From Octopus sinensis (taxonomy: Eukaryota), in contig NC_043010.1 in assembly GCF_006345805.1 (NCBI RefSeq), positions 45,880,001 through 45,944,000 of the forward strand: a stretch of 64,000 nucleotides of DNA, in the 5' to 3' direction. A program made the position numbers and the translations under genes. A model generated the notes under the pieces. The model was not told where the DNA came from. It made no database searches and worked only from the letters and a program-made list of their open reading frames with translations. This document shows, piece by piece, positions 1 through 64,000 of this stretch (the stretch's first letter is position 1; the number at the start of each line of letters is the position of its first letter).

Positions 1-170
1 TATCTGCTCCCTATTGAGGATTATACATTACTGATTTTTTTTTTTTCATTATGTTAATCTTGTTTACACGCAAAACCCTCACAACACACACACACACACA
101 CATTCTTTGCTTTGTCCTGTACTGTCCATAATGTTTTCTTGATGTAAACCCTTTCTAGTTAATAAAGAAA

Positions 171-186
171 TTATTATTATTATTAA

Positions 187-262
<76 letters not shown>
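171..262. repeat. Compound (TTA)n(GTA)n microsatellite
   Basis: Direct reading. Confidence 0.95.
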
Positions 263-263
<1 letters not shown>

Positions 264-269
264 TATTTT

Positions 270-700
270 ACTTCGCCAGTAATTGTAAGGATTATCGAGG
301 GTGGGGTTCCACCAAGAATCAAAACTGGGAATCATGGGTCAACTCCTCTTCGCTGGTTTACCACACAAAATACTACGGAAACCTATTCTAAAGTGGTATA
401 AGGAAACCGGAAAACTGGACTGATACAGAGACAAGTTGACAAACGGAGAACACGACAGAGATGACGAGGAAGAGACCGTTACTATGTTATTTGTTGATGT
501 TGGTAACTAAAATGGCAATTACCAGCGAAGTAATATCAGTTTGAAAGTTCGGCGGCGTTAACTCGGATCATATTCAAACATCCCGCCAGTGAGTAATGGC
601 TGCAGCCGATTCTATAACAAAAACAAAACCGTTTGAGGAAGGGGATTCTCTAATGGAAAATGCATTGGCCCCTGTATCGCTTAAGGTAAGTGTTGTCGCA
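270..700. promoter_or_regulatory. CpG-enriched putative promoter/5' region of the alpha-catenin-like gene
   Basis: Roughly 20 CpGs in about 430 bp around exon 1, against visible CpG depletion in most intronic DNA. Confidence 0.5.
596..685 (+). CDS. alpha-catenin-like gene, exon 1 ([30 protein letters not shown])
   Basis: ATG at 596, 90 nt, donor AAG|GTAAG, phase 0; C-terminal half resembles the family N-terminal helix (ERLLEPLVTQ / ESILEPVAQQ); lies in a CpG-rich zone. Confidence 0.8.
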
Positions 701-1512
701 GGTGGTAGGAGAAAAATCAAACAATATACTACTATATTGCTTTTATAATATAATGTCTTAAGATTCTTTGTTCGGTCTAATGGTGTTAGACATCAACTCA
801 ATATGATGATGGTCAAGTGTTATTTTAAGGCAAACGAAGAAACTTTATATATATATATATATGATGTGTTATAATAAATAAAAAGGTTATATAGATTAAT
901 AATACTTGATATTAAGGCTAATGATTAATTATTTATGCACAGACAGATTTGTAAGGGATGGGGTTGTGTGACAATCATTTCTTCAAAGTGATGTTATTTT
1001 CGATCGATAACACGATGGATTTTTGGTATATTGCTAGTTGAGTAACAACAAAAGAAAACAATATATCAATATGTCAAATACTATTTTTAAACAGAAATAT
1101 GGAAATCTCTAAACTGAACTAGTTTCTCTGTTTAAATTATCCTCCTTTAAAAAAAAAACCCAGTCGTAATAGGCATTGTGTTTATGCGAGCCTTTTAATA
1201 AGTTAAAGGGCTCTTATTTCACTTTCACAATTAACAGAACACCTAGTGTACGTTCCTTAGGGTGCGGGTATAATTAGTTGTACAGGCTATTATAACCTGG
1301 TGTTTGTTATATAAAACCTCAGTAAATATGAAAGAGAATGTCGTTTGCTGTGACATTTAAGGAAGGATAGAATTTATTAATGAGAGTAGGGACTAATTAT
1401 ATCGGAAATTTGGAAATCCGCACGCATTCCTGATCGGCATAGGATATATTAACGTCAACGTTGGCTCCATTCACCCTACATAGCATTTAAGTAAGAACAG
1501 TGAGGTGTCGAA

Positions 1513-1550
<38 letters not shown>

Positions 1551-1887
1551 AGTGTGTATCCTAAATATTTAGTTCGGATTTTCGCTGCACCATCGCTGTC
1601 TGTTGAATAACAGACAGGAGACACTTTTTTTTATTTTGTAAAGGCGACATGGAGAATGGCAGTGCCTCAGTTTAAAGGCGACATGTGTGAGCCATTTCCA
1701 GCTAGGGATGGATAATGAGTTGTAAGCTTAGTTCTTGAAAGTAGCCCCTTATACAATTCTTTTGTTGAAATTATGATTGATAAAGATAATGAAAATGATT
1801 TCTTTTCTTTGAAAAGTAACTGATTATAGAAATTTACATACAAAATACACATTCTTGTTTGCACTTTAGTATATTTCTCTCCCTCTC

Positions 1888-1948
<61 letters not shown>

Positions 1949-1958
1949 ATCTACCTAC

Positions 1959-2020
<62 letters not shown>

Positions 2021-2028
2021 ATCTATCA

Positions 2029-2077
<49 letters not shown>

Positions 2078-2110
2078 CCTACCTATCTACCTATCTATCT
2101 ATCTATCTAC

Positions 2111-2181
<71 letters not shown>

Positions 2182-2259
2182 GTGTATGTGTACACCCATA
2201 AGTTAGTTTACAAAGTGCTTACATGTATGTATGTATGCATGTATGTATGTATGTATGTA

Positions 2260-2290
<31 letters not shown>

Positions 2291-2754
2291 ATATATGTAT
2301 GCATGTATCTGTGTATGTGCGTGCGTGCATATGTATTGTTTACACTTGGGCGCTTATATCGCACATTTTCACACGCACACAAACATTTCTGAATAAGAAC
2401 TCGAGAAAGTATTCGATCCTAGGAGTAGAGTGGTATATTAATTTTATCCAACTGGAACTTTACAAATTATCTGAGTTTTTTTATTGTATTTTTTTTTATT
2501 TAAGTCCTCAGTTTTCGCGCAAACCTCAGTTTAATAGACCTTGGACTGGTCGTAACCGAGAACCGAACCGAACAGTCATTCTTCGCATACAATATCTTAA
2601 CGTAATAGCGAAACTAATAATGCTTTCATCCTTTTTTTGGAATTCCTGTCTTTGGCCCATCTGATTAGTAGTGAACGATCGAGAAGAAATATAGATAAAT
2701 AGATGGAGATATATATGCATGTATACACACACACACACACACATGTACGTATAT

Positions 2755-2810
<56 letters not shown>

Positions 2811-2955
2811 TAAGGGTAGAAATCAATATTTATCAATTAAAACCAGTGGTCTAGCATATTAAAAAAAGAATCCGAAGATTAAAATATTTATATATACCAA
2901 TTAAGGACTGAACACGAAAAGTGACTGTCCACTTTTCGTGTTCAGTCCTTAATTG

Positions 2956-3001
<46 letters not shown>

Positions 3002-6000
3002 GCGCGCACCCACATGTATATATGTTCTTGCACATATAATTTGGGGTAGTCGAGGGTTTTTTAAATATTTTTTCAATGATCTCATTTACGATTATTGAAT
3101 ATTACTGGTGAAGGATGGAAAATAAATGAAAAAAAAAAAACTTTCAAAAACACTGCAACTATCCAAGCTTATCGTTTGTTTGTCAAAAGAAACTAGTCTT
3201 CTCATACCGGTCTTTGTTTTTAACACAAAAGACACCTAGATAGATAATTTCTCGCAGACACATTGATGTATGCATCCATGCATGCATACATGTGTGTGTA
3301 TGTATGTATTATGTTTGCATGCATATGTATGTGTGTATGTGTTCGTATGTGTGTACATAAATCTATGAAAATATTTATACATAGTTGTAAATATGGGAGT
3401 GTATACACGCACACACACACACACGCACACAAATATATATACAATTACGCACACCCGTTGCATAAAGTGACAGAAATTTTATCAAGGTACATAACATTAA
3501 ATAAGCATACATATTTTATATCATTTGGTGCTAGTTGATGATTCACTCTGTTGGGGTACTCGTGCCCGCGCGCTCTCAAATATCCCCGCAATACTATCGA
3601 TTCTGATACTAAGCCGTTAACAAAAGTATTTGCGTACACAGAATGCTCTAAACTTGCTTCTATAAACCTTATGATATGATTAATAATGCCTAACAGATAC
3701 GAAACCCGTATTTTATATTAGAAAACATCACCACTATTATTATTGCGATACTGTTTCCATTCCCGGTTCTATTGATTTCACTTCATTTATGTTATTTAAA
3801 TGTCACATCATCTCACCTCATTCCTATTCTTTTCTAGAATCTAGCTGTAAATTTGCTGTAAATTTGATTCAATTTTGTCGAATTAGATTACAATTAGCAT
3901 CTCTTTTATTTCCCACTGAAAGAATTGATCACTTTTATAAATAAATTTTAAATTACATAACTTTCACTCATTTTTTGAAACTGTTGTTAGATTCTTCCAG
4001 TGTTGTTTGGTAAATATCTGTTATAAGTACTTAATAAATATCACTTGAAATGTAGTTCAATTTCTATTTAAATACAAACATTCATTCAGACAATATATAA
4101 TGTTTAAATGTATTTACTGAAGTGCCCGTGTTGGGGATGGCGGTATTTTTTAAATTCTGAAAACTTTGATACTTTACTCGGTGGAACTCATTCCGTCGTG
4201 TTTTAATTATCTAGTTATGTAACCCCCTTAACTGCAAAATTAAATTTTATGGTTATTTCAGTCACTATGATAAATATTTACAGGCGTAGGAGTGGCTGTG
4301 TGGTAAGTAGCTTACTTACGAACCACATGGCAAGGTTTAGAATCAAAGGGCCTTAGAGTCAATGTTGCAAAGACCAAAGTTCTAGTAAGTAAGAAGCCAA
4401 AGACATCACACTCCCCTTCAGGTAGGTGGCCCTGCTTGATCTGTAGAAAAGGTGTAGGTAGAAACTCCATAAGATGTACCCAGTGTAAGCTATGGACACA
4501 AAAGAGGTGCAGCAACATCAAAGGAAGATTAATCGGGAAGATAGCTTTCAAGTGCAGCAGATGCACGAGGGCAATAAACACCACAGATGCTCAGAAAACA
4601 GACTCCATCACATTCCTGGGGAGAAACTAGAAGTAGTTGATAGCATCCGCTACCTAGGTGACCAAGTCTGTACTGGGGGGTGGGTGCTCAGAGAGTGTTA
4701 CCACTAGAATAAGAATAGCCTGGGCAAAGTTCAGAAAGCTTCTACCTCTACTGGTGACAAAAAGCCTCTCGCTCAGAGTGAAAGGTAGACTGTATGATGC
4801 ATATGTGCGAACTGCCATGCTTCACGGCAGTGAAAAATGGGCTGTGACTGCTGAAGACATGTGTAGGCTTGAAAGAAATGAAGCTAGCATGATCTGCTGG
4901 ATGTGTAATGTCAGTGTGCACACACGACTGAGTGTCAGCACCCTGAGAGAAATGTTAGACATAAGAATTATCCGATGTGGCGTGCAAGGGAGATATTTGC
5001 ATCGGTATGGTCATGCACTGTGGATTGACGAGGAGAGCTGTGTGAAGAAGTTCCACTCCCAAACAGTGGAAGGAATCTGGAGTAGAGGGAGACCCAGGAA
5101 GACATTGGATGAGGTGGTGAAGCATGACCTTCAAAAGTTGGGCCTCACAGAGGCAATGACAAAAGACCGAGACCTCTGGAGGTATGCTGTGACTGAGATG
5201 ACCCGGCAAATAGAGTGAGTCCACAGCTGTAACCTACACCAGTGTTGCATAACCAGCCCACTCAAAAGTACCTTGGATCGTATGGTGACATGCCGTGCTT
5301 GAGGAGACCTATTGAGTCAAGTACTCCGAGAGTGTAGTGGGTACTTTTACATGCCACTGGCACGGGGGCCAGTCAGGCGGTACTGGCAATGACCTCGCTC
5401 GAATCTTTTTACACATGCCACCAGCACAGGTGCCAGTAAGGCAACGATCACGCTTGAATGGTGCCCTTTTATGTGCCACTGGCATGGAAGCCAGTTAGCT
5501 GCTCTGGCAACGATCATGCTTGGATGGTGCTCTTGGCACCCTGCTAGCATGGGCACAAGTGCAAGTTTGGTGATGCTGGTAACGATCACGCTTGAATGGT
5601 GCCCTTTAAGTGTCACTGACACAGAAAGTATTAATGTTATTAGTGTTGTATTGCAGAAATTTTAAGTTTTATGTTTCAGCTTTGTCTTTAATCTTTTACT
5701 TGTTTTAGTTAGTGGACTGTAGCCATGCTGGGGCACTACCTTTAAGAATTTAACTGAACAAATCTCTTTTTGCCAAACCACTAAGTTATGGAGACATAAA
5801 CAAACCAACATCAAGTTGTCAAGCAGACAACTTTACATAGAAATCTTGGTAGCAGATATAGTCAAAGGCTTTACTTTTTGCATATGAAGAGCAACAACAT
5901 TGCTCTCACTAAAGTTCCTAAGTGCAAGAGACTACTGATGATGAATGTAGGATTGGCTTTATGCAAATGGCATTGTTGGTAAAAACTGAGGAAAGAGACC

Positions 6001-9000
6001 CAGTGTAATAAAGCGGACAGTGTTCACTGTCATTTTCAAAATATTAAAGTAGTAGTAATTAGGCCTATTGCTAATACTCTTGAACAAGGGCAAGTCCATT
6101 GTTTGTTCCCATGAGCTAGGGTAAATAAACAAACATATAACAATTTTCCAATATTTTTCTTTCATTTTTGGATTTTTTTTTCTCATGCCTCTGTTGATTG
6201 TGCATCCTTAGTCAGAGAACAGCAGATCTATAGACCACTCTTAGTTTTTTTAGTTAGCCATGTTTGTGGAAAGTGTTATGATTCTTGTGTGTGCGTATGT
6301 GTGTTGACCTGTGGCAACAGAATAACAACCATTAATCAGGAACTGCAGTTACTCACAATTAGTTGGTTAGCCATTGACATAGCATATGACTGTTTGATTA
6401 CAGATGGTCTGGGGCTACATAACAACACTAACAGCAACCATTAGTTAAGGAACAACAAACTTATAGCTGAAGTTGTTCAGTTGACTATCTTCATGTCATA
6501 GGACAGCTTGGTCAAGTCTGACATAGGGCTACACAGTCACAACCACTTATCAGAATGGAGGCGAAGGCAGGCAATGTTATATCCCTTGCAGAAGGACACA
6601 GCACAATGGTCCCAGTTAAGTGTACCTCTGCAGTTAGCAGGTATTAACTTCTTATATGTCTTTCAAACGTACACATGCAAATATACTTAAACCTACACAC
6701 AGACACACACACACATATGATAAATTATGATTATTATACTTTGATCTTAGTAAAAAATGCCATGAGCGATAATTTTTGAAAGTTATAATGAACTTGTGAA
6801 CTTAGAAATCCTATGTTAATCGAAGGGTGATAAATAGGTAGCTATCATAGGTAACATTCATAGATGGTACAAGACATATTCCTTGTAAATATTTGGCACA
6901 TAGGCAGAAATCCAACTGAAACCCTGTGGCTGATATGAATTCATAGAACATGAGCTTATAGTTCAAAACATTATACACTTCATTGAAACTTTTAAACAAA
7001 AACGAAAATGATAAAAGCCTTAATGTAGTTACTATAAACTAGAGCAAATCTTCTGTTAAATCACACTCTACTACCTTAAAGCAAAAGAAACATTAAAGAA
7101 TGTAGAACTAGGTGCATGACTCTTTAAGAATAAGTCTTGAGATACATGGGACCCTAAGGCCTAGATATGTATGATGTTCAGTCAGGGACCGCTTGAGATT
7201 ATTCAACAACTTTTAAAGAAACATGCAAGCATGAACATATACACTCACTATGAAGGAAGCTTGTATGTATGTACTTGTAGATACATAAGTACAGTGACCT
7301 CTTATTTGTCACTGTACTCCTAGACACACAGAAAGATAGAATGATCAAGGCTGGAAGGTCTTTGATGATAAGTCTACTGAATCAGATTGACATGGAATGA
7401 AACAATAATAATAGTTACACTTACAGAAAGAAAACTTAGGCTATTCCTATGTAAGAGTAAATTGATCTTAACATGTATGAAAATATGAAATAGGGTTTAC
7501 TCTTCTCTATGTTTTATTTGTAATGTGTTAAATGTGAATGCAATTTGAAGAAAGCTATATTTCGGAATGGAACAGTTACATACCTTTTAAGATCCTTGAT
7601 TGTATTGTCAACAGATTGTGTCATTAAATAAACTGATGGTGCTATTTTTATATATTAGCTTCTCAGATATTGTGCAGTTTGAAAGATCTTCATGTTGTAC
7701 GTATGGTATATTTTCCCAGAGTTTTGAGCATTGAACACAAATATTCCATCTTGATAAACGTTCATACCTATGCGAGTAGGAATTCTGGCAACACTTATTC
7801 ACATCATATTCAATCTTCAAGTATTTGAGTGTTTCTCTTGGGCTGTTTATTAAGGCACCTTCGAATGGTCTTTTTGTAAGAGGAAATATCCATTCATGTT
7901 CTGATATTGTCACTTTTGTGGCTCTTGTAGCATCATAGAAAGACTTTTCATTTGTGTGCCAAAAGAATATATCAAGGTATGGCCACTTGAATGGAATATT
8001 CATGCGAATAGGCACTGAAAGTTTTTTATGAAAGTATTTCCACTGAAAATTCGCTGGGGTGAACAGATAAAAGTCCTTTTGCTTTTTTACACTATTAATT
8101 AGGATGTTTTTGTGAGAATGCTCGACATAAATATCTATGTCATCATCCCAAGGTATAAATCCATGGTGGCGATAAGAGCCAAGAAGAGTCCCGCTTTTCA
8201 TAAAAAATGTTATATTATTCTGTGAGCAGATATCTATGAAATTTTGGAAAACATAAAGGAAAACTACTTTTTCTGTATAGGGAAGATAATGGGTAAAAGT
8301 CTGTATTATATTATTACTTTTAGGTGTGAGATCAAATGGCTTGAATGAACCAAGATGAGCTTTACTCAAATTGATTGTTAATCCACTTTCCTGTAGAATC
8401 TTGAATACAGTATAATTAGCTCTGTCCATGTAACATTCTTTCACAATAAGTTCTCCATCTAGAAGGATTTTGAAACAATTTCCTCTTTCTTCGGTAGGCT
8501 CAATTTTCAAAATGTTTGTATTTTTTATATCTGTTCTGTAATACATCATAAATAGAAAAGAGACTAAGGAGAGCAATATAAAGATATAAGATATCTTTAC
8601 TGCCATTTTGTAAAAAATATAATTTATGTTGGACAATTATAAACTCACACACACACATACTACATATGTGTGTACGTGTGTATGTATGTATGTGTGTGTG
8701 TGTATATATATATTCATATGAATGTGTTTTTATATGTAAATGTATGTGTAATATATTTTAACGATAATGCATAAGTTTGGTCTTGTTTGTATACATACCT
8801 TTATCTGTATAAATTTATATTCAAGCTGTATATAGATATGTGTATGTATATTTTATGTATATCTATGTTTGTGTGTGTGTGTGTGTGTGTGTGTCTGTGT
8901 GTGCATTCCTATGCCTCATAATGTATTATTTGTTCATTAGATTCTGTCAATTAGCTGCTAATCATTGGAGTGTTTAAATAATGTCTCAATTATTTTGTCA

Positions 9001-12000
9001 GTTATGTTGAGGGAGAACATCATTCACAGAATCCATAATTGTATCTTTTTTTTTTTTTTCGGTATTTTCAACACACTGGTAATGTTTCTGAAGATAATTT
9101 GGTACAGGATACGTGTGTGCATGTCAATTAGGTTATACTTGTCTGGTATTGACATACAATTATTTTACGGATTAGTCAGCTAAGGATGGGCTGTGATTGT
9201 AGCCTATATGGGTCCTCTCAGGGAATCAATATTGCTGATGTAAATGGTTGCCTATAGGAAAACAGAGCCAACAAAGGACGCACTGGATAATGAAGCTCTT
9301 GATGCATCATACCTGGTAGGAAGTTTTGATATTTGCAGCTGAAACATCTTTGATGATAAGTCTGTTTCATAATGATTATGCTACAAATATAGGAAGAGAA
9401 TTCTACAAGAGTGTAATTACGAAGAGGAAAGACTGAACAAAGTGTTTCGGGTGGAATCTGGAGTAAAGTGAAACACAGTAATGTAACAAGTGGTAGAGAA
9501 GCAGGAACAGGTGACAGGTGTAGCATGCGGTTTACAAATCCTGAGAAACAGAGGCTGTTGTAGTTGTAGTTGAAGAAACTGAGAGAAGGAACAGCAACAT
9601 CTATGAGCCAGTCATTGTAGTTGAGTGTGTCTTTGCCAATCAAGTAGTTGGTCCTTTTTGTTATACAGCCTGAAATGCTTGTGTGTGTGGCAGTGGGATT
9701 CTTCCAAATATGTGCGCAGTAGTCTAATATGAGTTGTCCTTAAGCATTGTAGAGGGTTAAAAACTGAGCAGGAGTGAAACATTTTTGAGAGCTCTGAAAG
9801 AAACCTTTGGGATGCATGAAATCATCATGAAAGTCATCAAAGAATATGAAACTTAGTAATTATAGCGACTTAGAAGAGTTTAGTTGTGTATTGTTCAAAG
9901 TGTAATGCAAGACTGTGTGCTGCGATTGTGTCTTTGCAAGTTGATAAAGATCAGCTTGTCATATCCTTATTGGAGAACATGAAACAGTGTATGTAATTGT
10001 GTGAGGTGTCTAGGATGCATGGAGAAAAAATGATAAAAATTTACTTGCTTTAATTGGATGCTGTCCTAATGCACCCATTACACATATAAATTGTCCATCA
10101 AAATGATGCAGAAAAGAATAGACGAAACCTTCCTAAAGAATATGAATGATAGAATATGAATTAGTAACTAAAGACAGGCATTATAAACTATGCCTAGCTG
10201 TTCAACATGAGTTGGTTATTGATTTTCCATTACAATGTTATATGTACAATGTGATTATCATGCTTCTGTGTCGTGTAAAAGAGGAGGGGAAAAATCAATT
10301 ACTTAGAAGGATCATGTATTTTTAAGGGGCTTCAATTCACACTACAGCTATTTTGTTTTGTCTCAAGGCAAAGATTGGTTCCTCACAGCTCCACATTTTA
10401 GGGAGGGAATTGTGGACTATATCAATACCAGTACTCGACTGGTACCTTTTTATTGACCCTGATGTGATGAAAGGCAAAGTTGACCTGACAAAATTTGAGC
10501 TCAGAACATAAAGGTACATGGCTACATGTCCCTATGTATTTTCTCATCTGATGCTGTACCACTCCTACAAATCCATAACTGCCTCTATGCAAGGAATATT
10601 AATTCTTGTTGTTGCTAGGTTATGATTTTCATTTATCTCTTATTTCATCTTTTTTTTTAACGATTGGAAAGAGCTATGCTCATGGTTATTGCAGGCCTTC
10701 AAAGACAGTCTGATGGAGCCATGATGAATCACGGTAATTTTTATTGAATACACTTTTCAGGTTTTCAGATGACCCAACCTGAAAACATTTATGGGATGAA
10801 TCAGCAGAGGAGTCTCTATATGGACACCTGATCAGGTAGAAATATAAACTAAATTGTGATCTTATGTCATATGGAAAAAATACTGGACGTTGTTGTCACA
10901 GATATTTTTTTTAAAATGTTGATATTTGTGGCTGGAATGCTTTTAATTGTTAGTCTGCTCACTCAGGGTTGGATTTTGAAACATATCTGGTTTAATATTA
11001 GTTGCCTTTAAATACAATTCTCAAGAAAGACTCCAATATTGGTTTTAAATTTTGGCTCACGACCAGCAATTTTGGGAGAGGGTTTAAATCAATTACATTG
11101 ACCCCAGTACTCAACTGGTACTTATACTATTGATCCTGATAGGATGAAAGGCAAAGTTCTATATTTAAGAGATGAGGAATTATGTACATTATTTACATTT
11201 GATGGATATTTGCCCACATTTTGTTTGTTGTTAACACAACATTTCAGCTGATATACTCTCCAGCCTTCATCAGGTGGCATTTGAACACAGAATGTAAAGG
11301 TGAATGAAATGCTGCTAAGCGTTTTTCCTGACATGCTAATGATTCTGCTAGCTCGTTACCTTAAGAATCTAATATTGATTTCTAATGTAAACAGACTACA
11401 TATTTTTGTGGGGAGTGGCTGAGAATGTAATCACTTCACCCAACCTTAGTGCATTAACCCATTAGTATTCAGATTACCTTATCAAATGTAATGCTTATTT
11501 AATCACACTGCTTTTAATTAATCATGCATTTGCCCTTAACTTTGAGATTTTGATGATGTGACTGCACATTTTAAGAACGACATTGTAGGATAGGTGTGAG
11601 GGGCTGGATCTAGTTGATTTGAACTTAAAACAAGGTAGAATACTTGGGGTAGATATATCTAGCTTAAATGCTAAAGGGTTAATGGTATGTGTTTGTTTAT
11701 TGACTTTAGATGGATGAAGATCTAAATTAACCTTGGTGGGATTTAAATCCAAGGTATTTTGTTTGGTATTCTGTTGATTCTGTCACCCTACTACTATTAA
11801 CTTTCTTTTACTTTGACTGTAGCTATGCTGAGACACCATCTTCAAGGGTTTTAGTTGAAGAAATCAACCCCCGTCTACTACTTATTCTTTTGGTCTCTTT
11901 TGCTGAACTGCTAGGTTATGAGGACATAAACAAACTAACACCTGTTGTCAAGCGGTGCACATGCACACACACACACACAATGGGGTTCTTTTAGTGCATC

Positions 12001-13165
12001 TCTACCAGATCCACTCAGAAGGCTTTTGTACACCTGGGTCTGTAGTAGAAGATATTTGGTCAAGGTGACATGCAGTGGGATTGAACCAGAAACCATGTGA
12101 TTGGGAAGCAGACTTCTTAGCAAATAGCCTTGCAAATAATATCTGCAAATAACTTTACGTTAGTATGGGTTTTGCCCTCCCTACTTTTTGTACCAGTTTC
12201 CTATGCTGAGGTTCCAACAATCTAACCAAAATACCAACATATCTTCCATTCAGTGAACTTTTAACATTGTGTTACTATAGTTTCAACTTAAAAACAATTT
12301 CACAATTCCTGACATCTGATCATTCCTTAATTATTTGTTAATGGTAGGTAACACAGTTTTTCTTTGGCTATATATAATGAAATCTATACCCTTTAGTGTG
12401 GGTCAGATAATTTCTGCGGGTAACATATCTCCTTTCCTTGTTTAAAACTAGTAGTAAATATCAACAGAAGCTCTTAGAAATTAGGATTGTAATTGAGACG
12501 TTAATATTGCTGTACTCTACTTTAGTGTCAGAATGCTTAACTTCTGCTTTTTTTACAGTAATTGGTCACACTAAGAAGGATGGACATTTGTAATGTATTG
12601 TAAATAGTGAAATAATGCTAGCGTTTTCTGAGGGAGATTCATTTTGTGGTTAGAAGTAAGGAAACACCAGATGTTAGCTGTGTAAGCAGAATATGTACCA
12701 TCACTGTAGCAATGTTTGCAGATTGTTGTGAATTTAAGTTAATACTTATCTTGAAGCTGATTACAGAATTGAAGATAATCTAAAAATGGTTTTGGTGGTG
12801 GTGGTAGTGGTGGTCGCAGTGGCTGTTGTTATTGGTGTTGTCATTCTTCAGAGATAGTTTTTTTGAACTTTTGCTGATGACCTTACAGAACACAACATTT
12901 ATGGCATATATAACTCCATTTAATCTTATCATTTTGTTAGTTTCCTAGCAGATGGCCAGTATGTGTGTGTCTGTTGGACTAATTCACATGATGAGACTAT
13001 TAGCACTTGACATTTAAACACAACTTGTTATTTGCAAGCCATTGTCAGTGCCGCTACACTTGCTAAAATTGGCAACCAAATCTTCCTCAGATCACACCCT
13101 TCTGTCTCAGACAAGCAAAAGATACATTGAATAATAAGCATATGTCCTGAATAATAATAATAATG

Positions 13166-13224
<59 letters not shown>

Positions 13225-15117
13225 TATAACAATAACAACAACAACATTGAAAAATACCTTAGGAATGAGAACCCAGGTTCGAAATTTCCCCAAGATACCT
13301 GATGAAGGCTGGAGAGTATATCAGCTGAAATGTTGTGTTAACAACAAACAAAATGTGGGTAAATATCCATCAAATGTAAATAATGTACATAATTCCTCAT
13401 CTCTTAAATATAGAACTGCGTAAACATGTAGTATAAACATTCAAACATCATCACTACAGTTTCAAATCCTGCTGCGTTTCACTTGGAAGTTTTGGTCCTC
13501 CAAATCCGTTTTAGTGTATAAGTCAACCTACCTTGCGTTTTGGCTGTAAATTTCAGTTTGAAAAATTTGATTTGCATGCCTGAAAATACAGTACTCCTAG
13601 AAAAAAGATGAGATGTTCAGCTAGAATGCCTGTAATCATTGATCTTATCTGATCAGTCAGAATTGACCTAGGGCTAAACTACAACTTGTTTATTGAGAAT
13701 ATTTCGTTACTAACTTTTATACAAGAGACAATGGCGTCTGGCTGCATTTATATGAATTATTTTGTTGCTGAAGCTGCTCATTTATTGATAAATTTTAGTC
13801 TAGGCTTATTTAATTACTTTAAGAACTGATCATGTATTGATTCCAGTTGCTTGGATAATTAATATCTCATGATATTTGTTCTGTGTTCTATGTTTGCCAT
13901 TTTGCTTTTGTCACATTTAGTGATTAAGTGCTGGTCATGTGTAATAATAATGATAATAATAGAAAATCTATATTTTTGTTCTGAGTCCAAATGTTTTGTA
14001 ACTTTTATGGCTGTAATGTTAGTCCATTTCTGTATTGTATTAAATGTTTTTTTCTAGGCACTGACATGGCTATGTAGTTAAGTTTTTAGTTTCAAGTTCA
14101 GTCACACTGCACAGCACCTTGGACTGACCAATATCTTGTGAGTAAGTTTGATAGATGGAAGCTGTGTGGAAGCCTAGCTTATATATGTGAGTGTGTGAAA
14201 ACTAATGTTGGTTGAAAACTGCTTGGGAACTAGTGTTGGTTTGTTTACATCCCCATAATTTAGTAGTCTGGTGGTTTGGCAAAAGAGACTGATAGAATAA
14301 GTACCAGACTTTAAAAAAAAAAAATAAATAAATACTGGGGTCAGTTTGTTCTACTAAAACCACTTTTGGCAGTGCCCCAGCATGGCCACAGTCCAATGAC
14401 TGAAAAAGAAAGAAAGTAAACAAAACTTTTTTTTTTAACTTTTTTCTGTGTTTATAGCATTCCTCCCCATTACCCTTCTAAACAGATAGTTGATATTTTT
14501 ATACTCATTTCCTTATATATGGAAAAGTTCCCATCTATTTTTTCATAATTCTAAATTTTGATATTTTTCATTATTCTATTCCTCTACGAAGGCTTTTTCT
14601 CCCCATAAGATAATAATACTACCATTATTGTCCTAAATGCAATTGATGCTAATATTAGATTGCTTTGTTTGCTTTTTGTTGGTAATAACACTGACTCACT
14701 AATTTACATCGAAACTGTAATCAATTTCTGGTTATAGAAACTGTGCTGGTTCTTATTATATTTATTTATTTACCTGTGTTCTTTTTAGCACTAATGTTCA
14801 TTGATGCAATATTCCCATTCATTTTCATTCAATTCATGTTTTGATGCATATTATTTTAGTTTTACTTTAAACACATCTGCATCTGATATTACTACTGCCA
14901 TTTAGCAATATTCACAAATAATTGCACTGGCCATTCTGTCGATGTATTTCATCTGTTTCACATTTTCTGAGGTACCTTATATGTGTGTGTGTGTGCACAC
15001 GCACATGCATGTGTGTATAAGTGTATGGAATGTTTGCTTTATGGTCTGACAATTTTTTTACTAAATATGCTATATTTTAATCGGCTATCTGTCTATCTAT
15101 CTATCTATCTAGCTAGC

Positions 15118-15155
<38 letters not shown>

Positions 15156-17807
15156 GTGTTATTATTATGTTTGACTTTTGCTTTGTATTTGTACAAGTTG
15201 GCTCCAAGTCTCACACAGAGACCTCAAGATAAAACAAGTTAGAAGTTCATGTTGGTGTGTTATGCCTAGGATGTCACATATTTGGTTTTGTTAAATGTTC
15301 TAGAGAATGTTTAAGAAACCATAAGAAAATTATGAGTTTATTTTAAAATTTGAGCTTACATAGACAGTATTTTATGTAGGATATGGGCAGTTCCTATGAG
15401 CACTATCTTTTGAATTTCTGCCATTTTGGGTTTTCCTGGTATTTGAACTAGGTAGCAACCAGCCCCTTTTGCTATCATTCCTAATAATACCTATGGCAAC
15501 AGATATTGTTTTAATCTTCAGGTTCCACATTTTGCTAATTTCAATTTCAAGATCTTTATACTTGCTCAGTTTTTGGTAGGTACTGACAGATACATTTATG
15601 TCAATTGGGACAGTCATATCAATGAGGAGGCATTGATTTTTGCATGAGGTCTTTCAATATAATGTCTGGCCTATTTGCATCTATCTTTCTGTCAGTTTGA
15701 ATGGTGAAGTTCTAGAGGAGTGAGATGTGATCATTTTCAAGCACTGGGGGTGGTTTGTGTTCCCACCAGTTTTTATCATGGGGTAGGTCCAGGTTTTTAC
15801 AAATTACCTAGTGAATATATTGCGCAGCTTTATCATGCCTATTGAGATACTCTGTTGGTGCAAGAAGACTGCACATGGAGACAACATGATCAATGGTTTC
15901 GTTTTGTTGTTGACATACACGACATGTTGGGTAGCTGCCATTCTTTAATATGTTGGCCTGGTAGTTTTTTGTAGGTAGGTATTGATCTCAGGTTGCTATG
16001 ATAAACCCTTCTGTTTCTGATTTTAAGCCAGAAGCTGTTAACCATGGATGGGTAAGGGCTTTGTCAACATTGTCATTATTAGCTCTCTTTGGGTATTTGC
16101 CATTGAGAGGTATTTCTTGCCATGTAAGAATATCTAAGGCAGCAGCTTTAGCACGGGTTTTCATATGCTTAACTTTTTCTGTGCTTGTTTCTAGTACATC
16201 TAATTCTGAAATTTGGAATTCACTTGTATTTGGAATTCACTTATGTATTCCTTTGCTTGTTTTGTTACTGAGTATGATACTTTCTTGTTTTCATGTTTTG
16301 AGACAAGCTTAAACATCCAGTCCTCAGAGTTTTTCAGGTAGGTGTCTAGGCCAATTGTGGAAACCTTCATTGTTAATCCCAGTTGTAAAATTCCATGACC
16401 TCCCTCTTTCCTTGGCAGATAAAGTCATTCTATATCTGCCTTAGGGTGGTGCATTCTATGCATTGTCAACAATTTTCGTATTTTTCTGTCAAGATTATAT
16501 ATTTCAGTAATTGACCAGTTAATGATATTGAAATTGTAAGTCATGACTGGTATGGCTAAAGTATTGATTGCTTCGATCCTGTTTCTTCCATCCAGCTCTG
16601 TCTTGAGTATTGCTCTTACCTTGCGATAACATTCTTTTCTGATCCTTTCCCTCATCACTGAATATTTGATCATCATCATCATCATCATCATAATCATCAC
16701 CATCACCATGATGATGATGATGATGATAAGCTAGAAGAGCTGTTAGCACACCAGGCAAAATGCTTAGTGGCATTTTGTCCATCTGCACAATCTGAGTTCA
16801 AATTCTGCTGAGGTTGACTTTGCCTTTCATCCTTACATGGTTAATAAATTAAGTACCAGTGAAACACTAGTGTCAATGTAAATGACTTAATCCCTTCCCC
16901 TAAATTTCAGGCCTTTTACCTTTAGTAGAAAGACTTATTATCATTTGAGTGAGAGAGCAGTACATGCCATCAAAGTGATACTGGGATAAAATATGCAAAG
17001 CCCAATACACCTATGATGAGTACCCATCTGATAAGGGTACACAAGGTACATGCATCACAACCATATGTGCATGACATAGTGATCTCATATCAAGATAAAC
17101 TGCGCATGGCCTTGCAGGTGGGGCCCAGTTAGAATTTTCTTCAGGTTGAGTAGCCCATCCCACTCAAATGGTCCTTGAATAAAGCTTGTTTAAGGGTGTT
17201 GAATGAAACACCCTTGTTTCCAGAGGTCAATTATTCGAACCCCATTTATATGTATGAACAGCACAGTCTGTAGTGAATGTGTTTTTCTATACTTTTTCAC
17301 AACCCGCTTCCTTCCATTTTAAGTGTGTCTGTTTATATATATTTATATATGTATGTGTAAATGCGTGTGTCTATAATTCTATTTTCTATGCATCTTTCTA
17401 AATAAACATACACAAACATATATACACTCACTCAAATATATAAATATACTTTATACAAACACACACATACATACACACACACACAAACATTCACATTCCT
17501 CCCTTTTACACGCACACACATATACTCACACAGAGTTGAAGCACTGTTTGATTTTTGTTTCACCTTTGACTTTTCACCATCTCACTTCCATTGGTGGATC
17601 ACCCCTTGCTTTCTCATTCATATGTTGTGACGCAGAAATACACAAGAGTATTATTATAGTAGAAGATACACGACACTCTGCCACTTCCTCTTTCTCATTG
17701 CTGTTTGTTTCTCTCACTCTTTCTCAGTCATGGCTATTATTCTCACTACTTCTTCACTGAATTACTATTTTTTGTCCTCTCCCTTTACCCTTATTGCATG
17801 ATTTTGG

Positions 17808-17851
<44 letters not shown>

Positions 17852-17861
17852 GCACACACAT

Positions 17862-17919
<58 letters not shown>

Positions 17920-18122
17920 ATACACACACACACATATATATATATAGATCAGTAGCCACTACACACATTTTTTCTCTCCTTGTTTCTTTCTGTGTTCCTT
18001 TCTGTAGAAGAGCATAGGCTTGAAACGTAAAAAACTTTTTCAATTCCTGAGCATTATACTAATACATCTGTTTGTTTTCTACACCACCTGTATTCGTCTT
18101 TTGTTTTTTTCATGAACTCTCC

Positions 18123-18171
<49 letters not shown>

Positions 18172-19021
18172 AACACTACACTCATTATAATATAAGATTA
18201 TTGTTGTTATTATCCAGTTGGCCCAGCTAATAGAACTGAGTGATAATCTAAAGGAGAGCGAAATCCATCTACCATCCGTTGAAAACAAAAGCATTGTGAC
18301 TTTTGTTAAAGATGTACATGATGCTACTCAAACTTTAGAATCTGTTGCTAAACATTGGATTGAGGCTTGCAGAAATGATGTAAGTACAAAGAAGACTTTT
18401 CCTTTTCTTTTCAAACTGTTGTGTACATAATTAAATTTACCAAAGAGGAAAAAGAAAATGTTATCCTTGAAAACTTTGTCTTTTACATGTACCAGTTGTC
18501 AGACTACAGCCATGCAGGGGCACCACCCTAAAGAATTTTAGTTGAATGAATTGACCCCCAGAACTTATAATTTTTTTTCTTTTTTTGAGTTTGGTATTTA
18601 TTCTATTGCTCTCTTTTGTTGAACTGCTAAGTTATGGGGGATGTAAGCACACCAACATGGTTGTTAAGCAGTGGTGGGGGACAAACACAGACACAAAGAC
18701 ACACACATAGATACATATATTTACATAAATATATATATATATATATACATTTCTGTATATATTATATATTTATATATATAATTTAAAATGAGGGTGAGAA
18801 ATTAGATATTAATTTAATTAACATCAATTTTACACCAGTGGTCTAGCATATAAAAATCTGAAGGTTCAGTAAATTGTATTATATACATATGAGGGGGCTG
18901 ACCACTATGTGGACAACCCTTATTCTAGAAGTAGATCCGCTATGGTCTTACCATTAAGAAATGTTCTCAAGAAAAATTTAGTAAACACCAGAATTTTCTG
19001 GTCATCCCTCTCATCCCTCTC

Positions 19022-19066
<45 letters not shown>

Positions 19067-22000
19067 TATATAAGTGTATGTCACAAAAAATCAAAAATCA
19101 AAATCAGAATCAAATTCAGGATCGAAATCAATATGGAAATTGTAGTTGTGACTGATGCCAGTGCCGCCTGACTGGCACCCGTGCTGGTGGCATGTATTAA
19201 ACACCATTGAAGCGTGGGTCAATACCAGTGGCGCCTGACTGACTCCCATGCCCGTAACACATAAAAAGCACCCACTACATTCTCAGAGTCTTTGGCATTA
19301 AGAAGGGCATCCAGCTGTAGAAACCTTGCCAGATTAAATTGGAGTGTGGTGCAGCCTTCTGGCTTGGCAGTCCCCAACCAAACCGTCCAACCCATGCCAG
19401 CATGGAAAACAGACGTTAAACAATGATGATGATCTTGATGATATGTGTGTCACTGGCATGAGTGCCTTTTACATGTCACTGGCATGGATGCTGTTTATGT
19501 GTCATCAGCACAGCTGCCTTTTATGTGCCACTGGTACTAGCTATGACTACAATTTTACTTGGCTTGTTGGGTCTTCTCAAGTGCAGCAAATCATCCAAAG
19601 TCTCAATCACTGCTCATTGCCTTCCTGTATCTACCTCTTCCATAGGTTTCATCTACAGTTAGAGATTGGCACCTCTTTATGCAGGCAGTTATCCCCATCT
19701 ATAAGCATCACATGACCATACCAGTGCAGTCTTCTCTGTTGCACACTACATCTGATTCCTCTAACATTATAACATATTACTTCAACTTTACCCAGTATCT
19801 TCTTTAGCTCTTTCAGTGCCATGTTTCTGTTGAAATACGCTGCTCCAGCTTCAGAAATTTCTATCTCAGAACCTTAGGTTTCTTGTAGATAACTTCCATT
19901 ATTAGCTCAAGTACTTTTCCCAATCAACTCATTTGTGCTCAGTTTATCCATGGACTGATGTTGCTCACCCAAAAGATAAGAATTAACTTGTTCTTTAATC
20001 TGTTGTGTCTGGGGAGAGTCGTTTTCTTTTTGTGCCTTATAATGTAACACACTCACCAGTAAAATTTCCACTTATTTCTTATTTTTATTTTCCTAAAATT
20101 TTCGTTGCGTCTTGCAACCTTTTCAATAGTCTTGACTCTGTCCGTTATTTACGCTGTTCTTTAATAGCTTCTATAAATCTTCTATATTCTCATGATTTGT
20201 TTTTGCAGCAAGAGAGAAATAGCTTGGTACCAAACATAGGCGACAGTTCCTTGTAATTCTATCCAGACTATCTTACTTCTGCTTATATTCTTTCATTTCT
20301 CTATAATGCTGTTAATTAGTAAGCAAAAAAAAAAAATAATAATAAAATCCTTTCTAGCCAGCTGATTTTGCAGTTATCTCACTAGAAGGCATGTGGTTTA
20401 GTGGCTAAGGTATTCAATTAACAATTGTAATGTTGTGTGCCTGATTCCCATCAGCATGTTGTGTCCTGAGCAAGAAACTTCATTTCACATTGCTCCGGTC
20501 CACTCACTTGGCAAAAATGACTTGTACCTGTAGTTCAATGGGTCAGCCTCGTCACATTTTGTGTTATGCTGAATCTCCCTGAGAATGATATTAAGGGTAT
20601 GCATGTCTGTGGAGTGCTCAGCCACTTGCATGTTAATTGCATGTTGATCAGATAAACTGGAATTCTCATCGTCATAAGTGATGGAGGGCCATTTTTTTTT
20701 TATCTCACTAGAAATTTGGCAACTCTGACAGTCCAATCTAATTCTCTCTTCTCCTACGTTTTCTATACCTCTGTCGAATACTTTCACAACATGATTTGCC
20801 ATCAGTTTGAGGCTTCTGTAATTAACTAGCAGTTTATAATTAGTCCTATTCTCTCAGTTAATTGGGATTACTTACCAACTAAATTAAACCTAATTTATTT
20901 AATCCTCCTGTTCTATGCACAATGTTGCTCGTTATTGGGTCAGTTTTTCTAAAGGCAACTGGTATGGTCATCAACTATCTTCTCTCTGTGTCTGCTCTGA
21001 TTTCTTCTTCCTTTCAGTGTCCTAGTTGTCACCAAGTGCTCAAGGTTTTGTTTTTCTCATAGTGTCCAGTGTTGTTAGTTTGTTGTCTCCCTTTGTTGTT
21101 GGGAAACTTTTTGGTCTTTACTCGATTTGTTTCACTCTATCTGTATAGGGCACCTTTAGCATTCTCCTAAAGGACCATATCCCTGCAACTTAATGGAATG
21201 ACCTTGTTTCCAAGTTAGTCCATTAATTCTTACACTGCGTATTGGTGAGGTTTTCTTGTTTTTTTTTGTTTTTTTTTAAACTGTTAAGACTTCGACTCAT
21301 TTTACTCTTTGTTATTTATAATGGTTTACCATTTAAGTACAAGGCCAGCACTGTTGATGGGAGGTGCTTGTTGAAACCATTGACCTCATTACTTGACTGG
21401 TACATTATTTTATAAACTCTGAAAGGGTGAAAGACAAATTTCACTTTTGCAGGATTTGAACTCAGAACATAAAAAGAACCAGAAGAAATACTACCAGGCA
21501 TTTTTTTCTATTCTAATGTTTCTGCTAATCACCATTTTCTTCTCATCATTAATAATACTAACTAATGTGTATAGATCTTTAACTGTTGTTGCTGTAAGAC
21601 TATGTTATTTGCATAAAGGTTATTGTTAATATTCTATCCTGCTAAGACGTCGAGCTGGCAGAAACATTAGCACGCTGGGCGAAATACTTAGCGGTATTTC
21701 ATTTGCTGCTATGTTCTGAGTTCAAATTCCGCCGAGGTCGACTTTGCCTTTCATCCTTCCGGGGTCGATAAATTAAGTACCAGTTATGCACTGAGGTCGA
21801 TGTAATCGACTTAATCCCTTTGTCTATCCTTGTTTGTCCCCTCTATGTTTAGCCCCCTGTGGGCAATAAAGAAATAAGAAACATTAGCATGCTGTATACT
21901 TGGTAGATATTCAATAGATCACATAATTATTTTACTGTACAATGAAAATGGGTCTTGTGTTAATACCAAACATCCTTGCCAAACTCCTCTCATGATTCCA

Positions 22001-25000
22001 GGTTTGTTCTATTTCATTTTTAAGTCTGATTGCTGCTGTTTTTTGCCAATATGTACTTCAGAGTAACATGGCGAGCTGGCAGAATTATTATTAGCATGCC
22101 GAACAAAATGCTTAGTAGTATTTCATCTGTCTTTATGTTCTGATTTCAAATTCTACCAAAGTCAACTTTGCCTTTCATCCTTTCAGAGTCAATAAAATAA
22201 GTATCAGTTGAACAATGGGGTTGATGTAATCAACTTACCTCTGCCTCCAAAATTGCTGACTTTTTGCCAAAATTGGAAATACAATATATATATGTGGTTC
22301 AGATTATTTGTAAGTCCATTGTGCCTAGATTTACTGGGTGGTCAGTCTAAATTTGTCAGTTTCCATAAGAGGAAAAGAAAGTACAATATCAACATACAAA
22401 AATGAAAGTATTTTTTAAAGAATCAAAAAGTATCGACTAACTTTTGGCTGAGAGATAACAGTTTACTCAGAGAAGCTACCCTCAGCTTCCACCACAGCAT
22501 CAAGATGGCTCAAAAATCCAGCACATGCATTCCTTACTGTGTTCCTTGGAAGATCTTTTCAAGGAGGTGTCTCTCAGATCTTTTCAAAGAGGTGGCAGTG
22601 AATTTTGGCGTGTGGATTCAGTCAGGATGCCTGCTGTGTCGTAGTCTCTGTTGCTACTTTCTATGTCATGTCTTACTGTCTTTTCAGTGTTGACAGAGCA
22701 CTGAGAAGTAGTAGTACAAGACCTGTATTTATAAAGCAATGATATATAAATACAGACCTTGTACTTCCATTGTCCATTCAATGATGTACACAGCATCAAC
22801 TGTACACAGAATGTACACAGCATTAACTGTTCCTTTCTCTTTAACAAGTCAATACTGTGTTTCTATTTCTAATATTTCTCATTCAGAATCTAAATGTCAG
22901 GACAAGTAACAATATATTTGTAATGTAACCCATAAAGCTGATGGTTTTCTAAAACTCGCATCCTATTGCCCCAGTTTTTTTTTTTTTTTTTTGGAAAGTG
23001 CTTTATAGATTAATTTGAATATTCCTTCTAACCTTCATCAGAGAGACTTATTTTGTCAATTCCAAAGTCTTCTAATACCTCAATCATCACTGTAAGGATA
23101 TTATCTGGTCCAGTGCGTGTCTTTCACTATCCTATACATATTCATTCTTTAACAACCTTTTGTAATAACTTTCACACTTTTTTATTTCTCCTTCCACTGT
23201 AGGCATATACAGCAGTGTGGCTTTGAATATATTTATTTTCAATGACATCCTGATTCATACAAACAATTTATCTTGCAACTATTCCAATACTTCATGTGAC
23301 TCATCCTCATTAGTAAATCTCTCGCTCCCAGCTTCTCCCCATAGATAACCTAACATCGCATTTACTACATATTTTTTTTGGTATTGTTTCCTGCTATACT
23401 ACCTGTTCTTTTTTTTTTTTTTATTCTTCCTAGAGATACTGATTATTTGATGTGGGCTTATTATCTATCATACAATTCCACCATCACTATGTCAGTTTCT
23501 AAGCAGATGCCTTGTTCAGTCACAGAGCTAGTCAGTGGCTTAAAACAGGTTATCTCTCAAGATTCTCTATTACATTCAACAAGGCCTGCTAGCAGTTCAA
23601 TCAATAATGTACCAGACAACCAGCAATTCATATTCTGTCCTTTGCCTTATTTCCATTACCAAGTTACTTAGTTTTCAATGACCAATTCCACTTGTCTTTA
23701 ACTTGTATCCTTCACAGATACAAGTATTATTCTTGTTTATGCAGTATGGTATGATTTTAGGGAGAGTTGGTTACTTTTTCTAGCAGGCCAAGTGCCTGTA
23801 TATAGTAGGTAAGGGCAATATAGTAGGTAAAGGCAGCGAGCTGGCAGAAACGCTAGCACGCCGGGTGAAATGCTTAGCGGTATTTTGTCTGCCATTATGT
23901 TGTGAATTCAAATTCCGCCGAGGTCGACTTTGCCTTTCATTCCTTTCGGGGTCGATAAATTAAGTACCAGTTACGCACTGGGGTCGATGTAATCGACTTA
24001 ATACCTATGTCTGTCCTTGTTTGTCCCCTCTGTGTTTAGCCCCTTGTGGGTAATAAAGAAATAGGTAAGGGCAACTTTTTTTGAGAAGCAGGCTGCATGA
24101 GATATGACTCATAATTAGGTAAGCCACACTACAAAAGAAATTCAAGGTGGTTTTTACATTTGGCAAACCATTTCAGAAAGTCCTAAGGAGTGCATTTTGT
24201 CTATGACTGGTTATATGATCCCTCATTGGCTTGTGTGGTTCATAAAAGGCACCTGTGCCATTCACACATAAAAGGCACCCATGCTGGTGATACATAACTA
24301 CATAACAGACACCTACTATACTCTGTGGACTGGTTGGCATTAGAAAGGGCATCTAGGTGTAGGAACCAAGCCAAAACAGACTGGAGCCTGGTGCAGCTCT
24401 CTGGCTTAACGGTTCCAGTCAAACCATTTTACCCAGGCTAGCATGGAAAATGGATGCTAAATGATGATAATCATGATCATGATCATCATTATGATAATGA
24501 TGCTTGTATGTGTGTGTGTGTGTATGTATATGTAAGTATGTATGTATATGTTTGTATATACACTGGTGAAAATAAATTTAAGACCGATGATAAAAGTTCT
24601 ATTTCTTACAAATTATTTTCATCTTTTACACCTTATGCAGAATTTATTTCTCTTTCGAATGATGCAGGCAGACAATAACTATTTTTATACAACTTGAAGA
24701 ATTCTCATGCTAAATTAATATAAACGTTTCAAATTTACCGGCAAAATTAGTTTATGACCATGTAATATGTATGCAAATTGTTTTGATGTACTTGACTCAA
24801 TAGGTCTCCTGAAGCACAGCAGGTCGCCCTACAATCCAAGGTACTTTTGAAACAGCTGGGGCTGGTTATGCGAAACAGGTGTAGGATAAAGCAATGAACT
24901 CACTTTATTTGCCACATCTTCGCAGTCACAGTATATCTTCAGAGGTCTCGGTCTTTTGGCATTGCCTCTGTGAGGCACAACGTTCAAAGGTCATGCTTCA

Positions 25001-28000
25001 CTACCTCATCCCATGTCTTCTTGGGTCTACCTCTACCCCAGATTCCTTCAACTGTTTGGAAGTGGCACTTCGTCACACAGCTCTCCTCGTTCATCTGTAG
25101 TACATGACCACACCAGCGCAAACATTTCTCTTGCATACCACATCCGATATATATATATACATATATATATGTGTATATATTCATATATATGTGTGTGTGT
25201 GTAAATGTATATATACATACAAACATATCATACATATATATCATCATCATCATCATTTAGCATCCGCTTTCCATGCTAGCATGGGTTGGACTGTTCAACT
25301 GGGGTCTGGGAAGCCAGAAGGCTGCATCAGGCCCAGTCTGATCTGGCAGTGTTTCTATGGCTGGATGCCCTTCCTAACGCCAACCACTCCGTGAGTGTAG
25401 TGGGTGCTTTTTATGTGCCACCCGCACAAGTGTCAGATGGGGCTGGCAAACGGCCACGGACAGATGGTGCTTTTTACATGCCACCGGTACGGGGGCCAGG
25501 CGAGACTGGCAACGGCCATGAACAGATGGTGCTTTTTACATGCCACCGGCACGGAGGCCAGTCGGCGCGGCACTGGCAACGGCCACGATCGGATGGTTCG
25601 CTAACTTGTCACCGGCACTGGCATATAGGATGTTTTTCTTCTGCTAAATATTGTTTTAAAAGCAGTTTATGTGGATGGGAAGCAAACTTCTTATCACACA
25701 GCTACACCTTCAACTTTGTCATTATACATGATGAAATTTATTGAGATCTGTCATCACTAAATATAGATTTTTTTGTTGCTGTTTACATTATTCTTCATTA
25801 TCATCATTATTACACTAACGTCTACTTTCCCTTGCTGGCATATGAAATATACTTACCATATCAGTTAATAATTCAGTTATCAATTCACTTTTGATTTATT
25901 TATAACTGATTTGATATTTTATTCATCTCATGGGGATTGCATCCAAGCAGAAATAAATTCTCAATGTGTTGTGCCTGAGATCTAGTTTGATTCCCAGTTG
26001 TTGCTAATTCACACTACATATGTTGCTAATAAATTTTTCAATCAAGTGTGAATGCCACAGTTTCATTTCCATTCTCCTATTGATACACTAAACACAGTGT
26101 GTATGCAAGAAATTTAGACTTTTATTTATTTTTTTTTATCAGAGGTGGGAAATAGTCAGTTCAACTTCTTGGAATCAATAGTTATGGAAGTCCCATGTCA
26201 CCATATCATTTTCATTTGAAGTTTTTTGGGTAACTCGGCATTGTAAGATAGTGAAGCGTTATTAAACTGTACAGCTTAACCCTTTATCATTCAGATTACT
26301 CTGTCCAATGTAATGCTTATTCTTTCACGTTGTTTTGAATTTATCATGCATTATTGTGTGGCATTGAGATTTTGATGAAGTGATTGTGTATTTTCAGAGT
26401 GACGTTGTAGGATAGGTGTGAGAGGCTAGATCTGAGCAGTTTGAACACAAAACAGATAGAATATTTTGGCCAGAACCAAATTCGATGACTGGCACCCGTG
26501 CCAATGGAGCGCTAACAGCTCCATCAGAGTGGGATCACTGCTAGAGCAGCTGTCTGGCTTCCGTGCCGGTGGCATGTAAAAAGAACCATTTGAGCGTGAT
26601 CATTACCAGTGTCGCCTTACTGGCACGTGAACAAAACATTCGAGCGAGGTCATTGCCAGTGCCACTGGACTGACTCCTGTGCAGGTGGCACATAAAAAAC
26701 ATCATTTTGAGCGTGGCTGTTGCCAGTACTGCCAGACTGCCCCTTGTGCTGGTGGCACGTAAAAGCACCCACTACACTCTTGGAGTGGTTGGCATTAGGA
26801 AGGGTATCCAGCTGTAGAAACTCTGCCAGATCAGACTGGAGCTTGGTGCAGTCATCTGGTTTGCCAGTCCTCAGTCAAATTGTCCAACCCATACTAGCAT
26901 GGAAAGCGGACGTTAAATGATGAGGATGATGGCCAATTTAAATGCTAAAGAATTAAAGAACAGTGGAAAACAGTGAGAAAAATTAACTTATTAGTTTAAA
27001 GCATGATTTTTAAAAAATTAAGCTGACTTAAACAACATTATTTTTATAGAATGTCTTGTTTGGTTTTCTTTTAACAGTCACTGAAAACTCAAATGTCCCA
27101 AGCCTGTGAACAATTGCAGGATGCCAGTAATGGAATTTATAGAACTATGAATCAACTGGAGCATGATGCAAGCAGTGGAATGTGCAAACAGTTAATTAAT
27201 GCTTCCAAAGAAGTACTGCAACAGACATTTCAGGTATACACCTTTGCATTTTTGTTTGTACATTTAAGGACTTCATTTTCTAACAGCTCCTCCTTTTTAA
27301 AATGGTAGGGAGATAAGCAGTTCTTTGTTGCAAATTGAGTGACCACAGACCACATAGAGTTTTCCTGATGTGTTAGTGTGGATTATTTAAGGTATGAAGA
27401 GAATTTAGTTGTGAGACCTCTTGTGTTATATGTATTATTTTTGTACTAAGATGTATTGTGTCAATGATAGTTGTTGGGAGTTTATTAAAGTGTTATAGTT
27501 CAGGTGTGTATCTTGGTGGAATATCAGAGTAATGTTGAGTCAATAACTAACTGGAACTCCGTCAGTTATAACAATGAGGGTTCCAGTTGATCCAATCAGT
27601 GGATCAGCCTGCTCATGACATTAAAGTGCAAAGTGGCTGAGCAAACTACAGACACACATATCCTTAATGTAAATTCTCAAGGAGGTTCAGTGTGACACAG
27701 AGGGTGACAAGGCTGGCCCCTTTGAAATATAGGTACAACTCATTTTTGCCAACTGAATAGACTGGAGAAATTTGAAACAAAGTGTCTTGCTCAAGGACAC
27801 AGAATGCAGCCAGGAATTAGCTCATGATCGTTGAATCAATGTGGAACCACAAACCAATGAAGAGACCACATGTGAACAAGGAAGTCAAAGTTTACATAAT
27901 CATTTGACTGGCCAGAAATAGCAGTCAAATTCCATACTGTCAACATAAAATGATGAATTCCTTCAAATTCTATACTGTCAATATACAATGATAAATGGGT

Positions 28001-28793
28001 AGAATAACCTAGTGAGGATGGTCATGGCTGGAACATTGGTTAAACAGCAAAAATTTAACATAGAAATATACAGACCAGCACATTATTGGGAAAGCAAGCA
28101 TCCTTAATAACATGCAATATTTATGAGACTTGTACATGTCTTACAAAACAAGGGAGTTGTTATTGATGTATAGTCCTATTCTGTTCTTCATCAGTAGAAT
28201 TATTTGAAAGAATTAATGTTATTGTTAGGTATGTGGTGGCACAGGCAGGTTTAGAGATTATGTTTTTGGTAACAAGGGAGAAATACAAAAATAAAGGAAT
28301 TTCTAACATTGACACAAGGCCTGAAAATTTTGGGGAGTGGATTTTTTTTTTTTTTTTGTTGATTATTGTTTTACTTCAGTGCTTCCCTGTGCTTGAACCA
28401 ATGATAGCAACCTCTTTGTAGATTACCAGCTTGTTAAAAATAGCAGTCTAGCATTCCTCAAATCAAACTCTGCCATCTTAAAAAAGGAAGCACACACTGG
28501 ACATTATTGTCATTGATACACTATGTTTGCAAAAGACAAAAAAAAAAGAAAAAAAAAAAGAAAACAGGATGGGCAAGACTGGAAAGTTCTACTTGATCAG
28601 GGTTAATTAGAGCAGTGGTTCTCAACTAGGGTCCATATGGCCCTTGGGGTTCTATATAAGATTTTGTTATTAAAATTTGTCTGCAATAGGCATGGCACCT
28701 TGGGCAAGTGTCTTCTACTATAGCTTCGGGCTGACCAAAGCCTTGTGAGTGGATTTAGTAGACGGAAACTGAAAGAAGCCCATCGTATATATA

Positions 28794-28840
<47 letters not shown>

Positions 28841-29337
28841 GAAATGAAGAAAATGCTGACAAAATAATTTAAGTAAGGGAGAGTGTATTTAATTAGGTGA
28901 AAGTTCTTTTTACCAGTTGCGCATTTGTTATGCTTATCAAAAGATATTTTTTTAAGAGAGATAGAGTTCCTTTCTGATAGATTTTTTTCTCTTATATATA
29001 TATATAACCAAGTTAACTGCTCACAATCAACAAGGATCCATCACCAACATCAGCAGAGATTTCATCAGTCAAGTTGATGATTTCATGTACCTTGGTTCTG
29101 AGATGGCCTCAACTGAAAAGAATGTAAAAACTCTGACAACCAAAGCATGTTTAGCCCTAAACAAACTGGATGTTGGCTGGAAATCAACTTTGTCAGATGA
29201 TCTTAAGAGGAATTTTTTCCGTGCAACAGTAGAATCAATCTTTTTATATAGAGTAACAGCCTGAACACTTACCAGAAAACTGAGATCCACACTAAATCCA
29301 ACTTGTACCCAAATGTTAAGAGCAGTCTTAACAAGCA

Positions 29338-29375
<38 letters not shown>

Positions 29376-32300
29376 TAGCTCTGAGATTTGTCATTGTTAT
29401 ATATATATATATATATAGATAGACCCAGGAAGACATGGGATGAGGTGGTCAAGCATGACCTCAGAGCATTGGGCCTCACTGAGGCAATGGCGAAGGACCG
29501 AGATCTCTGGAGATATGCTGTGACTACAAAGACCCGGGCTGCTTTCTGCAGCAATTCCACATACCCCCTACCCATTCTAAGTACCCCGGATCCCCAAAGT
29601 ACCCTGGATCCCCAAAGTACCCTGATCCCCCAAAGTACCCCGGACCTCGTTGCCCCCGTGCCGCTGACACGTTAAAATGCTCGAACCGATCGTGACGATG
29701 CCGGACCCTCCGGCCCCTGTGCAGGTGGCACGTAAAAAGCACCCAATCCACTCACGGAGTGGTTGGCGTTAGGAAGGGCATCCAGCCGTAGAAACTCTGC
29801 CAGATTCAGACTGGAGCCTGGAGCGGCCCCTGGCTTCCCAGACCCGGTCGAACCGTCCAACCCGTGCTAGCGCGGAAAGCGGACGTTAAACGATGATGAT
29901 GATGATGATGATGATGATATATATATATATATATGATGGGCTTCTTTCAGTTTCCATCTACCAAATCCACTCAATGAGGCTGTTGTATAAAACACTTGCC
30001 CCAAGTGCCATGTAGTAGGACTGAACCTGGAATATATGGTTCAAAAACAAAATTTTTACCTATTTCTTTATTACCCACAAGGGGCTAAACATAGAGGGGA
30101 CAAACAAGGACAGACATAGGTATTAAGTCGATTACATCGACCCCAATGCGGAACTGGTACTTAATTTATCGACCCCGAAAGGATGAAAGGCAAAGTCAAC
30201 CTCGGCGGAATTTGAACTCACAACGTAACGACAGACGAAATACCACTAAGCATTTCATCCGGCGTGCTAACGTTTCTGCCAGCTTGCCGCCAAACTTTTT
30301 ACCACATAGCCATGCCTGCACCTATTAATTAACATTGATATTTAAAGATAGTAATATGATATATTCATTTATTTATTTTTCTTTTTACAGGTATTAATTA
30401 TAGCCAGTAGCTCAGAACTCAAAGAATTACCCATGATTGTAGGTCGGGTTAAAAATAGAGTAGCTTTCCTGAAATTGAACAGCTCCAACCCAGAGTTGGT
30501 AAGCAAATATTTTAAGGTAAGGGGCATTTTTCTTTTCCTTAAAAATGATATCCTTCTTTCTCTCACTCTCTAATATAAAATAGTTACTGAAATCTAAACA
30601 ATTTATTTTAAAATGTCTGTTCATTTTATATAAAATGAGCGTACATTTTAAAATTGTTTAAAATTCCGTTGTTCATTTGTTTAACATTTCTTTTTACATG
30701 TTTGCGTGGCTTAGATTAGGGTATTTGAGGCAGGATTTTTACAGCTGGGTACTCTTCCTGTTGCCAACCCTTACCTATTTTTCAAGTAAGGGATTTATTT
30801 CGTCCAGAGGAACTCAAATGTACTGAGCCAGTGGATGATTTGTTGACAGGAAATATCGACAAACCATCAGTTGCAGTTTGTAGCTTATCCACAGAAGAGT
30901 GGAAAATAAACAGCATTGCTTGTGTGATGGGGATGCTTGTTTGCAGCCATCGCATCATGTCAAGACAAGGATACATGCACACACACACACACACATGCAC
31001 ATACACACTTATACATAAACATATATATATATATATGCTTTCAGTCTCCATCTACCAGATCTAGTCATAAGGCTTTGATCGGCTTAAGACAATAATAGAA
31101 GACACCTACCCAGTGGTACTGAGCCTAAGACCACATAGTTGGGAAGCAAGCTTCAAGCTTCTTTACCACTCAGCCACACCTGCACCAACACACACACACA
31201 TCCATGACTTTCAGGTGTTTTAACACTCGATGCTTTGAGGGATCCATCTCCACCATGCTAAATTGCAGCCTGTAGGTGAACTAGCAAAGCACATACATTG
31301 AGTATGTGTGTTCAATAATAAACATACACACACACCCACACTCTCTCCCTCTCTCTCACACACACATACACGCACATATAAGATGGGCTTCAGGACTGTT
31401 TACTTTATTCACTTACAAAGCATTGATTGGCCTTGGGCTATAGTTAAAGATTCTGGCCCAAGGTGCTATACAGTGGGATTGAACCTGAAACCATGTTGTT
31501 GCAAAGCAGGTTTCTTAACCAAACACCATGCATTAGAGGTATTTTATGAAAAAAAAAAAACTTTTACATTTACTAAAAATTGGCATATTCTATAGCCATT
31601 CTTACACCATCAAGTTAAATAAAATAAATAAATGTGCCCTTTTTAAAGCCTAGCCAGGTTCATGGGCCCAGTTTCCCGGTTTCTATGACATATGTGTCCC
31701 CCAGCTGGACAGAATGCCAGTCCATCGCAGCGTTACTCATTTTTGCCAGCTGAGTGGACTGGAGCAACGTGAAATGAAGTGTTTTGCTCAAGAACACAAC
31801 GTGTCGCCTGGTCCAGGAATCGAAACCACAATCTTATGATCATGATGTTGACACCCTAACCACTAAGCCACGCGGCTCCACCATCAAGTTACAAAAAGAA
31901 AAACAAAAGCAATGGCATATGTGAAATATCACTGAAATGACACTTGTAATAGTAAACAGTGCTATATAGTAGAAATAAGTACATTACCTAGCAACACTAC
32001 CATCCATCTTGTGTTAATTGAACATCTGAAGATGTAAAATAAACATTAGAACAGGACTGATTCACCAAGTTTTACGTTCTTAAGAAAGCAGCTTTCTTTT
32101 CTTGGATTGTTGAATGTAATCGCTTCTGTTCCAGTCTCTTATTTGATCCCAACAATGGTCTGTCATCTTATCTATGTTCCACCAACCTGGGCATCTATTT
32201 TTCTGTACGTTTTATGTTTTAGTGGAAACGTTCTCCTACTTGTTCCTAGAAGAAAAATAAAAATGATAGCTTAAAGACAGATTTAGGGCCATTTTTGCCA

Positions 32301-35300
32301 CATAATCTATTTCTTCTGCATCAGTTTTGACATAGTTTAGAGAAATAAATTTCTCTCATTTATATCCTTTAAATATAATTAAAAAAAAGACCCTATACTG
32401 CTTGGAAGTTGCACCTATGCATTACTCCCGCATCCAGCACACCCTGGCAGAGCTCTATCAACACAACAATCCCTATCTCTCCACTTGCAGTTATCATTTC
32501 CACACTTACTTCTGATGGACCAACTGCCTTTCCTGTTTTCATTTCCTTCATTGCCCCCTCTACTTCTTCCTGACTAACTCTCTCCACTGGCCCCTTCACT
32601 ATAGCAGCTTTCACCCTCTGATCCCATTCATTCGCCTCATTCATAATTCCATCCATATGCTCTTTCCAAACTCTTCCCCTGTCCTTCTCACTAAAATTCA
32701 ACCTTCCTTTGCAAATAATAAATGGAAGCCCATCTTTCCCGAAACAAGTAACTTCTGTTGTTGAATATTTCATTTGATACATATCATCATTATGACCATT
32801 ATTACCGTCATCATCACCACCACCACCACCATTATCATGATCCCGATCATGATGATGATGATGATCATCATCATCATCATCATAACAATATGTTCCACCA
32901 TCCACAGTCACCACCATTAGCATTGACGTTATAATAATACATCCATCGTTACTTTCAATGGATCCTAGCATATATTTTATATTTATATATTTTCATATGC
33001 TTTGTCATTAGTATAACAAAGTCTGCAACACCATTAGCAAGAACACCTGTGACAATAACATTAACAGCAATTTTATAGTTAGTAACTAATATAAATAATA
33101 TCAATACTAAACAGACCAATGAATAAGATTATAATTGAACACCGAAGAATTCTTTCTGTTATACTAAAAAACAATCAATTATGGATCAGTAAAGTACTCA
33201 AGGGATATGCAGGGTCTTTTCTAATCACAAGTATCTGTTTGGGAGTGGTTTAGTTGTTTCATCTTTGATTTTCTCTTTCAGTAAGCTGAAGGGAAAAGTT
33301 GAGTTAATTACAAACCAAATATATAATGTTCCTCATGGCTGCATTTCAAAGTTATAGGCTGAGTAGATTAAGCTACTCAGATTTGAGTGGCTGCCACAGA
33401 CTCAATATAGCATCAGTAAGAAATGAGTCTTTTACTGCAGCTCTAAAACCTGTGATTAGGACTGCATGTTCTAAGTCCTGAAAGTTTGTACAGATGGCCC
33501 TGTCAGTCTAATACATATGATTTATTATGTGACACATAAAAAGCACCCTTTGAAATTTGGGCCTCATGGAGGCAGTGACCACGACCTTTGGCAATATGCC
33601 GTGCTTGAGAAGACCTGTCAAGCCAGGTGAGGTTGTAGTCATGGCTGATGCCAGTGTTATGTGCCATCGGCACGTAAAAAGCACCCACTACACTCTTGGA
33701 GTGGTTGGCATTAGGAAGGGCATCCAGCTGTAGAAACCATACCAAATCAGATTGGAACCTAGTGCAGCTCCCCAGCTTACCAGTTTTCAGTCAAACCATC
33801 CAATTCATGCCAGCATGGAAAACAGTCATTAAATAATGATGATGATGATGATGATGATGATGAATCCTTCCTGGAAATAATTTTTGTCTAAACATCCTAT
33901 GCCAGAATTAATTGTTGTAAGATGATGATAGCTCGGTATTAGAGTATTGATCTAAACCTTTTGTTTGATAAGTTGGTACAATAATCGGATGAGAAAGTTT
34001 AGAATACGTGGATTGGGATTTTCGAGTGCACAAATCTTTGTGTTTACAGATTTATGACTTGTTGCCTTATGCTTCTTAATTAATTTCTTGTTTTATTCAC
34101 ATTTTTTGGGGGGAACTGTAAATGTGATTGATTTAATTCGTCTATATAGTCATCAACACTATCACCATGAAGGAAGCATTCAGCAAAGAAGAAACTAAAA
34201 TACGAGATAAAGCCTCTGCTGCCAATATTTGTCAGAGTAATCTGAATGTGAAAGGGTTAAAATAATTTCCTTTTGTTTCTAACTTGAAACCCATACCTAC
34301 AATTTGCTACGTATTGTTATTCGTCCCTTGACAGTTATGTAATAATTTATATAAGCAGCATTTTGTTATATAATGATTGCTGTAATAATTCCAAAGTCCC
34401 AGAACCACTTCCTTAAATGAATGCTGAATACTGAAAATTGGGTGTGAAAGAAATTTTATAAAAAAATGACAAAAACCACTTGGTAGTGTGGTAAGAAGTT
34501 TGCTTCCCATCCTCATGGTTTGGGGTTCAGTCCCACTGTGTGGCACCTTGGGCAAGTGTCTTCTACCATAGCCTTGGGCCAACCAAAGCCTTGTAAGTGG
34601 ATTTCCTAGACAAAAACTGAAAGAAGCATATCAGATATATACATGTATGTGCATGTGTGTCTTTGTGTCTGTATTTGTCCCCCACCAATGCTTGACAACC
34701 AGTGCTGGTCTATTTATGTCCCTGTAACTTTGTGGTTTGGCAAAATAGACTGATAGAATAAATACAAGGCTTAAAAAAGGAAGTACTTCAGTTAATTCAT
34801 TTGACTAAAATTTCTCCAAGATGGCACCTCAGCATGGCTGGAGTCTGATGATTGAAACAAGTAAAAGATAAAAAGATAAAAGCTCAAATCAGTGCATCAC
34901 TCATATCCATTCCTTAACAAATCTGGCATTTGTTTCTTCTTTGCAAAGCTTCTTTGAAAGGAAAGAATAAAAAGTCAAAAGATTAGTTACTTAAATTCTA
35001 AATAGATATGTCTTTGGTAGTTTTGTCTTTGAAATATTTCTATTTGTTTTTTGTTGTGTTTGTTTTTTTTTAATAATCTTTTTTTTGTTGTTTTGGTTCC
35101 AGGAGCTGTCAGATGAGTTACTGTTACTAAACAAGATCTGTATGAGACACCATGATAATCTTGCTGGACAGCAGCAGCTTCAAGACCTCCTTGCCAACTG
35201 CTTACATACAATTAGAATGACTCTTCCTACTTTACAAGAAGCCCTGACAGTTTGTATTGCCGAACCAAATAACAAGTCAGCCGAGGTAGTTTGCACCTTC

Positions 35301-38300
35301 ATCATATCCTCTTTTCTTATTCTTAAATTCTAATGAAGTGGTTCTCATTTTTTGCCTATGGACTCCTTTGATTCTTATTTCACTCTACTGGACATCCATA
35401 GCCATTCACTGTATAAAAAAATCTTGCTGCATTTTTATAATTAAACTAGCAATATTGCCCGGCATTGCTTGGGTTTGTTTCAACCCTTTAGAATTGGAAT
35501 TTTTGAAAAGTAAAAATTTTGCATTATGTAGCTTGTTATTCTCTTTAAGTGAACATTTTTCTGGTTGAAATTCACCGTAAAATGGCAACACAGCAGTAAA
35601 AAAAGCGCAAAAAATAGGGATTTTCATAGAAAAAAAGCACCTTTTTTATGTAAATAATTTTTGGTGTTAACATGGTCCGATTTGAATTTTTTCTTCTACG
35701 GAATGAAGAGCAAGCCTTCTTCTATCATACTTTCAATTTTGGTCAACTTGCACCACAGGGTCTCAGAGGAGATAGTGTTAGTTGAAGGCTACCAAACCTG
35801 CCACAGACAACTTCAACTTTATATATATAGAGATATTATTAGGAATTATATAAAGAATTAAAATATTTTCTGTATTGTTGAAGTATAATCAGTTTATTGC
35901 AGATAAACCTTAACAATAAAATCTTATACGGACCCCCAAGGGCCATTTGGACCTGGTTGAGAACCACTGTTCTAATGCTTTCTCGAATTAAGTCAGAGCC
36001 TTTATTTTCAGTTTAGCATCAACATATGTCCTAAACAGATTGCCAAAATATTTAGCTATGCTGACACAAGAGGGCACATGATTCAGCTGTGGTGTGGCTA
36101 TTGACACTAAATAAGATTGGAAAAACATTCTGTGATTGCTGATTCTGAGTTCTTGTTGTTTGAGATGCAGCTAAGAAACAGACCAGCCAATAATATATAA
36201 TATGTTCATATATACTTACATATCAAATATATATATTTCTTTACTACCCACAAGGGGCTAAACACAGTGGGGACAAAAAAGGACAGACAAACGGATTAAG
36301 TCGATTACATCAACCCCAGTGTGTAACTGGTACTTAATTTATCGACCCCAAAAGGATGAAAGGCAAAGTTGACCTCGGCGGAATTTGAACCCAGAATGTA
36401 ACGGTAGACGAAATACGGCTACGCATTTCGCCCGGCGTGCTAACGTTTCTGCCAGCTCACCGCCTTGTACATATCAAATATATATCCAACATGAATATAT
36501 TAATTCCATTTTATCATTTGTCTACCATGTAAAGGATTTCTGAAATTCATCTCCAAGCTTGTTTATCTTTGCAACAGCAACTCTTCTAAACAGAATATTA
36601 ATATATTGGTCAATACTGCACATATATGCATAGCTGTGTGATTAAGAAGTCTGCATTGCAACCACTTAGTCTCTGGTTCAGTCAACTTCACTCCTGGACA
36701 TCTTTTCCTTTTAAGGTGGAAAACTGGCAGAATCGTTAGCACACCAGGCAAAATGGTTAGCAGCATTTCTTCTGTCTTTACATTCTGAATTCAAATTCCA
36801 TCAAGGTTTAATTTGCCTTTCAAACTTTCAGGGTCGATAAAATAAGTGCTAGTTAAACACAGGGATCAATATAATCAACTTACTCCTCCCCCAAACCAGC
36901 TGGCATTGTGCCAAAATTTGAAATCAGTATATTGGGCAATGCAAAAATAAGGCATGTACCTTTAGCATTACCATAACTGATGACACAAATGCATTTGAAC
37001 TAGTGGGTTGTCCAGAAAGTTTGTGCTAATTTATAGTAAATTACCTTTCGACTTATTTTAGAACATGGTTGAATCCATAAAATAGGATTTGACTACACCT
37101 CCATTTAGAGCACAGTTTAAGCTATCTTTTCGTGGAAGAAGGTTTATGTTCCTGTTACCTGCGTTAATTCTGTAACCCTTTAAAATGGAAGATAAGAAAG
37201 TTCATTTTCGGCACTTGATGCTTTGGAAACAAGACAAAAACTGCTGCAGCTCGGCTGGGATGTATTACCCAACCCTCCATATCCACCAGCTATTGCTCCT
37301 TCGGATTTCCACTTATTCAGGTCTCTTAATGGTAAAAATTTCAATTCCTTGGATGACATAAAAAGATACCTTGATGAATTCTTTGCCATGAAACCACCTC
37401 AGTTCTGGGAAGAAGGTATTTTCAAGTTAAAGAAAAGATGGAGACACATTGTGCAACAAAATGGTTCATATTTGGTTGATTAAAAATCTAATGGCAAGGA
37501 TTTATTGATCTTTTTCTTTCCTTTAAAAATTGGCATGAACTTTTCGGACAACCCAATAGTTATACAGGGACTGCTTCTGAAGTAATGGCTTGTTAGTAAC
37601 CAGTGCTGTAGTTCAAAAGCATTTTCACAGTGAGACTAAAAATTGTTTATGTATATTTATATTTACTGAACTTGGTTTAACCAACTAATTTTGTTCTTAT
37701 CTTATAAATATAGGCTAACCGAGATTTCTTGATCTATCAAATCCTTAATACCATTACTTTAATTAGCGATACTGTTTTGAACAAGCTGCCATTGGACTTA
37801 ACAGAAAGCAATGAATCTGGACAATTTATCAGTCTTCTAGGAAAGGTAACTATTGTTTATTTATTCTATAATTATTTCTCTTCCTATTGAAAGGTACAGA
37901 GGTTTTAACATATCAATTTAAATTGCAGGGTATCATGGGCTACATTTTACAGTTTGCATAAAAGCTAAAGAAAACACAATGTCCTCTCTAACAATAAGAG
38001 TATTTAAAAAAATCAAAAATACCAACTAGATTATGGCTGAGAGATAACAGTTTGCTCAAAGTAGCCTAAGCCTAGCTTCCACTACCTGGCAGATGCATTT
38101 CTCATTGTGTCCCTTGGAAGATCTTTGAACACCCTTCCTGATCTTGGCTATCAGTTCGACCTTAAAGTTGCAGGTAGAGCAGTTAGTATCTTTCTCAGTT
38201 ACACCCCACATACAGTGATCCATGGGATCAAAATCAGGAAATTGGGAGGCCAGAAACTGAGGGTGGTGAAGTCATAGGAATTCTTCAACAACCACTTCTG

Positions 38301-41300
38301 ACTCTTTTTGGAGATATGGCCAGGAACTGAATCCTGTTTCCACATATATGATCTTCTGGCAGTAACCCTCTCCAGCCAGGGTTTGACCACAGTTTCCAGC
38401 AGCTTCTTTTGGCCAGTTGAAGTCCCCGTTTGAAGATGTGAGGCAGCATGACTTTATGCTCACTGGAGAGACACTCAAAGGTCACCACATTTTGTGGAAG
38501 CTTGGTTTTCATGATGTCCATGTCACATCTTACAACCTTTACAGTGTTTACAGAACATTAAGCAGCAGTCGTGATGTCAGCTTTTTGATACAGGTAAATT
38601 CATCATGATACCAGTAATTTTTTTCCAATATTCACATGGCTCCCAGTCCTCCATGTCAGCTAACTTTTTCTCTTCTCACCTTCAATTTTAATCTTTATGC
38701 TCTCCAACACCATTGACTGTTCATCAAGCTGTCCCTGAAAAAGGTGACAGAAAAATTGTTAAATTTAACTGAAGCACTGTTAGCTTGCATAAAATACAAG
38801 GAACAGCTCGAAGGAAGTTTCCTTTAAATTTTTACATAAAATTAATTGATTTCTCAAATACTTTAGAAAGTAATAGTGGAATTTTAATTTATGTTAGTGC
38901 TTGATGCTTGAAAGTTTGCAGCTGTTATCTTTTGAAAACTCTGTGAAATGTAATGCTTACTCACATTGTTATGAATTAATCATGCATTATCCTATAGCTT
39001 CAAAATTTCAAGAATGTAATTGTTTATGTTTAGAATGACATTGTAGGGTAGGTTTGTGAGGCCAAATCTGATCACTTTGACCATGAAATAGGTAGAATAT
39101 TTGGGTTGGATTTGGTTGGTTTTAACGCTAAAGGGTTAATACAGTAAATTGTCTTCATTTCGTTTATCATTACAAGAAATTTATTATAAAATGCTAAACT
39201 AGTATTATATGTAATTTTAAATATTATTTCAGTGTACTAGATTATGATAAAATACCATTCAATTTTATAATAATGATAATAATGATGCCTGTGTATGAAT
39301 AGCCATGCTACATAGCAATGAAACATGGGCTATGACCACCAAGGGCATGTGAAGGCTTGAAAGAAATGCGGCTAGTATGCTTTGCTGGATGTGAAATGTC
39401 AGTGTGCATGCATGACAGAGTGTAAGTGTAATACAGTTCTATATTTAAGAGATGAGGAATTATGTGCATTATTTACATTATTTACATTCAATGGATATTT
39501 GTCCTCATCTTGTTTGTTGTTAACACAACGTTTTGGCTGATATACCCTTCAGCCTTCTTCAGGTGTCTTGGGGAAATTTCGAACCTGGGTTCTCATTCCT
39601 ATGGTATTTTCGGTGTTTCTGTGCATTTTCATGTGTGTATAATTACAGTATGTATGTTTCATCATCATCATCATTCATCAACAATAACAACATTTAACGT
39701 CTGTTTTTCCATACTGGTATGGGTTGGATGGCTTAACAAGAACTGGCAAGGCTGGGGGCTGCACTAGGTTCTGTAGTCTGTTTTGGTCTGGTTTGTATGG
39801 CTGGATGCCCTTCCTAACATCAACTACTTCAGTGTACTGGGGAATTTTTACATTGCACCATCACCAGTCCTTTTTATTTGGCATCAGCACTAGTGCTTCT
39901 ACATGGCACCAGCACCCACACCAATGCTTTCTATGTGGCACCTTGGTTTTAGGATATCAATTCTCTTGTGGTGGGCAAGTCTTCTTTATACATTAGTATG
40001 TATGTATGCATGCATGCTTGCATACATAGAATCCATCACTGGAACTGTAAAAATCTGTAAAACTTTCCAGAAATTTATCATTTAAATATATACGAGCATG
40101 TCTAGATATGTAACTATATGCATGGGAATACATACATAAAACATACAAATCTGCATGTATGTATGTACATACATACATACATACATACATACATACATAC
40201 ATACATACAATCAAAAATACCTCGTTGTTGATGTTGAAATTCCAATGATGGAACCTTGGATCTGGGTTAGAAAATGGTTCTTTCTCTATTGGCAAGAAAT
40301 CTTGAAATAAACTGAATAATGACATACATACATATGCACACATATACATATATATGTACGTATGTATGTATGCTTGCATTGTACTATATTGTATTTGTAT
40401 GTGTATATTTCAGGCCAAAGCAGCTTTAACTGAAGAAAACTGGACCAGCCTTGATCAACATTTTGAAACATGGATCTACCTGTTAATCAAACATGCAATG
40501 TTTGTGGCTCATCTCATTGTTGAAGAACGTAGAAGTCCACTGATTAATATTTGCCTTAAGGTAATAACAATTTTATTTTTACCTGTGGTTGCTGCTATTG
40601 TTGGTAAAATGTCAAAATCTGAACTATTTTAGCCTGCATGTTGTTAGCATTTCATTCCTTCATGCATAGGGTTTGTCCATGGACAAATTGAACTCAACAC
40701 TGAAAAAAAAAAATCAACAAAATCAGAGAGGTTCTATATTATCTTTGGTGCCCATTTTCCATAGAACTAAGAATTGGTTTTTTAGTTGTTTGTTCTTTAT
40801 ACTTTGTTTCTTAATGTTGACTGAATTCAAAGTTATGAAGTTTAACCATTTAGTATTCAGCTTTCTCTGTCAAATGTAATGCTTGTTTATTCACATTGTT
40901 TTGAATGAATCATGTATTATATTGTAGCTTTGGGACTTTGATGATGAGTTTGTTTACTTTTAGAATGGCAATATAGGGTTGGTGTAAAAGGTTGGATCTG
41001 GCTGGTTTGAACTCAAAACAGGTAGAATATTTGGGCCAGACATGGCTTGTTTGAATGCTGAAGGGTTAAATGTGACTCCTGTTGTTTTTGTTACCAGGTT
41101 TGTTTAATAAGTGCCTTGTTAAGCCAAACCATTTCACAGACTGGGATGTTCTTAAACTCAGAATTTCAAATATGGCCCTAATTTTTCATCACTTTTTGGA
41201 AATATATGTTATCAGTAGCATAGCATGGGTTTTAACTACCCTGTATGCCAGCAAATTTGACTGCCCTCTTTCCTAACTACAACATATTTTTCACTACAGC

Positions 41301-42473
41301 AAACACAAATATATAAATGGTCACACTATGAAGTCCACACGCTCCAAGCTACACCAGTTTACTTTGTCTAAATCATAAACTACACCTAAAGTTTTACTAT
41401 AGAGATTGGAACAAGACGGATAAGTACACTGATGAATCCATGCATCTATTACAGATTGCATGGTGGAGCTTCTCAAATTAGCTACTATAAATGTTGGGGT
41501 TTTTTTTCCAGTTACTAAACTGTAGCATGAAATTGTGCTAGTCTAGCTTCACAAGTACCTCACTTATTTAGCTGTCACTTAGCTTTATCCAGAGAGGCTA
41601 TTTTAGATATATCCACCATAATTAGATACCATACTTATAAATTATAAATTATAAATTAATGGCTGAGATTTTAATGTGAATCATTAGATATTATAAGTAC
41701 ATTAGAAAGAATGGATAAAGATATCCTTGAATGAAAAGTATCTAAAGTTTTTCTCTCTACACTCTGAAGTAGACTTTATCATTTGTTCCCTTAGAAGAAT
41801 CAGTAAGATAAGGGTCTTTAATATGCCTTGGTTGAAGCAGCTGAATATTGGTGGGCAGCAAGCTGGCAGAATCATTAGCAGATTGGATAAAATGCTTCGC
41901 AGCATTTATGAGTTGGTCAGGCAAAAATATGTAATGCCCGTAAACTTTACAGATCCTTCAATCACTGCTGAGATTAATATGGCTGATATTTAGCCTGAAA
42001 ATCTGCTGGAAATATGTGAGAGAATCTGGGAGTTTGGTCAGTATGCTTGGATCAGAGTTAACTCTGCTAAAGGCAGCCAACAACTAGGTGGTGATGTTAA
42101 ACCTGCTATTCAGTGTATGTAGCCTTATCTACATTTATCATGTCATTTTCCTTATTCCTTTTTGATATTTCTAAAATAAAGCATCAAAATTACATTTCAA
42201 ATATATTTCATTTTATTTACACTTGTGCTTTTTTTCTTCAATTTTGCCTTTTCTTTTCTATAGCTTCTAGAAGCTAAAAACAGCTTGTATGAATTCCAAG
42301 ATTCAGTCACTGCAGAAACTCAAGATTTATACTGCGAGTAAGCATACTTCAGTTCTGTTTTTTGCTACATTTCAATTACATTCTCATAGTGACAAGCACA
42401 TGCATACACATACTTGCACTACGTATAAATGAAGGTACATGTATCTATATAAACACTCATCATCATCATCATT

Positions 42474-42505
<32 letters not shown>

Positions 42506-44779
42506 TATCCTATAACATTCATTTTCCATGCTGGCATGGGTTGGACAGTTTGACCAGAGCTGGTAAGCAGGAGACCTGCACTAGGTTCCTGTCTGATTTG
42601 GTTTGGTTTCTATGACTGAATGCCCTTCCTAATGCCAAACACTTTACAATGTGTGCAGGATGCTTTTAACATGGCACTGGCATGAATGCTTTTTACATGG
42701 CACCAGCACATGGTTCTTGCAGGCCAATCCTCTACACCAGGAATAGCAGCATTAGTACTTCTGCTGTGGAGACAGGTCTTTTTGAGTACAGCAAGGCACC
42801 AGATATTTCGGTCCTTTGTCATCTTCTCTACAAAGTTCAGTGTCCTGAGGTTGTCCTTCAGGACTTCACCCCATGTCTTCCTGGGTCTTCTATGTGTGTT
42901 ATATGTACTTATATTCATATATTTTTCTCTTTATTACTTTGGTGGGTAGCAAGCTGGCAGAATCATTAGTACAATGGATAAAATGCTTAGCAGCATTTCT
43001 TTTGGCTTTTTGTTTTGAGTTCAAATTTCACCAAAGTTGACTTTGGTTTTCATCCTCTCGATAAATTAAGTACCTTGGGGTTGATGCATTCAATTAACCC
43101 TACCACCACTAAATTTCGAACCTTAGAAGTAATTCTTTGATAGACAATTCACCAGAATTAGCAGTTTTGATATCAGAATCATTGTGAATATTAGAAAATC
43201 ACTTGTATTCCATGACGATCCCTACTGGGTGAAAATAGAAGGCATTCCACTGTTTGACATATTCATAGGGAGCTATGATAGTGTTGGGATTGCTGATCTC
43301 ATTGAGTTATTCATCTTTGATCATCTAAAACAATGTATACACCTCCACAGACTGGTCTTTTATAGAGATGATGGTCCAGTTACATCAAACCATATGAATG
43401 GCCTTGTCGTGAATAAATTCAGGAAGAATGTCCAAAAAATTTGTCCTAACTATAACTACTACCATGAACTTAGGTTAGCTTCCTAGATTTAACCCTGAGG
43501 CTGAGTCAGACTGTTATTAGATACATGTAATTCTAACCAAATGTGTTGAGTACTTCTTTCTTTCATTTGTATATGATATATTCCTTTTCCTTTTTATAGT
43601 GACAGCTATAATAGGCTGTGTAACAATTATGAGGATGACTGTGACAAAGCTGTTGACTTACTTTATCAACTGGAAGATAAAGTAAACCAGGAAATTCTTT
43701 ATCTTATGGTCAATGTCTTTGCTGAAACTTCAGAACCATTAGAACGATTAGTTGATCCAATTTTATTTCCAGAAACAGTAAGTGTGTTACTTTTTAACCA
43801 TTTTTATTTTCATTTATAAAAATTAAAAGTATTTGAAACTAGTGAAATTTGGCAGATAACTTTCAATGGCTAGAGCCATAGATTTCCGCAAGATGGTGAA
43901 GAAAGGTCAAGAAATTAAAAAATAGAAATGTTTGGTATTACAGAGCTATTTTGCATAAACAAATGTTTTGTCAGACATTAAGTTTGCTAAAGGTTGTGAT
44001 AAAGTGTAATAAAACTCTGGATATCTATTTCTTATTCTTATGTGCCCTTTTCAAGCCTAGCCAGGCTTACGGGCCCAGTTTCCCGGTTTCTATGGCGTAT
44101 GTGTTCCCCCTAGCTGTACAGGACGCCAGTCCATCACAGCGTTACTCAAGAAACAGGAAGAAAGAGTGAGAGAAAGTTGGGGTGAAAGAGTACAACAGGG
44201 GTCGCCATCACCCGCTGCTGGGAATCGAAACTATGGTCCTCTGACTGCAAGTCCGCTGCCCTAACCACTGGGCCATTGCACCTCCACTAAATAAATGCGC
44301 CCTTTTAAAGCCTAGCCAGGCTCATGGGCCTGGTTTCCCGGTTTCAATGGCATAGGTGTTCCCCAGCTGGACGGGGCGCCAGTCCATCGCAACATTACTC
44401 ATTTTTGCCAGCTGAGTGGACTGGAACAATGTAAAATTAAGTGTTTTGCTCAAGAACACAATGTGTCGCCCGGTCCAGGAATCAAAACCACAATCTTACG
44501 ATCATGATGCTGTCGCCCTAACCAGTAAGCCACACACCTCCACGGATATCTGTTTATTCATTTTATATCAGAATTTGTGAACAGTAGCATTATTGGTTAC
44601 ATTTTTCTAATGGACCAATCTCTGGTTCATGCATTTCTTTTGACAAATGTGGCAAAAAAGTGTCTGTTACTCAGTGGACTTCATTCAAAGACCTGCTTTA
44701 GTTAATGTGTATATCCTTCACCAATATTCAGCAGAAGATATAAACATACATATACATACATGTGTGCACCCCCACCGTA

Positions 44780-44811
<32 letters not shown>

Positions 44812-45014
44812 AAAAAAAAGGAAATGAAGAAAATGCTGACAAAATAATTTAAGTAAGGGAGAGTGTATTGAATTAGGTGAAAGTTCTTTTTACCGGTTGC
44901 GCATTTGTTATGCTTATCATTTGTTATGCTTATCAAGATATTTTTTTAAGAGAGATAGAGTTCCTTTCTGATAGATTTTTTTCTCTTATATATATATGCA
45001 TGTATATGTATATA

Positions 45015-45074
<60 letters not shown>

Positions 45075-45609
45075 CATACATATACATGCATATATATATA
45101 TATATACACACACACATATATATATCTATATATACACACACACACATATATATCTATATATGTGTGTATGTATATATATGTGTGTGTGTGTGTGTGTGTC
45201 ATCATCATCATTATCATCATATGACATCTGCCTTCCATGCTGGCATGCTTCTTGTTTATTATGTGTGTGTGTGTATCTTTACACGCATGCACATACACAT
45301 AAATAGTAAGGGTGGCTTATTCGCAATTTACAACTGAAAGGCAGAAATAAAGACATCACTAAAGTGACTAAGAGTACTAGTCAGCACCAGTATTGCTAGA
45401 AATAAGAGTCAAGACAACTCAGAGCCACAGAAAGCGCGTGTAGTTATTTTAACAAAGACATACGTTTCATTTATTATTTGGCACATTACTTAATCATTGG
45501 TATATGTTTTTATCTTATATGTCATTATTTCTATAGGATGTAATTTTTTTCTATATGGTATAATTTAATTTTTTCATTGTTGAATTAATAAAAGGTTTTT
45601 TTTTTCTAA

Positions 45610-45640
<31 letters not shown>

Positions 45641-45641
45641 G

Positions 45642-45672
<31 letters not shown>

Positions 45673-45685
45673 GTATATGTATATG

Positions 45686-45727
<42 letters not shown>

Positions 45728-46236
45728 GTATATGTATATATATATATAATCTTTCTGTTGAAGAGCGTAGGCTCGAAACGTTAAAGATTTGTTTTATTTA
45801 TATTTCCTGAGCGCCATACTAATACAATTGTTTGTTTGTTTTCCACCTGCCTTCGTCTTTTGTCTATTTTCATAAAGCTTCCCGTTATATATATATATAT
45901 ATATATCTCTAATAGAGGATAAAAATTTTAGAAAAAAATTTTAGAAAAAATTTTATCAATGGCCAGCATATTAAAAAAATACCTTTAAAGGTTAAATTTT
46001 ATAAACAACTTATAAACAAGGGCAAAAGAAAAAATTCTAATGCCAAATATGCCGAAATATAGACTTATTCGTCATATAGACGAATAAGTCTATGTTTCGG
46101 CATATTTGGCATTAGAATTTTTTCTTTTGCCCTTGTTTATAAGTTGTTTATAAAATTTAACCTTTATAAAATTTAAGTCTATGTTTCGGCATATTTGGCA
46201 TTAGAATTTTTTCTTTTGTCCTTGTTTATAAGTTAT

Positions 46237-46279
<43 letters not shown>

Positions 46280-49200
46280 ATCCGTCCGTCCATCTAACTA
46301 TCTATCCATCTATCTATCTATTTGCATGCTGCCAATATTCTTCTAAAACATGTAAATATTTTACCAAATCATTTCTCTTTACGTAAGTGTGAGGCTTTGA
46401 GTATTTGGGGAAAAAATCGCTGTGTATGTCACCATCATCATCATTTTACACCCGTTTTCCTTGCTGGCATGGGGTGAATTCCACTGGAACTGACAAGTCT
46501 GAATACTGCATCAGTTCCTGCTGGATGCCCTTCATAATGCCAACTATTTTCCTGGGTGTCCTGGGTGCTTTTTATGTGGCACCAGCAGCACCAAAGCCAT
46601 CAAGTAACTGCAGGACAAAACCCTGCAACTGAGGTGAGGTGGGTTGTATTGAGGAACAGAAAAAGGAGTCTTACATTATTGAGGATGTGGGTTTGGATAT
46701 ATTTGCCTTTGACCACATGCTATCCTGTCAATTATAAAAGTATGCAATTAACCCTGGGCTGTAATCAAGTCACTGAAGGAACTTTGGGGGTAACATAATT
46801 AAAAATATGTTTTAACCTTTTCGTTACCAGCCCGGCTGAAACCGGCTCTGGTTCTGAGAACAAATGTTTTGTTTTCATAAGTTCTGAATTAAAATATTCC
46901 ACCAAACCTTAGTTACAATTTATGTTCTTAACACTAGCTGAATGATAACTAAGTTATTTTACTAAATTCTTTGTTATATTTTTTCATTGTTGAATTAATA
47001 AAAAGTTTTTTGACTTCTGCCAAAAGTCAGAATGCCATGATAGACCGTTAGCTCCTACATGCATTTTTTTCTCTCCTTGTTTCTTTTCTGTGTATCTTTC
47101 TGTCGAAGAGCATAGGCTCGAAACGTAAAAGACTTGTTCTATTTCTATTCCTAAAGTAATTGAAAGAAACACAGAGCATCTCAAAATAAATACAGTAATG
47201 AAAGGGTTAATAGGAGATTTGATTTTTTATTCATTTCTGTTATTTATAGCTGTATGTATCATGTTATTAAGATTTTTGTTGAATAAATGTTTTCTTTGGT
47301 ATTATCCAGCAGAGTGATTGCTGTCAAGAAAGACTGAAATCCTTACAAGATTACTTTTACGATCATTTAGACAATATGTACGAAGTTGCACGTTTTATCA
47401 TTGCTGGCTCCAGAAGATCAAAGTGTAAGTGACTAAATATTCTTTGAGCTCTAGAAAATGGCAACAATAATCAGTGCTAAACATAAATATCATGAACATC
47501 ATGATAGAACAGGCTCTTATCAAACTGAATCAACAAACCTTTTTTGTAATATATGTGTTTCTACAGTTTCTCACTTCCCTCATCTACATTGTGTGTGTGT
47601 GTGTGTGTGTATGTATTCTTCTCTTTCTGTTTTTAATTTAATGTAAATTTTGATTGGCCACCTGTTTGGTAGTAAAGCTGTGAAGGAAAGTATCTTGTTT
47701 TAACTGTCATTCTTCATATGTATATATGTATGTATAAAGTCACTGAATGGATACTTTGGGACATCATAGTCAGTTAATGATAGACATTACTAAATAGTGT
47801 ATGACAACACCCTAGAAGCTCAAGTATCACTGTTTTCTTATGTCAGTAGAGGCTAAATTTGTTTATGTGGGCAGTTGTTTGTGGATACCTGCTACTGATG
47901 ATGCACAAGGAAGCAGAAATTTTAATTTAGCCATTCCACCACTGCTGCTGGGTACTTTTTGTCATCTACTGATATTCTTCTATGCATTTTAGTGCTCTAT
48001 GTGTATATGAGATGCTTTCTCAAAACAAACGCCACAGTTTTGTGGCTTTCTACAGTATATCCTCATGAAGTAAGATATGCAGAATGCTATTCTGAACTAA
48101 CACTGCTTCCAATTAATTGTTTTACTTACTTATGAGATTGTAACTTATTGCATTAGTATGTTTATCTCTTGAGGGGAAGTGAAGAGTCACAGATGGCTAA
48201 GTCATAAAATACTGTTACAATGAATTAAGGGCCAGTGATTTATATCTCATCATCAACACTATGTTGTGTCCCTGGAAAAACTCTCAATACAGCATCATGC
48301 CTGCTTATCCAGAAAGTTAATACTCCAACAAATTGGCTTATTATATCTCTCTGCAACTAAATAAGAATTCTTTATCTATAAATATTAATAAGATGTAAAA
48401 TTCCTGGTTTATAATTTGAGCTGTAGAGACAAAATGACTTAGTAAATATTGTGTTGGATGAGCAACTTGCATATTTGTTTTTCAAGTCCCTTCACCTGGT
48501 CATCAAGAAAAAAGTATACCTGATTATATGTAAGAATTGTGTTTCTACTATCATATTTGTTTTGAAATCCATCACCTGTGCTTCAATTAATTTTTTAAAT
48601 AATGAAAAATTTAGTGAAATACCTTTGTCTGTACTATCCCACCAAGGTCGACTTTGCCTTTCATCCTTTCGGGGTTGATAAATTAAGTACCAGTTGAGCA
48701 CTGGAGCTGATGTAATTGACTTGTTACCGCCCCGCAAACTTTCAGGCCTTGTGCCTATGGTAGAAAGGATTGTTAAAGTGGAATATAAATGAACATGAAA
48801 TTTTGATGAAAAGTTTTAATATACATCACTTTAAAATAGGGAATTTGTATCTTTGAACCAAGGGCAATCTCAGGTTGGTATCAAAAGGGTTCTCAACCAG
48901 GGTCTATATGGCCCCTGAGGATCCATATAAGATTTTTTTGGGGGGTGGGGTCACACAGCAAAATAGTAAATTGAAGATCCACAATAATATTTTGAGGGCC
49001 CCTGAAAAGATTTTGTTTTAGATGTTTGTATTGGTATTTATTGCTAGAAACAGCAAGGTTTCTTTCTCTAACATTTTACATAGGTCAACCTACACAAGTT
49101 AATGTGTGAAAAAACAAAATAGGAATTTTAGAGGAAGTTTCTATAAAACTAGTTTTCAAACATTGGCTGGTTGGGGTGGAGACATCAGAATAAAATAGTA

Positions 49201-49661
49201 ATTAAAGGGGTCCATAAATTAAAAAAATGGTTGAGAACCCCTGGGTTAAAGTGATTACTCTTTTACTCGTTTCAGTCATTTGACTGCAGTCATGCTGGAG
49301 CATCGCCTATAGTCGAGAAAATCGACCCCAGAACTTATTGGTCTCTTTTGCCGAACCGCTAAGTTATGGGGATGTAAACACACCAGCATCGGTTATCAAG
49401 CGATGTTGGGGGGGGGGACAAATGCAGACACACAAACATATACACACACTTACATATATATATATATATACATATATATGACGGGCTTCTTTCAGTTTCC
49501 GTCTACCAAATCCACGCACAAGGCTTTGGTCGGCCCGAGGCTATAGTAGAAGACATTTACCCAAGGTGCCACGCAGTGGGACTGAACCCGGAACCATGTG
49601 GTTGGTAAGCAAGCTACTTACCACACATGAAAAATTTTTTTTGATTTGTAACTACATCAGT

Positions 49662-49698
<37 letters not shown>

Positions 49699-50430
49699 GT
49701 GTGTTTTAGTGAGATTTAGTGTGTAAAAAAATATGAGAAAATATTATTAACACAACAATATTTATTTACTGTCTAGTTGTGCAGCAGTTTGAAATGACAA
49801 TCAAAAACTTGGAATGCCTTGATCCAGAAATCTCTTCGTTGGTTAGTCTACATATTCAAAAAATTTCAGTTAATCCATTCGATTCTTTGTCTGAATCCAT
49901 GACCACAAGACTAAAAAGTCTTATAAAAGAATGGAAGAAGTTGTTGGCTCATCTTGTATTTTTACTAGACACAATGGTGGATCCTGACATTTTCATCACA
50001 ATGTCTTGTAAGTTTAATAGATGTTTTTTTTTTCTTTCAATGAAACATGCTAAAGTAATTTCGTTTTTGAATTTGGTTTGCAAGGTTCTTTATATGAGTT
50101 CATGTGTTGAAGCATATTCCATTGTGTCTGGGGAGAGTTAAGACTATTGAAAAGGTTGCAAGACGCAATGAAAATTTTAGGAAAATAAAAATAAGAAATA
50201 AGTGGAAATTTTACCGGTGAGTGTGTTACATTATAAGGCACAAAAAAGAATATGTCGCTCCCCAAACACAACAGAAAATGCTAAAGTAATTGTTAAAAGA
50301 TTTTGCAAACACTGTTATATAAAGAAGTATAGTTTTAAATATGTCTTCTCCATGCAAGCATGGAAAAATGCATTAAAATGATGTGTGTGTGTGTGTGTGT
50401 GTGTGTGTCTGTGTGTGTGTCTGTGTGTGT

Positions 50431-50477
<47 letters not shown>

Positions 50478-52787
50478 TGTTCAAAGCTGTTGATTCTTTC
50501 AGCCACTAAGTTTTCCACTTGTTTACTACATTGATTTAGAACATCCTTTTATTGATATTTCGTTTTTGGATTTGGAAAATAAAAATGAGGAATAAGTGGA
50601 AATTTTACTGGTGAGTGTGTTACATTATAAGGCACAAAAAGAAAATGACTCTCCCCAGACACAACAGAATATCCTTTATTGATGTTTAATAAAATATTAA
50701 AAAAACATCATGCAAGGAAGATAACTTCAATAAAAAGCAACCGGTTGAAATTTTTGTAAAATATCTAGTGTCTAATGCAGATGAGAGTGTGTGTGTGTTT
50801 GTTTGTATGTATATGTACCTGGTGTAAGATATTTAGGTTGTAGATCATGTGCAGAAGGATATGATGGATGAAATGCAGGGCCATCTTTACATTTTTGTGT
50901 GTTGTTAGTAATGATTATGATGGTGTGAGGGGTACTACAGAATCTCAGGGTAAACCATAGCCTAAGGATTAGGGATGAGTAGAAAGGCCTGTTGGCATAC
51001 ACTGCAATAGTGTGACCTTCCAATGTTGGAGTTTTTAATCCAAGAAATGAGAGCTTTACATTGACCAATAGGTAAGCAACTAATATAGAAGATTATTATG
51101 CCAGCTAAAGGCTTTGTTAATATAAAAATAATATTAATGAAATTATTGTATACAGTGCTCAGGTGCACTACAACTTGTCAAAAGTGTGTATAAAGCATAT
51201 GCAGTAATGTACAAATGTCTGGAAAGTGAACAGTGTATGAGTCAGATACATGCTTGCGTGTGTATGGAGGGGAGAAAATCAGGTGTAGTGTTGGCGAATC
51301 TCAGGAAGCATGGAAGTTTTGAAGGATCCAGTACTCCGACAACTAACAACTGATGCCGGCAGTCTGTTCCATGCTTCAACAACTCTTAGCGTGAAAAAAT
51401 GTTTCCAAAAGTCATGGGAGCTGTGCTGTTTTCTGACTTTGTAAACATGTCCACGGGTGTTAGACAGGTGGAGTTTGAAAAGGTGTATGAACAACAATAT
51501 TGCTTTTGACAACATTCTCCATGGTGAGGTGACGAAAGATCTGATTGTATAGAAAACTTATTGGTTAGTGGTTGAGATGTGATGGCGGAGGTAATTGCTT
51601 TTCACTGTTTCTATTACTTTTGAGCTATGGGAAGGATAAATATGCAGTTTGTTGAGTCAGGGGGAGCACTTTTCTGAGATGATGGGACACTCTGTAGGGC
51701 AAATTCCTGTCGACAGAATGATTAAAGAATTTGGTAAGTATAAGAGCTAGTTCTGGAATAGAAAAGATGCCATCAGGACTAATTGCTGTGGTGGGTTGGA
51801 TGGGTTGATTTAGAGTTCACAATTATTAAACTTGTGTATAAGATGGTGAGGTTGTAGTGTGGAAAAGAAGAGTTTCTGAAGGTTTTTGATGAATGCTTGC
51901 AGTGTAGAGATGGAAACAAATTGGTATTAAATACAGAAGCATTTTCAGTGTGATTGCTACTTACTATATTAATGAAATAATGACAGTTTAGGAGGATTTT
52001 AAAAAGTTTGTAGAGCTTCTCTTGGCAAAGGATCAGAAAGCTCTGCTTCAATATGGGCAGCTGGAGAGAGAACTTGTAGATTATGTGATGCCAGAAGACA
52101 TCCTTGCTTGCAAGTATTGTGCTGGTACTGGAAAAGCGAATGCCAGTTGATGGTAGTGATATCTGGTCTTTTCTAGGTGTTGTAGGTAATGTTTTTCACT
52201 TGAATTTTGATCAAATGACTTGATAATTTGAAGTGTGTGAAGGGAGATAACCTAGAAAGTTGGTCTTGCATGGATGAAGTCGAAGTACATTTGCTGCCAG
52301 AGCTAGTTTGTATAGAATTTTGGAGAGTCCCAACTAGCTAATTGGTCTGAAGGAAGTCTCAGAGGATTCGGTGGGGTAGGGTTGCAGCAGTAAGATATGA
52401 GGTGCGTTAACTTGATTAGGCAGGCATCAGATGATCCAGTTAGCACAGAGTTGGTCATGGATGGTTAAAGTTGATGGTTAAATTTTGAGGCAAGTAAGAA
52501 GTCAGATGTGTTCAGAGTGGTTGTGTGTCAGTCTAAAGTAAGAACAAATGAGAGAACACACTACTGAAGAAGATTCATAATGGTAAAAGATTTAGATTCT
52601 GTATCAGTAGTGAGCAGGGTAAGGAGTTTGAGAGTCACGAGAAGTTGTGTATATTGTGGTTGGTGATATCTAGGTGAGAGAAATGAGTAGCAGGAAGAAT
52701 GGTTATTAAATATTCACAGACAATTTCAAAGCAAAACTGGAACCTAGTGTTAATACAGGAGTGGCTTACTTGATCATATATACATAT

Positions 52788-52834
<47 letters not shown>

Positions 52835-54978
52835 TCATCATCATCGTTTAACGTCTGCTTTCCATGCTAGCATGGGTTGGACAGTTCAACTGGGGTCTGG
52901 GAAGCCAGAGGGCTGCACCAGGCCCAGTCTGATCTGGCAGTGTTTCTATGGCTGGATGCCCTTCCTAATGCCAACCACTCCGTGAGTGTAGTGGGTGCTT
53001 TTTACATGCCCACCGGCACACGGCCACGATTGGATGGTGCTTTTTACGTGCCACCAGCACGGAGGCCAATGATGATGATGATGATGACAATGATATATAT
53101 ATATATATATATACTCAAAATAAGCAACAGGATATCCAGAGGTGATACAGTATGACCATTTCAAGCGGCTCCGTTAAGTGAACAATGCAATCATTACATC
53201 AATTTAAATGCAGTGCTATCCTCAGTTGCATAAAAAAATAAATAGAATTTTTTTAATCAGTTGGACACATTTGTATAATTTTACTTATTCACCTTATTTT
53301 GAAGTTGTACGGATAATACTGCACTAAATTTTGGTGCTTCAACTTAGGTACCTACTTCATCTGAATTTCAATTATGTTGCTATATATCTATATATATGTA
53401 TATATTTATTGAAGTGTACAATGTCATATATCCATTGCGGCTGATCTTACCAATTAGTTTTGCACTAGGGGTTCAACAGGGTGTTACATAAAAGCCTGAA
53501 TATATAACCATGTTCTCTTCAGAGCCCCGAGAGCAAAACTGATTGGTATGATTGACTTTGAGTTTCTTAGACATCTTCTCTGTGCGTGTGTGTGTGTGTG
53601 TGTGTGTAATACTCATGAACACATAATATGTATATACATGTGTTATTTTTGTTTATTTTCACAGTAAAACGATTAGAGGATGAAATGAATGTGTGTGTTG
53701 ATGCTGCTAACAAAGGTGATCTGCAGTATTTACTAAGAACAAGTCGTTCTATCCGCGCAAAGTGTTCCCGAGTGGCTCAGTTCCTGACTAATCTGAAATC
53801 TTCTGGAAACATCTTTCCAAGTCCATTAAATGTTATCCACCTTATTGATCAGATTCATCAGTGTAAGTAACTTTGTTGTAACATGCTCTCTGTACTATGT
53901 ACCAGTAACCATTTTATGTGCACTTCTAACACCAATCCTCTCTCTCTCCTCCATCCGACATGTTGAACCTGTTGCCTCTGTTCTGACAGATTCGTTAGAT
54001 TTCTTTAAATTCCTTGAGTATTTGAGATCTGAGATTTCAGAAACTACTGATGTAAGGAAATCCACACTTAATACTTATAGTGTGGAACTCTAAACTTTAT
54101 GTTAATTATCAAATAGAATATATTTATTTTAAATTTTATTTATTTTCATTGTTTACAAAACCGATCTTATTGCAAAAAATAATCAAAAAATGAAATGTGA
54201 TTGAAATAGGGACACATATAAGTACATAATAGAAATTTTCTCAGATATTAGGGTCTGTTGTACATAGGACAGATACATTCAAATATGTGTAGCAAACGTT
54301 TTATTTATATTCTTATTTATAAGTATTTTAGTTTACTTTAAGTCATATATTTTTTCCAATTATGTAAAAGAATGGATGGAGTACACTTAAAATTAACAAT
54401 TCTGTTGTGTCATTTTTGTTAAAACCCATAATATTGTCAACACACTGTTGTAAAACTTCATCTTCCTGTAGAAAAGTGGTTTCTTGAGATCTTCTCTGTG
54501 GCCACATGAAAATTTAGGCTCAGCAACTGAAAGCTGAGCAAATATCTGAAATTTATGGCACCGTTAACTGCTGTTTACAACAAGGAGTTGTACTTAATCA
54601 ATCTGTAGCTCATTGCAAGTTAAATGTCTTTTTCTTGTATAATACATTGAGAAACTGTGTATGACCCCTTAGCTAATAGGCTTGCTCAAGGAGTGAAGTT
54701 AATATAAATAAAAGATTGTCATTGCCAAATTAGATATTTCAAACCTTGTTTATTTTGGTTTCTCTCACATATAAGTCAAATTGTTGTCTTTCATTTTTAA
54801 TAATAAAACATTGTGTACAGTGCTCAGGTGCACTACAACTCATCTAAAGTGTATATATAATCAGGTGTAGTTTGATGGAATGAATTAGAATATGTTAATT
54901 GAACTAATGTTAATGTTAGGAATGTATTTTAAAAAATTTTTGTATCCACTTTTGAGTAGCTATGAAAGTTGGATAGTT

Positions 54979-55062
<84 letters not shown>

Positions 55063-56007
55063 GTGTGTGTGTGTGTGTAAGTGTGTATATATATACGTGT
55101 GTGTGTGTGTGTATTAAAAGCTTCAAGGAAGCAATAAGGTGAGTACAAGCACTCAGCTCTGAGTACATTGTAATTCCTGTTCTCTTGTACATTATTTAAT
55201 TTCTGATTTAATTCCATATATGCATGCATACATACATACATACATACATACATACATAATACATACATACATACATACATGCATGTAATATTTGTTGAAA
55301 TGTTGTATATTTGCCACCTCATTGCCTTCCAAATGTTAGAATTATTTTCTTTTTCTTTATGTATTCCAGCACTGAAATTTCACAGAGCACAACATAAACT
55401 ACTGAAGAAAGCTTTAACACCTTCAAATCACAATTCAATATTTAAATGCAAAACATTTCTGGATTCCACTTCATCGTTAGTGGAACAAATCTGGCACTGT
55501 GCGAATTTTGTTTGTTCTGCTCTGTTCAACTCATCCACTGAACAAACATATCCTGAACATCTCTCACCCATACTCCCCACAGAATATTCCCATTGTTCAG
55601 TGAACCCTGTTGATGATTTGCTCATCTCTGATTGTCACTGTACGACATCCAAACATTCAGAGGAAAAAACTAATTCCAATAATTACTTTTCATCTTTCAT
55701 TAATTCTCCTTGTATAGTCACCAAACAGTTTTGCCAAAATGTTGACATGAACTGCTCTACCCAACACAATATAATTAATTACGAAGAGAAGACTGCATAT
55801 CATCCAAAACTATGTTCAAGTTGCCCCTGCATTGGTAACTACAAAACTGAAAGTCCATTTATCAGTCCATCCCGTTGTGTTATGGATCTCAATTTAAAAG
55901 CAAGTCACTCTACCCACGACCCTTTCGAATTGGACTCCTTTCTCGATTGTCTTCCCTTGTCACTCCCAAAATTCCACACAGAATCCAAGCATGATACTCT
56001 GGTGTAG
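596..56007 (+). CDS. 13-exon gene for a divergent alpha-catenin/vinculin-family protein (about 803 aa) lacking the C-terminal actin-binding domain
   Basis: Manually spliced exons 596-685, 18218-18379, 27078-27233, 30391-30498, 35103-35285, 37714-37845, 40414-40560, 42264-42337, 43600-43777, 47310-47424, 49777-50007, 53665-53862, 55370-56007. All introns are GT-AG with matching phases; the total of 2412 nt is open to a TAG stop. Segments align by eye to alpha-catenin: [17 protein letters not shown] ~ VERLLEPLVTQVTTLVN; [19 protein letters not shown] ~ KANRDLIYKQLQQAVTGIS; [15 protein letters not shown] ~ SDSFLETNVPLLVLI; [44 protein letters not shown] ~ DDFLAVSENHILEDVNKCVIALQEKDVDGLDRTAGAIRGRAARV. 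Confidence 0.85.
1888..2180. repeat. (CTAT)n tetranucleotide microsatellite, about 290 bp
   Basis: Direct reading. Confidence 0.97.
2896..2957. repeat. Perfect palindrome, 28-bp arms, 6-nt spacer
   Basis: ACCAATTAAGGACTGAACACGAAAAGTG-ACTGTC-CACTTTTCGTGTTCAGTCCTTAATTGGT. Confidence 0.95.
4328..5324 (+). mobile_element. RTE-clade LINE, 5'-truncated 3' portion with frameshifts
   Basis: [16 protein letters not shown], Cys-rich insert [59 protein letters not shown], followed by 3' UTR. Confidence 0.85.
7513..7518 (-). promoter_or_regulatory. Candidate polyadenylation signal (AATAAA) of the LicD gene
   Basis: TTTATT on the + strand about 90 nt downstream of the LicD stop codon. Confidence 0.5.
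7608..8606 (-). CDS. Intronless LicD-family (fukutin/FKRP-like) phosphotransferase, predicted type II membrane protein, 332 aa
   Basis: Continuous ORF; first true ATG at 8606 (the ORF track starts at a TTG). N-terminal hydrophobic anchor [19 protein letters not shown], LicD signature [30 protein letters not shown], Cys-containing C-terminus, several N-x-S/T sequons. Confidence 0.92.
   Translation of the reverse strand: MAVKISYIFILLSLVSFLFMMYYRTDIKNTNILKIEPTEERGNCFKILLDGELIVKECYMDRANYTVFKILQESGLTINLSKAHLGSFKPFDLTPKSNNIIQTFTHYLPYTEKVVFLYVFQNFIDICSQNNITFFMKSGTLLGSYRHHGFIPWDDDIDIYVEHSHKNILINSVKKQKDFYLFTPANFQWKYFHKKLSVPIRMNIPFKWPYLDIFFWHTNEKSFYDATRATKVTISEHEWIFPLTKRPFEGALINSPRETLKYLKIEYDVNKCCQNSYSHRYERLSRWNICVQCSKLWENIPYVQHEDLSNCTISEKLIYKNSTISLFNDTIC
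9200..10010 (-). mobile_element. Possible highly degenerate LINE endonuclease-region remnant
   Basis: Non-microsatellite sequence with broken reading frames; weak resemblance to APE endonuclease motifs ([18 protein letters not shown]). Clade not determinable. Confidence 0.3.
11233..11278 (-). ncRNA. Minimal hammerhead-like motif, family 1, inverted copy with truncated stem I
   Basis: Reverse complement of the 13.3 kb copy; same core CTGATGA..GAAA; stem I is cut at the insertion junction. Confidence 0.5.
11454..11682. mobile_element. piggyBac-like MITE
   Basis: TTAA-CCCATTAGTATT ... AATGCTAAAGGG-TTAA termini; homologous copies at 26276, 38938 and 40842. Confidence 0.75.
13294..13339 (+). ncRNA. 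Minimal type I hammerhead-like motif, family 1 (Penelope-like repeat), partly decayed
   Basis: GATAC-CTGATGA-A-GGCTG(loop)CAGCT-GAAA-TG-T-T-GTGTT: stems I and II pair with wobbles; the stem III palindrome ACGT is decayed to ATGT. Confidence 0.6.
15170..16668 (-). mobile_element. R4/Dong-like non-LTR retrotransposon (restriction-like endonuclease type), degenerate 3' part
   Basis: [48 protein letters not shown] and [17 protein letters not shown] motifs; 3' end abuts a (TTA)n array. Confidence 0.75.
16942..17235. repeat. Interspersed repeat family E
   Basis: GAGTGAGAGAGCAG..GCAGGTGG.GCCCAGTTAGAATTTTCTT..; second copy at 57488-57800. Confidence 0.7.
17999..18032 (+). ncRNA. Minimal hammerhead-like motif, family 2
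   Basis: TTT-CTGTAGA-A-GAGC(ATAG)GCTT-GAAA-CG-T-A-AAA. Confidence 0.5.
18218..18379 (+). CDS. alpha-catenin-like gene, exon 2
   Basis: Acceptor TATCCAG|TTG, donor GAT|GTAAGT, 162 nt, phase 0-0; [13 protein letters not shown]...HWIEACRND. Confidence 0.85.
19600..19790 (-). mobile_element. RTE LINE 3' fragment
   Basis: Minus-strand [19 protein letters not shown]...GRGR, homologous to 4960-5110. Confidence 0.65.
20970..21210 (-). mobile_element. Degenerate RTE/BovB-like LINE 3' fragment
   Basis: Minus-strand [12 protein letters not shown] and [14 protein letters not shown] motifs. Confidence 0.5.
21643..21876 (+). mobile_element. tRNA-derived SINE family A, full-length copy
   Basis: GAGCTGGCAGAA..GAGTTCAAATTCC box-B-like head; central GACTTTGCCTTTCATCCTT..GGGGTCGATAAATTAAGTACCAG; many copies in the window. 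Confidence 0.8.
22425..22570 (-). mobile_element. Terminal fragment of the same element as 38020-38130
   Basis: Shared TGGCTGAGAGATAACAGTTT..TGTG.CCCTTGGAAGATCTTT sequence. Confidence 0.55.
23040..23340 (-). mobile_element. Degenerate RTE-like RT fragment
   Basis: Minus-strand [20 protein letters not shown] resembles the K.PGPD.I..E motif upstream of the RT core. Confidence 0.4.
23829..24063 (+). mobile_element. SINE family A, full-length copy
   Basis: High identity to 21643-21876. Confidence 0.8.
24788..25146 (-). mobile_element. RTE LINE 3' end plus UTR
   Basis: Reverse complement of 4970-5324 ([16 protein letters not shown]; GTACTTGACTCAATAGGTCTCC). Confidence 0.8.
25240..25620 (-). mobile_element. 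Interspersed repeat family C (GGAGTGGTTGGCGTTAGGAAGGGCATCCAG core, (GAT)n tail, internal TGGTGCTTTTTACGTGCCAC subrepeats)
   Basis: Near-identical copies at about 52810-53090 and 62290-62600; others at 5330, 19100, 24240, 26477, 29660, 33650, 39650, 42460 and 46430. Confidence 0.75.
26276..26956. mobile_element. piggyBac-like MITE interrupted by a repeat family C insertion (about 26477-26930)
   Basis: Left end TTAACCCTTTATCATT; decayed right end AATGCTAAAGAATTAA after the inserted element. Confidence 0.65.
27078..27233 (+). CDS. alpha-catenin-like gene, exon 3
   Basis: Acceptor TTTTAACAG|TCA, donor CAG|GTATAC, 156 nt, phase 0-0; [17 protein letters not shown]...[14 protein letters not shown]. 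Confidence 0.85.
28837..29010. repeat. (TA)n-flanked AT-rich repeat; near-identical direct copy at 44812-44990
   Basis: AAGGAAATGAAGAAAATGCTGAC...GATAGATTTTTTTCTCTTATA in both; the 44.9 kb copy has a short internal tandem duplication (TTTGTTATGCTTATCA twice). Confidence 0.75.
29060..29335 (+). mobile_element. RTE-clade LINE fragment (second family)
   Basis: [52 protein letters not shown]. Confidence 0.65.
29419..29545 (+). mobile_element. RTE LINE extreme 3' coding fragment
   Basis: [34 protein letters not shown]. Confidence 0.8.
30061..30291 (-). mobile_element. SINE family A, full-length copy
   Basis: Reverse complement of family A. Confidence 0.8.
30391..30498 (+). CDS. alpha-catenin-like gene, exon 4
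   Basis: Acceptor CTTTTTACAG|GTA, donor TTG|GTAAGC, 108 nt, phase 0-0; [36 protein letters not shown] (~LLILADMADVYKLL). Confidence 0.85.
31618..31880 (-). mobile_element. SINE family D (tRNA head GGCTTAGTGGTTAGGGTG..TTCGATTCC, CORE-like)
   Basis: Copies at about 20385-20650 (+), 27590-27830 (-), 61490-61620 (+). Confidence 0.75.
32400..32760 (-). mobile_element. RTE LINE fragment (pre-RT region)
   Basis: [46 protein letters not shown]. Confidence 0.8.
34480..34866 (+). mobile_element. SINE family B (tRNA head, CORE-like CACCTTGGGCAAGTGTCTT, internal microsatellite, tail)
   Basis: Repeated throughout; minus-strand copies at about 11800-12125, 49258-49627, 59620-60240 and 62812-63190. Confidence 0.75.
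35103..35285 (+). CDS. alpha-catenin-like gene, exon 5
   Basis: Long T-rich tract then TTCCAG|GAG, donor GAG|GTAGTT, 183 nt, phase 0-0; [20 protein letters not shown]...[11 protein letters not shown]. Confidence 0.85.
35445..35834 (+). mobile_element. Helitron/Helentron-type non-autonomous element (tentative)
   Basis: Begins ACTAGCAATATTGCCCGGCATTGCTTGGG and ends ACAGACAACTTCAACTTTATATATATAGAGAT, termini resembling HINE/DINE-like elements. Confidence 0.45.
36234..36466 (-). mobile_element. SINE family A, full-length copy
   Basis: Reverse complement of family A. Confidence 0.8.
37003..37556 (+). mobile_element. Internally deleted mariner element with both TIRs and TA target duplication
   Basis: TA|GTGGGTTGTCCAGAAAGTT ... 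AACTTTTCGGACAACCCAA|TA; transposase N-terminus [13 protein letters not shown] joined out of frame to the C-terminus [26 protein letters not shown]. Confidence 0.9.
37714..37845 (+). CDS. alpha-catenin-like gene, exon 6
   Basis: Acceptor ATATAG|GCT, donor AAG|GTAACT, 132 nt, phase 0-0; [21 protein letters not shown] matches the alpha-catenin ANRD helix. Confidence 0.88.
38020..38620 (-). mobile_element. Tc1/mariner superfamily (DD37D/maT-like) transposase remnant
   Basis: [40 protein letters not shown] motifs with frameshifts. Confidence 0.7.
38938..39139. mobile_element. piggyBac-like MITE, left-truncated
   Basis: Same internal sequence; right end AACGCTAAAGGGTTAA. Confidence 0.65.
39300..39427 (+). 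mobile_element. RTE LINE fragment
   Basis: Homologous to 4815-4935 (AMLH..ETWA..RLERN..SML.WM). Confidence 0.65.
39522..39567 (-). ncRNA. Minimal hammerhead-like motif, family 1, G12A mutant
   Basis: Minus strand reads GACAC-CTGAAGA-A-GGCTG..CAGCC-AAAA-CG-T-T-GTGTT: intact stems and ACGT palindrome, but GAAA is changed to AAAA. Confidence 0.55.
40414..40560 (+). CDS. alpha-catenin-like gene, exon 7 (M1 region)
   Basis: Acceptor TTTCAG|GCC, donor AAG|GTAATA, 147 nt, phase 0-0; [31 protein letters not shown] ~ LEERLESIISGAALMADS..DDRRERIVAECN. Confidence 0.88.
40842..41069. mobile_element. piggyBac-like MITE
   Basis: TTAACCATTTAGTATT ... AATGCTGAAGGGTTAA. Confidence 0.7.
42264..42337 (+). 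CDS. alpha-catenin-like gene, exon 8
   Basis: Acceptor TTTTCTATAG|CTT, donor GA|GTAAGC, 74 nt, phase 0-2; [24 protein letters not shown]. Confidence 0.82.
42760..42895 (-). mobile_element. RTE LINE 3' fragment
   Basis: [30 protein letters not shown]. Confidence 0.7.
43180..43480 (+). mobile_element. Penelope-like element reverse transcriptase fragment, degenerate
   Basis: [30 protein letters not shown] resembles the PLE RT motif FDVTMGSYDGAE.CELVGL..LYRDDG. Confidence 0.65.
43600..43777 (+). CDS. alpha-catenin-like gene, exon 9 (M1/M2)
   Basis: Acceptor TTTTTATAG|T, donor ACA|GTAAGT, 178 nt, phase 2-0; [37 protein letters not shown]. Confidence 0.88.
44040..44543 (-). mobile_element. Two tandem family D SINE copies
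   Basis: Unit TGCGCCCTTTT.AAGCCTAGCCAGGCT... occurs twice head-to-tail (about 44040 and 44295). Confidence 0.75.
44990..45220. repeat. Compound (TA)n/(CA)n/(TG)n microsatellite block, one of many
   Basis: Direct reading; source of several spurious IY/HT-rich ORFs. Confidence 0.95.
45750..45787 (+). ncRNA. Minimal hammerhead-like motif, family 2
   Basis: TCTTT-CTGTTGA-A-GAGC(GTAG)GCTC-GAAA-CG-T-T-AAAGA; perfect stems I and II. Confidence 0.6.
45986..46166. repeat. Palindrome with 88-bp arms (one T/G mismatch) and 5-nt loop
   Basis: Arms 45986-46073 and 46079-46166, loop ATATA; part of the right arm is repeated directly at about 46175-46234. Confidence 0.92.
46812..47210. mobile_element. Second piggyBac-like MITE carrying an inserted family 2 hammerhead-bearing repeat
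   Basis: TTAACCTTTTCGTTAC ... GTAATGAAAGGGTTAA termini; insert at about 46980-47160. Confidence 0.6.
47095..47132 (+). ncRNA. Minimal hammerhead-like motif, family 2
   Basis: TCTTT-CTGTCGA-A-GAGC(ATAG)GCTC-GAAA-CG-T-A-AAAGA; perfect stems I and II, GUA triplet at the cleavage position. Confidence 0.6.
47310..47424 (+). CDS. alpha-catenin-like gene, exon 10 (M2)
   Basis: Tandem acceptor TATCCAG|CAG, donor AAGT|GTAAGT, 115 nt, phase 0-1; [24 protein letters not shown] ~ EVKEYAQVFREHANKLIEVANL. Confidence 0.85.
48884..49243. mobile_element. hAT-like MITE
   Basis: GGGTTCTCAACC ... GGTTGAGAACCCCTG terminal inverted repeats; partial copies at about 28612 and 35930-35968. Confidence 0.6.
49777..50007 (+). 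CDS. alpha-catenin-like gene, exon 11 (M2)
   Basis: Acceptor GTCTAG|TT, donor TCTT|GTAAGT, 231 nt, phase 1-1; NLECLDPEI...[27 protein letters not shown] ~ QLEALCPQV...EQWEKQVRVLTDAVDDITSIDDFLAVS. Confidence 0.88.
50123..50274. mobile_element. Non-autonomous element with TGTGTCTGGGGAGAGT terminal inverted repeats
   Basis: Both TIRs present; a longer relative lies at 20000-20280 and an end fragment at 50575-50667. Superfamily not assigned. Confidence 0.55.
51150..52760 (-). mobile_element. CR1/L2-clade LINE remnant, internally deleted and degenerate
   Basis: C-terminal [31 protein letters not shown] motif at 51279-51480; decayed endonuclease-like sequence at 52400-52700. Confidence 0.7.
53665..53862 (+). 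CDS. alpha-catenin-like gene, exon 12 (M3)
   Basis: Acceptor TTTTCACAG|TA, donor CAGT|GTAAGT, 198 nt, phase 1-1; strongest alpha-catenin match ([35 protein letters not shown]). Confidence 0.9.
55370..56007 (+). CDS. alpha-catenin-like gene, terminal exon 13 (end of M3 plus Ser/Cys/His-rich tail)
   Basis: Pyrimidine tract then TTCCAG|CA, phase 1, open 638 nt to TAG; [19 protein letters not shown] ~ FIDASRLVYDGIRDIRKAV, then about 160 aa with no similarity I can recognise, ending KHDTLV*. Confidence 0.78.
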
Positions 56008-56214
56008 TAAACATTTGTTTCAAATAATGTATGAAGCATAACATGTTATACTATGTTGTGATACTCTGAATATCAGGGAGTTCCTGACATATCGGTACTA
56101 ATTATTTATTTAATGTATTGAGTATTCAGAGATGTTGTTACTGTTTTCACTATATCATTATTATTATTACTACTGGTGTTAATACAATCAATTAACCCCA
56201 TCCCCTCAAAATTG

Positions 56215-56306
56215 CAGGCTTTGCACCTAAATTAGAAACTATCATCATTATTATTATTATTATTATTATTACTACTACTATCATTATTATTACTATTATT
56301 ATTATT

Positions 56307-56380
<74 letters not shown>
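56215..56380. repeat. (TTA)n/(TCA)n compound trinucleotide array downstream of the gene stop
   Basis: Direct reading. Confidence 0.9.
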
Positions 56381-56382
<2 letters not shown>

Positions 56383-56699
56383 TGGCAAGCTAGCAGAATC
56401 ATTAGCACGCTGGGCAAAATGCTTAGTGGCATTTCATCCATCTTTATGTTGTGAGTTCAAATCCCGCTGAGGTTGACTTTTCCTTTCATCTTTTCAGAAT
56501 TAATTAATTAAGTACCAGTGAAACACTGGGGTCTAGATAATTGACTAGTCCCCTCCAAACAAATTTCAGGCCTTGTGCCTATAATAAAAAGGATTATTAA
56601 GGTGGTGAGTTGGCAGAATTGTTAGCACACCGGGTAAAATGCTTAGCGGCATTTCTCCATCTTTATATTCTGAGTTCAAATTCCACTGAATTCTATTTT

Positions 56700-56886
56700 C
56701 GACAATGCCTTCAGGTTTGTGGTCATACCTATTTTTTGCTCTGTCAAGTCCATACTTGTTGCAAAGTGTCCATTGGACAAGCCTGGCTATATTGTCGTGC
56801 CGTCTCTTATATTCTTTCTGGGCTAGTGGCGTACATTGGCTGATAATATGCCATACGGTTTCACCGTTTTGTCCACAGATTCTGCA
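56700..56886 (-). mobile_element. R4/Dong-like LINE fragment (CCHC zinc knuckle region)
   Basis: CRICGQNGETVWHIISQCTPLAQKEYKRRHDNIARLVQWTLC; adjacent to an (ATT)n array. Confidence 0.8.
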
Positions 56887-56930
56887 CATTATTATTATTA
56901 TTAATATTATTATTATTATAATTATTATTA

Positions 56931-56961
<31 letters not shown>

Positions 56962-57289
56962 TATTATTATTATAATTATTCAACATTTAGTAGTTTCAGG
57001 CAAATTTCTACTGCACCACCTGCTACACCTCCATGTTGCTGTGTTGTGCACAGCATTGTCTGTTCCTTTCTTATTGTTTGGAGTGTGCAAACTTTTCCCT
57101 ATATTGTATTGCATCAGTTTCTGTTTTTAGTGTGGTGCGGTGCAGTCTTTTGTTGTATTAGTGTTTGTATTGTGTTGTGTGTGTAATGCGTTGGGTATTA
57201 TAGCCTGCTGGTGGTAGTTTATTTTGGATGATTGCTATATAGAATGTGTCTTGTATTTATGGATTGTTTTACTTGGGTTGTATTATTGA

Positions 57290-57470
57290 ATTGATAGTGT
57301 CTTGTGTAGGATGTGGGCTGTTCCTGGCAAAGCTACTTTTTTGATTCCAGGTATAGTTTCTTCATTTTTGTTCATATGTTTTTTAATCATGCCCAATGCT
57401 CCAATTATTATTGATATTGTTTTCACCTTCATGCCCCACATCTTGAATACTTCAATTTCGAGGTCTTTGT
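57290..57470 (-). mobile_element. R4/Dong-like LINE C-terminal fragment
   Basis: [44 protein letters not shown]; adjacent to (TTA)n. Confidence 0.75.
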
Positions 57471-58460
57471 TATTATTATTATTATTTCTGAGTGAGAGAG
57501 CAGTGCATGCCAGCAAAGTGACACAGGGGTACAAATATACAAAGCCCAGTATACTTGTCATGAATATCCGTCTGATAAGGGAACACCAGGCACATGCATA
57601 ACAACAATATGTATGTGACATGATGACCTTATATCAAGAGAAACAGCACATGACTTTGCAGGTGGAGCCCAGTTAGAATTTTCTTGAGGTTTAGCATTCC
57701 ACCCAGCTCAAAAAGTCCCTGAATAAAAGTTCTTTAAGGATGATAGACAAAACACCCATGTTTCCAGAGGTGAATTATTCAAACCTCAAAGACTTCCTCT
57801 CAACTTATGGCTATGATGCCCCCCTATGCCATCCCACTACTTCTGCTCATGATCAGAGCTGCTCAAGTGGTTAAGGTCAAGCAACCGATAAACAAATCTG
57901 TGGTATTGAGCAGAATATTTGCTGTAGCCCATCTTTTATACCAAGACAAAACATGTACATGATAATACTTCCAATCAGTTAAGATCAGAAGCCATGAGAG
58001 TCACTGCCTGCTATTCCATCCAGGTATTTATTATTATTGTTAACACGCCAGGCAAAATGCTTGGTTGCATTTCGTCTATCAGTTCAAATTCTGCTGAGGT
58101 CAACTTTGCCTTTCTTCCTTTTGGGGTCGATAAATTAAGTACTAGTGAAACACTGGGATCAATGTAATCGACTTATCCCCACCCCCAAAATGGCTGCCCT
58201 TGTGGGAAAATTTGAAACCATCATTATTATCATTATTGCTATTATTATTATTATTATTGTGAGCTGGCAGAATTGTTAGCACACCAGGCAAAATGCTTAG
58301 CAGCATTTCATCCATCTTTACGTTCTGAGTTCAAATTCTGCTGAGATCGACTTTGTCTTTTATTCTATCAGGGTCAGAGTACCAGTTAAATACTTGGTCA
58401 ATTGTAATTGGTTTAACTCCTCCTCTGAAATTGCTGGCCCTCTGCCAAAATTTGGAACCA

Positions 58461-58491
<31 letters not shown>

Positions 58492-59822
58492 CATTATTAT
58501 TATTATGATTATTATGATTATTACTACTACTACTACTACTACTATTATTATCATTATCAGATAACCCAACTGATTTAGCGTAATTTATCTTCTAAACTTG
58601 CTTTGTCTACTTTAAACCTCTAAATATTACAATTATTCCTACAGAAATATGAATAAGCAAAAGAAAAAAAAGAACGAGTAAAATAAAAAAAAAACAATCT
58701 CCTTTGCTTTTCATGACCAGAATTAATTATTCGTTTTTCAATGAGTTAAATTGTAAGTTTTTTTTTATCTCTTTACCTTAATATGTTAGTCCCACTTCGC
58801 TATTTGTTTTTCGAGCACATTACGTTATTTATAGAATCACACATCGTCAAAGGGATGTAACTCTAGTAAAGGGAGATAATTTTGCTAACCCTATATTATA
58901 CCGCGTTAGCTGCTAGCATTTAAATAATTCACTACTACGTTTGAAGACAGTGCTTCCTTACGGCTGCAATCCATTGGCTGAAACCAGTAAACGATGTTGA
59001 ATCTAATGACAAGTAAGGAAATTTCACTGATAACTGTGTTTTTGTAGTTCTATCATCTAGGCAGTCGGATCATCTTGGTAGTCAGATCATTGCTAGTGTT
59101 AGCAACCAAATGTTCAACAAATCACATTCAACTATCTTAAAAAAGAGGATATAGTGTATAATGTTGCCCTATGTTTTGAGCAAAAAGACGATATTTACGG
59201 CTAGAAGGAACAGTGGGATTAGAATTGAGCTATGGTTCAACAGACAAGTGATACTACTGGGTGGGCCAAAAGTTATGCATGGAATAAGTTCAACATGCTC
59301 TGGAATTATCAAAGACATGCTTCAATTTTCCTAAAATTGTATAAAATAAATAAAATAATGACGGATACACACTTGTACAGGATGAACAACATTAACAATA
59401 ATGATAATAATAGTAAAGTAATATAAAATAAAATGCCAAATGTTTTGGTGCGTGACCTTTGGCCCACGCATACAAAAAAACAAATAGGTCAGTGGGCAAC
59501 TAACATATTTGATGTAAAGAGTAAAAGAAATATTCTTAAAATTACTGCTATAGTTAGGAGATTATTATGTTTATATTTTTCGTTTCTTATTTTCTCTTGT
59601 TTCATATCTATTGTCATACTCTTTTACTTGTTTCAGTCATTTGACTGTGGCCATGCTGGAGCACCGCCTTTAGTCGAGCAAATCGACCCCAGCACTTATT
59701 CTTTGTAAGCCTAGTACTTATTCTATCGGTCTGTTTTGCCGAACTGCTAAGTGACGGGGATGTAAACACACCAGCATCAGTTGTCAAGCGATGACACAGA
59801 CACACACATACATATATATATA

Positions 59823-59865
<43 letters not shown>

Positions 59866-60000
59866 TATATATACGACGGGCTTCTTTCAGTTTCTGTCTA
59901 CTAAATCCACTCACAAGGCCTTGGTCGGCCCGAGGTTATAGTAGAAGACACTTGCCCAAGGTGCCACGCAGTGGGACTGAACACAAACACACACACACAT

Positions 60001-60074
<74 letters not shown>

Positions 60075-61063
60075 TATATATATACGAGGGGCTTCTTTCA
60101 GTTTCTGTCTACCAAATCCACTCACAAGGCTTTGGTCAGCCTGAGGCTATAGTAGAAGACACTTGCCCAAGGTGCCACGCAGTGGGACTGAACCCGGAAC
60201 TATGTGGTTTGTAAGGAAGCTACTTACCACACAACCACTTCTATGCCTATGTCATTCATATTTTTCATAAAGAATATTTTTAGAAATTTAAGCAAACATA
60301 GCTAGTCTGAAAGATAATCATGTTAAATCTGTTTAGTTGGTTGATGATGATGACAATAATAATAATTTTTCTACTATTGGCATAAAGTCTGAAATGTGGT
60401 AAGAGAAGATTAGTTGTTTATATCAACCCCAGTGCTCAAGTGGTACTTATTTTATTGACCTTCAATGGATGAAAAACAAATACTGGAATTTAAACTTTGC
60501 CTTTTATCCTATTTGGGATTGATAAAATAAGTATCAGTTAAACACTGAGGTGGATGAAATTGACTAAATCCCTCCAATCTAAATTTGATGGCCTTGTGCA
60601 AAAACTTGAAACAAAACAAAAAAATAGTAATCCTTTGTAGAAGGCCTGAAAGTTCGGGGGAGTGGTCTGATTGATTATATTGCCCCCAGAACTCAAAAGA
60701 TTTCTATTTTATGAACCCTGAAAGGATGAAAAGCAAAGTTGACCTCAGTGGAATTTGAACTCACAACATAAAGGTGGATGAAATGCTGCTGAACATTTCA
60801 TCCAGCCTTAATAATAATGATGATAATGATGATGATTTCAAATTTTGGCACAAGGCCAGCAATTTCGGGCATGAGGATAAGTCAATTACATTGACCCTTG
60901 TGCTTGTCTGCTACTTATTTTACTGACCCTGGAAGGATGAAAGGCAAAGTTGATCTTGGCAGGGTTTGAACTCAAAACATAAAGACGGACAAAATGCCAC
61001 TAAGTAGTTTGCCTGGCATGCTAACAATTTTGCCAGATTGCCGCTCTAATGATAATGATGAGG

Positions 61064-61105
<42 letters not shown>

Positions 61106-63637
61106 TTCACTGACACAGCAATGATCAGCCTGAGATTATTGTAGGGGACACTTGTCCAAGGTGCCATACTAAGGAGTTGAACCTGAAACTACATATTTGT
61201 AAAGCAGACTTCTTTACTCTGTGATTTCTTTGCTCTTCAAAGCAACCCTCCTGATGATATTCTTTAAATGAAGTAATACATAAGAAATGATTGGCTTATC
61301 CACTTTGATTCTATTTCTTTACATGTAGTGTATCTGTTTCTATGTTTGTTTTTTCGTTTTTTTATGACCCCACTACCACCACTACCACTTTTGTTACAAT
61401 CTGCAAGAGAAGCTAAATAGGAAAAAAAATTTCTCAATAGCTTTTCCAGGCAGACACAACTTTTAAATGAATCTTACATGATAGTTGTGAAAGTACATGG
61501 TCTAGTGGCAAGGGTGTTGGGCTCTCAATTTTTGGGCTGTGAGTTTGAATCTCAGATCAAATCTCACACTGTCCTTGAGCAAAGCATTTGTTTTCACATT
61601 ATTCCAATTTACTTAATTGAAAATGAACACCAGTGTCACCATGAGTATTAATCCTGAAACAAATTGGTATCCTATTCAGTGGGGAGTCTTGTACTTACAA
61701 CCCAAATGCCTTGAAGATCCAGTGAAAATATGAACCTCAGAGTAGCCTATAAACCAGTTAATGTAACTTGAGTTCATCCTATTGCCCATAGGCACTCAGC
61801 TCAATTATTAGTTTCAAATTTTTGGTACAAGGGCAGCAGGTTTGGAATGAAGGTAAGTCGATTACATTGACCTGTGTTCAACTGGTACTTCTTTTATTGA
61901 TCCAGAAAGGAAGGAAAGCAAAGTCAACCTCATCAGAATTTGAACTCAGAACATAAAAACAGACAAATTGCTGCTAAGCTGATTACATCAACCTCAGTGC
62001 TCAACTGGTACTTATTTTTATCAACCACAAAAAGATGAAAGACAATTGCAACCTTGGCAGAATTTGAACCAAGAACATAAAAACTGATGAAATGCTGCTA
62101 AGCATTTTTCCCAGCATGCTAATGAATGCCAACTTGCTGTTTTACGTACTTTTGCTATAGGCACAAGGCCTGAAATCTCAAGGAAGGGGTGCTAGTTGCT
62201 TACACCAACCTCAGTGCTTGATTGCTACTTATTTAATCAACCCCAAAAGTCAACCTCATTGGAATTTGAACTCAGAACATGAAGAAATATCATCATCATC
62301 ATCATCGTTTAACATCTGTTTTCCATGATAGCATGGGTTGGACAGTTCAACTGGGGTCTGGGAAACCAGAAGGCTGCGCCAGGCCCAGTCTGATCTGGCA
62401 GTGTTTCTACAGCTGGATGCCCTTCCTAATGCCAACCACTCTGTGAGTGTAGTGGGTGCTTTTTATGTGCCACCTGCACAGGTGCCAGACGAGGCTGGCA
62501 AATGACCACGATCGGATGGTTCTTTTTACGTGCCACCAGCACAGGGGCCGGACGAGACTGGCAAATGACCATGATCGGATGGTGCTTTTTATGTGCCACT
62601 TGGCATGCTAACAATTCTGCCAAATTGCTGTCTTCCCTGCTCTAATTATAATAATGATTTCTTACATTAGGGCACAGTTGGAAATGTTGTTAGGCCTGAT
62701 CAAGTAGAGCTATGAACAAAGGCATTCCAAGTGTGACCATCCATCATATCTTGTTGTATATCTAGGACAACATTGTGCTCTCTCTTCTGTAACCAATACT
62801 CTTTTACTCTTTTATTTATTTCAGTCATTTGACTTTGGCCATGCCGGAGCACCACCTTTAGTTGAACAAATCGACCTCAGGGCTTATTCTTTGTAAACCT
62901 AGTACTTATTCTATCAGTATTTTTTGCCGAACTGCTAAGTTACAGGGATGTAAACACACCAACATCGGTTGTCAAGCAATGGTGGGGAGACAAACACAGA
63001 CATGCAAACACACACACACACACACATATAACAGGCTTCTTTCAGTTTCCATCTACCAAATTCGCTCACAAGGCTTTGGGTGATCCAAGGCTTTAGTAGA
63101 AGATACTTGCCCAAGGTGCCACACAGTGGGATTGAAGCTGGAACCATGTGGTTGGTAAGCAAGCTACTTACCACACAGCCACGCCTGTGCCTTGGGTATG
63201 GTTTAAGAGAATTTGGTCTCTGCTTCTAGTAGGTTAAATAACTGTGAAGAAAGAGGCAAAACCAATTGAATCAGTTCAGGATGTTACATGTATTTTTTGG
63301 GGGGTTGTTTTTAGTGACTTTGGAAGATTGGAAAGTAAAACTTAATTATAGTAGGATTTAGACATAGAATGTTAGGAGAATAAACTAAATACATTTAAGT
63401 CTGATGTGCTGCCATGGTGTAACTCTATTTCCTAAATGAAATACTTTGTAAAAGTATTGCTTTTTTAAAATGTTGCCATTTAGCCTCAAGGCAAAGAAGT
63501 GAGTTGCTGACCACTTGCTTAACTTGCTGGAAATAGCAACCAAATCTTCTTCAAATCACACCCTACTATTTTTTTTAAACATTGCAGAAAATATTATGGC
63601 ACAAGCATGGTTGTTTGTGCTAAGAAGCTTGCCACAC

Positions 63638-63869
63638 AAGGCAATGAGTTGGCAGAAGCATTAGTATGCCGGGTGAAATACTTAGTGGTATTTTGTCTGC
63701 CGTTACATTCTGAGTTCAAATTCTGCCGAGGTCGACTTTACCTTTCGTCCTTTCAGGGTCAATAAATTAAGTACCAGTTAGGCACTGGGGTCGATCTAAT
63801 CGACTTAATCCCTTTGTCTGTCTTGCTTATCCCCTCTATGTTTAGCCCCTTGTAGGTAATAAAGAAATA
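63638..63869 (+). mobile_element. SINE family A inserted into a family B SINE head
   Basis: Family B sequence (..TAAGAAGCTTGC) resumes at 63870 (GCTTGTTTCCCAACCACATGG). Confidence 0.75.
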
Positions 63870-64000
63870 AGCTTGTTTCCCAACCACATGGTTCCAGGTT
63901 CAGTCCCACTGTGTGGCATCTTGGCCAAATGTCTTCTACTATAGCCATGGGCTGACCAAAGCCTTGTGAGTGGTTTTAGTAGACAGAAACTGAAAGAAAA

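What the first reader, a model, noticed from the sequence alone, without database searches (positions are those of the whole stretch)
596..56007. Hidden 13-exon divergent alpha-catenin paralog without the actin-binding domain
Seen: 13 short exons, several absent from or only partly covered by the ORF track, splice in phase into an 803-aa ORF. Established: alpha-catenin has N, M1-M3 and a C-terminal F-actin-binding domain. By-eye alignment covers N through the last M3 helix; after that the protein runs into about 160 aa of unrelated sequence and stops. Inference: a lineage-restricted, fast-evolving paralog (neither alpha-catenin, alpha-catulin nor vinculin proper). It could keep partner-binding or mechanosensing bundles while uncoupled from actin, acting as an adaptor or natural dominant-negative. 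Drosophila Serendipity-alpha is a precedent for a derived family member, but orthology is not shown here.
Basis: partly seen in the sequence, partly recalled or inferred. Interest (0 to 1): 0.75.

Follow-up and report, generated by a model that had tools for sequence, protein, structure and literature searches.

The report
Octopus alpha-catenin-like gene lacking actin-binding domain
The 13-exon gene is real and encodes the octopus copy of an old, little-studied fourth branch of the vinculin/alpha-catenin family (the branch that includes fly Serendipity-alpha), which in cephalopods has lost its actin-binding end and instead finishes in a floppy tail with a conserved docking-type motif.

Summary
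Thirteen + strand exons (window 596-56007), all GT-AG and in phase, give an 809-aa protein. This matches the RefSeq model of O. bimaculoides LOC106874078 ("uncharacterized protein").

Residues about 19-651 are a confident vinculin/alpha-catenin N plus M1-M3 helical fold (Pfam PF01044, 133 bits). Residues 655-809 are predicted disordered and match nothing. No actin-binding domain (ABD) is present. No ABD-like exon lies in the 208 kb downstream, nor in the 10 kb after the gene in three other cephalopod genomes.

The gene is not alpha-catenin, alpha-catulin or vinculin, which sit on other chromosomes. But it is not a lineage-restricted paralog either. It is the single cephalopod member of a pan-bilaterian clade, with 100/100 tree support. 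That clade includes arthropod "serendipity alpha" proteins. Its usual form is about 1500 aa: N-M, a roughly 680-residue helical insert, then a canonical ABD.

What is cephalopod-specific is loss of the insert and the ABD, a long stem branch, and a tail ending in the conserved H-[D/N]-T-L-V (class I PDZ-ligand consensus). Function is inferred: a scaffold anchored through its tail, possibly still touching actin through the M region as Sry-alpha/Spt do.

The parts
596..685 (+). Exon 1 (aa 1-30), ATG at 596, donor GTAAGT
18218..18379 (+). Exon 2 (aa 31-84), N-domain helices
   Evidence: long-clade HMM hit
27078..27233 (+). Exon 3 (aa 85-136)
30391..30516 (+). Exon 4 (aa 137-178)
35103..35285 (+). 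Exon 5 (aa 179-239)
37714..37845 (+). Exon 6 (aa 240-283), end of N domain and the linker to M1
40414..40560 (+). Exon 7 (aa 284-332), M1
42264..42337 (+). Exon 8 (aa 333-357, ends in phase 2)
43600..43777 (+). Exon 9 (aa 357-416). Carries the clade signature [11 protein letters not shown] (ETSEPLERL at aa 399-407) and gives the strongest exon-level hit to the long-clade HMM
47310..47424 (+). Exon 10 (aa 417-455), M2
49777..50007 (+). Exon 11 (aa 455-532), M2/M3
53665..53862 (+). Exon 12 (aa 532-598), M3
55370..56007 (+). Exon 13 (aa 598-809 plus TAG). Holds the last two M3 helices, then the tail
55540..56004 (+). Tail, aa 655-809. Predicted disordered, rich in Cys/Ser/Pro/His, no match to any PDB chain, dN/dS about 1.2 against O. 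bimaculoides (3 synonymous against 14 nonsynonymous changes)
55549..55575 (+). Y-P-E-H-L-S-P-I-L (aa 658-666). MAFFT aligns it with the conserved post-M3 linker motif N-H-P-x-I-L-S-P-L-R of the long relatives
55990..56004 (+). C-terminal H-D-T-L-V (aa 805-809). H, T, L and V are invariant in Octopus, Argonauta and Acanthosepion, and the motif fits the class I PDZ-ligand consensus [S/T]-x-hydrophobic-COOH

Best explanation
This is a genuine protein-coding gene under purifying selection. [quoted passage not shown] In most animals the clade member is about 1450-1600 aa: N1-N2-M1-M2-M3 bundles, a linker carrying an HP-x-ILSPLR motif, a roughly 680-position helical insert, and a canonical C-terminal five-helix ABD. 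In the cephalopods sampled (Octopus, Argonauta, cuttlefish) everything after the linker motif is missing. The protein keeps the five helical bundles (aa ~19-651). These are followed by a tail that is about 155 residues in Octopus, shorter in the cuttlefish, fast-evolving and predicted disordered. The tail always ends in H-[D/N]-T-L-V. Inferred mechanism, not shown: the bundles act as a partner-binding or mechanosensitive scaffold, and the tail docks the protein on a PDZ scaffold. Any link to actin is either indirect or goes through the M region, as reported for Sry-alpha/Spt. The ancestral direct ABD link is gone.
For: Gene reality: 13 GT-AG exons in phase, identical structure in O. bimaculoides, and dN/dS 0.11 over the folded part. 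Superfamily: Pfam Vinculin at 133 bits covering profile positions 7-536 of 852; phmmer to alphaE-catenin at E=1.6e-15; AF2 model with helices 19-651 at high pLDDT; Foldseek top hits are sponge vinculin and full-length alpha-catenin at E~1e-13. Clade: a profile of three cephalopod orthologs hits the ~1500-aa proteins at E=1e-51 to 1e-78, against 3.7e-15 for alpha-catenin. Those proteins come from bivalves, gastropods, Lingula, Tubulanus, Owenia, echinoderms, Glandiceps, Branchiostoma and fishes, plus Oratosquilla 'serendipity alpha'. The careful ML tree separates this clade, cephalopods included, from vinculin + alpha-catenin + alpha-catulin at 100/100 (the quick tree agrees). The signature ET.EPLERL is found in 4/4 cephalopod proteins, 13/22 long proteins and 0/17 alpha-catenin, vinculin or alpha-catulin proteins. 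Pfam Serendipity_A is passed by Haliotis (60 bits), Oratosquilla (47.5) and Potamilus (39.7). ABD loss: an ABD HMM scores 260-330 bits on the long relatives and nothing significant on the cephalopod proteins. The scallop C-terminus matches vinculin tail and alpha-catenin ABD structures at E=1e-17 to 1e-25, while the octopus tail matches nothing at E<=10. The long-clade HMM against six-frame ORFs of the window plus 200 kb downstream hits only the gene's own exons, at profile positions 27-559. The same is true for the O. bimaculoides, cuttlefish and Argonauta loci with 10 kb flanks. In Argonauta the next gene, a short-chain dehydrogenase, starts 7 kb after the stop, and its octopus counterpart lies about 44 kb after the stop. 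Genome-wide searches with a scallop ABD and a scallop middle region find only alpha-catulin and the C7 family gene, or nothing. Conserved terminus.
Against: No transcript evidence could be examined, so the 3' end rests on gene models, conservation and the absence of downstream homology. The cephalopods group with the two very long arthropod branches (92/98, with a long-branch warning) rather than with the other molluscs. Mollusc monophyly is not rejected, but only marginally (AU p=0.093). The window protein itself does not reach Pfam Serendipity_A (no hit at E<=1). The tail evolves almost neutrally between the two Octopus species (dN/dS ~1.2 on 17 substitutions), so only its ends look constrained. 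PDZ binding, partner binding and actin binding are all untested. I could not read Miller et al. 2013, so equating this clade with their 'uncharacterized alpha-catenin-like' group is inferred from later citations.
Confidence: 0.72

Rival explanations
1. One reading: a cephalopod-restricted, fast-evolving duplicate of alpha-catenin (or of alpha-catulin or vinculin) that lost its ABD.
For: By single-sequence comparison the best solved-structure match is alphaE-catenin. The protein is very divergent and only cephalopod sequences align end to end.
Against: Profile search finds non-cephalopod relatives 35-60 orders of magnitude better than alpha-catenin. [quoted passage not shown] The clade-specific ET.EPLERL and HP..LSP motifs are shared. 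Ordinary alpha-catulin (C1) and two further full-length family genes (C2, C7) exist elsewhere in the genome.
Confidence: 0.03
2. The gene model is incomplete: an ABD is encoded by further 3' exons or by an alternative isoform beyond the window.
For: Relatives in other phyla do carry a C-terminal ABD about 700 residues after M3. NCBI lists more than one isoform for the related locus name. No RNA data were available here.
Against: No ORF with similarity to the middle insert or the ABD occurs in 208 kb downstream, although the same HMM detects the gene's own divergent exons. None occurs in the 10 kb after the gene in three other cephalopod genomes, and Argonauta has only 7 kb before the next gene. 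The stop follows a terminus conserved from octopus to cuttlefish. Whole-genome searches find no orphan ABD of this clade.
Confidence: 0.05
3. An old protostome paralog. An ABD-less 'short' gene shared by arthropods (Sry-alpha/Spt type) and cephalopods arose by an ancient duplication. The long gene was then lost in these lineages and the short one lost in the other lophotrochozoans.
For: Cephalopod proteins group with Oratosquilla 'serendipity alpha' and the Tachypleus protein at 92/98 and 95. All three lack the ABD.
Against: The join involves the three longest branches of the tree, and treekit flags them. Mollusc monophyly is not rejected (AU p=0.093). No sampled species shows both a long and a short copy, so this scenario needs many reciprocal losses. 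The arthropod proteins extend to HMM positions 644-727, whereas the cephalopod ones stop at about 560-600, which fits independent truncations.
Confidence: 0.12
4. A decaying, functionless remnant of the ancestral long gene.
For: The protein is truncated, sits on a long branch, and has a nearly neutral tail.
Against: dN/dS is 0.11 over 651 codons. The ORF and all splice sites are intact in four species spanning octopods and decapodiforms. The AF2 fold is confident.
Confidence: 0.03

Closest known systems
[quoted passage not shown] It is mentioned by Clarke et al. 2016 (PMC4948710) and by the 2026 MBE ctenophore paper (PMC13245172), both citing Miller et al. 2013. Here it is represented by ~1500-aa proteins such as Lingula XP_013384611, Haliotis XP_067657935 and Branchiostoma CAH1257676.
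   Same: N1-N2-M1-M2-M3 region (HMM score 336 bits), the signature ET.EPLERL, the post-M3 HP..LSP motif, and the tree position.
   Different: The cephalopod protein lacks the ~680-position helical insert and the C-terminal ABD. It is half the length, sits on a long branch, and ends in H-[D/N]-T-L-V, which the long proteins do not have (one search lists their C-termini).
Drosophila Serendipity-alpha / Spitting image (Zheng et al. 2013, PMC3820746); arthropod proteins that NCBI names 'serendipity alpha' (Oratosquilla XP_076035233).
   Same: Same clade in my trees. All are derived, fast-evolving members. The Oratosquilla and Tachypleus proteins, like the cephalopod one, have no ABD match. For Drosophila Sry-alpha/Spt I rely on the paper's statement that they align only with the middle (VH2) sequences. 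The paper already noted vertebrate uncharacterized proteins in this clade.
   Different: The window protein does not reach the Pfam Serendipity_A threshold. Sry-alpha/Spt are described as aligning only with the middle (VH2) part, whereas the cephalopod protein keeps a full N domain. Direct F-actin binding is reported for Sry-alpha/Spt and is untested here. No Drosophila sequence was in my tree.
Alpha-catenin (CTNNA1-3, HMP-1)
   Same: The architecture of five four-helix bundles N1-N2-M1-M2-M3.
   Different: No ABD, a different clade, and about 18% identity. Beta-catenin and vinculin binding are unknown.
Alpha-catulin (CTNNAL1)
   Same: A shortened superfamily member.
   Different: Octopus has its own alpha-catulin gene on C1; one of its exons is 99% identical to O. 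bimaculoides alpha-catulin X1. Alpha-catulin keeps an ABD-homologous C-terminus. It forms a separate 100/100 clade.

Membership tests
Vinculin/alpha-catenin superfamily (Pfam PF01044) | Passes the curated Pfam threshold (38.1 bits) | tested here: met
   133.2 bits, E=1.4e-38, residues 20-571 on profile positions 7-536. The orthologs score 99 and 119 bits.
Vinculin/alpha-catenin superfamily (Pfam PF01044) | Fold made of successive four-helix bundles (N/D1, M) | tested here: met
   AF2 gives 20 helices between residues 19 and 651, mostly at pLDDT above 85. Foldseek probability is 1.00 to sponge vinculin, alphaE-catenin and vinculin.
Alpha-catenin proper | C-terminal five-helix F-actin-binding domain | tested here: not met
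   There is no significant ABD-HMM hit, the tail has no PDB match, and the tail is predicted disordered.
Alpha-catenin proper | Groups within the alpha-catenin clade | tested here: not met
   It is separated from that clade by 100/100 branches.
Alpha-catenin proper | Binds beta-catenin through the N domain and recruits vinculin through M1 | not testable with these tools
   Needs binding assays or complex modelling.
Alpha-catulin | Orthology to CTNNAL1 | tested here: not met
   A distinct alpha-catulin gene lies at G000:C1 ~203.05-203.22 Mb. Alpha-catulins form their own clade.
Vinculin | Orthology to vinculin, with vinculin tail | tested here: not met
   The vinculins form a separate clade, and the protein has no tail domain.
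Uncharacterized alpha-catenin-like / Sry-alpha clade | Phylogenetic placement inside the clade | tested here: met
   A 100/100 branch delimits 24 rows that include the 4 cephalopod proteins. The profile E-values agree.
Uncharacterized alpha-catenin-like / Sry-alpha clade | Clade motifs F.ET.EPLERL (M1/M2) and HP..LSP[LI] after M3 | tested here: met
   ETSEPLERL at aa 399-407 and YPEHLSPIL at aa 658-666. The ET.EPLERL signature is absent from the 17 alpha-catenin, vinculin and alpha-catulin sequences checked; the HP..LSP motif was compared only with the clade's long relatives.
Uncharacterized alpha-catenin-like / Sry-alpha clade | Typical long architecture (insert plus ABD, ~1500 aa) | tested here: not met
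   The long-clade HMM covers only positions 18-560 of 1532. This is the feature that makes the protein a variant.
Pfam Serendipity_A (PF05482) | Passes the curated threshold (35 bits) | tested here: not met
   There is no hit at E<=1 for the window protein or its two orthologs. Clade relatives do pass: Haliotis 60.2, Oratosquilla 47.5, Potamilus 39.7 bits.
Sry-alpha/Spt functional class | Direct F-actin binding by the middle region | not testable with these tools
   Reported for Sry-alpha/Spt in PMC3820746. It needs co-sedimentation with the octopus protein.
Class I PDZ-binding C-terminus | [S/T]-x-hydrophobic at the free C-terminus, conserved among orthologs | tested here: met
   The termini are -HDTLV (Octopus spp., Argonauta) and -HNTLV (Acanthosepion). 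H, T, L and V are invariant while the flanking tail diverges.
Class I PDZ-binding C-terminus | Actual binding to a PDZ domain | not testable with these tools
   Needs a peptide/PDZ array or a pull-down.

The most novel reading that the evidence does not exclude
Cephalopods converted an ancient ABD-bearing alpha-catenin-like protein into an ABD-less scaffold that is tethered by a newly fixed C-terminal PDZ ligand. This parallels the independent truncation that produced the ABD-less arthropod members of the clade (Sry-alpha/Spt type). If so, the N-M module of this unstudied fourth clade has an actin-independent function, or acts on actin through the M region, and that function is what selection preserves.
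Probability: 0.35. Interest if true: 0.55.

Novelty: new variant of a known kind. Interest (0 to 1): 0.4.

Why it matters
The vinculin/alpha-catenin superfamily is usually taught as three branches. A fourth, widely conserved branch has been mentioned only in passing, and the only functional data for it come from the highly derived fly proteins Sry-alpha and Spt. This locus shows three things. First, the fourth branch is present once per genome across Bilateria, under inconsistent database names such as 'catenin alpha-1', 'vinculin-like', 'CTNNA1' and 'uncharacterized'. Second, its usual form is a ~1500-aa protein with a canonical ABD. Third, cephalopods, and apparently arthropods, keep only the N-M half under strong constraint. 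That natural deletion series tells experimenters which half carries the conserved function. It also gives a concrete handle for finding partners, the -[D/N]TLV terminus. For the genome scan itself the result is modest: the gene is already modelled, and the 'lineage-restricted paralog' reading is wrong.

Tried and rejected
1. An exon-by-exon Pfam PF01044 search of the whole genome did not flag the window at all. The exons are too divergent individually, and only the spliced protein passes. So absence in such scans is weak evidence, and I used a clade-specific HMM instead.

2. The genome search does not accept alignments for this genome. I fell back on single scallop sequences and a local hmmsearch.

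3. The C6 PF01044 hit was checked as a possible second copy. It is an isolated alpha-catenin-like exon with an in-frame stop.

4. The C1 locus was considered as the possible 'true' long-clade ortholog. It is alpha-catulin.

5. Searches for more cephalopod orthologs (squid, Nautilus) with P0003 and with the window protein returned only the same three proteins. The loss therefore cannot be dated relative to Nautilus.

6. Intron read-through was considered as the origin of the tail. I judged it unlikely, because the tail begins with the clade's own linker motif.

7. A Cys-rich metal-binding module in the tail was considered. Only one Cys of the CxxCxC stretch is invariant across genera and AF2 predicts no structure there, so I rejected this.

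8. Miller et al. 2013 (PMC4118598) is not held in the library.

Full report
**Setting.** The window is G000:C14:45,880,001-45,944,000 of a 2.72-Gb, AT-rich genome (32-39% GC). Its exons are 95-99% identical to Octopus bimaculoides, so it is an Octopus species.

Yes. A rough concatenation of the visible + strand ORFs already passed Pfam Vinculin. It also retrieved three annotated cephalopod proteins:
- O. bimaculoides LOC106874078, 'uncharacterized protein', 809 aa (P0001);
- an Argonauta hians protein of 822 aa (P0002);
- an Acanthosepion pharaonis protein of 724 aa (P0003).

tblastn of P0001 onto the window, followed by inspection of the splice sites, gives 13 exons between 596 and 56007. All have AG acceptors and GT donors and compatible phases. 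The CDS is 2430 nt, giving 809 aa.

Several lines show the gene is functional:
- It is single-copy in this genome.
- Against O. bimaculoides the exon structure is identical.
- dN/dS is 0.11 for codons 1-651, with introns differing by 5-12%.

It is therefore a constrained gene, not a chance chain of ORFs. It is also not hidden, since it is already modelled in the sister species.

**2. What is the protein?**

- The exact protein scores 133 bits on Pfam Vinculin, with residues 20-571 on profile positions 7-536 of 852.
- It aligns to alphaE-catenin residues ~81-558.
- AlphaFold2, run on P0001 with a 26-sequence alignment, gives confident helices from 19 to 651. By helix count these form N1, N2, M1, M2 and M3. 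Residues 655-809 have pLDDT 25-37.
- Foldseek's best matches are the sponge vinculin homolog, full-length alpha-catenin and vinculin.
- The tail matches no PDB chain even at E<=10.

**3. Which family member is it?**

This is where the interpretation changes. A profile of the three cephalopod proteins was searched against 1.8 billion cluster representatives.
- Above every alpha-catenin (best 3.7e-15) it finds a set of 1450-1580-aa proteins at E=1e-51 to 1e-78. They align over query positions ~20-600.
- Their sources are bivalves (Potamilus, Ylistrum, Pinctada, Mactra, Mya), gastropods (Haliotis, Littorina, Patella, Biomphalaria, Plakobranchus), Lingula, the nemertean Tubulanus, the annelid Owenia, the echinoderms Asterias and Antedon, the hemichordate Glandiceps, Branchiostoma, and fishes (Callorhinchus, gars, Scleropages, Brienomyrus).
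- Two arthropod proteins also appear. NCBI calls one of them 'serendipity alpha' (Oratosquilla).
- Database names for this set are inconsistent: 'catenin alpha-1', 'vinculin-like', 'CTNNA1', 'uncharacterized'.
- Several members pass Pfam Serendipity_A as well as Vinculin: Haliotis 60 bits, Oratosquilla 47.5, Potamilus 39.7.

A careful ML tree of the N-M region (38 rows, LG+C20 PMSF) gives four groups: vinculin with a choanoflagellate protein, alpha-catenin, alpha-catulin, and this 'long' clade. The branch separating the long clade, with the four cephalopod proteins inside it, has 100/100 support (the quick tree agrees).

Two sequence motifs support the placement:
- The signature F-x-E-T-x-E-P-L-E-R-L is present in all cephalopod proteins and in most long-clade proteins. 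It is absent from the 17 alpha-catenin, vinculin and alpha-catulin sequences checked.
- The tail begins with YPEHLSPIL, which aligns with the clade's conserved post-M3 motif NHP-x-ILSPLR.

The other family members are encoded elsewhere in this genome:
- Two full-length family genes lie on C2 and C7.
- Alpha-catulin lies on C1. One of its exons is 99% identical to O. bimaculoides alpha-catulin X1.
- A dead alpha-catenin-like exon lies on C6.
- A Haliotis long protein finds nothing in the genome except exon 9 of the window gene.

The window gene is therefore the only octopus member of this clade and, most simply, its ortholog.

One caveat applies. Within the clade the cephalopods attach to the two very long arthropod branches (92/98, flagged as a possible long-branch artefact). 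An AU test does not reject cephalopods plus bivalves plus gastropods as one clade, but only marginally (p=0.093). An old protostome paralogy therefore cannot be excluded.

**4. Is the ABD really gone?**

- The long relatives end in a canonical ABD. The scallop C-terminus hits vinculin-tail and alpha-catenin-ABD structures at E=1e-17 to 1e-25.
- An ABD HMM scores 260-330 bits on full-length long-clade proteins and nothing significant on the cephalopod proteins.
- On the 1532-position clade HMM, the cephalopod proteins cover only about positions 18-600. Alpha-catenin covers 12-625 plus 1312-1469. The clade's usual form is therefore alpha-catenin-like with a ~680-position insert before the ABD, and cephalopods lack both the insert and the ABD.

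I approached it by homology:
- The clade HMM against all six-frame ORFs of the window plus the next 200 kb hits only the gene's own exons, at E down to 1e-13 and profile positions 27-559. Nothing from the insert or the ABD appears.
- The same holds for the O. bimaculoides, cuttlefish and Argonauta loci with 10-kb flanks.
- In compact Argonauta the next gene, a short-chain dehydrogenase, begins 7 kb after the stop. Its octopus counterpart lies about 44 kb after the stop.
- Whole-genome searches with a scallop ABD and a scallop insert find only alpha-catulin and the C7 family gene, or nothing. These single-sequence, exon-wise searches are insensitive.

The protein's last residues are H-D-T-L-V in Octopus and Argonauta and H-N-T-L-V in the cuttlefish, while the rest of the tail diverges and changes length. 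A conserved terminus argues that this stop is the functional end.

**5. How it probably works.**

Shown here:
- a constrained five-bundle N-M module;
- loss of the ABD;
- a disordered, Cys/Ser/Pro/His-rich tail that evolves almost neutrally between two Octopus species (dN/dS ~1.2, on 3 synonymous and 14 nonsynonymous changes);
- two conserved islands in the tail, the linker motif at its start and the terminal [D/N]-T-L-V.

Inferred, not shown:
- The terminus fits the class I PDZ-ligand consensus, so the tail may tether the scaffold to a PDZ protein.
- The bundles probably bind partners, as they do in alpha-catenin and vinculin.

Whether the protein is uncoupled from actin is open. Zheng et al. 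2013 (PMC3820746) report that Sry-alpha and Spt co-sediment with F-actin, including a middle fragment of Spt (residues 250-461). [quoted passage not shown] The cephalopod protein keeps its M region. 'Dominant-negative' is speculation.

**6. Relation to what is known.**

- Clarke et al. [quoted passage not shown] 2013.
- Zheng et al. 2013 described Sry-alpha/Spt as a distinct clade and noted that uncharacterized zebrafish and Xenopus proteins group with it.

I could not read Miller et al.. Equating their clade with mine is therefore an inference from taxon range and description.

On that reading the clade is known but unstudied. The cephalopod gene is a structural variant of it: the C-terminal half is lost and a new conserved terminus has been gained. 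The ABD-less arthropod members look like a parallel case.

**7. Verdict.**

- Observation: confirmed.
- Interpretation: partly supported. It is right on family, ABD loss, fast evolution and 'none of the three classic members'. It is wrong on 'lineage-restricted paralog' and on 'hidden'.
- Interest: moderate. There is no new kind of system, but the gene gives a clean natural truncation in a neglected branch of a heavily studied family, plus a testable docking motif.

Noticed in passing
window 7611-8636 (- strand), inside intron 1: An intronless 342-codon open frame of the LicD family (Pfam PF04991, E=1e-21), with an N-terminal hydrophobic anchor, nested antisense in intron 1. O. bimaculoides has a called 346-aa LicD gene at the same nested position (L034 16605-17645, -), so the nesting is conserved.
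   Followed up: partly
G000:C6:11710688-11710828 (-), locus L033 4688-4828: An isolated alpha-catenin-like exon, 58-69% identical to alpha-catenins over about 45 aa, with an in-frame stop and no neighbouring exons in 10 kb. It is probably a pseudogene fragment.
   Followed up: partly
G000:C1 ~203,048,483-203,217,185 (-); L011: The ordinary alpha-catulin gene of this genome. It spans about 170 kb. One exon is 99% identical to O. bimaculoides alpha-catulin isoform X1 (P0163).
   Followed up: yes
L036 (Argonauta hians) against the window: The orthologous Argonauta gene spans 10.8 kb against 55.4 kb in Octopus for the same coding exons, roughly a five-fold intron expansion. Its neighbours are an ADAM-type metalloprotease upstream and a short-chain dehydrogenase 7 kb downstream. 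The dehydrogenase's octopus counterpart lies about 44 kb past the stop (window-extended coordinates 99.7-101.9 kb, on L016-L017).
   Followed up: partly
proteins P0005-P0017, P0027, P0030 (not in the window): The long clade has a conserved ~680-position helical region between M3 and the ABD, with invariant Trp residues and motifs such as GDK..VN.L..DLL.WTNHI and DLENLT.T. No Pfam family covers it. Database names for these proteins are inconsistent and often wrong ('catenin alpha-1', 'CTNNA1', 'vinculin-like').
   Followed up: partly
window 37196-37480 (+) and 38059-38557 (-), introns 5-6; 4307-5215 (+), intron 1: Open frames that look by eye like Tc1/mariner transposase C-terminal parts, and a retroelement-like ORF with a weak PHD/C1 zinc-finger hit (E~2e-3). 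None reached a Pfam threshold. The introns are largely repeats.
   Followed up: no
window 28606-29040, 34310-34630, 49482-49706, 59766-60149 and others: A short interspersed element recurs in both orientations. In translation it reads ...[22 protein letters not shown]..., often next to (TA/CA)n-type microsatellites. The same sequence produced many spurious tblastn hits.
   Followed up: no
window 1820-2661 (+): A long tandem array whose translation reads (YLSI)n in all three frames, a simple tetranucleotide-type repeat in intron 1.
   Followed up: no
window 55540-56004: The tail has 11 Cys in 155 residues, including [10 protein letters not shown]. Only one of these Cys (C749, followed by P750) is invariant across the three genera. 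Its function is unexplained.
   Followed up: partly
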